From an uncultured Clostridia bacterium (GTDB lineage Bacteria > Bacillota > Clostridia > Christensenellales > DTU072), in the NCBI GenBank assembly GCA_944372095.1, contig CALVYG010000049.1, forward strand, positions 954 to 64,953: a DNA stretch of 64,000 nt, in the 5' to 3' direction. Position numbers and translations under genes: made by a program. Shown piece after piece: positions 1-64,000 of the stretch (position 1 is the stretch's first letter; each line of letters starts with the position of its first letter). The notes beneath the pieces are model-generated. The model was not told the DNA's origin, made no database searches, and saw only the letters and a program-made list of their open reading frames with translations.

Positions 1-1859
1 TGCCCTAAATATTTGTACAAAGTGTTATTAAATATTACTGAGGAATTCTCTAACTCCGCAGCCCACGGTGTATCGTCGAAGGCATTATCGCAGACTCTTT
101 CCAAACCACTAGGTAAATTTAACTTTTCCAGCGCAATACAATCCTTAAAAGCATATTCTCCTATTGACGATACTGTAAAATAATTGTTTCTTCCGAAAAG
201 AGTTTCCGGTAAACTCACATCAGTCACAGTTCTGGTGATTCCGATAACTTCCGCCGTTCTGGTAGCAGAGTCAAAATATTCACCTATAATCAATTTGAAA
301 AGAACCGTTATACCGCTTTCGATTTCTTCCGTGTAAATGCTATCCAAGGCAGAACTGTCGGTTATTATTTTGTCGGAATAAGATGACAATAATGATTTAT
401 ATCCGCTTTCCTCTTCCATATCCACATAGATACCCGAGAGTTGATTAGAAAATATGTTTTCACCTATGCTTGAAATATTTGAAGCGCTTAGTAGTGATAA
501 GTCAACATAATTTATATGTACGCTGTTGAAAGCATTACTTCCTATATTTGTGACCTCAGACGATAAGACAACTCCGCCCACCACAGCATTATATAACGCA
601 TAGTCACATATTTTCGTAACAGCAGATTCAATAATATATTCGGCAGTAACTCTTCCGGAAGGATAAGCAAGGAGAACAGACTTGTCATTCTGATAAAGAG
701 AACCTTTTTCCGCTGAAAAATTTCTCGATGATGCATCCACATAAAAAGATTGAAGCGACGTACAATTCTTAAAAGACCCTTCCTCTATTGAAATAACGGT
801 AGACGGAATAGTAATTGTAGTAAGATATTTCGCATTATCGCCGCTGAAAGCGTCTTTTGAAATTGCAATAACATCCTGTCCGTCGCTTGTTGACGGTATT
901 TCCAAATCGGTAAGCAAACCTGTATATGACACTATTTCCTTGCCGTCCACACGTTTTCCGGCATATTCAATAGAAACAGTCGTATACGAAAATCCTATCG
1001 GAGTCCATACCGCATAGAATGTTACGTCATCGCTGATTTCATAAGGAAACTCTATCAAACCTTCTTTAACGGTGCCCGATAAGGATTCTTCTCTTGTAAT
1101 TTCTTTTGTCGTCCAACCGACAAAAACATAATCGTCCATAGCCATTTCATCTATGATATCTGATGCTGAATTTATGGATTTGGCTTTTATTTGCGCAATA
1201 CTGACATTCTCGTTATATGTTAAAAAAGTTACGGAATAAAGAAAATCTTCTGCATAAGCAACATATTCGAAATTCTCGTTCAAGACAACGGAAGTCATTC
1301 TTTGATTATCCACAACTTCTCCGTTTGCCTTCCAATGCCCGAAAACTTTCCCCTCTTCTTCTATCCAATCAATTACTATTTCCGTTCCTTTATCGTATTT
1401 TGCTTCAAAAATTCCGTCTGTAACCTGATAACTGACATTTGTTCCGTTAACCTGTACAGGAATTCCTCCCGTAATTTTAAGATTATATTGAACGTCATCA
1501 GGGTCTAACAAAACTATTGAGAAAGTACATTTACAATTTTCATAAACAACTTCTATCGTTTGTGTCCCCGGCTGATTTAATAAATTAAGACTTTTTACGC
1601 TTATATATTCATTCGTTAAAGGAATAGATTCCGTTTCATTATTATCATAGAGAATATTAAGTGTTATTTGAGGCAAACGGACATCCCCCGCGTAAACGTT
1701 TCCGGGAATTGTCGCTTTATCGACAGATATGGAAACCGGTTTTTTTATAACCGTATCTTCTCCGCCATCTTCATTGTCAGTATTTCCAGTACAAGCCGTA
1801 AAGAAAGCACAGAATACAATGATAAATATTGCTGTTAAAAAAACAATTTTTTTTCTCAT
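1..1859 (-). CDS. Surface lipoprotein with BspA-type leucine-rich repeats and Listeria-Bacteroides (Flg_new-type) repeats. Only the 5' part is present; the C-terminus runs off the window start.
   Basis: Absent from the ORF track because it is open to the window edge. My translation from ATG 1859..1857 gives MRKKIVFLTAIFIIVFCAFFTAC (signal peptide plus lipobox-like FTAC). Further motifs are YVFVGWTTKE...FYAVWTPIG, ITIPSTVISIEEGSFKNCTSLQSF and NAFDDTPW. These are collinear with the neighbouring 1405-aa protein. Confidence 0.8.
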   Translation of the reverse strand, partial: MRKKIVFLTAIFIIVFCAFFTACTGNTDNEDGGEDTVIKKPVSISVDKATIPGNVYAGDVRLPQITLNILYDNNETESIPLTNEYISVKSLNLLNQPGTQTIEVVYENCKCTFSIVLLDPDDVQYNLKITGGIPVQVNGTNVSYQVTDGIFEAKYDKGTEIVIDWIEEEGKVFGHWKANGEVVDNQRMTSVVLNENFEYVAYAEDFLYSVTFLTYNENVSIAQIKAKSINSASDIIDEMAMDDYVFVGWTTKEITREESLSGTVKEGLIEFPYEISDDVTFYAVWTPIGFSYTTVSIEYAGKRVDGKEIVSYTGLLTDLEIPSTSDGQDVIAISKDAFSGDNAKYLTTITIPSTVISIEEGSFKNCTSLQSFYVDASSRNFSAEKGSLYQNDKSVLLAYPSGRVTAEYIIESAVTKICDYALYNAVVGGVVLSSEVTNIGSNAFNSVHINYVDLSLLSASNISSIGENIFSNQLSGIYVDMEEESGYKSLLSSYSDKIITDSSALDSIYTEEIESGITVLFKLIIGEYFDSATRTAEVIGITRTVTDVSLPETLFGRNNYFTVSSIGEYAFKDCIALEKLNLPSGLERVCDNAFDDTPWAAELENSSVIFNNTLYKYLG

Positions 1860-1863
1860 ACCG

Positions 1864-4800
1864 CTACTCCCAAATTGCATAAACAGTATAATCGTTTGAT
1901 GTTGTTTCCGTCCAATTCGATAATCCTCTCCCCGTTTCGTCTGTAATCATCGAATCGCCGTTCTTACTGAGTGACCAACCGGTAAATCTTCTTCCGTCAG
2001 ACGTTTCCGGCACTCCCAGTTCATACGCCGAACCGTTAAAAACGTATTCGGTTATAATTTCAAAATCCGGACTTACATTTTCGTTATTCAAGTCGTAATT
2101 TAATTTATATCCGAAATCTGCTCTCAACTCTGCTCCGTTTTCCGCAACAATCCTCCATATTCCCTCAGATGAAATTCTACTTCCGTCCGTCATTCTCCAA
2201 AATACGTATTTTCCGTCAGGATTTTTTGTCGGTTCAAAAGAATAATTATCATCATAAGTTATATTCGTACGGTATTTTATAAGCCCTGACTCATCCTGGG
2301 AAACAATTTCAAAATCGAAACCGACCGAAGGTGATGCGTAAAGATATATTTCATATGTTTGCGGCACAAAATTACATTCCAATATTTGATTGTAAGGAAT
2401 CGCATAATCGACGTCGGCATTGATTACGTTCCCCTCGTTATCTGTCCATTGCGAAATGTCATAACCTACTTTTGTAATAGATTTTTGTATCTCGGACACC
2501 TCTTCGACAGTAATATTACTATATTTAATTTCAACAGTTTCAAGTTTGCCGCCATTATCGAAAACTATTACGGCAAAGGCGCCCCTTTCATCTTTGATTA
2601 AATATTTTGACCCATATTGCGTGGATCCGTCAGAATCTGTATATTGGAAGAAATCCATTCCCCATCGAGCAGATGCCCAATAAAGGTCAGCACCATTGAT
2701 ATAATCATGAATATAAAGTCCGTTATTGAATAAACTTCCGAAAACATCTTCTCCGAGATTAGAAATAAAGTCTGTATTCAAATCCAATTTAGTCATATTG
2801 TATGCCATGGAAAAAGCATTGCTTTCTATTTCTTCTATCAGTCTTAAATAAACTGTTTTCAGTTTTGCTCCGAAAAACGCATAAGATGTTATTTTTTTCT
2901 TTTCGCTAAAATAAATTACCTCAGAAGTTTTATAATCATGCATAACAATGTCAGTAGGAATAAACACTTCTTCGGTTAATCTTGAAGTTCTTACTATACT
3001 CACCCCTATTGTTCCCGAGGAATTCACTTCATATGCATATAAAACGTTTTTGTCATATGTCTTTGAAAATTCATCATAGTTATAGAAAAATGTATAAGGA
3101 GATTCATTCTTGTCCTTACTTGCCATAAGCGCTTCGTCGTTTCCGTAAAATTTCTTTTTGTTGTTGACGGAAATTTCAGAATCGGGCAAAACAACGTATT
3201 TCGGCTCCGCGTAGGCAAAAATTTTAGCGTAATCCGCAACAGGATTAGTAACAAATCTTATGTACATTAAACCCGGAATATTTACGGCAAATTCAGAAAT
3301 TTCAATCACGGTTTCAGTTACTACTATCGCCGCAATATTACTGTAATGTAATGAATAATCCCCGAATTTCGTAACATTCAGACTTTTCTCAAAATAATAA
3401 TTATCACGTTCTTTATCGTACAACAGAACGATTTTTTTCGAAACGCCGTTATCCTCGTCAAAAATATAATAATATTTCTGTCCGTTAGGAATTAAGCTTC
3501 CGTCCTCATATTCCACATCGGTTGTTTCAAGCAGATAATCTCCTCCGATAAGTTTAATTTCGTCTCCGCTTGTCCTTTCAATCTGAGTTCTGTCCAACCC
3601 CACAATATCCATATACAGCGTATAAGATTTGCCGTTAAAGTTAATTATTCCTATTTCGTTGGTTTCAAAATATTTATTTTCGTCACGTGTAATCGATACG
3701 GCATAAATTTTTAATGAAGTTGGATTGAATTCCGCATCCATTCTTCCTGCCGGATAAACTTTTAACTCATAACCGTTATCATGTTTTTCATAAAGTATTC
3801 CGTCATATACTTCGTACTTTGAATTTTCTTCCGTAAGAATAAATTCTTTCAACGCATAACATCCTACAAAAGCTTCCGGAGCAATCGACGACATAACTTT
3901 CGATAACTGTACGGATACCAATTCGTCGCAATAAGCAAACGCATATTCTCCGATACTCTTCCATGAATTTTTTGAGACCGCGGTTTCCTTCTGTAATACG
4001 ACATCGTTGATTTTCGTGCCGTAAAAAGCATATGCCCCGACATTTTCTATATTTTTTTTCAAATATACGGTTTTTGAGTCAACCGCATCCGAATAAATAA
4101 ATCCGTTAAACAACCGGCAGTTATAAAATGCATAAGCCGCTATATCCGTTAAAGTCGCATTTGATGTAATATCCAAATATTTCAATGAACTGTTACCGCT
4201 GAACGCTCCCTCAGCAATTTTTTCTATACCGTTCTCAAGTTTTACTTTTTCATCGGAACCAAAATATTTGTAATAAACAAAATTAGCTATAATTGCGTTA
4301 TCAGAAAGAGAATTTATCCAAGGTGTATTGTCAAATGCCCCGTCGCCGATTCTTTCGAGTCTGCTTCCTGCCGGAATTCTGAATACGGATAAATAATCGC
4401 ATGAAGCGAAAGCATCCTCCGCTATCGACGAAACTTCATACTCTCCTAAGTAAATCTGCAACGTATAGTTAACAACATTTCTGCTTACTGAAATAATTTC
4501 AGCCGTAGCTCCTTTATTTTCAAAATTTTCATCAGAAATCACCCTATAAACCGTTCTAGAAATAAGTCCGTCGGCCTCTGTTGTCTCAAATACGCCTATT
4601 TCCGTAATATCCGTTGAGTCCGTGATTATTTTATCCGAAACAGCAGAAAATTCTGAAAAACCGCAAAATGCTTCTTTCCTTCCCGATAAAAGATGTATTT
4701 TAGAAAGATTATCATGAAATAATTCGTTTCCTACCGTAAGTCCCGTAGGATTTACATAGTAAAAATCGACATAATCTATGTGTTCACTGTCAAAAGCGTT

Positions 4801-6081
4801 TCTGCCTATCGAATTGATTCCGCTGCTAAGAACGATTCCCCCCAAAGACGCATCGTAAAACGCATAAGAAGATATTGCCGTGGTCTCGGCAGCAATATAA
4901 TAAACGGCATCTGTTTTTGCCGGCGGGTAAGCAACCAAAGTCCTTTTATTGACTGAATATAAAACACCTTGTTCCGATAAAAAATAATCGGATTTCCCGT
5001 TAATCAATATCTCTTCAAGATGCGAGCACTCCCTGAAAGCTCCCTCTCCTATAATTGAAACTCCCGCAGGTAAAGTAACGGAAACCAGTTCTCGACCTCT
5101 TTCAGAAATAAAAGCGTTTGAACTTATTTCTTTTACGGGTTTGCCGTTGTATGTTTCCGGAATAACGAGATTTTTTATATCTCCGGAAAACGACGTAACC
5201 GCATAAGCGTCTCCTATATCTTTATATGTTATTCCGATAGGCGTCCATACGCCGTAAAGCACGGTATCTCTGGTTACGTCATAGGGAAAAGATATAATAT
5301 TTTTTTGATAGGCGGAATGAGCTTGCTCCTGCGTTATTTCATCTGTTGTCCATCCGAGAAAAACGTATCCGTCGATTTTTATTTCTTCTATATCCGACTC
5401 GTTTAATATATCCGTTGTTTTTGATTTAACGTTTAAACTATCGAATCCCGTTACAAAAGACACAGTGTTTACTACCGCTCCCGTATAAGCCCGGTAATGC
5501 ACATTATCGTTTACGGTAATATCGATAATGCTGCTCTCGGCAGACTTGATATCATTCAAAGTCCAATAATCAAAAAATCTTCCTGGCGTATCTTTCCAAT
5601 GAATAGTTAATCTTGTTCCCGAAACATATTGCTCGCTGAAATCCTCTCCGTCCGCAGGAATATAAGGAGCCACAAGCGTTGTTCCGTTTACAGCCGAAAC
5701 ATATCCTCCCGTAATCGTTACGGTGTAATAAACATCCGGCGGATTAACAAGGTTTAGTGACATTTTCGTAGTAAAACCTTTATATATAACCTTTAATTGG
5801 CGCATTCCTGCCTGCGTGAGTAATGCTTTGTCGGAATCGGCAATCATATCTTCACTAAGGGGATAATAATCGTTAGACCCGTCATTATAATTTATGATAA
5901 GTCTTATTTCGGAAAAATCGATTTGACCGATAACAAAATCTTTATCGGGAACAGAAACGGAAACGGAAACAATTTGCTTTTTTTCACCTTCTGTCGTCTC
6001 TCCGTTATCTATACATGCAGAAAAAGTAAAAATAACGACAAACAATATTATCAGTGTAAGCAATATTCCGTTTTTTTTCAT
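1864..6081 (-). CDS. Large surface lipoprotein (1405 aa) with an N-terminal Ig-like domain, BspA-type LRRs and Listeria-Bacteroides repeats
   Basis: N-terminus MKKNGILLTLIILFVVIFTFSAC is a signal peptide plus lipobox Cys. Repeated AF..C..L..I.IP..V..IG..AF units occur (e.g. ISSNAFISERGRELVSVTLPAGVSIIGEGAFRECSHLEEI). YVFLGWTTDE...LYGVWTPIG and RRFTGWSLSKNG...YTVYAIWE match the Listeria-Bacteroides repeat. Stop is TAG. Confidence 0.85.
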   Translation of the reverse strand: MKKNGILLTLIILFVVIFTFSACIDNGETTEGEKKQIVSVSVSVPDKDFVIGQIDFSEIRLIINYNDGSNDYYPLSEDMIADSDKALLTQAGMRQLKVIYKGFTTKMSLNLVNPPDVYYTVTITGGYVSAVNGTTLVAPYIPADGEDFSEQYVSGTRLTIHWKDTPGRFFDYWTLNDIKSAESSIIDITVNDNVHYRAYTGAVVNTVSFVTGFDSLNVKSKTTDILNESDIEEIKIDGYVFLGWTTDEITQEQAHSAYQKNIISFPYDVTRDTVLYGVWTPIGITYKDIGDAYAVTSFSGDIKNLVIPETYNGKPVKEISSNAFISERGRELVSVTLPAGVSIIGEGAFRECSHLEEILINGKSDYFLSEQGVLYSVNKRTLVAYPPAKTDAVYYIAAETTAISSYAFYDASLGGIVLSSGINSIGRNAFDSEHIDYVDFYYVNPTGLTVGNELFHDNLSKIHLLSGRKEAFCGFSEFSAVSDKIITDSTDITEIGVFETTEADGLISRTVYRVISDENFENKGATAEIISVSRNVVNYTLQIYLGEYEVSSIAEDAFASCDYLSVFRIPAGSRLERIGDGAFDNTPWINSLSDNAIIANFVYYKYFGSDEKVKLENGIEKIAEGAFSGNSSLKYLDITSNATLTDIAAYAFYNCRLFNGFIYSDAVDSKTVYLKKNIENVGAYAFYGTKINDVVLQKETAVSKNSWKSIGEYAFAYCDELVSVQLSKVMSSIAPEAFVGCYALKEFILTEENSKYEVYDGILYEKHDNGYELKVYPAGRMDAEFNPTSLKIYAVSITRDENKYFETNEIGIINFNGKSYTLYMDIVGLDRTQIERTSGDEIKLIGGDYLLETTDVEYEDGSLIPNGQKYYYIFDEDNGVSKKIVLLYDKERDNYYFEKSLNVTKFGDYSLHYSNIAAIVVTETVIEISEFAVNIPGLMYIRFVTNPVADYAKIFAYAEPKYVVLPDSEISVNNKKKFYGNDEALMASKDKNESPYTFFYNYDEFSKTYDKNVLYAYEVNSSGTIGVSIVRTSRLTEEVFIPTDIVMHDYKTSEVIYFSEKKKITSYAFFGAKLKTVYLRLIEEIESNAFSMAYNMTKLDLNTDFISNLGEDVFGSLFNNGLYIHDYINGADLYWASARWGMDFFQYTDSDGSTQYGSKYLIKDERGAFAVIVFDNGGKLETVEIKYSNITVEEVSEIQKSITKVGYDISQWTDNEGNVINADVDYAIPYNQILECNFVPQTYEIYLYASPSVGFDFEIVSQDESGLIKYRTNITYDDNYSFEPTKNPDGKYVFWRMTDGSRISSEGIWRIVAENGAELRADFGYKLNYDLNNENVSPDFEIITEYVFNGSAYELGVPETSDGRRFTGWSLSKNGDSMITDETGRGLSNWTETTSNDYTVYAIWE

Positions 6082-6174
6082 GCTAACTCCAAAACAATTC
6101 GTAAATATTATATAAATAATATATCATAAGAAAAAATAAAAATCAATACCTAAGACTTAAAGATAAAGAAAACA

Positions 6175-7584
6175 TTAAATATCGAAAAAAAGTTTTTTCC
6201 TTTCCAAGGTTTCATCTAATCTTTCGCAATATTCGCGAAACCCTTTCGGAACGGAGAGCCTTGCAATCTTCCCTCCGCAAACCAATTTACTCATTGCTCC
6301 TGCCCCGGCCCCCAGTATTGTTGACGCTTCTTCCATCATATCGATATTATATATGCACTGTTTCCCCGGCAAACAATATCCTGTATTCTCAAGGTTATCG
6401 GCAGTGTTTTTCTGTCGGTACATATAATACGGCACATATCCGGCATTTTTTAATTCTGAATGTGCGTAATCAATCATTTCCGATACTGTCCCGTATTCGT
6501 TCTTTTCCATCCCCGATACAGTAAAGACCGAACCTCTTTTAAGACTCAAAGAATGGACAGTAATGTTATCGGGCGATAGTTCAATACACTTTTTTAAGCT
6601 ATCCGAAAAAACATTAAAGTTTTCACCCGGCAATCCAGCAATCAAATCGGAATTTATAATAAATCCTTTTTCCCGAACAAGCGAATACGCATTGTAAAAA
6701 TCGTCTACGGTATGGCTTCTTCCTATAAGTTGCAAAGTATTATCGGAGAAAGTCTGAGGATTAACGCTTACACGGGTAACATTGGCATTTTTTAATACAT
6801 TTACGGTTTTCTCATCAATTGCATCAGGCCTTCCCGCCTCAACGGTAAATTCGGTCCCGAACTCCGACAACAGGCAAAGCAACCGGCTTAACCGTTCCGT
6901 ACCTATTGACGAAGGCGTCCCTCCCCCGACATAAATTGACCTGACGTTATATCCTTTTTTTGATATAATCTCAAAAATTGTTTTTAATTCTTTTTCCAAA
7001 CATTCAATATAAAAGTCAAGTTGTTTTTTAACGCGAAAAATCTCAGTACTTATAAAAGAACAATATTTACATCTTGAAGGGCAAAAAGGAATATTAACGA
7101 ATAGTCCGATATTTTTTTTATCGTTATTTATATAATTTTTCTGATTTTTTACACATTGCGCTATTAATTCGGATTTATTGGGAGAAACGTGGTATTTTTC
7201 AACCAATTCTTTTTCTGGGTATTCTAATTTTTTAAGTAATTCATAATAAAGTTTTGTCGGACGAACCCCCGTGAGACTTCCAAAAGGCAAGCTAATTTGC
7301 AATACTTCGGTCAAAAAATCATATAATGCACCTTTTATTCCTCTCTTCGTTTCACGCTTGTATTCATTAAAATCGTTATTTGAAATATGAAAATTATACG
7401 TCTTTTCTTTCCACAAATCACTTGAAATAGTCAAATTGAATATCGGATTTTTATATTCATACTCCCATTTCAGATAATGTTCCGAATTTTCGTTTATAAT
7501 TAAATAAGGCGCAAACGCACGCGGAATTTCTTGCACATCGTTGAGATAATCTTCTCTTTTATAAACCAGTCTTACCTCTGTCAT
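6175..7584 (-). CDS. hemZ: Radical-SAM enzyme of the HemN/HemZ family (oxygen-independent coproporphyrinogen dehydrogenase-like)
   Basis: 469-aa ORF. FVNIPFCPSRCKYCSF is a CxxxCxxC cluster motif, followed by a GGGTPS motif. The long N-terminal extension containing LTGVRPTK resembles HemZ-type paralogues. The HemZ subfamily call is from memory. Confidence 0.65.
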   Translation of the reverse strand: MTEVRLVYKREDYLNDVQEIPRAFAPYLIINENSEHYLKWEYEYKNPIFNLTISSDLWKEKTYNFHISNNDFNEYKRETKRGIKGALYDFLTEVLQISLPFGSLTGVRPTKLYYELLKKLEYPEKELVEKYHVSPNKSELIAQCVKNQKNYINNDKKNIGLFVNIPFCPSRCKYCSFISTEIFRVKKQLDFYIECLEKELKTIFEIISKKGYNVRSIYVGGGTPSSIGTERLSRLLCLLSEFGTEFTVEAGRPDAIDEKTVNVLKNANVTRVSVNPQTFSDNTLQLIGRSHTVDDFYNAYSLVREKGFIINSDLIAGLPGENFNVFSDSLKKCIELSPDNITVHSLSLKRGSVFTVSGMEKNEYGTVSEMIDYAHSELKNAGYVPYYMYRQKNTADNLENTGYCLPGKQCIYNIDMMEEASTILGAGAGAMSKLVCGGKIARLSVPKGFREYCERLDETLERKKLFFDI

Positions 7585-7590
7585 TTTTTC

Positions 7591-8211
7591 TTACACCGAA
7601 AGCGGATTAAATATTTTTTCCTCTTTAACCGTCGTACTCTCCTCGTGCCCGGGAAAAATTTTCATATCCTTTTCAATCGATAAAATTTTTTTCACGGATT
7701 CGGAAAGCTCTCCTAAACTTCCGCCGTAAAAATCAGTTCTGCCGTATGAATGGAAAAAAATCGTATCTCCGCTGAAAATTATCTCGTCATTAAAAATATA
7801 ACATACGCTACCTTTGGAATGCCCGGGGGTATGAATAACTTTAAAAATCATATTCGGGAATTCAATTGTTTCTCCGCCTTCCAGAACAACGTCGGGTTCA
7901 ATCGGCGTTATCGGCAATTTCCTTCCGGGAATTATTGATTTCTCACCGTTAATAAGCTCTATATCGTTACGGTGAATAAATACTTTTACACCCAATTTCT
8001 GCCATTTGTACGCATCGAGCGTATGGTCAAAATGTCCGTGTGTACATAAAACCGCGACGGGCTTTTTTCCAAGTCCGTCGATGTATTCTTTAATCTTTGC
8101 GTATCCGCCGCCAGGGTCGACTATGACTGCACTATTTGTATCGGCGGATGTTATTACATAACAATTTGTCGCAAGGTATCCGACAACAAATTTTTTTATT
8201 TCCGTCATCAT
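7591..8211 (-). CDS. MBL-fold metallo-hydrolase (glyoxalase II-like)
   Basis: 206-aa ORF with THGHFDH (HxHxDH) and downstream HTPGHS and GDTIF motifs. Its ATG overlaps the icd stop codon (TAATG). Confidence 0.8.
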   Translation of the reverse strand: MMTEIKKFVVGYLATNCYVITSADTNSAVIVDPGGGYAKIKEYIDGLGKKPVAVLCTHGHFDHTLDAYKWQKLGVKVFIHRNDIELINGEKSIIPGRKLPITPIEPDVVLEGGETIEFPNMIFKVIHTPGHSKGSVCYIFNDEIIFSGDTIFFHSYGRTDFYGGSLGELSESVKKILSIEKDMKIFPGHEESTTVKEEKIFNPLSV

Positions 8212-9392
8212 TATATTCTTTTTGCTATTTCATCGATAAAATCGTCTGTATTAACCACTTTCGCATCTCCCTCATAGACTGCGGCGAGGTCTTTTGTCAT
8301 TATTCCTTCTTCTATTGTTTTTATACCGGCACTTTCAAGTTTGTCGGCAAATTCGACAAGTGCCTTTATATCGTCAAGCTGTCCTCTTTTTCTGAGCGCG
8401 CCCGTCCAAGCGAACAGCGTCGCCATAGGATTGGTTGAAGTTTCCTCCCCTTTGAGATATTTGTAATAATGCCGCGTAACGGTTCCGTGCGCAGCTTCGT
8501 ACTCGTATTTTCCGTCAGGACTCACCAAAACAGAAGTCATCATTGCCAACGAGCCGAACGCCGTTGCAAGCATATCGCTCATAACATCTCCGTCATAGTT
8601 TTTGCATGCCCATACCATTCCGCCGCTGCTTTTTACTATTCTGCTTACGGCGTCGTCTATAAGCGTATAAAAGTACGTTATTCCTGCTTTTTCGAATTTA
8701 TCTTTAAATTCGGTTTCAAAGATTTCAAAGAAAATGTCTTTGAATCTATGGTCATAAATTTTGCTTATCGTATCTTTACTGCTGAACCATAAATCTTTTT
8801 TCACGTCAAGCGCATAATTCATACAGCTTCTTGCAAAGCTTTTAATACTTTTATCGGTATTATGCATACTTTGCACAATCCCCGCACCTTTAAAATCGAA
8901 AATCGTCTTTTCCGTACCGTCGGGAAGAAGCATTTTAACCGTTCCTCCTTCCGGAATGTATGCCTCTACTCCGCCGTAAACATCTCCATATGCATGTCTG
9001 GCTATTATAATGGGTTCTTTCCACGTAGGAATAAGCAATTTTATTCCTTTACAAAGTATAGGCGCACGAAAAACAGTTCCGTCAAGAGCCGCCCGCAACG
9101 TTCCGTTAGGCGATTTCCACATTTCGGACAAACCGTATTCTTCCACTCTTTGCGCATTAGGCGTTATCGTCGCACATTTAACACCCACTCCGTACTTCTT
9201 TATCGCATCGGCAGCTTCTTTTGTAACTTTATCTTTGGTTTTCTCTCTGTTTACTAAACCTAAATCATAGTATTCAGTTTTAAGGTCTACATACGGACAA
9301 ATAAGTTTGTCTTTAAGTTTTTTCCATATTATTCTCGTCATTTCATCGCCGTCCAATTCAACAAGCGGCGTATTCATCATTATTTTAGGCAT
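8211..9392 (-). CDS. icd: NADP-dependent isocitrate dehydrogenase, eukaryote-like homodimeric type
   Basis: 393-aa [23 protein letters not shown] and WKSPNGTLR motifs are characteristic of the roughly 400-aa IDH1/2-like class. AAGGAG RBS lies upstream. Confidence 0.85.
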
Positions 9393-9405
9393 ATTATTTT
9401 ACTCC

Positions 9406-9909
9406 TTATATGAATTGCTTCGGATTCTTATTTATATATTCGGTAAATTTTATACTATATCCCCCGTCCTCTACCTTTTCACTTTCGCGAACCAACGTCC
9501 AACCTTCAAGTTTATCAAGATTTTCAAAAAAAACTTCCGCCTCTCCGTCCGCTTCTACTTTCGTAACAATCGCGGTATCACAATAAGGCAACATTGTGCG
9601 ATAAAACATTGCCCCGCCGACTACATATATATCATTCGTATTCCTTTCCCCGATTTCTTTTTTCAACTCTTCAATATCGTTGCAAATTATACAGTCATTA
9701 CGCTTTTCGCCTCCCGGCCAAAGGACAATATTTACTCTGTTTTTAAGCGGATTCCCTCCTGGAAAACTTTTCAATGTGTTGCTGCCCATTATAATTGTTT
9801 TTCCTGTGGTTTTTTCTTTAAAATGCGCCATATCGGCGGACAAATGAAATAATAAATCGTTTCTTTTCCCAATTCCCCAATTTTTATCGACAACAACTAT
9901 TGCTTTCAT
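9406..9909 (-). CDS. folA: Dihydrofolate reductase
   Basis: 167-aa ORF. VVDKNWGIGKRNDLLF...TTGKTIIMGSNTLKSFP...PLKNRVNIVL matches the DHFR pattern. It lies directly downstream of thyA. Confidence 0.85.
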   Translation of the reverse strand: MKAIVVVDKNWGIGKRNDLLFHLSADMAHFKEKTTGKTIIMGSNTLKSFPGGNPLKNRVNIVLWPGGEKRNDCIICNDIEELKKEIGERNTNDIYVVGGAMFYRTMLPYCDTAIVTKVEADGEAEVFFENLDKLEGWTLVRESEKVEDGGYSIKFTEYINKNPKQFI

Positions 9910-9921
9910 TATTTCCTCTTT

Positions 9922-10752
9922 CTATATTGCTACGGGCAGTTTTTTCCCGAGCAGATGGTAATTATAATTTTTTAATTCAAAATCTTCAACCCGAAAATCG
10001 TAAAAATTCGTTATCTTATCATTTATAACAAGCTGTGGCGCGGGATATTGCTCTTTTTCTATTACCTCTTTTGCTGTTTCTATATGCCTGTCATATAAGT
10101 GCGCGTCGGAAATCACGTGGACCAACTCCCCCGGTTCAAGGCCGCTTACCTGAGCAAACATCATTATAAGCACCGAATACTGCAAAACATTCCAATTATT
10201 TGCAACCAACATATCGTTGCTTCGCTGATTCAGAATTCCGTTCAATTTTTTACCCGAAACGTTAAAAGTCATTGAATATGCGCAAGGATAGAGATTCATT
10301 TCGTGCAAATCCTGAAAATTATATATATTAGTCATAATTCTACGGCTGTTTGGGTTGTTTTTCAAATCATACAAAACTCTGTCGACCTGGTCGAATTCAC
10401 CTTCTTTATAAATATGTTTCTGCGCCAACTGATACCCGTATGCCTTCCCTATAGAACCGTTTTCGTCCGCCCATGAATCCCATATATGACTATGCAAATC
10501 TTTAATATTATTGCTTTTTTTCTGCCATATCCATAAAATTTCGTCAATTGCGGCTACAAAATTTGTTTTCCTCAAAGTAAGAATCGGTAATTCTTTCGAC
10601 AAATCGTATCGATTGACTAATCCGAATTTTTTTATTGTATGCGCGGGGGTTCCGTCCTCCCATCTCGGACGCACCTCATAATCGGTATCCCATACGCCGT
10701 TATCCAAAATATCTTGAATGTTTTTTACGAAAATTTCGTCTGCGTAACTCAT
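9922..10752 (-). CDS. thyA: Thymidylate synthase (ThyA type)
   Basis: 276-aa ORF. Motifs are RRIMTNIYN, LYPCAYSMTFNV (catalytic Cys), NQRSNDM and SDAHLYDRH. Confidence 0.9.
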   Translation of the reverse strand: MSYADEIFVKNIQDILDNGVWDTDYEVRPRWEDGTPAHTIKKFGLVNRYDLSKELPILTLRKTNFVAAIDEILWIWQKKSNNIKDLHSHIWDSWADENGSIGKAYGYQLAQKHIYKEGEFDQVDRVLYDLKNNPNSRRIMTNIYNFQDLHEMNLYPCAYSMTFNVSGKKLNGILNQRSNDMLVANNWNVLQYSVLIMMFAQVSGLEPGELVHVISDAHLYDRHIETAKEVIEKEQYPAPQLVINDKITNFYDFRVEDFELKNYNYHLLGKKLPVAI

Positions 10753-10863
10753 TGCAGCTCCTAAAGTTATTTAATATACCTATAGTTACATTTTTTATTA
10801 AAAAAGTCAAGTATTATCCGCACCAATACATAATCCTTAGACAAAAAACGCGTTATCAACCGA

Positions 10864-10891
10864 TTGCAATATTGCTTAAATATGTTATAAT
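10864..10891 (+). promoter_or_regulatory. Putative sigma-A promoter of the helicase gene (TTGCAA, 16 nt, TGtTATAAT extended -10)
   Basis: TTGCAA at 10864-10869 and TATAAT at 10886-10891 preceded by TGT. It lies 43 nt upstream of ATG 10934, with a GGAGAG RBS between. Confidence 0.45.
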
Positions 10892-10933
10892 AGTACATAA
10901 TTAATCATACGTATCCGGAGAGTCAAGTATTTT

Positions 10934-13900
10934 ATGCAACGTATTTATAAAAAGTACAAAGACAGATTTATTGAAATCAGCGGAAAAAGCCGTGCCCTGT
11001 TTACACGGAGCATAATTAAAAAATACTCTTTTGACCTAGGTACATTAATGCCTTTTCTCGATTTAGACGCATTTTATGATTTTCTGTGGAAAAAGAAAGA
11101 GACATTTACTCTTCTGAATGAAAAAATTTCTAAAAAGATTTCTAAAAATTCAGAAAAAACAAGTGAGTCTGTTGAAAGCGCTATTTCTGTCACAAAAGCA
11201 ATTTCCGATTTGAAATATCTTAAACGCGAAGTAGAAGAAATTCAAAAAGAGACCGGAAAGTATGATTTATATATCGGATTCCCTTACGTTTTCGGTAAAA
11301 TAGGCAACGATATTATGGTAAAAGCACCATTACTCCTTTTCCCTGTATCGTTAGATATTGACAAAGATGTAGCCGTCTTGAAACATATTGAAAATCAACC
11401 TATAATTATTAACAGAAGCTTGGTTTTAGCTTTCTGCAACGAAAATAAAATAAAAACTGATAACATAATCAGCGAATTTGACCCTTTGAACGAAAGCACT
11501 TTTTCTTGCATTCAAGACGTTATTACCTATCTTGAAAAAAACGGAATAAAATTTGTGCACCAAAAGCGTAAAACCATATCGGTTTTCGACCCTGTTAAAG
11601 AGATAGTTCAAAATTTCCTTGAAATCAAATATATGGCGGTACTCGGAAGGTTCCCTCTCGCGAACCCTATATACAACGATTATGAAATACTTGAAAAAGA
11701 AAATTTGAGTACTCCGAGTATCGACCTGCTTCTACAAGGAAAAACAAAAAAAGAGAAAAAATTCAAAAACATTCCGGTAACTTACACGATAAACGATTTG
11801 GATTACGCACAAGAAAATGCCATCGATGAAATAAATCAAAAAAGTAATATCGTAATTTACGGCCCGCCCGGAACAGGAAAAAGCCAAACGATAGTAAACA
11901 TAATAAGCGACGCGCTATGTAAAAACAGACGTGTACTTGTCGTAAGTCAGAAAAGAGCCGCTTTGGACGTTGTATTCTCGCGTCTGGGAAAGCTTAATTC
12001 AAAAGCTATGTTTATCCCCGATGCGGAAAAAGACAAATTTTACTTCTTTGAAAGAATAAGGCAAATGCACGCACAGGTCATGAGAGAAGATTACCGTGCG
12101 GCACAAAAAAAATTTCAACATAACGAAATTAACATCAATCGTGAAGTAGGCACATTGGAAAATATAAGTAAAGTTCTTTTCTCACCTACCGAATTCGGTC
12201 TTTCTTTACAAGAAATGTACGCTCAAAGCTATAATATCGGCAAAGAATCAAAAGATTATAAACTCTATGAAGGGTTATTAAAAACTTCTGCCGCAAAACA
12301 TAATTATCCCGAATTATACGAAAATGTGCGTTACCTTAAAGACAAAGATGTCGCTAAACTCTATATAGAGCGCCAAAATGCCATAGCAGCAAATCCTATG
12401 ATAAGTCATATTAAAACCGATATCGACGTGCATAAACTTAAAGAAGTTTATACTTTTGTTTCCAAATTAAGCAGTTCGGATTTACCGCCTTTTGATTTTT
12501 CACGCTATCCTCACAGTCGTTATCTCGCCACGTTCTATCTCGAAAAAACGGCAAACAAGCGTCCGGATATGACAGAAATAGCGAATATAATAATGCAGGT
12601 TGAAAAGAAAAATCTTTGCGCTTGGGTTAAAGCAAGCTATTTCCCCGTTCTGTGGTGGCTTTTCCCTTTCGTAAAATATCACCATTACAAAGTGCGTGAA
12701 AATATTATTATAGACCTCAATATTGCGCTAAAAGCTCTAAAAATTTTCGAGGAGCCGTTTACACTTCTGCAACAGGTACTTGACGAGGAAGGTTACGCTT
12801 TGGTCATGGGCGGAATTATCAACGGAAATTCCGTATTCGTAAAAGGTCTTCTCGCAGCTCTTGAAAATTATGTCGCCATCCGGGATATGAATAAAGCCAT
12901 AAACGAATTAACCCCCGAAATGCGTGATATACTCATATTTTCTTATAATAATTCAGATAAAACCTACAAAAACACAGTAGAAATTCTTGATAAAGTAATA
13001 CCGTTACGAATCTATCACGAAATTGTAAAAAATGACTTTTACATTGACAACGTGCTATCAAAAACAGTGAGCTTTGACAGTATGCGTGAAAGAATTCTTC
13101 GCTTAAAATCCGACCAGCGTGAGCTGACAAAAAGCCTGGCTTTGGATAGATTCAGTATTGATTACCTTGAATATTTTGAGTCAAGCGAAAATTCAAAAGA
13201 TTATCTTTACCAAATACAAAAACAACGCGCGTTATGGCCGATTCGCAGAATGATAGAATTTTTCTCCGAATATTTATTCCGCCTATTCCCTTGCTGGCTG
13301 CTGTCCCCTCAGACGGTAAGCACTATTTTCCCTCTCGAAAAAAATATGTTTGACCTTGTTGTTTTCGACGAAGCAAGTCAGATGTTCGTCGAAAACGCTT
13401 TGCCTACTATTTACCGCGGAAATCATATAGTCGTTGCCGGAGACAATAAACAACTTCGTCCTTCAAGCGGATTCGTTCGCAGATATCAGGCAGATGACAG
13501 CTTCGACTATAATGTAGATTTACCTACGCAAGCGGCTTTGGAAGTAGAATCGCTTCTCGACCTTGCCAGTGCGAAATTTACTCCCGTCCACCTCGTTTAC
13601 CACTACCGTAGCATGTACTCGGAACTTATTGATTTCAGTAATATGGCATTTTACGATAACAAACTTCAAATCGCGCCTAATATTACATTTTCTAACGATT
13701 ATAAACCGATAGAAAGAATTAAAGTCCGCGGTTTGTGGCAAAACCGCCACAATCATGAAGAAGCCGTTGCCGTTGTAAAACTTATCAGAAATATCTTCCG
13801 TGAACGCAAATTCAACGAAAGCATAGGTATTGTTACTTTTAATAATGAACAAAAAGAATATATCGAAGATATGCTTGACGCCGAAGCAGATAAAGTTGCA

Positions 13901-14656
13901 ATATTCCGTAAACAATTATACATGGAACAAAACCGTATAGAAAACGGTGAAAACTATTCGCTTTTCGTTAAAAATCTTGAAAACGTTCAAGGCGACGAAC
14001 GTGATATAATTATATTCAGCATAGGTTACGCGAAAAACGATTTTGACAGGGTTGTAGCGCAATTCGGTTCTCTCTCCATGGACGGCGGAGAAAATCGTCT
14101 TAACGTCGCAATTACGCGAGCAAAAAAGAAAATTTACGTTGTTACAAGTATTGAACCTGAGGAACTGGATAACGTCGAAACAACTAAAAATAACGGTCCG
14201 AAATTATTAAAAAAATATCTGCTTTATGCACGGGCGGTGAGCAACGGCAATTCCGATGAAATTAAAGCGGTGCTGTCAACATTTAATGCAGGGAAAAAAG
14301 TTTCCTCCCCTATCGGCGCGTATGAAGAAAAAATTAAACAGGGATTGGAATCCATGGGGTATACCGTGTACACCAATCTCGGCAACACAAGTTATAAATT
14401 ATCTCTCGGTGTTTATGACAAAGACCTTAACCGCTTTGTTCTGGGTATAGAATGCGACTACCAGGCATACGGAAGCAGCGACAGCGTACTGGAAAGGGAT
14501 GTATACAGGTTAAAATTCCTCGAAAGCCGAGGTTGGAAAATTGTACGCGTATGGTCAAGAGACTGGTGGCAATCTCCGAAACAAGTTCTGCAAAACTTAT
14601 CTTCCGTAATAGAAGCGGAAAAAGAACGTATTGCCGCAGAACGTGCGGCAATGTAA
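10934..14656 (+). CDS. Superfamily-1 (Upf1/DNA2-like, AAA_11/AAA_12) helicase with a DUF4011-like N-terminal region and a C-terminal PD-(D/E)xK (DUF559/Vsr-like) nuclease-fold domain
   Basis: 1240-aa ORF. Helicase motifs are Walker A IYGPPGTGKSQT, motif II VVFDEASQM, motif III VVAGDNKQLRPS, YHYRS, VQGDERDIIIFS and RLNVAITRAKKKIYVV. The C-terminus is GIECDYQAYGSS...ERDVYRLKFLESRGWKIVRVWSRDWW. Confidence 0.8.
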   Translation: MQRIYKKYKDRFIEISGKSRALFTRSIIKKYSFDLGTLMPFLDLDAFYDFLWKKKETFTLLNEKISKKISKNSEKTSESVESAISVTKAISDLKYLKREVEEIQKETGKYDLYIGFPYVFGKIGNDIMVKAPLLLFPVSLDIDKDVAVLKHIENQPIIINRSLVLAFCNENKIKTDNIISEFDPLNESTFSCIQDVITYLEKNGIKFVHQKRKTISVFDPVKEIVQNFLEIKYMAVLGRFPLANPIYNDYEILEKENLSTPSIDLLLQGKTKKEKKFKNIPVTYTINDLDYAQENAIDEINQKSNIVIYGPPGTGKSQTIVNIISDALCKNRRVLVVSQKRAALDVVFSRLGKLNSKAMFIPDAEKDKFYFFERIRQMHAQVMREDYRAAQKKFQHNEININREVGTLENISKVLFSPTEFGLSLQEMYAQSYNIGKESKDYKLYEGLLKTSAAKHNYPELYENVRYLKDKDVAKLYIERQNAIAANPMISHIKTDIDVHKLKEVYTFVSKLSSSDLPPFDFSRYPHSRYLATFYLEKTANKRPDMTEIANIIMQVEKKNLCAWVKASYFPVLWWLFPFVKYHHYKVRENIIIDLNIALKALKIFEEPFTLLQQVLDEEGYALVMGGIINGNSVFVKGLLAALENYVAIRDMNKAINELTPEMRDILIFSYNNSDKTYKNTVEILDKVIPLRIYHEIVKNDFYIDNVLSKTVSFDSMRERILRLKSDQRELTKSLALDRFSIDYLEYFESSENSKDYLYQIQKQRALWPIRRMIEFFSEYLFRLFPCWLLSPQTVSTIFPLEKNMFDLVVFDEASQMFVENALPTIYRGNHIVVAGDNKQLRPSSGFVRRYQADDSFDYNVDLPTQAALEVESLLDLASAKFTPVHLVYHYRSMYSELIDFSNMAFYDNKLQIAPNITFSNDYKPIERIKVRGLWQNRHNHEEAVAVVKLIRNIFRERKFNESIGIVTFNNEQKEYIEDMLDAEADKVAIFRKQLYMEQNRIENGENYSLFVKNLENVQGDERDIIIFSIGYAKNDFDRVVAQFGSLSMDGGENRLNVAITRAKKKIYVVTSIEPEELDNVETTKNNGPKLLKKYLLYARAVSNGNSDEIKAVLSTFNAGKKVSSPIGAYEEKIKQGLESMGYTVYTNLGNTSYKLSLGVYDKDLNRFVLGIECDYQAYGSSDSVLERDVYRLKFLESRGWKIVRVWSRDWWQSPKQVLQNLSSVIEAEKERIAAERAAM

Positions 14657-14666
14657 ATATTATAAT

Positions 14667-14694
14667 GGCGCAAATTTTATTTATAATTTGCGCC
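14667..14694. terminator. Bidirectional intrinsic terminator between the convergent helicase and ddl genes
   Basis: Perfect hairpin GGCGCAAATT-ttatttat-AATTTGCGCC, followed by a T-rich stretch on the plus strand and preceded by an A-rich stretch. Confidence 0.7.
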
Positions 14695-14718
14695 GTTTAT
14701 ATTTTAATTTATTTTTTA

Positions 14719-15807
14719 CTATTTCTTTACCCCTAATTCCAATTTCGATACGTTAAATCCAGCTAATACATCAGCGTTATATGAACTTATAAGCTTTTCT
14801 TTTTTCTCAAAAAATTTTATCGCCTCTTCAACAATGTCTTTAACGAGTTTTTTCATATCGGTTCCCTGACGCTTGAACATATAAAATGCAAGAGAACCCG
14901 GCACCGTATTTATCTCGTTAACATAAAGTTTCCCGTTTTCAGATAAAAGATAATCTATGCGTACCACGCCTTTGAGTTCCGCAATTTTATAAATTTCTGT
15001 TGTCATACGTTTTATTTTTTCCGTTAACTTATTATCAATTTGTGCAGGGATTTCCCTGGTAGCCTCATTAGACATATATTTTGCTTTAAAATCATAATAT
15101 TCACCCGGAATCCCGACCCGTTCTACATCACTCACAATAATTTTACCGTTACTTAAATACGCCGCACAATTAAGTTCCGTAAAATTAACAAGAGCTTTTT
15201 CAATAAGGATTTTATCGTCAAACTCGGCAGCAAACTTAAAACATTCAACAAGCTCTGCCATTGTTTTCGCCAACCCGATACCTACACTGCTCCCTTGTCT
15301 AGCCGGCTTAACGATAAGCGGATATCCGAGCTCTTCTGCCGAATTTAAATCCTCAAATTTACATACACGATAAGGAACAAAAGGAAATTTTTTCTTTTCA
15401 AGGAAAAATTTCGTAAAAATCTTATCCATAAACAGTGCACTTTGGAATATCCCTGCCGATGTATAAGGGATTCCCGCCATCTCGAATACCCCGCACAACG
15501 CCCCATTCTCTCCTCCTCCACCGTGATTGCAAATCAAAACGCAATCTAATTTAATTCTTTTATCTTTCATGCCCAAGCAATAAAGCGAACCTGCGGAAAA
15601 ACCGACTTCCTTAAATTCCTTTTTTGAAAAATTAACTATTTTATTAAATTTTACCGTTTTTTTACTGATGTAGAATTTTCCATTTTTTATATATATCGGC
15701 ACTATATTGAATATATCATTTATGCTATTAATTACAGAAAAAGCGGTTATAACAGATATATCGTGTTCGCAACTGTCTCCACCAAAAGTTAAACCAATTG
15801 TTTTCAT
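14719..15807 (-). CDS. ddl: D-alanine--D-alanine ligase
   Basis: 362-aa ORF. N-terminus is GLTFGGDSCEHDISVITA. ATP-grasp motifs are PLIVKPARQGSSVGI and VNEINTVPG. It is adjacent to the murF-like gene. Confidence 0.9.
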   Translation of the reverse strand: MKTIGLTFGGDSCEHDISVITAFSVINSINDIFNIVPIYIKNGKFYISKKTVKFNKIVNFSKKEFKEVGFSAGSLYCLGMKDKRIKLDCVLICNHGGGGENGALCGVFEMAGIPYTSAGIFQSALFMDKIFTKFFLEKKKFPFVPYRVCKFEDLNSAEELGYPLIVKPARQGSSVGIGLAKTMAELVECFKFAAEFDDKILIEKALVNFTELNCAAYLSNGKIIVSDVERVGIPGEYYDFKAKYMSNEATREIPAQIDNKLTEKIKRMTTEIYKIAELKGVVRIDYLLSENGKLYVNEINTVPGSLAFYMFKRQGTDMKKLVKDIVEEAIKFFEKKEKLISSYNADVLAGFNVSKLELGVKK

Positions 15808-15815
15808 ATTTTCTC

Positions 15816-17351
15816 CTAATAAATGTCCGGAATATCATTTTGTAACAGTAATGTATCGCCTTTTTTTACGGTACAACTTATAATCTTTTGTACTTCTTTA
15901 AAGTTTTTAGCGCGAATTATCCTTCCCGCATAATTCTTGTTTTTAAGCCCCAATAGTATAAATTTAGAATTGGGTCCGCACAAAATTACAATATCCGAAA
16001 CTTCCGACAATTCTTCACCGATTGCCTCGTTAATCCTCGAAGAAATACTTCCCAGTTCTACTATGCCTTGCGATACGACAATATGTCTTCCGGGAAAAAG
16101 TTTCAGCATCTCTAACGAACTTTTTACTCCGTAAGTATTTGCATTATATGCGTCGTCAAGTATATGTACACCGTTTGCATATATATATTCCAATCTATGC
16201 TCAATCGGTTGTAATAATTCAATTCTTTTTACAATTTCATCCGGGCTGCACCCGAGCTCTCTCGCCATTGCCGCACACATGACAATATTTTGTATGTTAT
16301 GCCTACCAAGCAATTTTGTTTTGCATAAATACTTATCATTTCCGAAATTCAGAATAAACGCACTACCGTTATACATTAGTTCTATTTCCGATGCGTATAC
16401 GTCGCCTTTTTTGTAACTTCCGGCGGAAATTTTTTTTCCGCGGTGTTCTCTCCACATCTTAAAAACATTTTTATCGTTTATGTTGAAAACGCATGTTCCT
16501 CCCCGTTGCGCTACGCTTAATGCGAGTTTCACCTTTTCCTTATAAATGTTTTCTGCTGTTCCGAATGATTCCAAATGCTGTTCGCATACTCCTGTCAAAA
16601 TTCCGTAATCAGGCGGAAAGAGATTACATAGTTCATCTATATCTCCAACTTTCCTTGCCCCGAATTCTGCTATAAAAATTTGCTCACTGCCCGTGAGCTT
16701 TTCCACGCTTAAAGCTACCCCTAACGGTGTATTAAAATTTTTTTCGGTGGTTGTAACACAAAATTTCTCGAAAAGTAAAAATTCCAGTATTTTTTTGCAG
16801 CTTGTTTTTCCATAACTTCCCGTGATTCCTATAACAATTGGTTTTAACTGCTCTAATCTGTTTTTTTGCGAATATATAAATTTATTATTTTTTTTATGGT
16901 AATAACAATTTAACGGTATTTCTATTACCTTTATTATTAAGGGTATAGACATTATAACAGGGTATAAACTCAAAACCATTATTATAGTATTTTTGACTAA
17001 TAATATAATAAAAATTACTATTAAAAAATATGTAAATTCACAAATAATTATATATTTTTTTCCTCTATTTGTTAACTTAAACTTAGTTCTGTATAAAATA
17101 TTTTTTACCAATAAAATTACTAATGCTAAATAACTTACTGAAATTGCTGCATAGATAAATTCGTAATTAACCGTTGCCGAAAAAACTGTAAGCACAAAAC
17201 TTAAAATCAACCCGAATGAAAAAGGAATATAGAAACTTAAAACAGCTCTGCCGCACGGCAAACGATACGAATTATTTTGACTCAGGCATAGGAATCTTAA
17301 TTGTGCGATTGCTCCCGAAAAAATTATTGCTGCCGCCGTTCCCCAAAACAT
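15816..17351 (-). CDS. murF: MurF-like Mur ligase (UDP-MurNAc-tripeptide--D-Ala-D-Ala ligase family) with an N-terminal polytopic membrane region
   Basis: 511-aa ORF. GITGSYGKTSCKK P-loop, LDDAYNANTYGVKSSLEML and QGIVELG match MurF central and C-terminal domains. The first ~150 aa are 4-5 hydrophobic helices. The ATG at 17351 overlaps the upstream gene by 80 nt, so the true start may be further downstream (e.g. TTG near 17261). Confidence 0.7.
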   Translation of the reverse strand: MFWGTAAAIIFSGAIAQLRFLCLSQNNSYRLPCGRAVLSFYIPFSFGLILSFVLTVFSATVNYEFIYAAISVSYLALVILLVKNILYRTKFKLTNRGKKYIIICEFTYFLIVIFIILLVKNTIIMVLSLYPVIMSIPLIIKVIEIPLNCYYHKKNNKFIYSQKNRLEQLKPIVIGITGSYGKTSCKKILEFLLFEKFCVTTTEKNFNTPLGVALSVEKLTGSEQIFIAEFGARKVGDIDELCNLFPPDYGILTGVCEQHLESFGTAENIYKEKVKLALSVAQRGGTCVFNINDKNVFKMWREHRGKKISAGSYKKGDVYASEIELMYNGSAFILNFGNDKYLCKTKLLGRHNIQNIVMCAAMARELGCSPDEIVKRIELLQPIEHRLEYIYANGVHILDDAYNANTYGVKSSLEMLKLFPGRHIVVSQGIVELGSISSRINEAIGEELSEVSDIVILCGPNSKFILLGLKNKNYAGRIIRAKNFKEVQKIISCTVKKGDTLLLQNDIPDIY

Positions 17352-18051
17352 TACTATCCTCCGACAAAAAAATTTTCACAATCTTACAAAACAATGCATG
17401 TCTTTCTATGTAAGCAAAATGTCCGCACCCACAAAAGATTATCAACTCGCTGTTTCGTATTTTTTTATGCAACTTCCTTGCCATATATATGGGAGTATCG
17501 CAATCTTTGTTACCCCAAATTATTAAAGTCGGAAGAGTTATTCTTGACAAATTTACGGATAAGTCTTCATTTACAATATTTTTAAAGGTTTCGCGCATCG
17601 CTCCGTTCAGTTTTTTATAATCGTCACTGCCACTATCGTGCGGAATTTTTAATTTGTTATATAATTTATGCTTAAAAACTTTATAGTAATATTTAACACT
17701 TCTTCTAGGCTTTAATCCGGCACTATCGACTAAAATAAGTTTATTCAAAAGATAACCGTATTTAGAAGCAATTTTTATACCGACTCTGCCGCCGAAAGAA
17801 TGACAAATAAGTGTAACATTATCCATTTTATAATGTCTTATTAATTTAACTATGCTTAAAGCGTAGTCATCTATGGTAAGAGGAGTCTGCGGATGAGGAG
17901 TCTGCCCGAACCCGTAAAAATCCACAAGAGTAACCCTGTAACTGTTCCATAGATTTTTTGCTAGGCCAAGAAAACTGTCGCAGTTGCCGCCCCAGCCATG
18001 AAGACATATTACGTCTTCGCCCTGTCCGTATTGAATATGGTGTATTAAAAT
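17272..18051 (-). CDS. Alpha/beta-fold hydrolase; probable non-canonical start
   Basis: The ORF track starts at GTG 17925. The frame stays open upstream to a TAA at 18054-18052 and encodes IHHIQYGQGEDVICLHGWGGNCDSF (HG oxyanion motif). The nucleophile elbow is CHSFGGRVG, and GCGHFAY occurs near the C-terminus. AGGAGGG RBS lies at 18062-18056. Confidence 0.7.
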   Translation of the reverse strand: MLIHHIQYGQGEDVICLHGWGGNCDSFLGLAKNLWNSYRVTLVDFYGFGQTPHPQTPLTIDDYALSIVKLIRHYKMDNVTLICHSFGGRVGIKIASKYGYLLNKLILVDSAGLKPRRSVKYYYKVFKHKLYNKLKIPHDSGSDDYKKLNGAMRETFKNIVNEDLSVNLSRITLPTLIIWGNKDCDTPIYMARKLHKKIRNSELIIFCGCGHFAYIERHALFCKIVKIFLSEDSNVLGNGGSNNFFGSNRTIKIPMPESK

Positions 18052-18061
18052 TTATCCCTCC

Positions 18062-18499
18062 TTACATATACAACCAGTAAATACAGGCGTCTTCTTTGTC
18101 GGGATAATATTTCTTTCTTATGCCGACAAACTGAAAACCTGCTCTTTCGTATAGTAAGCGGGCAATAAAATTGCTGACTCTGACTTCAAGTGTAAAGGCA
18201 GATACTCCTGCTTTTTTTCCGTTATTAAGTAAATCTTTTAAAATATATGTTCCTATTCCTTTGTTTCTGTAATCCGGGTCAACGGCTATATTCATTATAT
18301 GTCCTTCGTCCAAAACTTGTGCGTATCCGCCGAATCCGACAACTGATTTACCGCTGTAACAAACAGCATAATATTTATTTTTGTCATATATTTCTTCGCG
18401 CAGAAGATTTTCGCTCCATCTTTCCGCGCCAAAGCATTTTTTTTCGATAGCGGCTACTTCGACTACATTATATTCATTTAGCGGTAATATTTTTAACAT
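18062..18499 (-). CDS. rimI: Ribosomal-protein-alanine N-acetyltransferase (GNAT)
   Basis: 145-aa ORF. The acetyl-CoA motif is NIAVDPDYRNKGIGTYIL. Its position directly after tsaB matches the usual tsaE-tsaB-rimI clusters. Confidence 0.75.
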   Translation of the reverse strand: MLKILPLNEYNVVEVAAIEKKCFGAERWSENLLREEIYDKNKYYAVCYSGKSVVGFGGYAQVLDEGHIMNIAVDPDYRNKGIGTYILKDLLNNGKKAGVSAFTLEVRVSNFIARLLYERAGFQFVGIRKKYYPDKEDACIYWLYM

Positions 18500-18503
18500 T
18501 ATT

Positions 18504-19058
18504 TCAATTTCTTTCTGCCGAAGATTTTTTCATATAAAAAGGCTTTGCTTGTTCCACAAATTGTTTATCGAAAATTTTTGTAAGCACTCTTGCCAAAAAC
18601 TTCTCAGGGCTGCTTTCGGTTAAATAGACTTTCTTAAAACTTAGTTTGTCTATATCGGATTGATTTGCACAAAAATATTCTGTAACATTTCCAAATCGTG
18701 CCGCATAAAAATTATTGTGCCCGCATGGCAGCAATACAATTTTTTCTTCCCCGTTATCTTCCGTTTCCAACGATGTAATTTCTACAATTTTTTTCTGATT
18801 TGCATATGCAAAAGCATTCACAACCGATACGCCGATTCTGATTCCCGTAAAAGAACCGGGTCCAGAACATACTCCGAAATAATCTATGTCAGTTATTTCT
18901 ATTTTTGCTTTTTTTAATAAATTGTCAATTGCATAAATTATTTCTGAATTATGCTTTTTACAACCGCTTTCACCTTTATAAAATAAATTTATTCCGTCAA
19001 AGTGAAGTCCTAATATAATTTTATCGGTAGACGTATCAACAGCTAAAACTTTCATCAA
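18504..19058 (-). CDS. tsaB: tRNA t6A37 threonylcarbamoyl-transfer protein TsaB (short form)
   Basis: 184-aa ORF with MKVLAVDTSTD and GPGSFTGIRIGVS motifs. The stop is TGA, 4 nt before the rimI ATG. Confidence 0.8.
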   Translation of the reverse strand: MMKVLAVDTSTDKIILGLHFDGINLFYKGESGCKKHNSEIIYAIDNLLKKAKIEITDIDYFGVCSGPGSFTGIRIGVSVVNAFAYANQKKIVEITSLETEDNGEEKIVLLPCGHNNFYAARFGNVTEYFCANQSDIDKLSFKKVYLTESSPEKFLARVLTKIFDKQFVEQAKPFYMKKSSAERN

Positions 19059-19464
19059 GTCCCTCCGCTATGAGTTTCCTGTCTGTATCGTTTATATAAT
19101 AAAAGTTTATTATAATGATTTTTTCCGAAGAAAATTTAAATTTATTCCATTCAATAACACACACACCGCCGCAATTAAAATATTCATCAAAACCGAGCTC
19201 TTCGATATCGTCAATATTTTCCACTCTATACAAATCAAAATGATATAAATCAAGCCTTTCGCCTTTATACGATTTCATTAAAGTGAATGTCGGACTTGTT
19301 ACGTCTGTCGTAATACCTAATGCTTTTGCAAATCCTTTTGTAAAAGTCGTTTTTCCGCTACCGAGGTCCCCATTCAAAATTATAATCTCATTACCCTTAC
19401 ATTTGTCGGCAATCGATTCTGCAAAAAGCATTGTGTCTGATACTGAATGTGATATAAATTGCAT
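19036..19464 (-). CDS. tsaE: tRNA t6A37 ATPase TsaE
   Basis: P-loop GDLGSGKTTFTKG plus TSPTFTLM and HFDLYR motifs. I place the start at Met80 of the 221-aa track ORF (MQFISHS). The longer version overlaps ribU and has no homology signal. The stop is TGA, overlapping the tsaB start. Confidence 0.8.
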   Translation of the reverse strand: MQFISHSVSDTMLFAESIADKCKGNEIIILNGDLGSGKTTFTKGFAKALGITTDVTSPTFTLMKSYKGERLDLYHFDLYRVENIDDIEELGFDEYFNCGGVCVIEWNKFKFSSEKIIIINFYYINDTDRKLIAEGLDESFSC

Positions 19465-19471
19465 ATAACTA

Positions 19472-20296
19472 TTATAATTCTTCCCGTTCGTTTTTGCAAT
19501 CTGTTTTAACGTCATCCGGACCCAAAAGATTTTTGCATTCAATTTCCCTTTCATCGTTATGCATATCTTTTTGTCCTGATTGAATTTTATCGGAGCATTT
19601 TGAATGAAATTTAAATTCTGATTCTGATTTAATATCTTGATTTTCCGACTTTTTAGGTTTAATTTCCCAATGCAATATTTTTGACAATCTCTTATAAACA
19701 AAAAAAGTTATAAGGCTGACTAATCCAAGCCTTAACAGATTAAAAGGTAATACGCCTACAAATATGTAAAAGTTATAGAAATTGTCCTTTGTAAGATTAG
19801 GATACAACCCTGAGAGCATTCCTACTAACGCGTCAAAATTGTCTCCGAAAAAAAACTTCACGTAAAAAGGAACGGCAATTATTCTATTAAAAAGCATTGA
19901 CAGCAAAGTTGCACAAAGAGTTCCGACAATCAGTCCGATTATTGCTCCTTTCTTTGTTCTGTTTTTATTATATATTATACTGGCCGAAAGGACATAAACA
20001 AGTCCCAAAATCAAATCCATAGTTTCACCCACAAAGGCCGTTGAAGAAAACGGAAATTTGATTAAGCATTTTATAACAATAACCAATGCTCCGGCAACCG
20101 GTCCGAGAGAAAAACCTGCAAGTAAAGCGGGTAATTCGGAAAACTGCATATCTAAAAAAGTCGGGAATGCTATCGGAATATTAAATTTAGCATACATATA
20201 TAATACGAACGAAATTGCAGATAAAACGGCAATTTTAGCTATATATGCCGTTGTAACTTTTTCTTTAATTTTTTTTCCTAATTGGTTCAATTTCAT
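19472..20296 (-). CDS. ribU: Riboflavin transporter, ECF S-component RibU-like, with a charged ~70-aa C-terminal tail
   Basis: LDMQFSELPALLAGFSLGP and GVLPFNLLRLG resemble B. subtilis RibU/YpaA. The start is set at MKLNQLG (ATG 20296) with a GAGAGGA RBS. An FMN riboswitch lies directly upstream. Confidence 0.75.
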   Translation of the reverse strand: MKLNQLGKKIKEKVTTAYIAKIAVLSAISFVLYMYAKFNIPIAFPTFLDMQFSELPALLAGFSLGPVAGALVIVIKCLIKFPFSSTAFVGETMDLILGLVYVLSASIIYNKNRTKKGAIIGLIVGTLCATLLSMLFNRIIAVPFYVKFFFGDNFDALVGMLSGLYPNLTKDNFYNFYIFVGVLPFNLLRLGLVSLITFFVYKRLSKILHWEIKPKKSENQDIKSESEFKFHSKCSDKIQSGQKDMHNDEREIECKNLLGPDDVKTDCKNEREEL

Positions 20297-20315
20297 ATAA
20301 TATCCTCTCAAATTC

Positions 20316-20348
20316 AAAGCCCTGTTATAGCAAAAATAACAGGGCTTT
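20316..20348 (-). terminator. Expression-platform hairpin (putative attenuator terminator) of the FMN riboswitch
   Basis: The 13-bp perfect stem AAAGCCCTGTTAT-tttttgct-ATAACAGGGCTTT is followed by GAATTTG. It sits between the aptamer and the ribU RBS. Confidence 0.55.
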
Positions 20349-20368
20349 ATAATCAAAAACGCTATTTA

Positions 20369-20484
20369 CATTTTTCTTCATCCGGACTATAACCGTCGGT
20401 TCAGGAACTCCCCCTGATCAGCCCGTGTATAACGGGGTCGTGGACTATCACCACCGGTAGAGACTTTCACTCTGCCCTAAAATG
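20369..20484 (-). promoter_or_regulatory. FMN riboswitch (RFN element) aptamer
   Basis: The minus strand reads CATTTTAGGGCAGAGTGAAAGTCTCTACCGGTGGTGATAGTCCACGACCC...GGGGGAGTTCCTGAACCGACGGTTATAGTCCGGATGAAGAAAAATG. Conserved RFN blocks AGGGCAG.GTGAAA, ACCGG.GGT and CCGACGGT.A.AGTCCGGATG.AGA are present. P1 pairs CATTTT with AAAATG. Confidence 0.85.
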
Positions 20485-20493
20485 CTTTATTTA

Positions 20494-20522
20494 AATTTAC
20501 TCCTTTTTACAAACTTTGTCAA
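20494..20522 (-). promoter_or_regulatory. Putative promoter of the riboswitch-ribU unit (TTGACA, 17 nt, TAAATT)
   Basis: The -35 TTGACA at 20522-20517 overlaps the TGA stop of the giant gene. The -10-like TAAATT is at 20499-20494. Confidence 0.4.
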
Positions 20523-23500
20523 CTGTTTGCAGTATTTTGTTGAAATCCTATACAATCGTATACGCTTAATTCTATGTCACCTAGAACTTCAAATCCCATA
20601 TAATAAGCTCCTTTCATAAATAATAAGTCTTTATTATTCTCACTATCGTTACTGCTACTGTAATCATCTGCCTCAATATTGCTTAAATCATTCCCAACAG
20701 GGATGTATCCGATTTTTTCAGCCATTGAATCTATAAATATTTTTACTTCATAATTATCTTTTGGAACAGACGAACTGGAATCCGGCCGTTCTAACACTTC
20801 ATAGTAATCAATTATCATCGTAATTTGATGTTCCTGTCCGTCACATAAGTTAATACCGCTTTCCTCATTAAATATTTCTTGTCTTCTGTATAAAGTATTA
20901 TACTTATAGAAGTATAACATTAACGAGCCCGTTTCTTTGTTATATTCAATCATTAAACCTCTTTGATTCTGTATATCTCCGAACGGTGATAAATTACTTA
21001 TATAATACGGCGTGTTCATTCCGAAATAATACCTGAATCCTCCTTGCGTTCCTTCCGCTTTGAATCTGATATTTACAGCATTACCTGCGTATACCATCGG
21101 AGTATCATATTTATCAGTCGCCATGTAGATTTTACCGGATGTTAAAATTTCATCGTTTCCTGTATAGCTACCCTTAATTAAATTGTTATTTTCTAAATCT
21201 TCGTTAGTGTACCCTACATAATCAACTGAGGTATTAACAGGCATGTTGGAAAACATATCAACAAGTCTTATTGATGCATTTTCCAAGCCTATTCCGGCAT
21301 AATGGGCTGAACCTGGTTTTAATACAACATTTTCAATTTCTGTTCTGGAAATTCCGGAGCCTGAATCAACTTCCGTTCCAAATCCTGTTTTAACATAGTC
21401 TTCAAAAACAAGTTCGGTTCCGTCTGTCGTATGTTGATATAATCTGAACGTGATTACAGTATCGTCATACATCCGAATACCGTTATCGTCTTTTGCAATA
21501 ACATCCCCGGTCTGAATATCCCTTTCTACCCTTGTAAGCGTAATTTTTAATATATTGACTACCGAAGAGTCTTCTGCAAAATTTATAGTTTTTTCCGTAC
21601 CGTTCCATTGTAATCTGTCATAAGAACCGATATCGTTCGGTAGCTGTCTTGATACCATAACTCTTGCCGTAGTACTAGGTATTCCTCCTATCAGTTTCTT
21701 TTCAATCCTCAACGCTATCCCGGACGCTTCCGGCAATTCAGGATATCTGTTACTCAAATTCCTGTATTCTGTATCCGTCAATTTAAAATACATCCATATT
21801 ACTCCGGAATCGGAATTAAATTTAACACTGTCAAAAATGTATGTTAATCCTGATACTCCGCTCATTTCATTTTGTAAATCGTTTGTAAAATAATAACCGT
21901 CTGAATAAGATTGCGGAGAAGACGAATCTATTTTTTTGCCATCCAATATGATTTGCTCAGAATTATTTTCAGTTATAAGAACTCTTATGGTCTTTTCGTT
22001 TAATTCATATTCTTGATTGTTTCCGTAATTATATTTGGTTACGTATTTAATAATATATAAACCGGGTTCTGTAGTCACATAAGAAGGAATATTTTCAATA
22101 TTGGTCGTTGTTTCTGTTACGCTTATAATATTTTTTTCATCGTTATATTTCGAGTTATAAGCATCCATCGCTTCTTCTCCGCCACTTATTGTTACATTTC
22201 CTACCTGTGAAAGTATTTCTGAAATATTCTGTGCCGTTCCCTCGTTAGTTATATAAGGTATATCATTGGAATCTTCTCCTGCCGGCCAAAATACAACATT
22301 CGCTATGTATCTGTTATTTGTAGCTGTTCCGATTAGTCTGTTTTGAATCGTAAATTTAGAAATCATCACCTTCAAACTGTCATAATCAATACCGACTTTT
22401 CCCGTTCCAGTAAAAAAGTTTGCAAGATAGGTAGTATATTCTTTGATATACTCATCTCCACGCCCATCATTATAATGGTTATATGTTTCTTTTAAACTAT
22501 AATCGTAAGGTTCACCTATAAAACTGTATATATATGTCCTTTCATCCACACTGACTCTGACTGTGAATATTCTGTCAGCTGTTATCGTAGTTTTATTTAC
22601 CTTAGTTTCTCCTATTATTTCTCCGTTTTCTTCATCAAAAATTGATGTAGGAATTCCATCGACATAATTATACCCTACGTTAGAAAAAGCTCCTACTTTG
22701 TCAATATAAATACTGAATGAGTGATTCCCTCCGTCAAACAAATTAATAAGATTGCTTGATATAACGCTTTCACTATAATTTACATACAAATCTGCTATTT
22801 GTGAAGAAATATCATCCCCAAGGTCTTCAACGACTTTTTTATAATAATAGCTCTTCGCAGAAATAAATTTCTCGTCTTTCGTTAATATGAATCCGTTCCC
22901 AATTTTCTCATAGAACAAATTGTCCGGAATATCATAGTCACTCAAATCAATATTTTCCATACTCAAATCTAAACCCAAATCATTCATAATATCATCTTTG
23001 GTTGCAAGTTCAAATCTGCAATATTCGGCCAATTCGTCTTTAAGCATTATTTCCCCTTCCTCAAACCCGGGATAATTATTTTTGGCTTCAATATAAAATT
23101 CGTTATACATCATGCGAACATAACTCATATCAGGTTTATACCCTAAAACAAGCTTACCGAAATCATTTTCGTAAAGGATTATCTCGAATTTACGAGCACT
23201 TTCACCTGCGTTTACGGGTACTAAACGTGCTCTGAGATTAATTATATCAAATTTTCCGATATAATCGCTACCGCTCGAATCCGCTAGCTTATAAACGGCG
23301 GCCTGCTGACTTAAATAATCCCCGAGTCCTTCTGTTCCATCTATGTTCTCTCTTTTTAATACTCCGCCTGACGCCTTGTCAAGTATAGTATCAGAATATC
23401 CGGTTTGCTTTGTTCCTTCTTGTTTCATTGTAACTGAAAAATAATTACTTTCTAATAATCTTACAATTTCACCGCCATAAAAAGATTCTTCCAATATAAT

Positions 23501-26500
23501 TTGTACAGTCAATACGTCGCCAATGGCAGGTTGCCCGGATTCACTCAAATTTACACTTGAATATTCAGGTATATACTTAATCGTTAGTCTTCTGTCGTAA
23601 GTCATTCCGGCATAAGAATCAACAGAATAATCTGCACTGCGTTTTGTATCAACATACTGTATTTGGTTGTCGTCGATAAATCCGCCGAAATTATACCTTA
23701 ACAATATACTCAATCCCGATATTGTATTCTCGCTTATGTTTACAATTACTCCCTCCCTTGTAGATTCAGTATCTGCAATAAGGTTTGCATATCCGCTGTC
23801 TGTCGTATAACGCCCTATTCCTTCAATTTCAGGATAAAGCATAATTTCTGAACGCTTAAATTTTAATTCAAAGTTTTCACTTTCTAATCCCGACAATGCA
23901 ATAAATCTTATAGTTCCGCCGCTTTCGGCAAGGGTTTCATCACCTTCTCTGTAAACATATATAGAATAATTACAAATTGCAGACATAAATTCGTTAATAT
24001 TTTTATACGTCATTCCGTTATATTCAAATTCCTTGGAATCAATATTATATTCTGCTCCCAATATTAATGCTATTTGTTCTGCTAAATTATTATATTCTGT
24101 TCCGTTTACACTAAACGGTTCAATACTTACGGTATATCCCAATCTTCTGTCTCTAGTGTCAGTTGAGTCTATTTCTCCTGCATAATATAATTGATTGCGC
24201 TCAGACCATAAAGCACTGAAATAGTCATTATAAACCCCTTCTCCGATTGAATAAGATTTCTCTACAACATTCATGCTTATCTCTATTTCTTTTTTAACAA
24301 CAATGTAATTAAATATTCCCCAAACAATTTCGTAATTGTCGAATATTGGCGTTTCAGAAACGAATTCTCCCAAATTGTAACTATATCCTTGTTCACTGAC
24401 TTCTGAGTTTGCTGCCTTTTCTCTTAATAAGTCAAGCAATATAGCATTACTTACGCCCGTTCTGATTAAATTTTGTTCTTGCTGCAATGTGATACCTGAA
24501 CTATCGTTATTTACATTATAAATTCCGTTTTCCTTTATCTCCTCACCGGTCGCATGATTTATATATGTATATATCCCGAAAGAATTCAATGTCGGAAGAC
24601 CGTTATAAACGGTTTCTCCGCTATCAAATATATCTCCGTACATCACTTCGCTATTTATTTGGTAATCAATTATTATTTTTGCTTTTGCAACAGTAAGGGG
24701 CAGATAGACATAAATCCCGTTATTCACAGAAATCCCATCCCATTCACTTTCTACAAGAGATTCATTTACCACCGTTGTTCTTACAATATAATTTGAATCA
24801 TTGGAAGTAAACATAGATGAAGGAATTCTTACATAATATTGGTCATTTGAACCCCTTACCCATGTTCCTGCCGCAACGGCTATAGAAGTATTGTCAATAA
24901 TGTAATCTTTCAACATATTTCCTGCGCTGTTTTCAATTTCTAGAATCGAATTTGCCTCATCCTCATCCATATCAGGTACATTTACTTTAAACTTATAATT
25001 ATCCGTATCTTTATCAAAATAAGCTCTCTCTACTCCAATAATTTCGATTTCTTTTCTGCTAATTCTGAAATTTGTTCCTTCAATTACAATTTCATATTTT
25101 GAAGTATCTGATGAAAGACCGGTTCCGCCGGTTAAATATCTTTCAATAATTTGATTATTCGAATCATATTTGTTAGCCGACAAACTGTTCATAGTTTCGC
25201 CACTGATTTTTACGTATTTTACTCCGTCAACAGTAATATATTTAGATTCATCTACCATAGACGCTGCTACATATACAGGGAATCCGGAACAAACTCTTCC
25301 GTCATCAAGCAGTGTAAGCTGTCCTCCTGATGAATTTATTATTTCATTTATTATATTGTTTATTGTACTAAGATTGGTATCGTATCCGTTAATAAACTCA
25401 TATTTTCCGTCAGCGTAATCAAATGAAAAATATAAACCTTCTCCTGCTCCGAAACTTGTTCCGTATGTCATTTCATTTTCTCGGGTAACAATATTTATTA
25501 AAGACAATCTAAGATTAACTTTACGAGCGCGCACTCTGAAACTAATGTTACTGTTCACAAAGTTAAAGTTTTTATTTGCTTCAATCAGTGCATTTATCCC
25601 AGCATTTACCGGACTGCTGTTTGCATCGTATATTCCTGATGTAGCACCGAAATTAAATCCTTCTTCAACACACGTGTAGTAGCTTTTCAAATTTTCGATA
25701 TATTTTATATTTGTAAATTCGGACGACGATGAATCATAAACATATAACCCATATTTAAATAAGCCGTTTTTTTCGTTAGCATTCAAACTTTTTGCTAAAT
25801 CAAAATAATATTTACCGTCGCCGGATGATGTTCCGTCCGTAACATTCACGCCGTATGTATAACCGTTATACGTTATAAGATATTGATATTGAGAATTCCC
25901 GACAGAAGGTACGTTTTCCTCATCGGCATTAACATTTAAAGTTCCGTCAGCATTGTCCGTAGGATTGATAACGACATAAACGTCCCTCGGTGAAATGTAA
26001 TATATTCCGTCACAGCCATGATAATCTACCGAGCTTCCTGTCGGTTGTTGTACCGCAAAACGATAATTCCAACTAAGCCAATCATCTGCTTCAGGGTCTT
26101 TTGATTCAAAAGTAATATATTCTCCGTCTGCATTTCCTTCCGGCAAAAATACTCCGCGGAAATTATACCAGTAATATCCGACATTATATTTTTCATTCCC
26201 GTACGTTGTAGTACCTATCTCAGTTCTTTCCGGTATGGGTTTGAATGACGCAGTAGATGTTCCGTATCCCTTTAATTCCAGTTTATAAACCATTTCAGAA
26301 ATACTGTCAATTGGACCGTTCCCTAAAACAATCAGTTCATTTGCTGTCCCTGTAAATGTTAAATTTTCTCGATTCGTTAATCCGTATCCGTCATATTGCC
26401 TGGATAAATATGGATTAACCGCATTCTTCAAATCAAAAGTAACCGTCCCCGGATAAATTGTATATATACCTATATTATTATGACGTACACCGTTTTCATC

Positions 26501-29500
26501 AACATATTGAACAGATTCGTCCGCAAAAACAATATCATAATTCATATTCCCCAAATCATCCATATACGATGCTCTGACCATAAGCGTTCCCGCATCGGTT
26601 ATATTTGCGGATGCAGATATTCCGTCATTGTCTCTAATATATTGATAATCTCCTATCATCATTTCTGATTGAGGTCTTTCATAGGTGAAAACTAAGTTAT
26701 TTTTATTAATTTTATCTGTATTATAATCACCTATTAACGTAAGCGCGGAATCTGTACTTCTTACCGAAGCCGGATTTCCGTCGTATACTTTGTTATTTAA
26801 TGTTCCAAATCCGTAAAGATTTACGGTTTTAGGCTGAATTACTAATTCATAACCGTCGCCGTCGGCAAATTTTATAAACTCAAAATTATTTCCTTCACCC
26901 GTTTTATATACAAATACTACGGCATAATTTATAAAATCGCTATTTACAATTCTATACGATATAGGATAACCTTCAATATTTCCGTCCTCATCTCTCTTAA
27001 CGTTTCTCGGATAATTTCCGTTTTCGTCTGCAGTTGAAATTATAAGGTTAGAAGGCATAAAATCCAAATTCCCGTATAATAATTCCGTCTTATCTGCCGA
27101 AGAATAATATTCTTTTACTATATAACATGTTGTTGTTCCGTAACTGTAATAACTATTCGAATCACTTGCTTTTTTCCACGCTGTATCAATCGGATTTATT
27201 CCGCTTTCTCCTGCCTGATATGTTTTTGTTATAGTTAAGGGATTGCCGTCTCCGTCATCAACAGGATAATTAATATATATAGGAATATCTATCGGTTTAA
27301 TATTTACCATACCTGCATAAGAAGCAACTTGTCCGTCTTCGTCGAAATCAAACGAATAGTTCGTATTCCCTAAATCAACGACTTTTACAATATAATTTCC
27401 TGCATTTACAAGAGTAAATAAACCCGAAGCAACCGCTTCTCCGTTATCTATTGAATATGACGCAAGCCCTATATTTTTCAATGTTTCTGTATCTTTTTGG
27501 TTATATGTTATTTCTAAATCAAAAGTTAAACTCAGACTGTCTCCGGGACAAATGTCACCATTGATTATTTGTATGGAGACAGTTTGATTTTCTTCGTTAA
27601 ATATACTTGTCGTATCAACAACTTTCATCTTTAATTTTACCGTTGTTACCTCATATTTGAAACTTTCGGTATAAGTCATCGGTTTTGTTCCTGTCCCTGA
27701 GCCATATGTTTCATCAAATATGTAGTTTAAAATATGAGCGGCGGCGGAAGCCTCCAAAACCATAGTACTTCCGAGATACAGATAATTTTTGGTATCCGTA
27801 TCAAAATATGAATAAGTCATCGTTCCCGTATAGATCCCGGCGACCATACTGTTACTGCTTGCATATTGTATATCTGTATGTACAATTTGATAAGAAATTC
27901 CGTCCTTATATGCGTATGGTGTATAACTTGCCCCGTCTAAGCTACAATAACTCGTTAAATCAAAATCACTGCGATATTTTCTTGCATACGCTTCCGACAA
28001 AGTAAAAACAGCCTTTCCTTCAGAATCGTATGAAAGAGATTTTCCATAACCTATTTTAATAAACTCAGGAATTACTAAAATATATGCGCCTGTTGAATAA
28101 TCACCGGTTAATGCAAGTATTTCGTATCTGTTTTTCCAGCTATCATAAAAATGCTGCACGTATGGCTTAGGATTTTCGATTTCACTTGAATACTCGCTAT
28201 ACAATGCTATATCAAAATCATTACCTGTATTCTTCGTATTAACATTATGTATACCGACATTTAAATCCCCTGTATCCCTTATAAATTCAAACTGTGAAAG
28301 TAAAACCTCTTTACTTAATCTGTATTCTACGGCACTGCCGTCAATATCCAAATATGTAATTGAAATAATGTTATCTTTAAACAATGCGTCTATTTCCGTA
28401 TCAAAAGTATCTTTATCGATTATCTCAACAGTAAAATCGTCTCCGGCAAAGTAAGAAGCCAACAATCTTCCGTTTGTTCCGTTATTTTGGTCTTTAATCT
28501 GACTGTTACCGCTTACAACAAATGACTTGACATTAATTTCTGCCGTGATTTTATTAATATGTATTGAAAATGAATATTTTTCCCCCTCAGCCTCATAGGA
28601 ATCCAACGCATAATTTTTCAAAGTAAGAGACGATGTATCTATCAGAACATAATATTCTCCTGCGGGAAGATTAAAAGGCAGTAAGCTGTAATTTCCTTCA
28701 TATTCCAAACCTGAAACAGTAAATTTTTTGTATCCCCAATCCGCCGCAAAGTCAGTACACGCTTTATCTCTGTAGATTTTAACATTTTTATACAATATCC
28801 CCCAATCGTCACACTCTCCGACTATTTCCAAAGCATATTGACCTGTAGAATAATTATAATAAATTATGCTTCCGTCATCAAAATAATTTTCAAATAAGGA
28901 TTCAAAACTGTCCCCGCCTAAAACAGGAGTCTCTTTTGAAGCAAAAAATTTCATTTTTTCAGACAAGACAGTTTCTCTTCCGTCATTATAGATAAATTTC
29001 GATGTCCCGAAATTTTTAATTAAATCTTCACCTGCCACAAGAATAAGAGCCTGTTCTATTTCAAGATTGCCACCACAATACATAATTTCATAATTAGATA
29101 ATGTTTCTGGCGCACCGGAATATATCGGATGCACGTCTCCGGCATCGTCGGTATCTGTTGTTGCTCGTGTAAGATTATATTCTAGTGTAGAGGTATCCGT
29201 ATAAATTATTTCGGAAGTTAAATCAAATATCCCGTCACCGGTATAGATTAAATTATCATAAGCAAAATGTATGCCTTTTTTTGTTCCAATCGGTTTAAGT
29301 CCGTCTGTTTCTTCTCTAATGATAATTTGATTTCCTGAAACTAAATTCAGGTCAATATCCCCTAGAATACCAATAACATCTTCATAATTATAAACTCTGA
29401 ACTGATAATCCGGGTCCGAATCCCCGTAAACTTTACTTACGCTCTCTACTGCAATAACTATCGGGCGTTTGATAACCGTTAAATCTGCCTCGGCGTAAGA

Positions 29501-32500
29501 AACAAGCGCGGATAATTCATAATTAGCATTTTCAACCAAACTTATCTCAGGCTTAATTACATATTCTCCGACAGAAAGATTAACTAAAACTTTATATCCT
29601 TCATCACCGTTATATTCAATTAATGTCTTACGTACTCCTGTATTTTTGTCATAAATATAAAGCTTAATTTCCGAAATCACATCATCATCGGTATCACCGT
29701 AACAATAAGCTTCACCTTCCGGAATTCCGTTAGTTACAGCAGTCATTTTCCATTTTAAATTCCCCGAGGAATTCTTAATATTTTTCAACGCGTCATCGTT
29801 ATTTCCGTTAAGAATTTCTCCGTAAACAAAGCTGAAATCCTCAATTACTATTGCTAATTCCTTTTTCTTGATTTCGATAGTAACAGTTTCATCGCTGAAT
29901 GCATTATTGTTCGCGTCGCCGCTATTTTCAAAATAAGTATATCGTACAGTATAAATACCTACCGCTGTCGGCCATTCGTCGGAAAGTACGCCTTCCGCAT
30001 TCCTGTAAGAAACATGATATTGTCCCAAGGTATCCGCTGCGCCTCTTTCCAGTTCGGTAGCAACACTGGAATTGAAGCTCTGATAATATAATACCGTCGG
30101 CTCGGGCAAAACTTCCTCCCCTGCACCATACTCACATATTAGTTTTTTCTCATATCCAAGTGATTGGTCATATTGTATTGAAACATATTTTCTGTCAACT
30201 ATAATTACGTTATAAGAAGTTTGTTGAGTTACCCCGTAATAAGTATAAGAAACATAAATGGTCTGCTGTTCCTGACTGCCGCCGGTTAATTCTTTATTTG
30301 CATTAAAATTATTAGTATTTTTACTTAAATTCCCATCTGATAAATCAAGAACCTGTGTAGTTCCGTTATCAAATCTCAGACTTACTTTACCGCCGGTAAA
30401 ATCGATTTTCGTTTGAAGAGAAATATCGTCTGTCGGATTTTCAACATATTCCAATCTGGGCATACTTGTTAGATTTATCGACACAAGCGATTTCCTTTTT
30501 ACGGTTAAAGGAATCTCATTCTCGCACGCGAATCCGCCATAACTGATTTTTATAAATGTATTTACTGTTCCGTCGTCACCGAATTCCCAATTATCGTATT
30601 TGCTGTATCCTTCGCATTCTACTTGTCTGAAATCGACAATTTTTGTTTCTTCCAACGGGACTCCGTCCGCATCGGTGTAACTTACTTCTATAATCATATC
30701 ATCGGGATTTATATCCATTTTTTCTATTACGGACAATCTTGTCCCGTCTATTACGGTTACTTTTACGGAAGAAATAACATTAAGTCTTAATTCTAATCCT
30801 ATCGTACATGCTTTACGTAAAAATCCTACCGTTATTGCCTGCTGTATGGCAGTATCCGAATAATCGGATAATTCAAAACTCGAAGAAACTTTTTCAGCCT
30901 CTCCCAAAGCGTAATATTCCGAACTTCCGTCATCTGAATAAACAAACAAATACAAGCTGTTTTTTATTAATTGTTTGTTCCCGTCATCATCCAGGACAAA
31001 TCCTTCTTCCAATAAACCTTTTCCTTCGTTTATATACACCGTTTGATTTTTATAAGAATTAAATACATCTTCGGAAAATTCTCCGGCAACAAGTTTAATG
31101 TAACTTATTAATTCTTCAAAACAATAAATATCAAATCCCGCACTTATAATAGCTGCTTCATTAACGGCATCCGCTATTTTTATTACAAACGTTCTTGAAT
31201 GGAATTTATCATTGCCTGATTCAATTTTATCTCTTAATTCTTCAGCAAATTCCGCAAAGGTAAATGATATAAATTCTTTATTATCAAAAACACCGATTTC
31301 AACTCCGTAACGCATAGAATTGTATGTAAAATACCATCCTTTTTCATCTGTCATAAGAAGAGCGCTATTGCCGCTTTCTATCCCTCTTACAGTTAAAGCT
31401 GTTGCATTGTCAAAACCAACGTTTAAACTTAAATTCTTTATATCCCATTCATTATCCGATAAAATATATTCTTCTTTATAGCTTAATGCGTTTACAGACG
31501 TTATTGTCTTCGGCACAACGGTATAGAATACTTCCGCTTCTTTCCCGCCGTAATACACCGTAATCTTTTTGTTATCGGCCAAATAATAAAATTCCTGAAC
31601 TTCGTACTGTTTTTCAGCTTTAATCTTGGTTCCGTTTTCATCAACATAAAAATTAAACCAAACGTCATTCCATATTTCGCTGTACTTTGCAGCTATATTT
31701 ATAAAATATTCTTGTGTTAAATCATATACAGGTTCAGCTACTGTATAGTTACCGTTTTCGAAAACATAATATTCTTTATGCTTTTCTTCCCATATATCGT
31801 TTGCATAATCATTTGCAGCCAGTTCGTCTGCCCTAAAATAAGATGAAGTATATTCCCCTGTCGGTAAATATACCGGCGCCACATTTATAGAAAGCCTTCC
31901 TTTCGTTATCGGGATTATTTCTGTTTCTCCGTTTTCGCGAATAACTGTAATTTCCGTTCCTTCCGGAATAATTTCCGTTCCTTCCGTAAAAAAGCCAAGA
32001 TGAACTTCATTGAGAGAAATAGAAACAATTTCGTTTGTAACATTATACTCGCACGAAAGCGAAACGCTTCCTCCTCCGTAATATAAAACCACTTCGTATT
32101 TTCCCGTTCCGTCAAATCCGTCCGTTATGATTTCATCTGCCGTTCCTTTATTTTTAATGAAAACAAACTGCCATTCTTCTCCGCTTAATCCGTTATTTTT
32201 ACCGCTTACGGTGGTTGTCGTTCCGTCCCCGAAAGTAATTTTGATATCCCAATCTGAACAATCAAACTGTTCGCCTAAAATGTATTCTGTTCTCGGAGTT
32301 GTTATAAATTCAAGCGAAACAGCTTTTCTTACAAGAAGAATGGTAAAACTGCCCGTAAAAGAAGTATCATATATCGCATCGTCAAATTGAACATATACGG
32401 TTTTTTCCGTCTTGCCTGTTTCTCCCGCATTTTTAAGTAATTTAGTTGTGTCCAAAACATTTCCGCTCTCATCCCTGAGCATCGGCGAAGTTACGGCTGC

Positions 32501-33976
32501 TTCATCCCCGACATCACCGTTGTTATAAGTCGGTATAAGCGTAATCCCCGACAAAGAGAAAACATCTCCTTCACTGTATACTCTTTTCCCTGAATTTATA
32601 ATTTCCAAAGAAACAATTGTTTTCGCTAATATTTCGATTTCAACATCATAATAAAGCACTGACGAATTGGAAGCGGTTATCTTAAAACCTAAAGTTTGTT
32701 TTCCGACTTTAAAGGTATCGATATCTTCCGTATTTCCAATAAACATCTCTTCATTTACAGGAGATTCGGTTACCCCTCCAAGTACTTGTTTTTTTCCGTT
32801 ATTAAGATAAATACTGTACTCCCACTGGGTTATGTCTATATTTTCTCCTTGGTAATAAGTAACAGCTAAAGGCAAAATAACCAACCTTTCAGGACTCGGA
32901 GAAATGACGTTAATTTGATATTTGAACTCAATTCCGCCCACAGATATGCCGAGATTATATTTCCCTACCGCATTTATATCGCAGGCAGAAGTATCGAGAG
33001 TTATTCTCTCATCGTTAAAAGACATATCGTGAACTTCTTTATTGTTATAGGTAACCGTTACTATTCCGGCAGAAAAATCAAATGCGTCTGACCCCATAAT
33101 CTGGTCTGAAACATCATGAGTAACCGCAGCAGATGTCGCTTTTATGTCTTCAACACTGATAATATAAGAAAACGCTTGTCCGTCATAATAAATTGTGACG
33201 GTACAAGCAAGTTGGCTTTTAGTTAAAAGCGTCGACGTTTCATTGTCTACCAAAACACTTATTTTATTGGTGTCGAACAAATTTTTCAAATCAAGATATT
33301 CCGATGAATTATCGTTATATGAAACAAAAATTGTTCCGCCGGTAAAATCAACTGTATCACCTACTATATAAGTAAGTTTTGAAGGCGCCTGCAATTGTCT
33401 TTGCATGACTTTTTTAGGAACAATTGTAACAGTCATATTGCAAGTTTTGTTACCGTATGAAACAACAAGCTGTTTTTCTCCAGGGGCAGAGGAATCAAAG
33501 CCGGAAACCATATTTTCTTCCACGGGTAAAATTGCCGTTCTTCCGTTAGAATATGTAACAAGCATATTGAGGTCTTTAACGCTTAACGATTCACCTACAA
33601 CATATTCTGTCTTATGCAAGGTGGATTCAATCTGTAATGAATAAACAGGCGCTGTTTTAACATTTACCGTAAGATACTCGGAAACATCTTTATATCTGAT
33701 TGTTAAAGTCTGCTCTCCAAGTTTATTTGAATTAAAACCGGAAATCATAGTTGCTTCAAGCGGAACCGTTTCTGTCTTTCCGTTTTCATAAGTAACTGTA
33801 AGTTTTGCATTGCCGAGTTCAAAAGCGTCCCCGAGATAATAATCGGTTTTAGGCAAAGTGCTTACAACAATTTTAACAACGGAAACCTCCCCGCCTGTAT
33901 CGCTACAAGAAACAAACATTGTAAGCGCAACGGCAACAATCAAAATAAGAAAGATGACAGAATATCTTTTCCTCAT
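20519..33976 (-). CDS. Giant surface lipoprotein (~4485 aa): N-terminal array of Ig-like (Big_3-like) domains, many MBG/YDG-type adhesin repeats, and a non-repetitive C-terminal ~1100 aa
   Basis: Single uninterrupted 13.5-kb ORF. I place the start at MRKRYSVIFLILIVAVALTMFVSC (ATG 33976, GGAGG RBS), a signal peptide with lipobox Cys. About 8 repeats of ~90 aa follow, like LPKTDYYLGDAFELGNAKLTVTYENGKTETVPL...ISGFNSNKLGEQTLTIRY. Later repeats include KRPIVIAVESVSKVYGDSDPDY and KTVNLYGFGTLNNKVYDGNPASV. There is no LPXTG or C-terminal TM. Stop is TGA. Confidence 0.85.
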   Translation of the reverse strand: MRKRYSVIFLILIVAVALTMFVSCSDTGGEVSVVKIVVSTLPKTDYYLGDAFELGNAKLTVTYENGKTETVPLEATMISGFNSNKLGEQTLTIRYKDVSEYLTVNVKTAPVYSLQIESTLHKTEYVVGESLSVKDLNMLVTYSNGRTAILPVEENMVSGFDSSAPGEKQLVVSYGNKTCNMTVTIVPKKVMQRQLQAPSKLTYIVGDTVDFTGGTIFVSYNDNSSEYLDLKNLFDTNKISVLVDNETSTLLTKSQLACTVTIYYDGQAFSYIISVEDIKATSAAVTHDVSDQIMGSDAFDFSAGIVTVTYNNKEVHDMSFNDERITLDTSACDINAVGKYNLGISVGGIEFKYQINVISPSPERLVILPLAVTYYQGENIDITQWEYSIYLNNGKKQVLGGVTESPVNEEMFIGNTEDIDTFKVGKQTLGFKITASNSSVLYYDVEIEILAKTIVSLEIINSGKRVYSEGDVFSLSGITLIPTYNNGDVGDEAAVTSPMLRDESGNVLDTTKLLKNAGETGKTEKTVYVQFDDAIYDTSFTGSFTILLVRKAVSLEFITTPRTEYILGEQFDCSDWDIKITFGDGTTTTVSGKNNGLSGEEWQFVFIKNKGTADEIITDGFDGTGKYEVVLYYGGGSVSLSCEYNVTNEIVSISLNEVHLGFFTEGTEIIPEGTEITVIRENGETEIIPITKGRLSINVAPVYLPTGEYTSSYFRADELAANDYANDIWEEKHKEYYVFENGNYTVAEPVYDLTQEYFINIAAKYSEIWNDVWFNFYVDENGTKIKAEKQYEVQEFYYLADNKKITVYYGGKEAEVFYTVVPKTITSVNALSYKEEYILSDNEWDIKNLSLNVGFDNATALTVRGIESGNSALLMTDEKGWYFTYNSMRYGVEIGVFDNKEFISFTFAEFAEELRDKIESGNDKFHSRTFVIKIADAVNEAAIISAGFDIYCFEELISYIKLVAGEFSEDVFNSYKNQTVYINEGKGLLEEGFVLDDDGNKQLIKNSLYLFVYSDDGSSEYYALGEAEKVSSSFELSDYSDTAIQQAITVGFLRKACTIGLELRLNVISSVKVTVIDGTRLSVIEKMDINPDDMIIEVSYTDADGVPLEETKIVDFRQVECEGYSKYDNWEFGDDGTVNTFIKISYGGFACENEIPLTVKRKSLVSINLTSMPRLEYVENPTDDISLQTKIDFTGGKVSLRFDNGTTQVLDLSDGNLSKNTNNFNANKELTGGSQEQQTIYVSYTYYGVTQQTSYNVIIVDRKYVSIQYDQSLGYEKKLICEYGAGEEVLPEPTVLYYQSFNSSVATELERGAADTLGQYHVSYRNAEGVLSDEWPTAVGIYTVRYTYFENSGDANNNAFSDETVTIEIKKKELAIVIEDFSFVYGEILNGNNDDALKNIKNSSGNLKWKMTAVTNGIPEGEAYCYGDTDDDVISEIKLYIYDKNTGVRKTLIEYNGDEGYKVLVNLSVGEYVIKPEISLVENANYELSALVSYAEADLTVIKRPIVIAVESVSKVYGDSDPDYQFRVYNYEDVIGILGDIDLNLVSGNQIIIREETDGLKPIGTKKGIHFAYDNLIYTGDGIFDLTSEIIYTDTSTLEYNLTRATTDTDDAGDVHPIYSGAPETLSNYEIMYCGGNLEIEQALILVAGEDLIKNFGTSKFIYNDGRETVLSEKMKFFASKETPVLGGDSFESLFENYFDDGSIIYYNYSTGQYALEIVGECDDWGILYKNVKIYRDKACTDFAADWGYKKFTVSGLEYEGNYSLLPFNLPAGEYYVLIDTSSLTLKNYALDSYEAEGEKYSFSIHINKITAEINVKSFVVSGNSQIKDQNNGTNGRLLASYFAGDDFTVEIIDKDTFDTEIDALFKDNIISITYLDIDGSAVEYRLSKEVLLSQFEFIRDTGDLNVGIHNVNTKNTGNDFDIALYSEYSSEIENPKPYVQHFYDSWKNRYEILALTGDYSTGAYILVIPEFIKIGYGKSLSYDSEGKAVFTLSEAYARKYRSDFDLTSYCSLDGASYTPYAYKDGISYQIVHTDIQYASSNSMVAGIYTGTMTYSYFDTDTKNYLYLGSTMVLEASAAAHILNYIFDETYGSGTGTKPMTYTESFKYEVTTVKLKMKVVDTTSIFNEENQTVSIQIINGDICPGDSLSLTFDLEITYNQKDTETLKNIGLASYSIDNGEAVASGLFTLVNAGNYIVKVVDLGNTNYSFDFDEDGQVASYAGMVNIKPIDIPIYINYPVDDGDGNPLTITKTYQAGESGINPIDTAWKKASDSNSYYSYGTTTCYIVKEYYSSADKTELLYGNLDFMPSNLIISTADENGNYPRNVKRDEDGNIEGYPISYRIVNSDFINYAVVFVYKTGEGNNFEFIKFADGDGYELVIQPKTVNLYGFGTLNNKVYDGNPASVRSTDSALTLIGDYNTDKINKNNLVFTYERPQSEMMIGDYQYIRDNDGISASANITDAGTLMVRASYMDDLGNMNYDIVFADESVQYVDENGVRHNNIGIYTIYPGTVTFDLKNAVNPYLSRQYDGYGLTNRENLTFTGTANELIVLGNGPIDSISEMVYKLELKGYGTSTASFKPIPERTEIGTTTYGNEKYNVGYYWYNFRGVFLPEGNADGEYITFESKDPEADDWLSWNYRFAVQQPTGSSVDYHGCDGIYYISPRDVYVVINPTDNADGTLNVNADEENVPSVGNSQYQYLITYNGYTYGVNVTDGTSSGDGKYYFDLAKSLNANEKNGLFKYGLYVYDSSSSEFTNIKYIENLKSYYTCVEEGFNFGATSGIYDANSSPVNAGINALIEANKNFNFVNSNISFRVRARKVNLRLSLINIVTRENEMTYGTSFGAGEGLYFSFDYADGKYEFINGYDTNLSTINNIINEIINSSGGQLTLLDDGRVCSGFPVYVAASMVDESKYITVDGVKYVKISGETMNSLSANKYDSNNQIIERYLTGGTGLSSDTSKYEIVIEGTNFRISRKEIEIIGVERAYFDKDTDNYKFKVNVPDMDEDEANSILEIENSAGNMLKDYIIDNTSIAVAAGTWVRGSNDQYYVRIPSSMFTSNDSNYIVRTTVVNESLVESEWDGISVNNGIYVYLPLTVAKAKIIIDYQINSEVMYGDIFDSGETVYNGLPTLNSFGIYTYINHATGEEIKENGIYNVNNDSSGITLQQEQNLIRTGVSNAILLDLLREKAANSEVSEQGYSYNLGEFVSETPIFDNYEIVWGIFNYIVVKKEIEISMNVVEKSYSIGEGVYNDYFSALWSERNQLYYAGEIDSTDTRDRRLGYTVSIEPFSVNGTEYNNLAEQIALILGAEYNIDSKEFEYNGMTYKNINEFMSAICNYSIYVYREGDETLAESGGTIRFIALSGLESENFELKFKRSEIMLYPEIEGIGRYTTDSGYANLIADTESTREGVIVNISENTISGLSILLRYNFGGFIDDNQIQYVDTKRSADYSVDSYAGMTYDRRLTIKYIPEYSSVNLSESGQPAIGDVLTVQIILEESFYGGEIVRLLESNYFSVTMKQEGTKQTGYSDTILDKASGGVLKRENIDGTEGLGDYLSQQAAVYKLADSSGSDYIGKFDIINLRARLVPVNAGESARKFEIILYENDFGKLVLGYKPDMSYVRMMYNEFYIEAKNNYPGFEEGEIMLKDELAEYCRFELATKDDIMNDLGLDLSMENIDLSDYDIPDNLFYEKIGNGFILTKDEKFISAKSYYYKKVVEDLGDDISSQIADLYVNYSESVISSNLINLFDGGNHSFSIYIDKVGAFSNVGYNYVDGIPTSIFDEENGEIIGETKVNKTTITADRIFTVRVSVDERTYIYSFIGEPYDYSLKETYNHYNDGRGDEYIKEYTTYLANFFTGTGKVGIDYDSLKVMISKFTIQNRLIGTATNNRYIANVVFWPAGEDSNDIPYITNEGTAQNISEILSQVGNVTISGGEEAMDAYNSKYNDEKNIISVTETTTNIENIPSYVTTEPGLYIIKYVTKYNYGNNQEYELNEKTIRVLITENNSEQIILDGKKIDSSSPQSYSDGYYFTNDLQNEMSGVSGLTYIFDSVKFNSDSGVIWMYFKLTDTEYRNLSNRYPELPEASGIALRIEKKLIGGIPSTTARVMVSRQLPNDIGSYDRLQWNGTEKTINFAEDSSVVNILKITLTRVERDIQTGDVIAKDDNGIRMYDDTVITFRLYQHTTDGTELVFEDYVKTGFGTEVDSGSGISRTEIENVVLKPGSAHYAGIGLENASIRLVDMFSNMPVNTSVDYVGYTNEDLENNNLIKGSYTGNDEILTSGKIYMATDKYDTPMVYAGNAVNIRFKAEGTQGGFRYYFGMNTPYYISNLSPFGDIQNQRGLMIEYNKETGSLMLYFYKYNTLYRRQEIFNEESGINLCDGQEHQITMIIDYYEVLERPDSSSSVPKDNYEVKIFIDSMAEKIGYIPVGNDLSNIEADDYSSSNDSENNKDLLFMKGAYYMGFEVLGDIELSVYDCIGFQQNTANS

Positions 33977-34172
33977 TTTCACGTATGACCTCCGACAAAA
34001 GGGCATAATATACCCTTATATAATATTTCATATATATAATAACATAGTACAAACTTTAAATCAAGTTTTAATATTTATTTAATATGCGAAAAAAAACACC
34101 GAAAAAGCAGACAATATGCACCATAGAATGAATATCGCTTTTAAATAAAATCAAATAAAAATAATAAAAAAT

Positions 34173-35381
34173 TTAATATTTTTTTCTAAATAATGCGACC
34201 AAAATCACAACAATCAATATTGCAGCGACACCTATTGTTCCTGCAATAATGTATGTCGTTAACCCTATTCCCTCAATAGGCGTAATTATCAGAAAATCAC
34301 CCATATCTGCCGCATTAAAAATCAGATATTCTTCTGAAAGAGAGGCATTTAATATATCGGTATTTCCGTTATTGTACAGTGCTATTACGCGGTAACTATT
34401 TTTATTTTTTAAATTATCGGCAAGACGAATTCTTACAGTTGCGGAAACATTGTCCGCCAAACTTCCGTCTATGCTGCTTATAACGGAAATATTATAGCAA
34501 GCCACTACTTCGTTGTCCGTAAGGATAGTTCCGCTATTTGCATATTTTCTTTCAACGTCCGACTCTATTTCTACATATTCCGCACTTGACGTGCTTGTCC
34601 CGATATCTTTAAAATTTAATGAATACACTGAACTGAAACTTCCGTTTAAGGCTACCAAAATATCATTTTCGGAGACCAGTTTCAACTCAGGGACCAATGT
34701 TCTTGTAATTGTGAGTGTAGATTTTTCATAAGAAAAATTATAATAATCACTCCTTGCATTTCCGGCTACTACTGTATATTTTTCAACAGGCGTTTTAGGC
34801 AATGTCTCCACATATGCTTTATTTGTTAAAACATCGTCATTCAGTGTCCTTACCGTCACGCCGTTTACGGTCTCAATCCTTACGTCCTTATCTACAGCTC
34901 CTACGTAGTCATAATTTATTTTTATATTTTTAATTTCACTTTCTTCGATAGTTAAATCTGTTGTGCCGTTAAGCAGAACTGTTACGGAAATATTTCTTTT
35001 TGAGATTTCAAATGAAACTTCTTCGCTTTGATATATTCTGTCATTATAAAAATATTTGAAAACGCATTTATAGTTTTTTCCGGGTTTAATCGCATTCATA
35101 TCCGAAATCAATGTTATTTTTTCTGCATCGGGAGTAATTTCCGTGCCGTTTAATGTGAAAGTAAATGCATCTAAAAATGTTTTTTTCGATTCCTCGGATA
35201 TGATATAATTTTCACCTATGTAATATAAATTTGATGACTGTTTTACTGAAAAATCATTTAAATCTTCCCGAGCATAGGCAATATCTTTTTCATTTAATGA
35301 AAACAAACTTAACGTAATTATAAATATTAACGTTGTAATCCCTAATATGACTTTTAATACTTCTCTAATAATATAACTCAT
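34173..35381 (-). CDS. Membrane-anchored surface protein (402 aa): N-terminal signal/anchor, one MBG-like repeat, C-terminal TM helix plus basic tail
   Basis: N-terminus is VILGITTLIFIITLSLFSL. An ISKRNISVTVLLNG...STLTITR module follows. The C-terminus is GLTTYIIAGTIGVAAILIVVILVALFRKKY. Its ATG directly abuts the TAA of the upstream 3096-aa gene. Confidence 0.75.
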   Translation of the reverse strand: MSYIIREVLKVILGITTLIFIITLSLFSLNEKDIAYAREDLNDFSVKQSSNLYYIGENYIISEESKKTFLDAFTFTLNGTEITPDAEKITLISDMNAIKPGKNYKCVFKYFYNDRIYQSEEVSFEISKRNISVTVLLNGTTDLTIEESEIKNIKINYDYVGAVDKDVRIETVNGVTVRTLNDDVLTNKAYVETLPKTPVEKYTVVAGNARSDYYNFSYEKSTLTITRTLVPELKLVSENDILVALNGSFSSVYSLNFKDIGTSTSSAEYVEIESDVERKYANSGTILTDNEVVACYNISVISSIDGSLADNVSATVRIRLADNLKNKNSYRVIALYNNGNTDILNASLSEEYLIFNAADMGDFLIITPIEGIGLTTYIIAGTIGVAAILIVVILVALFRKKY

Positions 35382-38300
35382 TTATGCCTTTTTCACTACT
35401 ATAATTATTGCACATGCTATCAGAACGACCGCAACGGCTATTCCGACATACAGCAACCAGTCATACTGATTGTCGTTTACTTCTTCTGCCTCTCTCAATA
35501 CACTTACTGCTTTAACTAACGGCTCTGCCGTTTCCACGACAAGATAATCTCCTTCCTGTCTTCCGTTAACCACGCTAACGCTGCCGTCCGATGCCATAAC
35601 TGCCACATAATACTCTCCATCGGAATTACTTGCCTGAGCAAATAATTCAGGCATATATAATTTAATACTGGTAGTACCGCCTGTTGTTGTAGGAATATAA
35701 TTCTCATAACTAAATACATATATATCTTTTAATATATTATTTATATATTCTCCGTGAGTACTTACAAAAGAATTAAACGCTTCATTCATATCGGCATATT
35801 CTGTATTCTGTTTCTTAGATACGTTAATTTGAGTATTTACAGAGAATGAACCCTCAATTATAACGCTAACAGTATCGGAAGAAGTATTATCTGTCGCTTC
35901 TAATTTTGTTTTGTTTATGGTAAGAATTCCAAACGTATAATTGAGATTATAATTATTTGAAATTCCTCCGTAAGCAGTAATTTTATATGACCCGGGCGCC
36001 GTAGGCATTGTATCAACAATGTCTCCGTCTGTAGTATAATATCTGTACTGCAAGCCGCTTACCACGCTTGAAATAGCTTCATTTGTCAGACATCCCACCA
36101 TTGTAGCAGTTGGAGAATATACCGTTCCTTCGTTAACAGTAATATCATTAACTTTAATTGTTAACTCTGCTTTTTCAATTATAAAATTACACCATACAGG
36201 GTCAGTGATATAATAATTTTCAAGTATCTCATAGGCCTTTACCCTGTACTCACCTGCGGAAGAAGGGTTCGCGCCGATACTCGTTATCTCTCCGTTTTCG
36301 TTTATTGTATAATTATCAGGAACCCAAACTCCTTCAATAAGTTTATCAAATATTAATTTCGGATAATACTCTTCACCGTTATCAATAAAATACATTCTGA
36401 TACTCACGCTTGTTCCTGTATATTTATACCTGGGCGCGACATCATAATTAATTGTGGTATCCCTTCTGGAAATAGTAAAATATTCCGTCGCGCGTTTGTA
36501 AGCAAAGTTATCCGTTTCCTGATGTATTGCCTCCGCTATATATGTTCCTGCAGGCGCTATTGAAATATCCGGAACAAGGTCGCCCTGTTCTCCTTCTTCG
36601 GTTAAGTAATAATAATTAACTCCGAGTACGGTACTATACCCTTTAACCCCGTTTGCCACCGCTGTAAGCCCTTCGGTAACATTACCATACATTTGTATTC
36701 CTTCCCCGCCAAAATTAATTTCAACTTCTGCTTGTAATATTTCAAGATAACCTGTTTGCGGCGACTCCGAGTAGTTTTTATTGGTTATAGTAACTATAAC
36801 CTCATAATAATCACAATTTGTAGGAGCTATATCACTGTCCCAATTTGATTTTTCCGACTTATACCATACAGTATAATCTCCGTTTTCTACAGTAAGTATT
36901 TCACCATTCACGCCGTCTACTTCAACAATTGCCGGCTGAGGTTCCCCATTATATGTTACCCTTAAAATATTTACTATTTGACCTTGCTTATTTAAAAATC
37001 TTACTGTTGCACGGGCAGGATTAATAACACCGCATAACCTGATATAAGTAACTCCTTCATTTGTGAACGTATCGGACATATCCATTGATAACTGATAGTT
37101 CTCGGCATCGTCACCTAGTAATACCGGTTCGACATATAGGTAAACGTCAATATCGCTCATTACTTCATATTCGTCATAAACATCCTTACGCGCATATCGA
37201 CTGAGCGCATAATTGATTTTCAGACTGATAAAGTCTCCCGCCACAAGTCCGGTATCTCCGCTTTGTTTGCTGAAAGAATAGTTTCCTGCGACATCTGTTC
37301 CCTGCGGGACCACACTGTTTTCAATTACTTTATCAGTTCCGTCATATTCTTTCGAAATTTTATCATTTGTTCCTGCAACATAAGATACACCGACAAGTCG
37401 TTTTGTAATGTTCAACACCGGATACAGCGTTTTGCCGTCTTCTTCCGCATATTTCACCACAATTTTATAGTTATCCGCATAACCGTATTGCCCTTCTGAA
37501 ATGACAATTTTAATATAATATTCACCTGCATTCACAGGCATATAAGTTGTACCGTCTTCGTTAATTAATTCTTCACCTGTTTCGGCATCGACAAAAACAA
37601 ATAAAGGATTAACCAGTCCTAACATCGAAATACCTGTACAATAACCGTCGGGAATCGTGTCGGGTCTGAATTTTATTTGCTGCGTGCTCTTATTGTCCGC
37701 TCTGTCATCATCACCTTTAAATCCTTCGTATTTAACTCCGAATGTGGGATAAACACCTTCAACACCCGTATAAGTCATATTGGCATAACCTCTGCTGACT
37801 AAACCGTACTCGTCAACAAATTCTAAAATTAATTCGCTTTTTTCCACGGCAAAAACCCAATAAAAAGGTTCTTCTATACCTATATAATTACGACTTGAAC
37901 CTATTGAAATGCGGAATAAATAATAATCGACATTTATCGCTCCCGCAACATCTCTGATTGCATCGGCATCTGTATAATCGGTTCTTGACGGGTCATAATT
38001 GTTTATACGACCAATGAAAGTAACTTCCTTTGTAAAACTGGCATCTTCTCCTATATCAAGGTCGCTTCCGTCCCAACCATACCTCTTAATATCGGGAGTC
38101 AGCGCAATCCCCGCATACGGTTTTGATTCGTCAATCACTACGCAAGGATAACTTCCGCCTATACTTAATTGTAATTTCTTTATTTCAAAATCTAATGTAT
38201 TTGAATATTCAAATGCATAATCGGTATAATATACGTTAATTCCGTCTACCATGACAGTACTGACAGGCTCTTTCCCTTCCATAGCTTTAACATAATAGTC

Positions 38301-41300
38301 GGTTCCTGCACTCTTTTTCTGTCCTTGCGGGTCGTTATCTGTTTTTAATCCGCCTGCTTCCCAATCGATTTTCGGCATTTCGGTTATTAAGGGTAAAAGA
38401 ATATTTCCATCATTTCCTGCCCAATTTTCAAACGTAAAGAAAAATTTATCTTCAACCGATTCATTTGTCATTCCGTAGAATTTATAACTCAAATCTTCAG
38501 GTTTATCCGGCTCTGCTCCTGTTTCAGGGTCTCTTGTATTAATATTAATTATAAGCCTGCGAGCATCTATTCGGACTTTATATACCAACTTGTATGTGAT
38601 ATAGTTATTATTATATGTTGAATTCCTTCCCTCGAATGCAGCTTCCGTGGTATCGTTGAAATTGGCAATAAAAGTAATGTAAAATTCGTTAACATGGGTA
38701 AGATTAATATAGGTATTTTCTATCCATTTATCTACCACTTCACCGTTTTCACTTTTGAAATACAAATATGAATAATCATTTATATATTCCGGAGTAGTTG
38801 ACATATATGCTCTGACGTTAATTATTTCTCCGTTCGTTGAATCTTCTCCCAAAACCCTCATAGTTTCTTTGAACCATAATTCTTCGGAATCGTATGTTTT
38901 AGAGTATGTTCCAAGATATCCGTTACCGTTTTCCTCACTATTGACTACTACACTGTTACTTGCACTCACAACTATATTTATATCGTCAGACCTTTCAATC
39001 ACCAGGTATAATACAAAGTATGCTTCATAATCTTCGTCCGGAGTATATAATGAACCTTCGAATTTTGATTGTGACGTGCGATTTTTGAAACGTAAATTAT
39101 TACGCATATTAACGACATCTTCACCTTCTGATGCAACAGCATTATTTATTGTAGCTTTAACCAGAACCACATATAATCCTGCGTCCTTAATAATATCCCC
39201 TTCCGATGCCGCTCTGAAATCTCCGGGCAAACCAAGTTCATATTCGGCAAACATTTGTAATTTACTATCTGCAAAATTTTCTTCTTCTGTATACATATAA
39301 GAAAATTTCGGAATAGAATCAATATAAGCAACTTCAAGCTTTGCCCAACTACCCGGAAGTATAACATCATTATTTTCAAGAGTCGTTCCTTTATAATACT
39401 CCCCGAATTCTTTTAACGCATATTCATCATCGATAAATTCATCATCCCAAATAGGGTTAATAACCGTTCCCGAATAATTCCCTGATTGATGTTCCAATAA
39501 ATCGACTTCTAAGATTTCAACGCTGAAAATTACCACTTGAGTTTTAGTTCTTGAATAGTTAGTGGCACTTCCGCCTGCCGATTCAGACGGGGACGCATAA
39601 ACCTTTAATAAATATCCACCTTTGTTACCGTAAATATCGTAAAATACATTTTTGATATTCCTGTTAAGAATCGACGCATTATCGTCTTCGTTTATTTCTA
39701 TATATATTTTTCTTCCTTCAACTATATCTATATATGCTTCTCGTCCATTGTCCGATTCAATTTCAAAATCGGGCTCTATATTTTCCGATAAATATGTTTT
39801 AGTTAACGATAAATTATTTTCATCGTAATAATAATATCCTACTCCGTCATTATAAATATATATTTCTTCTCTCGTAATGGTAATTTTTGCTTTTTCTCTG
39901 TCATTATCGACATAATAGTAATACAAGGATCCATTAGCGTATAACTTATATTCAACGTTCTCTATTACTGCATAAATTTCGGAACCTTTCTTTTCAACGT
40001 TAACTTCTGTTCCATTTTCGTCAAAATATGTTTCAAAATAGAAATAATAATCTCCCGTTTGACTTTCTGCCGGTCCGGAGGAAATTATCCCTTCCTTTAT
40101 AATTACCGTATCAGAAGAAAAATCTCTTACAAAAATATGGTACTTCCCATCCGTTCCTTTTGCATAATACGCTGCGATATATTGAGTTAAATTCGCCGGC
40201 GCAGGCAAACCGTCTTCCGTCAGCACGTTTGATTCGGGAATCAAATTGGTCCCGTCATAAGAAACCTGCTGACTCGGATTAATATCTAAAACAAGCGTTT
40301 GTCTTTTTACATATAAATCCCCTGCGATATAATTAAATCTGTAATTTTGCTTATATGCTCCACTGAGAATTACAGCTCCGGATTTTCTTCCTGCTTGATC
40401 TACATACTCTCCTCCGACAATAAAGCACGATGTATCAATCGACACTACCGCTTCCTTATCCGTTTCCGGTGAAAAACTGTCTCCGTCGGCTAACCCTACA
40501 TAATAAAGTCTTATTAACGAAGTATCATATAAACCGGAAGTCGGATCGTCATTTTTGTAATATATATATGTTCTAATATAATCTCCGCCAACGTTTGTAG
40601 GATATAATTCATATGTGTTGGGATCCATATATGCAATATAATTTTCAAGTTCGGCAGACGTAAGAAACTTCATTCTATCCTCTGATACGTCCGCCTTTAT
40701 TTCATTGTCAGGATCGTAATTTGACATATAAGTTCGAATAGCGGCCGTTGCATATACTGTAATTTCTGCACAATATACACGAATCGTAACAGTTGTTGTA
40801 ACTTTTTTATAGTTGGTGGTTTCTGGCGTACTGACTTCCAAAATGTAATCACCCGCTAAACGCATATTATAGATATCTCTAGTAAATTCACTGGGATCAT
40901 AAACTCTGTCGTCGCTTACATCTTCCGTTTCTCCACCGATTGAAAATCCAATAACATTAATTAAACTCATGAAATTCGATGAGCCGTCGGGTTGAAGAAA
41001 TTCTGAGTTTTGTCTTATTGCTTCATATTCGTCATGCCTTGTAATAAGTATAAATGATTTTTGTATATCCGACGTATATACCAAACTTATTTTATCTGTT
41101 TTATCATAAACCAGATTTCTGCCTTTATCCACATCTTCTTCTTGTATATCAAAAACTTCCTCAGGTAATTTTACCACCTTTGTAATTTCTATACCAATAT
41201 CATTTCCGTTTATTGTTTCATCGGTTATTTCGTCTTTCAGGACTATGTTATAATTAAGAATGGTAATTGAATTTATCACAGACAAATGATAGAACCCTGC

Positions 41301-44300
41301 ATCAGAATCTTGTTCAAAAGCTCTTTTTTCCAATTCTCCCGATAAATCGTTTTCTCTTTCTGCATTTTCCCAATCAATAAATTCATAAGTTTCAACTTTG
41401 GAATAAATACCGTCATCGGTTTGATTGAACAACTTTACTTCAAAATTTGTATTATCCCACCCAAAATCTTCCTTTCTCGTTGTTGTATTCAAAAATCCAT
41501 AATTAGGCTTTGACGAATCACCTTCGATTTCCAGTAAAATATAACATGTATTTTTAAGAATGCCCGGTAAATCTGCATAGAAATAATAATATTCACTAAA
41601 TTTTTCCTGATTATATAACAAATAGTAATCAGCATAATATTCTTTCCCTTCTGTTATTTCCGGTCTGGATTCATCTTGTTTATATAATTCAAGCAAAGAT
41701 GTTCCTTCTGAATTTAAATCGTAATATCTTGCCACTCTGATAGCAACGTATGTAGCGGAATTATATCCTCTGCTGTAATCCATCCTACTGTAATTCGGGT
41801 CAGACACATCTGTAATCCTGTCAGGGTCTTTCAATACGCTTAACTCTAACGTTCTTCGAAGTATATATCCGGTAATTCTTGTATTTTCATCATTAAGTCT
41901 TAATCCGGGCTCAATATTATAACTTGAAGAAATCAGTTCAAATTCGTCGTGAGTCATTTCTTCTCTGGGATCCAAGGTTACTTCTCCGCTGATATCCAAT
42001 TCCTGGTCATAATCACTTGCCAAATATGATGAATAAAAAACATTATAGTTATACATTATATTGTTTTTAAAATCGTAATCGAAAACATTGGAATATTCAG
42101 AAAGAGCAGAAGATAGTCCGGTTCCCTCTTCTTGTTTTAAAGTCGCTTGCGCGGTAGCGTCAGAACCTTGTGCTCTCTTTACTTCGTCGGTTCCGTCATA
42201 ATATTTTATTGCAGTATAATCCGTAAGATTAAGATAAAGCGTTACAGGGTTTATCCTAAACTGAGAAGGAATATTCATATTAACCACCGCTACGCCTACA
42301 TTATTTCCGCCGGATTCGATAGTTACCGATGATTTTCCCAAATCACAAGAATCAATATTTACCGCAGTAGAAGAATTACTAAGCATATATGACAAAGAAT
42401 AAGTTATATAATACTCTCCAGCATACAAAGTACTTGTATAAGGTGTATAAGCAGTTCCTTTCTCATCCTCGTAATCTCCGGGTTTTTTATCAAGCTGACT
42501 TTTTTTCGCAATTTGCATTAATACAAAAATATAATTATAATTGCCTATTACTTTTCTTTCCGAAGTACTGCTTATAATCCTTATACGCCAATTTTCTAAA
42601 CTTGTAGAAATATCATAAGTTGCATCGTCATGTTTTCCGTTACCGTCTAAATCAACTTCGGTAAGCGACCTTCCGTTAAGCACTACTTTACTGAAATCTA
42701 TATCGGAAGTATTCCATATTTCCCCATAATACGCACTCGTGAAATTTACCATAAATTCAGATATATCAATTATAATTTCCGGCGGTGTTATTGCAAAGCT
42801 GTCATAATATTCATATTGCTTCATGACACTGTTTTCGGAAGAAGTTAATCCTTCTTTTATTTGTCTTGTTGTCCCCTCCGTGTCAACATCAGCATAAGAC
42901 TTCCATACTCCATTTTGATTTTCGCCCAAGTCAATTGTATAATTTGAAGCTATTTGATATATTCCTATTGATATAAAAACAACGATATGGTCATATGTCC
43001 TGATTTCATATCCAGGAAAATATGAACCTGTGAAAGATAATAAAGATGCTGTGCTGCTTTGAATAGAATATAAATCGTTTTCATATCCACCCATAGCCGC
43101 CCATGCGTTACCTGCATTCATTCCGCTTACTGAATTTGTAAACAGCTCTGCCGCACTGCTTTTATTGATATAATATGTTTTCAAAAATGAAAAACGGTTA
43201 TCGGTTGTAGCAACAAAAGTATTATCTGATTGTTTTTCAAAATATGTTCCCGAAGGCATATTTTGACCGTTTTGATCGGAAAAAAGTACGGCTTCCGTAT
43301 AAGGCGATATAAACGGAGCACTTATTACATCGTTTTCTTTTTCAACACTTATACCTATTCCATCTTTTATGCTGACTTTAAGCGTAGCTTTTGCGACAGT
43401 AAGCTCTTGAATATAATTATCCCTGTTATATAAAAATCTTACTGCATAATATGTTCCTGTTCCGTCGATACTCTCATAATAAAAATACTCCGCGCCCTCG
43501 GTTGCACCTTCAATCTGAATATAATACGTCCCGGCATTGACAGTATCTGCATCAGCTAGTTGTTGTTGAAGTTCTTTTTCCCTGTACCAAACTAACCTTA
43601 AAAATGCAGCTACGCTACCGCCTCCGCTGAACAGTTCGCTTTCCGCACCAAAAGTTGTATTGTTTAATAGAGTAGAAAAACCGTATGATGCTTTAAAAGG
43701 CTTTCTGCTGCCGTCGCTGAATGAATAATAAAAATGCTTATCGTCTGATGCGGCGGAACTACTGACATTTGAGTCATACAAAACAATATTATCTATCCAT
43801 TTAGTCGTACTGTCATATACAGGATTAATGTTCAAATTGTTTTCTATTTGCCCGCCTATACTGCTTCCGAATGCAACTGTAGTCGTAATAAACAATTCAA
43901 AATTTGTTGTACATTCAAAACTTGCTGTATAATTTTGTTCTTTTGTAATAACTTCGATCGGTTTCGGCTCACCGGAATCAGCACCTGTAACATTTGTGAT
44001 ATTAAGATTTGAATATGAAGTATATTCCAAATTAAAATTGTAGTTAAAAGATATTTTTTCTATTATGTAGTCTCCGGCGACAACATTTTTTCCGTCATTT
44101 TCTAAAATATTAGAATTACTTATTTCTTGCCCATACCAAGTTGTTCCGCTTACCCAAATTCCAGTGACATTAATCTCATTTGAATTTAACCCGAATAAAA
44201 CATTATCAGGCGTAACGCTCACGTCAGACCCTGCGGGATTGCTTCCTCCGACAAAATCTTTAGATACCAATTCTGAATCATTTACATCACCTTGCCACCA

Positions 44301-44672
44301 TGTCGTATAATCTTTATATTTATATTCGTTAAAAGAAAACTTTACTCCGATTTTATTTAGAAGTGAAACCGAAGAATCAGCAGACAGTTTTGAATGCCAC
44401 TTTTTTCCGTCTGTAACATCTATAACAATTTTCCCAAAAAGAGAAGATTCTGCGCCTTCCGAAATAGGAACAACTGTAATTTCATCAGTTTTTGGCGGTG
44501 TACTTTCTTGATAGCTAACCGCATATGCCGAATTATTTTCTGCATATTCTGAAAATTCCAGCTTTGAATTACTAAAAACCGCACAGGCCAAACATGTAAG
44601 TATACCTAACATAAAACCCATGGAGCATACTAATAGTTTCCAAATAACATTTTTTACGCCGGTTATTTTCAT
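35382..44672 (-). CDS. Giant surface protein (3096 aa): N-terminal signal/anchor, many MBG/YDG-type repeats, C-terminal TM anchor
   Basis: Uninterrupted 9.3-kb ORF with a GGGAGG RBS. The N-terminus is WKLLVCSMGFMLGILTCLACAVFS. Repeat starts include INPVTLYLNLTDYTAIKYYDGTDEV, VKRQTLVLDINPSQQVSYDGTNLI, ITKRLVGVSYVAGTNDKISKEYDGTDKV and IEKAELTIKVND. The C-terminus WLLYVGIAVAVVLIACAIIIVVKKA has no LPXTG. Confidence 0.85.
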   Translation of the reverse strand: MKITGVKNVIWKLLVCSMGFMLGILTCLACAVFSNSKLEFSEYAENNSAYAVSYQESTPPKTDEITVVPISEGAESSLFGKIVIDVTDGKKWHSKLSADSSVSLLNKIGVKFSFNEYKYKDYTTWWQGDVNDSELVSKDFVGGSNPAGSDVSVTPDNVLFGLNSNEINVTGIWVSGTTWYGQEISNSNILENDGKNVVAGDYIIEKISFNYNFNLEYTSYSNLNITNVTGADSGEPKPIEVITKEQNYTASFECTTNFELFITTTVAFGSSIGGQIENNLNINPVYDSTTKWIDNIVLYDSNVSSSAASDDKHFYYSFSDGSRKPFKASYGFSTLLNNTTFGAESELFSGGGSVAAFLRLVWYREKELQQQLADADTVNAGTYYIQIEGATEGAEYFYYESIDGTGTYYAVRFLYNRDNYIQELTVAKATLKVSIKDGIGISVEKENDVISAPFISPYTEAVLFSDQNGQNMPSGTYFEKQSDNTFVATTDNRFSFLKTYYINKSSAAELFTNSVSGMNAGNAWAAMGGYENDLYSIQSSTASLLSFTGSYFPGYEIRTYDHIVVFISIGIYQIASNYTIDLGENQNGVWKSYADVDTEGTTRQIKEGLTSSENSVMKQYEYYDSFAITPPEIIIDISEFMVNFTSAYYGEIWNTSDIDFSKVVLNGRSLTEVDLDGNGKHDDATYDISTSLENWRIRIISSTSERKVIGNYNYIFVLMQIAKKSQLDKKPGDYEDEKGTAYTPYTSTLYAGEYYITYSLSYMLSNSSTAVNIDSCDLGKSSVTIESGGNNVGVAVVNMNIPSQFRINPVTLYLNLTDYTAIKYYDGTDEVKRAQGSDATAQATLKQEEGTGLSSALSEYSNVFDYDFKNNIMYNYNVFYSSYLASDYDQELDISGEVTLDPREEMTHDEFELISSSYNIEPGLRLNDENTRITGYILRRTLELSVLKDPDRITDVSDPNYSRMDYSRGYNSATYVAIRVARYYDLNSEGTSLLELYKQDESRPEITEGKEYYADYYLLYNQEKFSEYYYFYADLPGILKNTCYILLEIEGDSSKPNYGFLNTTTRKEDFGWDNTNFEVKLFNQTDDGIYSKVETYEFIDWENAERENDLSGELEKRAFEQDSDAGFYHLSVINSITILNYNIVLKDEITDETINGNDIGIEITKVVKLPEEVFDIQEEDVDKGRNLVYDKTDKISLVYTSDIQKSFILITRHDEYEAIRQNSEFLQPDGSSNFMSLINVIGFSIGGETEDVSDDRVYDPSEFTRDIYNMRLAGDYILEVSTPETTNYKKVTTTVTIRVYCAEITVYATAAIRTYMSNYDPDNEIKADVSEDRMKFLTSAELENYIAYMDPNTYELYPTNVGGDYIRTYIYYKNDDPTSGLYDTSLIRLYYVGLADGDSFSPETDKEAVVSIDTSCFIVGGEYVDQAGRKSGAVILSGAYKQNYRFNYIAGDLYVKRQTLVLDINPSQQVSYDGTNLIPESNVLTEDGLPAPANLTQYIAAYYAKGTDGKYHIFVRDFSSDTVIIKEGIISSGPAESQTGDYYFYFETYFDENGTEVNVEKKGSEIYAVIENVEYKLYANGSLYYYYVDNDREKAKITITREEIYIYNDGVGYYYYDENNLSLTKTYLSENIEPDFEIESDNGREAYIDIVEGRKIYIEINEDDNASILNRNIKNVFYDIYGNKGGYLLKVYASPSESAGGSATNYSRTKTQVVIFSVEILEVDLLEHQSGNYSGTVINPIWDDEFIDDEYALKEFGEYYKGTTLENNDVILPGSWAKLEVAYIDSIPKFSYMYTEEENFADSKLQMFAEYELGLPGDFRAASEGDIIKDAGLYVVLVKATINNAVASEGEDVVNMRNNLRFKNRTSQSKFEGSLYTPDEDYEAYFVLYLVIERSDDINIVVSASNSVVVNSEENGNGYLGTYSKTYDSEELWFKETMRVLGEDSTNGEIINVRAYMSTTPEYINDYSYLYFKSENGEVVDKWIENTYINLTHVNEFYITFIANFNDTTEAAFEGRNSTYNNNYITYKLVYKVRIDARRLIININTRDPETGAEPDKPEDLSYKFYGMTNESVEDKFFFTFENWAGNDGNILLPLITEMPKIDWEAGGLKTDNDPQGQKKSAGTDYYVKAMEGKEPVSTVMVDGINVYYTDYAFEYSNTLDFEIKKLQLSIGGSYPCVVIDESKPYAGIALTPDIKRYGWDGSDLDIGEDASFTKEVTFIGRINNYDPSRTDYTDADAIRDVAGAINVDYYLFRISIGSSRNYIGIEEPFYWVFAVEKSELILEFVDEYGLVSRGYANMTYTGVEGVYPTFGVKYEGFKGDDDRADNKSTQQIKFRPDTIPDGYCTGISMLGLVNPLFVFVDAETGEELINEDGTTYMPVNAGEYYIKIVISEGQYGYADNYKIVVKYAEEDGKTLYPVLNITKRLVGVSYVAGTNDKISKEYDGTDKVIENSVVPQGTDVAGNYSFSKQSGDTGLVAGDFISLKINYALSRYARKDVYDEYEVMSDIDVYLYVEPVLLGDDAENYQLSMDMSDTFTNEGVTYIRLCGVINPARATVRFLNKQGQIVNILRVTYNGEPQPAIVEVDGVNGEILTVENGDYTVWYKSEKSNWDSDIAPTNCDYYEVIVTITNKNYSESPQTGYLEILQAEVEINFGGEGIQMYGNVTEGLTAVANGVKGYSTVLGVNYYYLTEEGEQGDLVPDISIAPAGTYIAEAIHQETDNFAYKRATEYFTISRRDTTINYDVAPRYKYTGTSVSIRMYFIDNGEEYYPKLIFDKLIEGVWVPDNYTINENGEITSIGANPSSAGEYRVKAYEILENYYITDPVWCNFIIEKAELTIKVNDITVNEGTVYSPTATMVGCLTNEAISSVVSGLQYRYYTTDGDIVDTMPTAPGSYKITAYGGISNNYNLNYTFGILTINKTKLEATDNTSSDTVSVIIEGSFSVNTQINVSKKQNTEYADMNEAFNSFVSTHGEYINNILKDIYVFSYENYIPTTTGGTTSIKLYMPELFAQASNSDGEYYVAVMASDGSVSVVNGRQEGDYLVVETAEPLVKAVSVLREAEEVNDNQYDWLLYVGIAVAVVLIACAIIIVVKKA

Positions 44673-44707
44673 AGGAAGCCTCCCAAAAACATTTTTCCAG
44701 ATAATTT

Positions 44708-44737
44708 ATTATATAATAATATAATAATTATTGTCAA
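44708..44737 (-). promoter_or_regulatory. Putative promoter of the 3096-aa gene (TTGACA, 18 nt, TATAAT)
   Basis: TTGACA at 44737-44732 and TATAAT at 44713-44708 lie about 35 nt upstream of ATG 44672, just downstream of a terminator. Confidence 0.45.
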
Positions 44738-44796
44738 TAGCGTTTTCAATGTGCCGGAACTTAAAATCATAAATGCAAAATATGTCTCAGAAAAAA

Positions 44797-44842
44797 AACG
44801 CCTTAATCGTTAGAAAAAGCTAATTCATACATTTAAGGCGTT
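44797..44842 (-). terminator. Intrinsic terminator after the typA/membrane-protein unit
   Basis: The minus strand carries AACGCCTTAA...(26 nt)...TTAAGGCGTT followed by TTTTTTTTCTG. It lies 36 nt after the TAA stop codon at 44878-44880. Confidence 0.6.
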
Positions 44843-44877
44843 ATCAAAATTTCTATAACCGTAAAAAAATAAAGAAA

Positions 44878-45900
44878 TTATTTTTTATTTTTTTTCTTAT
44901 TTTTAGGACTATTCGATGATTTAGAATATCTCGCATTATATACAGGAGTGACAATTTTTTCAGATAAATATTGTTCATAATTACATAAAATTAAGCTATA
45001 CCATTTGCTGCCGTAACAAAGCATTACCGCAATTATTATTACTGCTATAAAAATGTCCAAAACTGCCATAAGAATAAAAGGAACTGACAAAATAACTACA
45101 ATAAAGAAATTTTGGACAATCATTTGCAACATAAATATAGCTGAATTTTTCATTTTACTTTTTAACGGCATATCGTAAAGCACTATAGTCGGTATGAAAT
45201 GAACTAAATACATAAGAATAAAAATTGCCGAAATAGACGCAAAAATTATCATAATCCAATGTCCGGCATTTGCTTCGTTTTTCCAAAATTCTCCGATAAA
45301 ATAAACGTACAAATTAGCTATACCTGCAAATAAAATCAAAAAGAAAATTCCGACCAATAACATTTCTTTCCACGTACGCTTTATTCCCTTAAAATATTCT
45401 TTAATCGCCCTCGGAACCGGATTCCCGTAGTTATCCTTTTTAGAAATAAAACTGTCTCCGATTATGAATTTCATAGAAAGATGTGTCATCCCTCCGAAAC
45501 CTATACTGATTATAATCGATGCCACACCGACCACCGCAAAGATTATATAGTATACATCAAGTATCTTCATTTTTATATCCAACGTAGTTACAGTGGATTC
45601 AGATAACCCGAAACCTATTCCGGAAAGCAAATATGGCGCATCAGTTATCCCTGCCAATTTATAAGCTATTGCTTCAACTCCGCCGAATACTTCTAAAAAT
45701 ATAAATAACACCAAAATGGGTATCAATGTGATAAGAAACATTAAATTTGCCGTCAATAATGGACCGTTCCGACGCTTTGCTACTTCTCTGAAATATTTAA
45801 ATCTGCCTGTTTCGACAACAGGAGTCTTTTCTCCGTCTTCTCTGTATTCGGGATAAAAATCCAGCTTCCCAAGCAATTTTAATCCTTTTTCGTTTGCCAT
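44878..45900 (-). CDS. Polytopic membrane protein of unknown function (weak resemblance to YesL/DUF624)
   Basis: 340-aa ORF with at least 6 hydrophobic segments, a GGAGGG RBS and a Lys-rich C-terminal tail (SPKNKKKNKK). The DUF624 resemblance is only pattern-level (FKYFREVAKRRNGPLLTANLMFLITLIPIL). Confidence 0.6.
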   Translation of the reverse strand: MANEKGLKLLGKLDFYPEYREDGEKTPVVETGRFKYFREVAKRRNGPLLTANLMFLITLIPILVLFIFLEVFGGVEAIAYKLAGITDAPYLLSGIGFGLSESTVTTLDIKMKILDVYYIIFAVVGVASIIISIGFGGMTHLSMKFIIGDSFISKKDNYGNPVPRAIKEYFKGIKRTWKEMLLVGIFFLILFAGIANLYVYFIGEFWKNEANAGHWIMIIFASISAIFILMYLVHFIPTIVLYDMPLKSKMKNSAIFMLQMIVQNFFIVVILSVPFILMAVLDIFIAVIIIAVMLCYGSKWYSLILCNYEQYLSEKIVTPVYNARYSKSSNSPKNKKKNKK

Positions 45901-45912
45901 TTTTCCCTCCGT

Positions 45913-47736
45913 TTAATTTGCATTTTTTTCACGAGAAAGCTTTCTCATCCTTTCTGAATGGTCGAGAATTGTTTTCCTTATTCTGAGACTTTTCGGAGTA
46001 ACTTCAAGCATTTCGTCCGTTGACAAAAACTCAATACATTCTTCCAGGCTGAATTTTCTTGGAGTATCCAACGTAAGAGCTTCGTCGCTGCCGGCAGCGC
46101 GCATATTTGTTACGTGTTTTTTCTTACATACGTTTACAGGTATATCTTCCTGCTTCGGAGAATATCCGACAACCATCCCCGCATATACCGGCGTTCCCGG
46201 ACCTATGAATAACTGTCCTCTTCCCTGAGCGTTAAATAAGCCGTATGTCACTGCTTCGCCGGTTTCCCATGCCACCAACGCTCCGTACGGACGCTTCGGA
46301 ACGCTTCCTTTCAATGGCTCGTATCCGATGAAGATACTGCTCATTATTCCTTCCCCTCTTGTTTCCGTCATAAATGCGTTTCTGTATCCCAATAATCCCC
46401 TTGCAGGTATCGTAAACTCCAATTTGGTTCTTGTTCCCATAGGGTTCATCGTAACAAGTTCTCCTTGCCGCCTGCCCATATCTTCCATTACAGAGCCGAT
46501 GCAACCGTCTGGTACGTCTATAATAAGTTTTTCCATCGGTTCACACAGAACGCCGTCTATAACTTTATTGATAACCTGCGGCGTACTGACTTGAAATTCA
46601 TATCCCTCTCTTCTCATATTCTCCATAAGAATAGATAAATGTATCTCGCCTCTTCCGCTGACGATGAATTCATCGCTTGATTTCTCTACAACTTTTAATG
46701 AAACGTCTTTAAGCAATTCTTTCATCAGTCTTGCTCTTAAATGCCTTGAAGTAACAAATTTACCTTCTTTCCCTGCGAAAGGACTATCGTTAACCGAAAA
46801 AGACATCTGCAAAGTAGGTTCGCTTATTTTTACAAAAGGAAGCGGCTCAACACAAGACAAGTCACATACCGTTTCACCTATTGTAATATTCTCCATGCCG
46901 CTGAAACTCACTATATCTCCGACTTTTGCGCTTTCGACCGAAATTTTATTCAAACCGGCAAACTGATAAATATTTGTAACCTTACCGCGATACTTTTCTT
47001 CCGTATGATAATTACAGACCATAACTTCCTGATTTTGCCTTATTACACCGCGTTCGATTCTGCCTATTGCTATTCTGCCTACATAGTCGTTATAATCTAT
47101 AGCCGATACCAAAACTTGAAGCGGACCGTTTTCGTCTCCCTCAGGCGGGTCGATATGAGATATAATTGTTTCAAAAAGAGGTACCAGATTTTTCCCTTCC
47201 TCTTCCGTTGAAAGACTAGCGGTTCCCGCTCTTCCGCTGCAATAAACAACGGGGCTGTATAACTGTTCTTCTGTTGCATTGAGTTCCAGAAGCAAATCGT
47301 ATATTTCGTCCAATACTTCTTCGCATCTTGCGCCGGGTTTGTCGATTTTATTTATGCATATAATTATCTTATGGTTCATTTCCAATGCCTTTTGCAATAC
47401 AAAACGTGTTTGAGGCATCGGTCCTTCATACGCGTCCACCAATAACACAACCCCGTTTATCATTTTCAACACACGTTCCACTTCCCCGCCGAAATCGGCA
47501 TGTCCCGGAGTATCAACGATATTTATCTTTACATCTTTGTAATAAGCAGACGTATTTTTTGCCAGTATGGTTATCCCCCTTTCTCTCTCTAACGCATTGC
47601 TGTCCATAACACAAGTCGGAACCGCCTGATTGTCTCTGAAAATTCCTCCCTGTTTAAGCATAGCGTCAACCAGCGTTGTCTTTCCGTGGTCGACGTGCGC
47701 TATTATGGCTATATTACGCAAATCCTCTCTTTTCAT
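45913..47736 (-). CDS. typA: Translational GTPase TypA/BipA
   Basis: 607-aa ORF. Motifs are [15 protein letters not shown] (G1), [12 protein letters not shown] (G3) and NKIDKP (G4), and the length is typical of BipA. Confidence 0.92.
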
Positions 47737-47752
47737 TTATCGCATACTCCGT

Positions 47753-48619
47753 TTATAAACTTTTGTAAACATCTTCTGTAATAGTAATTCCTACTGTTCC
47801 GTAATCACTGTTTTCGTAAATATTCATTAAAACGTCATTCGGAAAAGAAGGATTTTTAAGTACTACACCGGCAAATTTTACATACGCAACTGCTTTAACC
47901 TTAATTTCAATACTTATATCCTGCCAGGCTTCGCCTAAATTATATCCCATAACTTTATCGGTATTATTTAAATAGTTTTTAATGAAATTTTTAATATCCG
48001 CAATATTCGTATCCACATATATATCTTGCGGAAAACATTCCGTTCCGTCAACAATTATGTTGTACTCGTATCCGCTGACATTATAAGTTTTATCGTCTGC
48101 CTTAAACGTACAAACCGTCCATGATATTTCAAATTCATCGGAAACAGTTAATATAGGTTGTTGCAACTTCCATGCAGAAACATTCAAGGTTATCCAATCC
48201 GAATATTCAGTTTTTTCTCCGGCAATATCAGCTTTTACTTTAAAAGCAACCATACCTTTGTGTCTTGGGAATGCAGTGTTTGTATTTTGAGTTCGTGCTA
48301 TATCCAAAGTCGACTCATCGACCTCTGTCGGGTCGCCGTAATAATAAATATAGCTGTAACTGTCGGCTTTTTTTATTTTATTCCATTTTACTTTTATATA
48401 ATAATCCGTTTCATCGTTATAATTATAAAATTCAGGACTCGGAACGGTTGCCTTATCCCCATAAACAATAACAACAGGAACAACGATTGCCACTATTATC
48501 AATACAGCACAAAAGCTTGCGATAATCGCAAGCAAAGTGTTTTTTCCGATTTTTTTCTTCGTTTTTTTTTCAACGAGACTTTCTGTCTCGTTCGTTGCCT
48601 TTACATCGATTTTTTTCAC
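47753..48619 (-). CDS. Single-pass membrane-anchored protein of unknown function with a beta-rich ectodomain
   Basis: 288-aa ORF. The start codon is GTG (48619-48617), directly abutting the pfp TAA. A TM segment LLAIIASFCAVLIIVAIVVPVVIV follows a Lys-rich N-terminus. Confidence 0.6.
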   Translation of the reverse strand: MKKIDVKATNETESLVEKKTKKKIGKNTLLAIIASFCAVLIIVAIVVPVVIVYGDKATVPSPEFYNYNDETDYYIKVKWNKIKKADSYSYIYYYGDPTEVDESTLDIARTQNTNTAFPRHKGMVAFKVKADIAGEKTEYSDWITLNVSAWKLQQPILTVSDEFEISWTVCTFKADDKTYNVSGYEYNIIVDGTECFPQDIYVDTNIADIKNFIKNYLNNTDKVMGYNLGEAWQDISIEIKVKAVAYVKFAGVVLKNPSFPNDVLMNIYENSDYGTVGITITEDVYKSL

Positions 48620-49864
48620 TTAAACTTTTACCTTTCTTAATTTGGCGAATCTGGGCAAGCCGTCTTCAAGCGGAGCCTTACAGTCCCCTTGAATAAGCGG
48701 CAACGCATAGTCAATAAACTCTTGACTTAAACCTTTATTATCAGGTAATATCCAATTGTCCGGTATTTTCTTTTCAGTATTTGCGGCAAGTTCTATATCC
48801 ATAAGCTCATAACTTATTTCATATTCTTTTCCTGGTTTTCTGATAAACACCACCATTTTATCTGTATTTCCCTCACAAGCACTTCTGACAGCAACTCTTC
48901 CCGCTTCAAAAGCTTCCTCAACGTCTACTTTACTTGCAAGATGCGCACCGCATCTTTGCATTAAACTGAATTCGATTGCCCTTACTTTACCGCCGATTTT
49001 TTCCTTCACATGACCGGCAAGAGTCGCCGCTACTCCCCCAAGCTGAGTGTGTCCGAAACTGTCTTTTGCGGCAGAAGAATCGGCGATTGCTTCCACAACG
49101 TATTTGCCGTCTGCCGTTTTAATTCCTTCGCTCAACGCGACAATACATTTACCTTGATTTGCATCGGCAACATTTTTCACCTGGATAAGGAATTTTTCTA
49201 TATCAAACGCCTGCTCGGGAAGATAAATCAAATCCGGTCCGAGTCCTTTATAGGATGCCAGCGCGCTTGCCGCAGTAAGCCAACCTGCATTACGTCCCAT
49301 AATTTCAACTATCGTTATCTGCCCTTTATCGTAAACCGTCGCATCAAGAAATAATTCCATCATAGTCGTAGCAACATATTTTGCAGCACTGCCGTATCCG
49401 GGGCAATGGTCTGTTCCGTATAAATCGTTATCTATAGTTTTAGGTACACCGATTATATTACATTCGTAACCGCTTTTAAGCAAATATTTACTTATCTTAT
49501 TACAAGTGTCCATACTGTCGTTTCCTCCGTTATAGAAGAAATATCTGACGTTGTATTTTTTGAACACTTCGAGTATTCTTTTGTAATCAGTATCATCAAC
49601 ATCGGCGCTTTTAAGTTTATATCTTACCGAACCGAGAGCGGATGAAGGTGTATTCTTCAATAAATAAAGCTCTTTTTCGTCTTCCTTTCCTATATCATAG
49701 AAATTTTCATTTAAAATGCCCTGAATTCCGTTTGCCGCACCGTATACTTTTGTAATGTTTTTTTGGGCAAGCGCCTCAATAAATACTCCTGCCGCACTGG
49801 AATTTATTACGGATGTCGGTCCCCCCGATTGTCCGAACATACATGCACCGACTAAATTTTTCAT
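48620..49864 (-). CDS. pfp: Pyrophosphate-dependent phosphofructokinase type (diphosphate--fructose-6-phosphate 1-phosphotransferase)
   Basis: 414-aa ORF. The N-terminus GQSGGPTSVINSSAAGV resembles clostridial ~415-aa PPi-PFKs. It has GGNDS where ATP-PFKs have GGDGS, and PKTIDND where ATP-PFKs have PGTIDND. These are the Asp and Lys substitutions associated with PPi use. Confidence 0.75.
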   Translation of the reverse strand: MKNLVGACMFGQSGGPTSVINSSAAGVFIEALAQKNITKVYGAANGIQGILNENFYDIGKEDEKELYLLKNTPSSALGSVRYKLKSADVDDTDYKRILEVFKKYNVRYFFYNGGNDSMDTCNKISKYLLKSGYECNIIGVPKTIDNDLYGTDHCPGYGSAAKYVATTMMELFLDATVYDKGQITIVEIMGRNAGWLTAASALASYKGLGPDLIYLPEQAFDIEKFLIQVKNVADANQGKCIVALSEGIKTADGKYVVEAIADSSAAKDSFGHTQLGGVAATLAGHVKEKIGGKVRAIEFSLMQRCGAHLASKVDVEEAFEAGRVAVRSACEGNTDKMVVFIRKPGKEYEISYELMDIELAANTEKKIPDNWILPDNKGLSQEFIDYALPLIQGDCKAPLEDGLPRFAKLRKVKV

Positions 49865-49881
49865 TCTGTATCCTCCTATGT

Positions 49882-50859
49882 CTATTTCCCTAAAATTTTT
49901 CCTATTTCGTATAATTCTTTGTCAAAGCAAGACTCGGTATTCAGCGCTTCATCGATATCGACGTCAATAATCTTATTGTTTTTAATCCCGACTGCTCTTC
50001 CGCCGATATTTCCTTTAATGAACAATTCAACCGCGCGGGCTCCGCACCTGGCCGCCAGCATCCTGTCACACATCGTGGGCGTTCCGCCGCGTTGTATGTA
50101 TCCTAATTTTACCGTTCTTATTGATATTTCTTCAATTTCTGCCAAAAGCTGCTCTTTTAATTCGGAACAACTGCAAACTCCTTCCGCCAGAATTATGATT
50201 ACCGATTTTTTGCCTTTAATTCTGTCAAGTTTTATTGTTTTTGCCAAATCTTTTACATTAAAAGGTATTTCGGGAACAAGAATAATTTCCGCCCCGCCGG
50301 ATATTCCGGAATACAAGGCTATATCACCACAGTGCCTTCCCATAACTTCTATAATACACGCTCTGTTATGTGCGGTCATTGTATCACGCACGTTATTAAT
50401 TGCACTGAGAACGGTGTTTACGGCTGTATCGAATCCGAGAGTAAAATCAGTGTACGCAAGGTCATTATCTATTGTTCCTGGAATTCCGACACAAGGAATT
50501 CCGAAATCTTTACTAAACTCATTCATTCCGGCAAGAGACCCGCCGCCTCCGATTACAACCAATCCGTCAATCCCGTATGCCTGTAAAACTTCATAGCCTT
50601 TTTGTCTGTATTCATATTCCAAAAATTGCGGGCAACGGGAAGTACGCAGTATTGTTCCGCCTTTCTGTATAATATCCGAAACAAATCTGGAATCGATTTT
50701 ATGTACTTCACCTTCAATCAACCCGGTATATCCGTCGTCTATGCCGTAACATTCTATTCCTGCAACCGAAGCACATCTTACAACGGCTCTGATAGCAGCG
50801 TTCATTCCGGGCGCGTCTCCACCGCTTGTAAGAATTCCTATCCTTTCTACTTTTGCCAT
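49882..50859 (-). CDS. pfkA: ATP-dependent 6-phosphofructokinase
   Basis: 325-aa ORF. Motifs are IGILTSGGDAPGMNAAIRAVVR, VIGGGGSLAG, GIPGTIDNDL and GYIQRGG. Confidence 0.9.
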   Translation of the reverse strand: MAKVERIGILTSGGDAPGMNAAIRAVVRCASVAGIECYGIDDGYTGLIEGEVHKIDSRFVSDIIQKGGTILRTSRCPQFLEYEYRQKGYEVLQAYGIDGLVVIGGGGSLAGMNEFSKDFGIPCVGIPGTIDNDLAYTDFTLGFDTAVNTVLSAINNVRDTMTAHNRACIIEVMGRHCGDIALYSGISGGAEIILVPEIPFNVKDLAKTIKLDRIKGKKSVIIILAEGVCSCSELKEQLLAEIEEISIRTVKLGYIQRGGTPTMCDRMLAARCGARAVELFIKGNIGGRAVGIKNNKIIDVDIDEALNTESCFDKELYEIGKILGK

Positions 50860-50962
50860 TATATAACTCCGTAAAATTTTTATAAATTATACCATTGATT
50901 TATATTCTAATCAAATCTTTAATAGCAAGAATTTTAAAATCAACGGAATTTTTTACGCTTTT

Positions 50963-52210
50963 TTATCTTATTTGTCCGTTTCCCTTTATTACATATTTGA
51001 CCGAAGTCAATTCTTTTAATCCTATCGGTCCTCTTACATGAAGTTTTTGAGTCGAAATGCCCATTTCCGCTCCGAGTCCTAACTCAAATCCGTCTGTAAA
51101 GCGTGTGGAAGCGTTTACATAGACGCAACCGGCATCAACTTCGGTTGAAAATTTTTCCGCGGCATCTTCGCTTGAAGTCACAATCGCTTCACTGTGGTTT
51201 GTTCCGTAACGGTTGATATGCTCTATAGCTTCGTCTATGCCGCTTACGATTTTAACTTTAATTATTAAATCGCTGTATTCGGTATAAAACTCAGGCTCGT
51301 CAATAATTTTCGTTCTGCCAAACAATTCCTTTACTTCCGATGTTCCTCTGATTTCTACACCTTTTTCTGTAAGCATTTTCAAACATTGCGGCAAAAATGT
51401 TTCGGCAACAGCTTTATCGACAAGTAGAGTTTCTGCCGCATTACATACCGACGGACGACTGATTTTAGCATTTTCTATAATTTTCATAGCCATTCCGTAA
51501 TCGGCACTTTTTTCCACATAAATGTGACAATTCCCTCCGCTGGACGCTATAACCGGCATCGCAGCTTCTTTAAGCACAAATTTTTTCAATTTTTCTCCGC
51601 CTCGCGGAATAACTACATCTATGTATGTTCCCGCATGCAACATATCGAGTGTTTTATCCCTGTCGGTGCTGTCGATAAAACCGATTATGTCGGGTGATAT
51701 TCCGCATTCTGTAAATGCTTTTTGCATAAACTCAACTAATTTTCTGTTGGAATTTATAGCTTCTTTTCCGCCTTTAAGTATTACGCCGTTTCCGGATTTA
51801 ATACAAAGCACTGCCGCATCGACGGTAACATTCGGTCTCGATTCGTATATGATACCCACTACTCCGAGCGGCGCATGAACCTTTTTCACTTCGAGCCCGT
51901 TTTTCAAAGTATAACTTTCTTCTACTTTCCCGACATAATCAGGCAAAGCTATTACATCGTCAATCCCATCGCACATTGATTTAATTCTTCCGTCCGTAAG
52001 AAGTAGTCTGTCTGCAAAAGCAGGATTCATTCCGCTTTTTTTACCCTCTTCGACATCAATTGCATTAACTTTTTTCAGTTCTTCCACGCCGGCAATTATT
52101 ATTTTTTTTATGGCAGACAACAATTCGTTTTTCTTTTCGGTGGAAACAGATAAAAAAGCATTGCTTGCCTTCTTCGTTTTCGCGCAAAGTGCTTCAACGT
52201 CAAAACCCAT
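50963..52210 (-). CDS. proA: Gamma-glutamyl phosphate reductase
   Basis: Motifs are IYESRPNVTVDAA and CNAAETLLV (catalytic Cys). The start is set at MGFDVEAL (ATG 52210, GGAGGA RBS). The 36 extra N-terminal residues in the track ORF overlap yebC. Confidence 0.88.
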   Translation of the reverse strand: MGFDVEALCAKTKKASNAFLSVSTEKKNELLSAIKKIIIAGVEELKKVNAIDVEEGKKSGMNPAFADRLLLTDGRIKSMCDGIDDVIALPDYVGKVEESYTLKNGLEVKKVHAPLGVVGIIYESRPNVTVDAAVLCIKSGNGVILKGGKEAINSNRKLVEFMQKAFTECGISPDIIGFIDSTDRDKTLDMLHAGTYIDVVIPRGGEKLKKFVLKEAAMPVIASSGGNCHIYVEKSADYGMAMKIIENAKISRPSVCNAAETLLVDKAVAETFLPQCLKMLTEKGVEIRGTSEVKELFGRTKIIDEPEFYTEYSDLIIKVKIVSGIDEAIEHINRYGTNHSEAIVTSSEDAAEKFSTEVDAGCVYVNASTRFTDGFELGLGAEMGISTQKLHVRGPIGLKELTSVKYVIKGNGQIR

Positions 52211-52214
52211 TATT

Positions 52215-52958
52215 TCATTCCTCCTCGTCTTCTTCGGGAAGAATTGCGTTGTGATAAACATTTTGCACATCGTCATTTTCTTCCAGCATACCGATAAGTT
52301 TTTCGATTTGAGGAACAAACTCCGGTTGAGGATTTATATAATCGTCCGGATAATATCCGACTTCAAAACTCAATATCCCGAGTCCTCCCTTTTCTAATTC
52401 ATCTTTAACCGAGTTAACATCCTGAGGTAAAGTATAAACTTCGTAAATATTATCGTCACCAACCACGTCATCCGCTCCTGCCTCCAATGCTATCATCATA
52501 ACGTCATCCTCAGTAACACCTTTCGGAGCTTCAACAACCACCAGGCCTTTTTTCTTAAACAAATACGACACGCATCCCGTACTGCCGAGAGAACCGTTAC
52601 ACTTATCAAAAGCATGTCTTACATCGCCTGCCGTACGGTTTTTATTATCGGTCAATGCCTCTACTATTACCGCTACACCGCCGGCGGCATACCCCTCGTA
52701 CTGCATATCTTCGTAATTAACGGTATTGAGTTCTCCGCTTGCCTTTTTTATTGAACGCATAATATTATCGTTCGGCATATTATTTTGTTTAGCTTTCGCT
52801 ATAACGTCACGGAGTTTTGAATTGCTGTTAGGGTCAGGCCCTCCGGCTTTTACGGCAACGGCAATTTCTCTTCCTATTTTTGTGAATATACTCCCTCTTG
52901 CCGCATCTGCTTTTCCTTTTTTGTTTTTAATATTTGCCCATTTACTATGTCCGCTCAT
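52215..52958 (-). CDS. yebC: YebC/PmpR-family DNA-binding transcriptional regulator
   Basis: MSGHSKWANIKNKKGKADAARG N-terminus. The ATG at 52958 is preferred over the GTG at 52964 (GGAGAG RBS spacing). Stop is TGA. Confidence 0.88.
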   Translation of the reverse strand: MSGHSKWANIKNKKGKADAARGSIFTKIGREIAVAVKAGGPDPNSNSKLRDVIAKAKQNNMPNDNIMRSIKKASGELNTVNYEDMQYEGYAAGGVAVIVEALTDNKNRTAGDVRHAFDKCNGSLGSTGCVSYLFKKKGLVVVEAPKGVTEDDVMMIALEAGADDVVGDDNIYEVYTLPQDVNSVKDELEKGGLGILSFEVGYYPDDYINPQPEFVPQIEKLIGMLEENDDVQNVYHNAILPEEDEEE

Positions 52959-52974
52959 ATACACTCTCCAAAAA

Positions 52975-53712
52975 TTAAATTAAATACATTGCTATCCCCG
53001 CACAGACAGCGGCATTTAACGACTCTACTCCGTTTGACATCGGAACAGAAACAAAACAGTCGGCAACTTTCCTTATTGTATCACTGATGCCGTGAGCTTC
53101 GCTACCTACAACCAACGCAACTTTACCGTCTTTTTTGTATCCATAGATACTGATACCAGACATATCAAGCCCGACTATCTTATAATCCGACACAAGTTTT
53201 ACGGCATTTTCTATTGTTGTCTCGATTATTTCAGTTCTGAATGTCCCGCCCATAGCCGCTCTCACGGCTTTTGGTGAATAGGCATCTGTACAATCTGCAC
53301 ATATAACGCTCTTAATACCACGCGCGGCAGCCGTCCTTATTATCGTTCCGAGATTGCCGGAATCCGAAATACCGTCAAGCACAAGAACTATCTCTCCGTT
53401 AACAAAGTTCTGAACATTTCTTTTTCCTACTACCGCTATAACCCCGGAAGGCGTTACCGTATCCGATACGGAATCGAATATGCTGTCTTTTACAATATAC
53501 GGTTCGATACTGAACTTCCTGCACAAAAATGTTAAAACATCTTTTTTGCTTTCCTTAATATATAATTCCTTTATTTCGAAATTTTCGGGAATATCTTTTA
53601 CCAGATTAACGCCTTCGGCAATAAATACGCCATATTCCTGACGCAATTTTTTATCCTTGTAAAACCCGCGCAATCTTTTTATTCCGTTATTCTGGGCAGA
53701 AGTTATTATCAT
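52975..53712 (-). CDS. TrmH/SpoU-family RNA 2'-O-methyltransferase
   Basis: 245-aa ORF with SDSGNLGTIIRTAAARG, ALVVGSEAHGIS and VESLNAAVCAGIAMY (SPOUT motifs). Confidence 0.8.
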   Translation of the reverse strand: MIITSAQNNGIKRLRGFYKDKKLRQEYGVFIAEGVNLVKDIPENFEIKELYIKESKKDVLTFLCRKFSIEPYIVKDSIFDSVSDTVTPSGVIAVVGKRNVQNFVNGEIVLVLDGISDSGNLGTIIRTAAARGIKSVICADCTDAYSPKAVRAAMGGTFRTEIIETTIENAVKLVSDYKIVGLDMSGISIYGYKKDGKVALVVGSEAHGISDTIRKVADCFVSVPMSNGVESLNAAVCAGIAMYLI

Positions 53713-53722
53713 ATTTAATTAA

Positions 53723-53751
53723 AAAGTGGTTACCTATGCCGTAACCACTTT
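53723..53751 (-). terminator. Intrinsic terminator after rplT
   Basis: Hairpin AAAGTGGTTAC-ggcatag-GTAACCACTTT followed by TTTAATT on the minus strand, 8 nt after the rplT stop. Confidence 0.7.
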
Positions 53752-53758
53752 TATTTTT

Positions 53759-54112
53759 TTATTTTACAACCGCTTTTGCCTTTTCACATAATTCGGCAAA
53801 TGCTTTCGGGTCGTTTATTGCTAAATCAGCTAAAATTTTACGGTTAAGGTCTATCCCGGCAGTTTTAAGCCCGAACATCAGTTTAGAATAAGAAATATCG
53901 TTTATTCTTGCCGCTGCGTTTATTCTCGCAATCCACATTTGGCGGAAATCTCTCTTTTTTAGTTTTCTTCCGACATACGCATACTGCATGGATTTCATTA
54001 CAGCCTGTCTTGCTATTCTGTATGAACGGGATTTTGATCCAAAATATCACTTTGCCCGTCTCATAATATTTCTTCTTTTCTCTACTGCCTTGACAGCCCT
54101 CTTCATTCTCAT
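53759..54112 (-). CDS. rplT: 50S ribosomal protein L20, interrupted by an in-frame TGA at codon 22
   Basis: ATG 54112 (GGAGG RBS 6 nt upstream) gives [71 protein letters not shown]...AKAVVK. It is collinear with L20 over the full 117 codons. The track only reports the C-terminal 79 aa. Confidence 0.85.
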
Positions 54113-54124
54113 GCGACACCTCCA

Positions 54125-54325
54125 TTATTTCTGACCGCTCATCAGCGTCGTCATTGTCTTTTGTTGCGTTGCGTCTACATATCCGCCTTTTCTGAGATTT
54201 CTAGTTCTCTTTGTCGTTTTTTTGTTAAGAATATGATTCTTGTTTTGTTTTGCTCTTTTGATTTTACCGGAAGCGGTAAGTCTGAAACGCTTCTTCGCAC
54301 CGCTGTGCGTTTTCATTTTCGGCAT
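54125..54325 (-). CDS. rpmI: 50S ribosomal protein L35
   Basis: 66-aa [27 protein letters not shown]..., located between infC and rplT. Confidence 0.92.
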
Positions 54326-54356
54326 AATACCTGTTCTCCTTTATATTATAGTATAA

Positions 54357-54872
54357 TTATTTTTTTATCGGTGAGAGCATCATAAATACGCTCCTGTTCT
54401 CCGTCGTCGGCTTCTTTTCCATTGACGCCACATCTTTCACTTTTTCAAAGAAATTTTCCAAAACTGCCACACTTATTTCAGGATGTTCCTGTTGTCTTCC
54501 TTTCATTCTCAGGGATACTTTAACTTTATTGCCTTCTTCAAGAAATTCTCTTGTCTGTTTCGCCCTGACGTTTATATCTCCTATATCTATCGTTTGTGAT
54601 AGTTTAATTTCTTTAACCTCAATGACCTTTTGCGCCTTTTTTGCTTCTTTTTCTTTTTTTATCATATCGAAACGATATTTCCCGTAATCCATTATCTTGC
54701 ACACGGGCGGCTTTGCCATCGGTGATATGTTTACCAAATCCAAATTACGAAACTCGGCTATTCTCAGCGCTTCGCTTTTTGACATTATCCCGAGCTGTTG
54801 CCCCTTTTCGTCAATAAGCCGTACTTCTTTATCCACGATACTGTCATTTATCAATAATTCTTTAAAAATAAT
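54357..54872 (-). CDS. infC: Translation initiation factor IF-3, probable ATT start
   Basis: INDSIVDKEVRLIDEKGQQLGIMS and the C-terminal domain are typical of IF-3. The track start is TTG 54854. The frame is open upstream and has ATT ATT at 54872-54867, 5-8 nt after the GGGAGGG RBS (54884-54878). Confidence 0.85.
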   Translation of the reverse strand: MIFKELLINDSIVDKEVRLIDEKGQQLGIMSKSEALRIAEFRNLDLVNISPMAKPPVCKIMDYGKYRFDMIKKEKEAKKAQKVIEVKEIKLSQTIDIGDINVRAKQTREFLEEGNKVKVSLRMKGRQQEHPEISVAVLENFFEKVKDVASMEKKPTTENRSVFMMLSPIKK

Positions 54873-54885
54873 TACGTCCCTCCCG

Positions 54886-54990
54886 AATTAAAAAGATGTG
54901 CATAGATACACATCTTCTCCGTAAAATTATTTATATTACAGAAACCGTTACGCTCTTTGCTTCCGGTGAGACATGCATCTACTTTGTTGT
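54886..54990 (-). promoter_or_regulatory. Ribosomal-protein L20 leader-like 5' UTR of infC-rpmI-rplT, ending in an attenuator hairpin
   Basis: The ~100-nt leader lies between the promoter and the infC RBS. Its 3' end is AAGATGTG-tatctatg-CACATCTT (54916-54893) followed by TTTAATT. This is the arrangement known for the Firmicutes L20 leader. I did not verify the fold of the upstream part. Confidence 0.5.
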
Positions 54991-54991
54991 T

Positions 54992-55020
54992 ATATTATCA
55001 AAATTACTCTGCTTTGTCAA
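54992..55020 (-). promoter_or_regulatory. Promoter of the infC operon (TTGACA, 17 nt, TAATAT)
   Basis: Consensus -35 TTGACA at 55020-55015 and TAATAT at 54997-54992, immediately after the thrS stop codon. Confidence 0.6.
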
Positions 55021-55024
55021 GCAT

Positions 55025-56950
55025 TTACAGTGTTCTTTCCTCGATTTCTTTCAATAAAATCGATGAAAATTCTTCAAGAATCATTGTCCCCATATCTCCG
55101 GTTTTACGATTTCTTACGCTTACAACACCGTTTTCTTTTTCTTTATCTCCGATTATCAACATATAAGGAATTTTTTCAAGTTGAGCTTCTCTTATCTTAT
55201 ATCCGATTTTTTCGTTCCTTACATCAAATTCGGCTCTTATCCCTTTTTTTCTTAAAATATCAACGCAATTTTTAACTTCGTTTTCGGTTCTTTCCGTCAA
55301 ACTCAGTACTTTTACCTGGGTAGGACTCAGCCATGTCGGCAAGGCTCCTGCATATTTTTCAAGAATTAATGCAATCGTACGTTCATAACACCCTATCGAT
55401 GTTCTGTGAATAATATAAGGACGAACTTTATTGCCGTTTTCGTCTATGTAATTCATATCGAAATTTTCAGCAAGGAACATATCAATCTGTATTGTTATAA
55501 GCGTATCTTCCTTCCCGTGTACATTTTTTATCTGTATATCAAGTTTCGGACCGTAAAATGCGGCTTCGTCTTTTGCCTCGGTATATTTGACTCCAAGGTC
55601 GCTTAAAATCCTGGCCATTTCCGTTTCCGCTTTCTCCCATTTTTCAGGGTCATTGATATATTTTTCCATATTATCCGGGTCCCAGCGAGAAAATCTGTAT
55701 GAAACGTCTTCCGCAAGACCGACGCTTTCGAGACAATATTTCGCAAGTTCAAGACAACCCTTAAATTCCTGTTCCAACTGGTCCGGACGGCAAATCAAAT
55801 GTCCTTCGCTGATTGTAAACTGCCTTACTCTGATGAGCCCATGCATTTCACCGCTTGCTTCATTACGGAAAAGCGTACTCGTTTCACCGTATCTGAGCGG
55901 TAAATCCCTGTACGATTTCAATCCGTTATTATATATTGTATATTGGAACGGACAAGTCATAGGACGTAAAGCAAAGACTTCACCTTCCGCCTCGGGGTCG
56001 CCCATAACAAACATTCCGTCAAGATAATGGTCCCAATGCCCGCTTATTTTATATAATTCTCTTTTAGCCATATAAGGCGTTTTGGTTCTCAGATAACCTC
56101 TTCTTTCTTCTTCGTCTTCAACAAACCTCGAAAGTATCTGAAACAATTTCGCGCCCTTTGGCATTAACAAAGGCAATCCTTGACCTATTGTTTCGTCGGT
56201 CATAAAATAACCGAGTTCACGACCGATTTTATTATGGTCTCGCTTCTTCGCTTCTTCTATCGCAGCAAGATATTCTTCCAAATCTGACTTTTTATCAAAT
56301 GCCGTTCCGTATATTCTGGTAAGCATTTTGTTATGCTCGTCCCCACGCCAATAGGCTCCCGTTACGGACGTAAGTTTATACGCTTTTACATATCCCGTAG
56401 AAGGAATATGAGGTCCTGCGCATAAATCCGTAAAATCTCCTTGTGTATATGTGCTTATTATGCTTCCTTCCGGTAAATTTTCAATCAATTCTATTTTGTA
56501 AGGCTCTTCGGAAAATAGTTTTAACGCTTCTTCTTTCGATACTTCCTTACGTTCAATCGGATAATTCGCCTTTATGATTTTTTTCATTTCGCTTTCTACC
56601 AAAGAAACTTCTTCTTGTGTAAACGGCGAAGAAAAATCAAAATCGTAATAGAAACCGTTATCAATTGCAGGTCCTATTGCAACTTTTACGTCAGGTCTTA
56701 TATGTTTTACAGCTTGTGCAAGAATATGCGCCGCACTATGCCTGTATGCTTTTTTCCCGTCATCGTCTGCAAAAGTAAGAAATTCCACTTCCGCATCTTC
56801 ATTTACCGGACTACGTATATCACGAACTTTCCCGTTTACTCTTGCACAAAGAGCGACGCGCGTTAGCCCGTCGCTGATTGTTTTTGCTATGTCGTAAAGA
56901 GTCACCCCTTCGACAAATTCTTTAATTTCGTCTTTGAATTTAATTTGCAT
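55025..56950 (-). CDS. thrS: Threonine--tRNA ligase
   Basis: 641-aa ORF. It has an N-terminal TGS-like domain, the editing-domain motif RHSAAHILAQAV, the class II core (LRPMTCPFQ, FRNEASGEMHGLIRVRQFT) and a C-terminal anticodon-binding domain. Confidence 0.92.
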   Translation of the reverse strand: MQIKFKDEIKEFVEGVTLYDIAKTISDGLTRVALCARVNGKVRDIRSPVNEDAEVEFLTFADDDGKKAYRHSAAHILAQAVKHIRPDVKVAIGPAIDNGFYYDFDFSSPFTQEEVSLVESEMKKIIKANYPIERKEVSKEEALKLFSEEPYKIELIENLPEGSIISTYTQGDFTDLCAGPHIPSTGYVKAYKLTSVTGAYWRGDEHNKMLTRIYGTAFDKKSDLEEYLAAIEEAKKRDHNKIGRELGYFMTDETIGQGLPLLMPKGAKLFQILSRFVEDEEERRGYLRTKTPYMAKRELYKISGHWDHYLDGMFVMGDPEAEGEVFALRPMTCPFQYTIYNNGLKSYRDLPLRYGETSTLFRNEASGEMHGLIRVRQFTISEGHLICRPDQLEQEFKGCLELAKYCLESVGLAEDVSYRFSRWDPDNMEKYINDPEKWEKAETEMARILSDLGVKYTEAKDEAAFYGPKLDIQIKNVHGKEDTLITIQIDMFLAENFDMNYIDENGNKVRPYIIHRTSIGCYERTIALILEKYAGALPTWLSPTQVKVLSLTERTENEVKNCVDILRKKGIRAEFDVRNEKIGYKIREAQLEKIPYMLIIGDKEKENGVVSVRNRKTGDMGTMILEEFSSILLKEIEERTL

Positions 56951-56980
56951 AAATTGCCTCTGTTTTGTTATAGAATTATT

Positions 56981-59635
56981 TTAATCATTATTATCCTTTT
57001 TATAAGTTATACTTGCTTCATCCACGAAAGGTCTGCCGCTTACCAATCTGTACTTCGAAAAATCCCTGTTTTTGATACTTGAATCATAGTATTTAATTGT
57101 AAAAGAATTTATATCCGGTAAAAATCCTGTGCCTGCGCTGAAATATTTATTTACGAATATTTCTGCATTTGCAAGTGCATATGTTTTATCTCCGCAGACG
57201 ACGGTTTTAGTTGCATTATTGACTTCTTCCTTAGTCAGCGAGTACCTGGCCTTGGCAAGAATATCGTCATCTTCGTTTTCTTTATTTTTATCGTCTGTTA
57301 CAATTACGTTTCCGCTTTCCGAATATACAGTTATATCAAGATAATAGGATGCAATATCTTTATTATCTTTATTTATATAATACGTTTTTCCCTCTTTTGC
57401 AACCGTATCGGATGTTACTTCGAACTTCGCTTCATTTTCAACGTAATTATAATAAGTCGTATTGCTTAAAGAAAAGTTCTTATTTTTCTGCGCAATCTCA
57501 ACACGATAAACGCTGATTTTTTCGGCATAAATTCTATTCGGAACATATTTTTTATTACTCTCTACGGTATCCTCCCCAATAAATATATATCCTTTTCTGT
57601 CGGGGTCATAGAAATAGTATTTTCCTGTTTCGATTATATCCCCCTCCGAATAACCGCTTAAAGTTATACGACGATAAATTTCTTCTTCGATAAGAAGATT
57701 ATCGTAAGCGTCTCTCGGAACAAGCTCTCCGTACACGGTAACAAAAGTATTGCTGTATTTTCCGTCAACCGTATAATATAATCTTGCACTCGTATAACCG
57801 TCTTCATTGACATAATTGTTTTTCGTCTGTAAAGGAATTATCTCTTCATAATCGTCTCCGTGGTATTCGGTTCTGTTTTTATGAATTCTTATATTATCTG
57901 CACTTGATGCGGAAAAAGCTGAATCACCGTAAACCTGCGCAACTATACCTCTGACAAACCCGTATGTTTCACCCTTTCCTCCGCTTATATCAAAAGCAAC
58001 GTCTGACACGGTAACGTTTGCCATAGACGAATTCCGTAAAACGCCGGCTGCGCCGCCCATTATCGAACCAAGTTCGCTGCTACCGGTGTAAGTACTGTAC
58101 ATATAAACATCTTTTACTATTATTTCATCAGCGCTTGAATTGTCATCTTCATATCCGATAAATCCGCCGAGACAAACATTTTCAAGATTAGTTCCGCCGA
58201 CTTCAACAAAAACCGTTTCCGCACGACCGTTCTTTATTTCAGATTTTCCTACTATACCGTAACCGCCGCCTATCGTCGCTTTATCGTAAATTAATCCGAT
58301 AGAACTTTCATTGTCCCAATTTCTCCAATATATACCGTTTACATAGATATTTTCAGCAACAGACGTATTTACCGTAGAAGAATAAATACCGCCTGCAATA
58401 CCCGCAGCATAGACAGAGCGAGCAATGATTTGTGTTGAAGAAGAAAGCTTATTTGTTCCCTCTCCCGCATTTGTTGCCTTATTGAATCCGTCAACGGTTA
58501 CATTATTTAATTTAGCTCCCGAAATATATCCTGCCGTTCCGCCGACATATAATTGTACAGGGAAAAATTCCTTTGAAACATTTATGGTTGTATTGATTTT
58601 ACTTACGGAATATCCGCCTTTTGTATCACCTGCAATAACAAGTTTTGCATTTTCTTTATCTCCGTAAATTCTTAATCCGCCGTCATAAAACGCACAATAG
58701 TTAGTATTATCGAAAATAAATCCGTTGCTTGTTACATCGGACAGAATCGTTGAATTTACCTTCGTTTCCTGCCCTTTTTGTGTATTGCTTTTTGCATACC
58801 CGATTATACCGCCGACATATTGATTATTATTGTTATTGTCTTTAAACTGAGCCGGTGTGCCGTAATTGTCGTAGTATGAAATCTCCCGGTCGTAAATGGT
58901 TGACACGGAAATTTTTGAATCTGTTACCACTACGGTTTCAAATTTGCTCCCTACATCATAACCGCTTATAACGCCCGCATAAGAATAATCTCCGGAAGTA
59001 TAGAAAGAAATATCCGCACCCGAAACATTCAGATTTTTTACCGTTGCCCCGAAAGTATATCCGAAAAGTCCGACGCTGCCGTAAGCCACATCCGTTTCGA
59101 ATGTTCCGTTCCCGTCATCTATCGCCACGTAGTTGGGGTCGGCGTCATCGCCTTCTAAAACATAACTCTTAACCGCGTAATTATTGTCTTCAATCTGTTC
59201 GCCTTTATCAACAGATAAAATTTCAGAGCTCTTATATACGGGTGTCCCGTCTGAAAGCCATCCGATAATTTGTTTTGCAATATATTTAGGGGTTCCGTCA
59301 TTTTCCCATCCGGTTATTTTAAGCCCGGATATTGTTTTCCCGTTTCCGTCAAAAGTTCCGCAAAAAGCCTTATTCAAAGTAAGTCCTATCGGTTTCCATT
59401 CAACGGAAGACAAATCTATATCTGCCGTAAGTTTTATTGTGTATTGCGAATATTCTTTACCCACATACTTTGCCGCCCCTAAAAGGTCTTCTGCCGTTGC
59501 AACTTCTATTGTTTTTGCTTCCTTAACGGTGTTTTCGGATTCTTCATTCTTATTATCGTTACATCCGACAAACAAAACACAGCCGAGTATTACACACAAC
59601 GCCACCCCTAGTATGGCTTTTATTTTTAATTTCAT
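56981..59635 (-). CDS. Surface lipoprotein with GLUG-motif repeats (884 aa)
   Basis: MKLKIKAILGVALCVILGCVLFVGC is a signal peptide plus lipobox Cys. FCGTFDGNGKTISGLKI is followed by repeated G-rich units (GLFGYTFGATVKNLNVSG, YAGVISGY, VGGIIGYA, VGGTAGYISGAKLNNVTV, AAGIAGGIY, LGGFIGY), as in GLUG-motif proteins. Confidence 0.75.
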   Translation of the reverse strand: MKLKIKAILGVALCVILGCVLFVGCNDNKNEESENTVKEAKTIEVATAEDLLGAAKYVGKEYSQYTIKLTADIDLSSVEWKPIGLTLNKAFCGTFDGNGKTISGLKITGWENDGTPKYIAKQIIGWLSDGTPVYKSSEILSVDKGEQIEDNNYAVKSYVLEGDDADPNYVAIDDGNGTFETDVAYGSVGLFGYTFGATVKNLNVSGADISFYTSGDYSYAGVISGYDVGSKFETVVVTDSKISVSTIYDREISYYDNYGTPAQFKDNNNNNQYVGGIIGYAKSNTQKGQETKVNSTILSDVTSNGFIFDNTNYCAFYDGGLRIYGDKENAKLVIAGDTKGGYSVSKINTTINVSKEFFPVQLYVGGTAGYISGAKLNNVTVDGFNKATNAGEGTNKLSSSTQIIARSVYAAGIAGGIYSSTVNTSVAENIYVNGIYWRNWDNESSIGLIYDKATIGGGYGIVGKSEIKNGRAETVFVEVGGTNLENVCLGGFIGYEDDNSSADEIIVKDVYMYSTYTGSSELGSIMGGAAGVLRNSSMANVTVSDVAFDISGGKGETYGFVRGIVAQVYGDSAFSASSADNIRIHKNRTEYHGDDYEEIIPLQTKNNYVNEDGYTSARLYYTVDGKYSNTFVTVYGELVPRDAYDNLLIEEEIYRRITLSGYSEGDIIETGKYYFYDPDRKGYIFIGEDTVESNKKYVPNRIYAEKISVYRVEIAQKNKNFSLSNTTYYNYVENEAKFEVTSDTVAKEGKTYYINKDNKDIASYYLDITVYSESGNVIVTDDKNKENEDDDILAKARYSLTKEEVNNATKTVVCGDKTYALANAEIFVNKYFSAGTGFLPDINSFTIKYYDSSIKNRDFSKYRLVSGRPFVDEASITYKKDNND

Positions 59636-59647
59636 TTATTCCGTCTC

Positions 59648-60553
59648 CTATGCGATGACATTATTTAAAAACGATAAAAAGTCATTATAAACCTCTTTAT
59701 TATTAGTTTCGTTCAAAATTTCGTGTCTGGCTCCTTCATAAATTTTAAGCACAGGGTCAAGACCGAGACCACGATAAAATTTATCTAATTTTACCGCCAG
59801 TTTTGAACGCGAAGAAACCGGGTCTTCGCTTCCGCAAGCAATCATTATCGGAAAATTCTTTCTGATGTTTTCGGCGTCTTTACCATACATATGCATCGCG
59901 CCGTTAAAGAAAGAGTAATAGTAATCTATACAAAGCACATATCCGCAATCCGGGTCGTCCTCATATTTTGCAACTTGTTCCTTATCTCTCGATAACCATG
60001 CAAAATCCTGTCCTTGCGAAACAAAGGGTTTATTATATTCCCCGAAACTCAATTTATTTATAAAATTACCCTTTTTATCGCCGCCGCAAAGAATCTTTTG
60101 TATCCCTGCTATCATTCTTCCTGCGCCGACAAGTGCATTTTTCATATGTGCCGTACCGCTTAAAATACATCCTGCGAGTTTGTCTGAATGCAATTCTACA
60201 AATCTTTGAGAAAGGAAACTTCCGTAGCTGTGTCCGATTAAAATTACAGGCAGATTATATGTTTCCTTCAAATAATCACATAATACATTCATGTCTTCAA
60301 GAGTCTGATTCCAACTGTCGCCATATACCATTCCGTTTTCGCCGTTTACGGCACCTCTTCTGTGACCTCTGTGGTCATCTGCGGCAACGATATAACCGTT
60401 AGTATTAAGAAAACGTGCAAAATCATCGTATCTGTCCGGATGCTCCGCCATTCCGTGAGCAATTTGCACGCATGCTTTTGCATTTTCAACTTCATCCCAA
60501 ACGTCTATTCCTATATCAGCTCCGTCAAATGCTTTTAAAAATAACTGTTTCAT
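59648..60553 (-). CDS. Alpha/beta hydrolase (lysophospholipase/monoacylglycerol-lipase-like)
   Basis: 301-aa ORF with HGMAEH, the nucleophile elbow IGHSYGSF, and GSEDPV...ARHE near the C-terminus. Confidence 0.75.
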   Translation of the reverse strand: MKQLFLKAFDGADIGIDVWDEVENAKACVQIAHGMAEHPDRYDDFARFLNTNGYIVAADDHRGHRRGAVNGENGMVYGDSWNQTLEDMNVLCDYLKETYNLPVILIGHSYGSFLSQRFVELHSDKLAGCILSGTAHMKNALVGAGRMIAGIQKILCGGDKKGNFINKLSFGEYNKPFVSQGQDFAWLSRDKEQVAKYEDDPDCGYVLCIDYYYSFFNGAMHMYGKDAENIRKNFPIMIACGSEDPVSSRSKLAVKLDKFYRGLGLDPVLKIYEGARHEILNETNNKEVYNDFLSFLNNVIA

Positions 60554-60711
60554 CCTAATTTGCTCCTCGTAATAAAATATTTATAATATTATATCATTAA
60601 GCCTAAAAAATTTCAATACCTTGATTTAATTTTCCTTAATATAAACGTGAAGTTTTTATTTTTGTATCAAAAAAACAAAAAAGCTAATAAATATGATTAT
60701 ATAAGGAAACA

Positions 60712-61725
60712 ATGAAAAGTATCGTTCTTACAGGCGGCGGCACGGCCGGACACGTTATTCCGAATCTTGCATTAATACCCGAGTTGAAAAAATTTTTTGA
60801 CAAAATTTATTATTTCGGAGGAAACGGAATTGAAAAGTATCTTGCAGAAAAAGCTAATATTCCTTTTTATGAGACAACCGTTGTAAAGTTCGACCGCAGA
60901 AAAATTTTATCAAATTTCAAAATTCCGATTTTGTTGCAAAAAGGTATATTTCAAGCAAAGAAAATACTTACAAAATTATCTCCTGACGTTATTTTTTCAA
61001 AAGGCGGCTATGCTGCCCTTCCGGTTTGTTTTGCGGCAAAGATGTTAGGCATACCTGTCATCTGCCACGAATCGGATTATAGTATGGGGCTTGCAAATAA
61101 AATTGTTTCGCTTTTCGCAAAAAAAACACTTACTTCTTTTCCCGAAACAAAAGGCGGTATATATGTAGGTAACCCGGTAAGACAGGATTTCTTCAACCAA
61201 AGCACTTCTCAGCAAAGCAATCTTCCGATGTTGGACTCGAAAAAACGCACCCTCTTAATATGTGGAGGAAGTACGGGTTCGACCGCTATAAATAAAGTTA
61301 TATATTCTGCGCTCCCGGAATTGCTGAAAAAATATAACATCATCCATATTTCAGGTAATAACGGAGACTTTTCCGTATCCGGAAGCAATTATTATCAATA
61401 CAAATATGCAGATAATTACCCGTCATTACTGAAACGGGCAGACTGTGTCGTATGCCGTGCCGGGTCAAACACTCTTACGGAAGCCGCAGCATTGGGAAAG
61501 AAATGTATTACGATTCCTTTACCGAAAGGCGTGTCTCGCGGAGACCAAATTTTGAATGCCAAAAGTTTTCAAAAAAGAGGTTATTGCAAAATTTTGTTTC
61601 AAGATAACCTTTGCGTGCAATCACTTATTGCAACGATAAACTCAATTTGGAATAATTCCACACCCGCGATGAACATATTGCAAATTAATAAAAATATCGT
61701 AAATCATATAATTTCAGCAATTTAA
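60712..61725 (+). CDS. murG: Undecaprenyldiphospho-muramoylpentapeptide beta-N-acetylglucosaminyltransferase
   Basis: 337-aa ORF with LTGGGTAGHVIPNLAL, GGSTGS and CRAGSNTLTEAAALGK motifs. Confidence 0.88.
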   Translation: MKSIVLTGGGTAGHVIPNLALIPELKKFFDKIYYFGGNGIEKYLAEKANIPFYETTVVKFDRRKILSNFKIPILLQKGIFQAKKILTKLSPDVIFSKGGYAALPVCFAAKMLGIPVICHESDYSMGLANKIVSLFAKKTLTSFPETKGGIYVGNPVRQDFFNQSTSQQSNLPMLDSKKRTLLICGGSTGSTAINKVIYSALPELLKKYNIIHISGNNGDFSVSGSNYYQYKYADNYPSLLKRADCVVCRAGSNTLTEAAALGKKCITIPLPKGVSRGDQILNAKSFQKRGYCKILFQDNLCVQSLIATINSIWNNSTPAMNILQINKNIVNHIISAI

Positions 61726-61820
61726 CTTTTGTCGTATTATAGGCGTTATTATGTTTTTTTGACATATATATCTTATCTCCTTTATTTATGATTTACAATT
61801 AAATCAGGAGGTAAGATATT

Positions 61821-63245
61821 ATGAAAAAAATAAAAAAACAAATCCCTGCCATTCTTTATTCGGGACTATTGCTTATAATTGCGGCATTGTGTATTGCTAT
61901 AGTCGATTCCGAAAACATAAATGCCGATGCCGACAACAACACCGATAATGATAATATTATTGTAGATAAAGACGACTTGGAAAATACCACAGATGAAACC
62001 GACAATCCGGATAAAAATCCGTCAGACAATCCTGACGACAATCCTGATGTCAAACCGAATCCCGACGACAATCCTGATGTCAAACCGAATCCCGACGACA
62101 ATCCTGATGAAACTATATATAATGACGTTATACCCAGACCCTCTTTGCCTGACGATATTTACAGCTATGCCCAAAAAATTTACGGCAACGGGACAATCGA
62201 ACTCTGTGACGTCTTTCAAACCTCTGTCGGTGTTTATGTTTTGGTAAAATCCGATTGTTCAAACGGTGATATAGAAGGAACAAATCCATGTATAGGCATT
62301 ATAAAAATGGACGCATACGGCAATATAGTAAAAGCTCTAAGCCTCAATTATACTCATGCAAGGAATTATATTACCGCATCCCCCACGCCGTTAGGGCTTG
62401 TAGTTGTTACTGCTCCGGAAGACTATTCCGATTATTACATTTCAATCATATCTTACGAACTTGATTCAACACCTGTTTACAGAATAAGCGCGGCAAACGG
62501 TGGAAAAATTGTCCCGACCGCGACTTCTTTCCTGTTCTTCGCAGAATATTCCGATGAATCTATGGTATACGCTTATTCAAACGAAAACTTTTCTTTCCAA
62601 AGCGTAGGAAAAGGAAAAATCACGGAAGTATTTGAATACGGTACATATTACGTAATAATATCATCAAACGAACAATCGAATTCTTACTACATTGCTAAAC
62701 TTTCGAAAAACACTTTAAGTATCATGTCGGAAACGACTTGTTCGGGAGCGGTTTCACTTGACGTTTTCCCTGTTCCTTCAGAAACGGGACAAGCTTTTAT
62801 TGTAATTGAAAACAGGAACGGCGCAGTATGGGCAAAGAAATTTTCCGATTCATCTTTTACGCAAATTACCGCTACAAAAAAAATAGGAAACTTTGAAATG
62901 CGCGGAGCTTATTACGACGGAGAAAACCTTTTAATAGTATGTAAAGGTAATCTTAACGGAATTATCGTTCTGTCACCGAACCTGGAAACGAAGTTTAACG
63001 AAAACAGCGCGGATTTTGTTCCTTCCGAAATATTGGACGGTATTTATTCTTCCGGCACTCTTTATTATCTTGCTTGCGACGCAACGGGAAAACTCGCTTT
63101 ACTCTTTGCAAGAGACAGTATCACCAATGCGGAATTTTTCGACGTCATAACCGATAATGCACGTTTTATTATAAATCTTGACGGAAGCTTTACTATATTT
63201 TACCAATCCGGTGAAAATATTGAAATTATTGGATTAAAGAAATAA
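61821..63245 (+). CDS. Membrane-anchored protein of unknown function with an Asp/Asn/Pro-rich spacer
   Basis: 474-aa ORF with a strong AGGAGG RBS. The N-terminal TM is IPAILYSGLLLIIAALCIAIV. Next comes DNNTDNDN...NPDDNPDVKPNPDDNPDVKPNPDDNPDE low complexity, then a ~370-aa beta-rich domain. Confidence 0.65.
   Translation: MKKIKKQIPAILYSGLLLIIAALCIAIVDSENINADADNNTDNDNIIVDKDDLENTTDETDNPDKNPSDNPDDNPDVKPNPDDNPDVKPNPDDNPDETIYNDVIPRPSLPDDIYSYAQKIYGNGTIELCDVFQTSVGVYVLVKSDCSNGDIEGTNPCIGIIKMDAYGNIVKALSLNYTHARNYITASPTPLGLVVVTAPEDYSDYYISIISYELDSTPVYRISAANGGKIVPTATSFLFFAEYSDESMVYAYSNENFSFQSVGKGKITEVFEYGTYYVIISSNEQSNSYYIAKLSKNTLSIMSETTCSGAVSLDVFPVPSETGQAFIVIENRNGAVWAKKFSDSSFTQITATKKIGNFEMRGAYYDGENLLIVCKGNLNGIIVLSPNLETKFNENSADFVPSEILDGIYSSGTLYYLACDATGKLALLFARDSITNAEFFDVITDNARFIINLDGSFTIFYQSGENIEIIGLKK
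62035..62109 (+). repeat. Tandem 30-bp coding repeat (2.5 perfect copies)
   Basis: GACGACAATCCTGATGTCAAACCGAATCCC occurs at 62035 and 62065, and its first 15 nt recur at 62095. The unit encodes DDNPDVKPNP. Confidence 0.9.
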
Positions 63246-63265
63246 TTTAACTTTTTACATTAAAA

Positions 63266-63297
63266 AACATCGGAAATAGTTTTTTATTTCCGATGTT
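63266..63297 (+). terminator. Intrinsic terminator after the 474-aa gene
   Basis: Hairpin AACATCGGAAATA-gttttt-TATTTCCGATGTT followed by TT, 21 nt after the stop codon. Confidence 0.7.
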
Positions 63298-63311
63298 TTA
63301 ATATATGGAAA

Positions 63312-63331
63312 AGAAACCTGTACAGGTTTCT
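63312..63331 (-). terminator. Terminator hairpin after the tRNA cluster
   Basis: The perfect 20-bp palindrome AGAAACCTGTACAGGTTTCT is followed by TTTTCC on the minus strand, 16 nt after the tRNA-Leu 3' end. Confidence 0.55.
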
Positions 63332-63347
63332 TGAAAGTGCTACAATC

Positions 63348-63434
63348 TGGTGCCGTTGACCGGGGTCGAACCGGTATGATGTTGCCACCGAGGGATTTTA
63401 AGTCCCTTGCGTCTGCCTATTCCGCCACAACGGC
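63348..63434 (-). tRNA. tRNA-Leu (anticodon TAA), class II with long variable arm, encoded CCA
   Basis: The minus strand reads GCCGTTGTGGCGGAATAGGCAGACGCAAGGGACTTAAAATCCCTCGGTGGCAACATCATACCGGTTCGACCCCGGTCAACGGCACCA. The anticodon loop is CTTAAAA and the T-loop is TTCGA. Confidence 0.9.
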
Positions 63435-63441
63435 AGATTGT

Positions 63442-63515
63442 TGGAGGCACCATCCAGATTCGGACTGGAGATGAAGGTGTTGCAGACCTCTGCCTTACCA
63501 CTTGGCTATGGTGCC
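63442..63515 (-). tRNA. tRNA-Cys (anticodon GCA), encoded CCA
   Basis: The minus strand reads GGCACCATAGCCAAGTGGTAAGGCAGAGGTCTGCAACACCTTCATCTCCAGTCCGAATCTGGATGGTGCCTCCA. The anticodon loop is CTGCAAC. The discriminator is T, as expected for tRNA-Cys. Confidence 0.9.
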
Positions 63516-63540
63516 TTACGTCCTTGCCCGATAAACGATT

Positions 63541-63615
63541 TGGAGCGGGAGACGGGATTCGGACCCGCGACATTTGCCTTGGCAAGGCAACGCTCTACCA
63601 CTGAGCCACTCCCGC
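63541..63615 (-). tRNA. tRNA-Gly (anticodon GCC), encoded CCA
   Basis: The minus strand reads GCGGGAGTGGCTCAGTGGTAGAGCGTTGCCTTGCCAAGGCAAATGTCGCGGGTCCGAATCCCGTCTCCCGCTCCA. The anticodon loop is TTGCCAA. Confidence 0.92.
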
Positions 63616-63671
63616 ATTCGCTTATCTGAATGATTCCGTCAACTTTTAGGCGTTAACGTTCTCGCTTGTAT

Positions 63672-63700
63672 ATAATATCAAATCTTTTCAATTTTTGCAA
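63672..63700 (-). promoter_or_regulatory. Putative promoter of the tRNA-Gly/Cys/Leu cluster (TTGCAA, 17 nt, TATTAT)
   Basis: TTGCAA at 63700-63695 and TATTAT at 63677-63672, about 55 nt upstream of the tRNA-Gly 5' end. Confidence 0.45.
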
Positions 63701-63729
63701 CTGTTTTTGTATTGTTTCCCAAAAAAATT

Positions 63730-64000
63730 TTAACTATGTGTTATGTTTCCCTCTGCGTCTATATATATAATTATTTCTTTCTCTTCTTTTCCCATATACC
63801 CCAAAGCTTCTTTCTCTTCAACATTATACACCATCTTTGTTTTGAGATTTTCTTTATAAAAATCCTTTCTTACCCTGTATGCTTTCGAGAGGGCAGCTTT
63901 TGTTCCTGCCGTTAAAACAGTTACAGTTTTATTTTCCGATTCGTTTTTAATGATTCCGTTTTCGGAAGCAATTTCCGTTGCTTCATCTGCGTTTATTGAA
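63730..64000 (-). CDS. 3' end of an unidentified protein-coding gene (N-terminus beyond the window end)
   Basis: The open frame translated by hand is ...SINADEATEIASENGIIKNESENKTVTVLTAGTKAALSKAYRVRKDFYKENLKTKMVYNVEEKEALGYMGKEEKEIIIYIDAEGNITHS, ending at TAA (63732-63730). I recognise no family. Confidence 0.5.
   Translation of the reverse strand, partial: SINADEATEIASENGIIKNESENKTVTVLTAGTKAALSKAYRVRKDFYKENLKTKMVYNVEEKEALGYMGKEEKEIIIYIDAEGNITHS

Follow-up and report, generated by a model that had tools for sequence, protein, structure and literature searches.

The three adjacent genes that occupy 24 kb in this uncultured member of the Christensenellales raise the question of whether open reading frames (ORFs) of such size are real and whether their products act as separate surface adhesins or as parts of one structure. 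Although prominent among gut anaerobes, the Christensenellales are poorly cultured, and knowledge of their surfaces and of how they contact hosts and partner microbes is scant. In the window, by which we mean the whole 64-kb stretch of DNA analyzed, genes A, B, and C (Table 1) are co-oriented and together cover 24,154 nucleotides, or 37.7%. These ORF coordinates agree with a first-pass annotation, which had assigned about 37% of the window to three co-oriented minus-strand genes.

Table 1. Genes A, B, and C and their predicted features (positions in the window)
Feature	Position	Strand	Description
A-B operon promoter	44708..44737	minus	Predicted; TTGACA-18-TATAAT, consensus matches 12/12
Gene A	35382..44672	minus	3,096-aa predicted type I membrane protein: N-terminal signal, C-terminal TM helix, KKA tail
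A N-terminal tip (residues ~51-250)	43923..44522	minus	Most variable part of A, membrane-distal in the predicted topology
A MBG_3 domain (residues ~2570-2648)	36729..36965	minus	Candidate; Pfam PF18887
A membrane-proximal module (residues ~2726-3064)	35481..36494	minus	Three domains, homologous to the entire B ectodomain
A C-terminal TM helix and KKA tail (residues 3069-3096)	35385..35468	minus	Predicted; conserved in all A-like orthologues
Gene B	34173..35381	minus	402 aa: predicted signal peptide, three beta-sandwich domains, TM helix, FRKKY C terminus
Gene C promoter	34036..34064	minus	Predicted; TTGATT-17-TGtTATTAT, extended -10
C mRNA 5'-UTR hairpin	33998..34017	minus	Candidate, AAGGG-N-CCCUU; holds the first ATG of the ORF
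Gene C ORF from first ATG	20519..34006	minus	4,495 aa; frame open from 34006
Gene C	20519..33982	minus	~4,487-aa predicted lipoprotein
C lipobox	33905..33916	minus	F-V-S-C, Cys34 in ORF numbering; context LTMFVSC|SD
C Big_3 stalk (residues ~45-625)	32132..33874	minus	About five tandem Ig-like domains, most conserved part of C
C C-terminal distal domain (residues ~4290-4495)	20522..21139	minus	Tentative ConA-like lectin/LamG beta-sandwich

The giant ORFs could in principle be mis-assemblies or decaying pseudogenes. The longest open stretches in the remaining four frames of the region span 69 to 119 codons, and from base composition the probability of 4,495 stop-free codons is ~1e-164 (~1e-113 to 1e-164 across the giant frames). 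All three genes are under purifying selection, as judged from dN/dS ratios of 0.26 for A, 0 for B, and 0.15 for C, all below 0.3. The earlier argument that intact ORFs of this length imply strong selection fits these ratios. No direct or tandem DNA repeats were found between positions 20000 and 45000, and assemblies from independent studies (97.3% nucleotide identity) contain intact ORFs of 3,097, 402, and 4,502 amino acids, so that the scenario of a chimeric assembly with collapsed repeats fails. The only apparent support for an artefact was a broken-looking gene C on the scaffold of one relative (L003), and the break there is a run of 100 Ns, that is, a scaffolding gap. With repeat-free DNA, recovery in independent assemblies, low dN/dS, and the open-frame probabilities against it, an artefactual origin has a negligible probability, and we rule it out. 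The trio are genuine, selected genes, and by their sequence signals the products are predicted exported envelope proteins.

The triad was found in relatives at identity levels of 52 to 60%, ~40%, and 29 to 33%. Even where B is down to 29 to 33% identity, the genes keep the order A-B-C, in one lineage (L017) despite a different upstream flank, and protein lengths stay within ~3% at 40% identity. Gene order and size classes, which the first-pass annotation had proposed to compare between genomes, are both conserved, and its contrary scenario, in which relatives carry the genes scattered, fails. The locus is chromosomal and syntenic, lies beside housekeeping genes, and is present in every relative found; A, B, and C evolve fast, at ~40% identity, versus 78 to 89% for the housekeeping neighbors. 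Several lineages have an unrelated DNA-alkylation-repair gene (DNA_alkylation) between B and C. We read the triad as vertically inherited within an uncultured Christensenellales clade. In both A and C, conservation forms a gradient: the predicted membrane-proximal parts are conserved and the distal tips diverge. A 340-aa membrane protein with a weak MusI/YesL-type resemblance adjoins the locus and travels with it.

The transcription signals divide the trio into two units. A TTGACA-17/18-TATAAT promoter also lies 5' of the A-like gene in L007, L011, L013, L017, L020, and L023, and L017 has kept it despite its differing upstream flank. A terminator is located before the promoter of A, and a ribosome-binding site, GGGAGG, stands 7 nt 5' of the ATG. 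The TAA of A directly abuts the ATG of B, as had been noted before, and the distance from stop to start is 0 to 8 nt in all lineages with a miniature B. From this arrangement, A and B are one operon, with predicted translational coupling, behind a conserved and perfect sigma-70 promoter. The stop of B and the first ATG of C are 166 nt apart, and the separate promoter previously proposed for C after this gap proved to be conserved in every lineage examined, with the block TTG...-17-TGTTATTAT/TATAAT kept 5' of C in L007, L009, L011, L013, L014, and L017. A terminator precedes C in relatives. The conservation of consensus promoters in all lineages suggests high constitutive expression. The start of C required revision. 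The first ATG of the ORF is missing in L014 and lies in a 5'-UTR hairpin whose predicted energy (-10.5 kcal/mol) is not significant against shuffled sequences and whose sequence block is conserved across lineages. Met11, the start proposed earlier, has no matching ATG in L007 or L013. Translation most likely begins at the GTG at 33982, after GGAGG, to give 4,487 aa, and the hairpin ATG is most likely not the start.

The predicted modes of attachment are those that the first-pass annotation had described. A and B each have an N-terminal signal and a C-terminal TM helix with a basic tail (KKA and FRKKY, respectively), and C has a lipobox and no C-terminal anchor. The only hydrophobic segments are at residues 8 to 36 and 3069 to 3096 of A, 3 to 31 and 371 to 402 of B, and 13 to 39 of C. 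A-x-A sites are conserved after the hydrophobic region in orthologues of A and B, and from these motifs we infer cleavage of both signal peptides; an uncleaved N-terminal helix would leave A tethered at both ends. A regular-expression search found no LPXTG or common variant before the anchors of A, B, and C, and Pfam found no SLH or choline-binding domains in them, in line with the earlier statement that such motifs are absent. The single match to the LPXTG expression, SPQTG at residue 2637 of A, is far from the terminus. Pfam likewise detected no sortase, T1SS, T7SS, or accessory Sec families among the scanned window ORFs of at least 100 aa, again as reported. We do not treat the absence of a sortase as meaningful, because the window covers only 64 kb and TM or lipid anchors require none. 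Two known classes of large surface proteins also differ from the trio. For the serine-rich repeat/accessory Sec class, the Ser content is ~8%, the proteins are repeat-free, and no SecA2/Y2 or glycosyltransferase adjoins the locus; for the RTX/T1SS class, there is no RTX or T1SS Pfam match in A, B, C, or their neighbors, and the proteins carry Sec signals instead.

MBG repeats of one kind, rich in Tyr, Asn, Thr, and Asp, had been described as the building units of all three proteins. The composition was correct, with each of these residues making up 7 to 8% of A and C and 6 to 8.5% of B, but a common repeat architecture was not found. BLAST revealed neither internal repeats within A or C nor any similarity between the two. 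A hidden Markov model (HMM) of the YGX-type MBG unit, trained on bona fide repeats, found one unit in A, one in B, and none in C, and an HMM of the ~105-aa repeat, seeded on a KVYDG-containing unit, found none in A, B, or C versus 11 to 13 copies in related giants. MBG_2 remained below the Pfam threshold in all three (18.9 bits in A, 16.2 in B, and 16.2 in C). In total, Pfam gives one weak MBG_2 match in each of the three proteins, plus MBG_3 in A and about five Big_3 domains in C, and ~90% of A and C matches no known family. Most sequence in the trio is nonrepetitive and lineage-specific, which the earlier reading had missed. What does survive of the earlier claim is a motif-level signature: G-x-Y...N-Y occurs 11 times in A, versus 2.7 expected (z 4.9), and G-x-Y...N-Y with a hydrophobic end occurs 5 times in C, versus 1.0 expected (z 3.7), and the motifs of A fall on invariant columns of the alignment of A orthologues. 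This enrichment, together with the invariant columns, makes scattered and very divergent MBG-like units plausible. It is mainly from composition and motifs that we infer A and C to be fibers of beta domains.

Protein A orthologues range from 2,631 to at least 4,534 aa. Their TM helix opens with W-x-[LY]-[YF] in all and with DW[LM]LY in most, and behind it comes a short tail rich in Lys and Arg (KKRA or KKA, for example). The N-terminal tip is 87% identical within the species versus 95 to 100% for the rest of A, and 33% identical to the sister species versus a mean of 60%; it has no Pfam or PDB sequence match. The candidate MBG_3 domain scores 31.7 bits as a segment alone and 21.2 bits in the whole protein, against a gathering threshold of 25. 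The one YGX-type MBG unit lies within the membrane-proximal module, at residues ~2837 to 2919 (HMM match at 2862 to 2919). The weak Pfam MBG_2 match of A falls in this module too, and the final ~550 aa of A align with the C termini of the repeat-rich giants P0057, P0058, P0063, and P0064.

The last ~340 ectodomain residues of A (2726 to 3064) have a collinear paralogue in protein B, as indicated by a comparison of the two families with hhalign (probability, 98.3%; E value, 1.7e-14; collinear over 320 columns). An AF2 model of B (mean pLDDT, 77) places beta-sandwich domains at residues 41 to 127, 128 to 228, and 230 to 368 and the TM helix at 374 to 401. In both A and B, the YGX-type unit sits immediately on the N-terminal side of the final beta-sandwich and anchor. 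The earlier reading had overlooked that B is a miniature of the membrane-proximal end of A. Relatives of B are rare: a search of 1.84 billion representative proteins gave 50 matches. The position syntenic to B is held in sister lineages by a giant of 3.4 to 3.8 thousand amino acids (kaa) that ends in a B-like module and an FRRKY tail; L022 and L023 carry a giant as the second gene, and no homologue of C comes after it.

The C terminus of the B-type proteins (P-x-[ES]-G/GLS, TM helix, FR[RK]KY) might be a processing or sorting signal for cleavage and covalent attachment to the wall or to lipid. LPXTG and GlyGly-CTERM sorting signals consist of a short motif, a TM helix, and a basic cluster, and the B-type end resembles them. 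The FR[RK]KY end is near-invariant among B-type proteins that are only 26 to 50% identical and is also found on giants of 3.1 to 3.8 kaa, and the homologous beta-sandwich of P0074 precedes IPKTG, a TM helix, and RRKK. However, positive-inside and stop-transfer constraints can account for a conserved tail, the motif before the TM helix varies (PIEG, PKSG, SRGS, and PKNA), and A has no such motif. The window also contains no candidate sorting enzyme, the 340-aa neighbor being only weakly MusI/YesL-like. We therefore consider a sorting signal very improbable and read these C termini as putative membrane anchors.

The lipobox of C fits the rule [LVIFM]-x-[GAS]-C, and orthologues have FVAC, MVAC, IFGC, MTSC, or FSAC at the same position; a lipobox is present in each of the C-like orthologues of L007, L011, L013, L014, L016, L017, and L020. 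The Big_3 region (PF07523; E value, 8.8e-38; 112 to 129 bits versus a threshold of 21.2) comprises four stretches and one weaker one, with PDB sequence matches to 2l7y, 4fd0, and 4fdw, and Pfam finds no Big_3 in A or B. Identity to L011 and L014 is 50 to 56% over residues 1 to 500, 32 to 37% over residues 501 to 750, and 25 to 40% over the rest. For the distal tip, the AF2 model, built from two sequences, is of low confidence (pLDDT of 42 overall and 50 to 80 in parts of the domain). Most of its top 50 Foldseek matches in the PDB are ConA-like (E values, 3e-4 to 2e-2; probability, ~1; TM-scores normalized to target length of up to 0.57) and include galectins, legume lectins, neurexin LNS, VIP36, GH16, and CBM66; the tip has no sequence or profile match. 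We tentatively assign it a ConA-like lectin fold, and on this model C is probably carbohydrate-binding.

We think it fairly probable that the trio are Sec-exported, membrane- or lipid-tethered, giant adhesin-like fibers. The A-B operon would be expressed from its sigma-70 promoter and C would be transcribed separately from its extended -10 promoter, and the general Sec pathway would export all three proteins. The signal peptides of A and B would be removed at A-x-A, leaving a type I tether through the single C-terminal helix with a cytoplasmic Lys/Arg tail, and C would be lipidated on its lipobox cysteine and held to the membrane by its N terminus. A would be a string of ~3,000 aa of divergent, nonrepeated, beta-rich domains, with a conserved base at the membrane and a fast-evolving N-terminal tip outward. 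C would run in the opposite sense, with the Big_3 stalk at the membrane, then ~3,700 unannotated residues, and the ConA-like tip farthest away. The conservation gradients match these opposite topologies. Both A and C would project beyond the wall. B, a stalk-less miniature giant consisting of the last three ectodomain domains and the anchor, would be too short to project that far and would act where membrane and wall meet, perhaps together with the base of A to which it is homologous.

The same data bear on whether A, B, and C are instead subunits of one envelope-spanning assembly, in which B and the base of A, perhaps with the Big_3 stalk of C, would form a heteromeric root from which antiparallel A and C fibers would reach out as a single long structure. 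The triad is kept down to 29 to 33% identity in B and despite a different flank upstream, A and B appear translationally coupled with gaps of 0 to 8 nt in mini-B lineages, B has its homologue in the module of A next to the membrane, conservation in A and C is highest precisely in the membrane-proximal parts, and clustered surface complexes with mixed anchors have a precedent in csc/WxL (PMC1534035). Yet C has its own promoter, with a terminator before it in relatives, several lineages carry an unrelated DNA_alkylation insertion between B and C, and L022 and L023 have a giant in second place with no C homologue behind it. We regard a single assembly as possible but unlikely.

Adhesins of the accessory kind are not typically encoded in a core, syntenic, strongly promoted locus, and a structural envelope role would fit such a locus equally well. 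Instead of binding ligands as adhesins, the trio might form an S-layer-like coat, a sheath, or spacers that span the wall, as chromosomal synteny beside housekeeping genes in every relative found, consensus promoters that suggest high constitutive expression in all lineages, and lengths steady within ~3% at 40% identity would allow. The proteins diverge fast, though, with distal tips that are hypervariable even within species, the tip of C has lectin-like fold matches, and the Pfam search gave neither SLH nor any other domain known from S-layers or wall binding. Lattice subunits of 3 to 4.5 kaa would also be unusual. We judge a structural role to be distinctly unlikely. Distinctly unlikely as well is an undescribed envelope apparatus specific to this clade, in which B, with its near-invariant PxEG-TM-FRRKY end, as dedicated base or adaptor or as substrate of a novel sorting step, would organize two antiparallel giant fibers, one tethered by a TM helix and one by lipid, into one structure with the 340-aa MusI/YesL-like protein as fourth component. 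If the three proteins are merely independent adhesins, the result is useful annotation and not a discovery.

This lineage devotes 24 kb behind consensus promoters to three predicted envelope proteins, ~90% of which is without a known family, and the locus supplies concrete candidates for the main surface fibers of the clade. B and the syntenic giants of 3.4 to 3.8 kaa form a natural miniature and giant pair for probing the anchor module alone. Giant proteins that are not repeat arrays bear as well on gene evolution and on the reliability of metagenome assembly.

Several known systems share features with the trio. The giant MBG surface proteins of Firmicutes (MBG_2/MBG_3), exemplified by an "MBG domain-containing protein" annotated in lactobacilli (PMC11688250), are alike in the N-terminal Sec signal, the size, and the Tyr/Asn/Thr/Asp-rich beta composition; A has a candidate MBG_3 domain and a YGX-type unit, and B has a YGX-type unit. 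They differ in that the repeat-rich members have 11 to 13 repeats of ~105 aa, which A, B, and C lack, whereas ~90% of A and C is nonrepetitive and unannotated and the predicted anchor is TM or lipid, not LPXTG. In Apilactobacillus kunkeei, consecutive genes encode Giant1 to Giant5, extracellular proteins of 3 to 8 kaa that occupy a considerable part of a small Firmicute genome, have Sec signals without LPXTG or accessory Sec and few outside homologues, and give evidence of coevolution and diversification (PMC12863079). The giants have imperfect internal repeats, mostly alpha-helical in Giant1 to Giant3, an N-terminal beta-solenoid in Giant1 to Giant4, and wall-binding DUF5776/SH3b-like C termini (PMC12863079). 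The trio resembles them in consecutive giant genes, Sec signals, no LPXTG or accessory Sec, and few homologues beyond the lineage, and differs in having no detectable repeats or DUF5776 (Pfam), in its TM or lipid anchors, and in the miniature paralogue between the giants. The csc/WxL clusters of Lactobacillus, Enterococcus, and Listeria encode conserved Sec-exported surface proteins with mixed anchor types, among them CscA, a protein of ~320 to 380 aa that is TM-anchored at its C terminus, and larger proteins of which some contain ConA-like lectin domains; the products are proposed to form one surface complex, and the clusters are reported absent from clostridia (PMC1534035). The trio is likewise a cluster of surface proteins with differing anchors and a small TM-anchored member beside larger ones, but it has no DUF916, WxL, or LPXTG (Pfam and regular expression) and its proteins are 5 to 10 times larger. 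The first ~600 residues of C after the lipoprotein signal resemble Big_3 lipoproteins and surface proteins (PF07523; 2l7y, 4fd0, and 4fdw), although Big_3 makes up only ~13% of C and the other ~3,900 aa have no family. Set beside these systems, the trio looks less like a novel type of machine than like a new variation on the giant adhesins already familiar from bacteria.

The first-pass annotation was right for the most part: the three consecutive minus-strand genes that it describes are present and together amount to 24,154 nt. We refer to them as A, encoding a giant protein with a C-terminal transmembrane (TM) anchor, B, encoding a small TM-anchored protein, and C, encoding a giant protein with a lipobox (see table). 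Across the locus, the longest open stretches in the remaining four frames are 69 to 119 codons, and 4,495 stop-free codons have a probability of about 1e-164 given the base composition. The same annotation had allowed that the giant ORFs might be assembly chimeras of collapsed repeats. No meaningful tandem or direct DNA repeats were found across the 25-kb region, so there is nothing able to collapse during assembly. At least six metagenome assemblies, drawn from different projects, contain the locus. One is identical to the window, and an assembly at 97.3% nucleotide identity carries ORFs of 3,097, 402, and 4,502 aa for A, B, and C. In one scaffold the locus looks broken, but the break consists of 100 consecutive Ns. 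Between the window strain and the 97.3% strain, dN/dS is 0.26 (A), 0 (B), and 0.15 (C). These observations rule out both an assembly artefact and a reading of the genes as pseudogenes.

Coordinates of genes and other features in the window and in related loci (L numbers)
Feature	Location (strand)	Remarks
Gene A	35382-44672 (-)	3096 aa
Gene B	34173-35381 (-)	402 aa
Gene C	20519-34006 (-)	4495 aa from first ATG of ORF
Hot spot, A residues 1-250	43923-44672	87% identity
Hot spot, C residues 751-1000	31007-31756	94% identity
Hot spot, C residues 2501-2750	25757-26506	90% identity
C 5'-UTR hairpin	33998-34017 (-)	AAGGG-loop-CCCUU, then U-run
FMN riboswitch	20365-20488 (-)	Rfam RF00050, 91.8 bits
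ECF-transporter S-component gene	19472-20356 (-)	
Multipass membrane protein	44878-45900 (-)	340 aa; Lys-rich C-terminal tail; no Pfam family
Relatives of 340-aa protein	L011 8822-9841; L020 885-1901; L022 1-662; L023 1363-2382	
Gene inserted after B	L015 5221-5967; L016 2614-3345; L020 11167-11934; L021 9057-9824	
Short C-like ORF	L012 2931-8957	MAG contig JBJETX010000230.1, Christensenellales; 2008 aa
Helicase-nuclease	10934-14656 (+)	1240 aa; DUF4011, AAA_11/AAA_12, REase_MTES_1575
BspA-type LRR protein	1864-6081 (-)	1405 aa; lipobox FSAC
Lipobox protein	56981-59635 (-)	884 aa; lipobox FVGC; no Pfam family
N-terminally TM-anchored protein	47753-48619 (-)	288 aa; only 37% identical to L011 orthologue
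Protein with N-terminal TM or signal segment	61821-63245 (+)	474 aa; acidic low-complexity region
tRNA-Leu(taa), tRNA-Cys(gca), tRNA-Gly(gcc)	63348-63615 (-)	clustered close to window end

The hydrophobic segments of the three proteins are confined to the ends at which anchors had been placed from the first reading. They lie only at residues 8 to 36 and 3069 to 3096 in A, which has a KKA tail, and only at residues 3 to 31 and 371 to 402 in B, which has an FRKKY tail; the single segment of C, residues 13 to 39, finishes in the lipobox FVSC. A motif search found no LPXTG-type sequence before any of these anchors, and no Pfam family for SLH, choline-binding, sortase, T1SS, T7SS, or accessory Sec functions was found in A, B, or C or in the scanned window ORFs of at least 100 aa, in agreement with the earlier failure to recognize sorting or dedicated secretion genes. 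In orthologues of both A and B, A-x-A sites are conserved a few residues past the hydrophobic region, which points to cleavage by signal peptidase I, and the lipobox Cys is kept in all C-like proteins.

Between the window and the related locus L011, the housekeeping neighbors are 78 to 89% identical, whereas A, B, and C are only 39 to 41% identical. A varies most in its N-terminal 250 aa (identity 87% inside the species, 33% to the sister species) and least in residues 2250 to 2750; C is most conserved over its N-terminal 500 aa. In distant orthologues, strong alignment is left only in the C-terminal ~900 to 1,400 aa of A and mainly in the N-terminal ~700 aa of C. A conserved base and a variable end in each giant would fit a tether at the C terminus of A and at the N terminus of C, with the fast-evolving distal ends exposed. 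Within the species, amino acid identity between the window and the 97% strain drops locally at one hot spot in A and two in C (see table), compared with 95 to 100% in all other segments; the pattern suggests local diversifying selection or recombination.

The claim that all three proteins are built from the same MBG repeats proved to be overstated. Pfam assigned one MBG_3 domain (31.7 bits, segment scanned alone) and a weak MBG_2 to A, a weak MBG_2 to B, and about five Big_3 Ig-like domains, at residues ~45 to 625, along with one weak MBG_2 to C. NCBIfam gave no match for any of the three, and PDB sequence and profile searches with A, C, and the C-terminal domain of C gave nothing besides Big_3. 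Self- and cross-BLAST detected neither internal repeats in A or C nor similarity between them, and seed phmmer searches detected no repeats common to A, B, and C. Starting from genuine YGX-type MBG repeats, an iterated HMM found exactly one unit in A (residues 2862 to 2919), one in B (residues 161 to 225), and none in C. A ~105-aa repeat HMM seeded with a KVYDG-containing unit found 11 to 13 copies in related giants but not a single one in the three proteins here. With all of these searches negative for shared repeats, that hypothesis was dropped. What stood was an enrichment at the level of motifs: the MBG-like end signature G-x-Y...N-Y occurs 11 times in A against 2.7 expected (z 4.9), and the same signature with a hydrophobic end occurs 5 times in C against 1.0 expected (z 3.7). 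The signature positions are invariant columns of the A orthologue alignment. The most fitting description of A and C is thus a long string of beta-rich modules that diverge strongly and do not repeat, and of which only some are MBG-like.

The last ~200 aa of C are well conserved, showing 45 to 47% identity to the only distant orthologue, and a word-indexed homology search with the last 1,200 aa returned one partial orthologue. The AF2 model of the last 500 aa, made from an alignment of two sequences, is poor (pLDDT 42). The majority of the top 50 PDB matches of this model in Foldseek have concanavalin-A-like folds (galectins, legume lectins, neurexin LNS, VIP36, GH16, and CBM66 among them); using only the superfamily consistency of these matches, we tentatively read the tip of C as a lectin-like domain.

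B is the counterpart, minus the stalk, of a second giant. In its AF2 model (mean pLDDT 77), a signal helix is followed by three beta-sandwich domains, and a TM helix forms the C terminus. Foldseek returned no match to this model at an E value of 1e-3 or below, just generic Ig-like strings and ZU5-like sandwiches, so we claim no specific fold family. By profile-profile comparison, the B ectodomain (residues 38 to 371) is collinear with A residues 2726 to 3064 (probability 98.3%, E 1.7e-14). The C termini of three repeat-rich giants, P0057, P0058, and P0063, are nearer to B than A is, at 27 to 30% identity, and share the B-type end ...TM-LFRRKY. It is the syntenic position of these giants, which is that of B, that identifies B as such a counterpart. 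In the loci L022 and L023, the order is a 338- or 339-aa membrane protein, an A-like giant in which the TM helix is followed by KKRN or RKKA, and a giant of 3,378 to 3,812 aa with a B-type end; in L023, BipA lies further upstream, with two chromate-transporter genes in between. B is not decaying: its length is ~390 to 410 aa in ~25 sequence clusters, its end PxEG...TM...FR[RK]KY is near-invariant, and within the species it shows zero non-synonymous change.

Among GTDB species representatives, matching loci occur in MAGs labelled Christensenellales, "uncultured Christensenella sp.," and "Clostridia bacterium." Word-indexed searches returned 4 clusters for A (96 to 36% identity) and, for B, 26 clusters. 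When 1.84 billion representatives were searched exhaustively by HMMER with a profile of B, 50 proteins matched; ~25 clusters of these are B-like proteins of 376 to 410 aa, and the other matches include giants of 3.1 to 3.8 kaa with the B module at the extreme C terminus. None of the homologue clusters, whether from the protein searches or checked separately, carries a source-given name, and literature searches turned up no description either of the locus or of giant proteins in Christensenellales.

Conservation of gene order and size classes, proposed earlier as a check, was borne out: the A-B-C order and similar sizes are kept in the sister species (52 to 60% identity), in lineages at ~40% identity, and where B identity is only 29 to 33%. 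The upstream flank of L017 differs, with radical-SAM and HIT genes and no 340-aa gene, and there a 2,631-aa A-like gene is followed first by B, at 401 aa, and then by a Big_3 lipoprotein of 4,178 aa or more. The gap between A and B is 0 to 8 nt in every lineage with the small B, and in the window the B ATG directly abuts the A TAA. A DNA-alkylation-repair gene lies between B and the C-like lipoprotein in L020 and L021, and a gene of similar size lies between B and the C position in L015 and L016, with the C-like lipoprotein next in L016. A-B is thus the tightest unit and C a looser yet persistent neighbor. The inserted gene, confined to one subgroup of lineages, encodes ~245 to 255 aa and starts 1 to 3 nt past the B stop; Pfam DNA_alkylation matches the copies in L015, L020, and L021, and the L016 copy has no Pfam match. 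In L012, the C-like ORF closes just short of the contig end, which could reflect truncation, a frameshift, or misassembly.

Upstream of A lie a TTGACA-18-TATAAT promoter that fits the consensus perfectly and a GGGAGG ribosome-binding site; the consensus promoter is kept in every lineage that was examined, L017 included. C has a promoter of its own, as first proposed, a conserved extended -10 element (TTGnnn-17-TGtTATTAT). The first ATG of the C ORF is missing in L014, in L007 and L013 no ATG stands at the position of Met11, the start assumed in the first-pass annotation, and GGAGG precedes a GTG at 33982; we therefore take this GTG as the probable start codon, giving 4,487 aa. Between the C promoter and ribosome-binding site lies a small conserved hairpin that encloses the ORF's first ATG and has equivalents in L007, L009, L011, L013, and L014. 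Compared with shuffled sequences it does not reach significance, and covariation is absent; it could be a 5' stabilizer of the mRNA or an attenuator of the 13.5-kb transcript. A terminator after B is clear in L011 (z -3.7) and not significant in the window, where transcription may read through from A-B into C.

The upstream neighbors of the locus are housekeeping genes (BipA, two PFKs, YebC, IF3, and ThrS), and downstream are genes for an ECF S-component, TsaE/TsaB, RimI, a Mur ligase, and Ddl. The FMN riboswitch, 30 nt downstream of the C stop codon, and the S-component gene behind it, which probably encodes a RibU-type riboflavin transporter, mark the downstream boundary. A promoter-like TTGACA-17-TAAATT overlaps the C stop codon. 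In distant lineages too, the 340-aa membrane protein directly precedes the A-like giant; in L023 it does so although chromate-transporter genes part it from BipA. Its gene ends in a terminator of its own, a hairpin and U-run (-16.3 kcal/mol, z -5.4), and its sole family match is weak (MusI, 21 bits versus a cutoff of 160). Given this match, no evidence of a catalytic motif, the separate terminator, and its absence upstream of A in L017, we rejected it as a sorting enzyme or system member. Elsewhere in the window, the helicase-nuclease is encoded on the strand opposite that of its neighbors. Two candidate defence models in PADLOC match it, PDC-S37 (E 9e-159) and Hhe (E 1e-85), and it probably represents an inserted anti-phage defence system of one gene. 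Four more envelope proteins are listed in the table, and the genome appears rich in fast-evolving surface proteins.

From these features, we infer that A, B, and C would be exported by a Sec-dependent route, A and B as type I membrane proteins with a C-terminal stop-transfer helix and a basic cytoplasmic tail, and C as a diacylglyceryl-anchored lipoprotein. With thousands of beta-rich residues, A and C could extend far past the wall as adhesin-like fibers, and C possibly binds glycans. B has only three small domains and short reach, and so presumably acts at the membrane/wall interface, where it might pair with the homologous base of A. The nearest sequence relatives of the locus are the MBG-domain giants of Firmicutes, from which it differs in having neither LPXTG nor their repeat arrays. 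The best organizational analogues are the Giant1-5 cluster of A. kunkeei (PMC12863079) and the mixed-anchor csc/WxL clusters (PMC1534035); the defining domains of both are absent here. We place the locus, as a variant, in a class already known, that of giant adhesin-type envelope proteins with Sec export and Ig-like/MBG domains.
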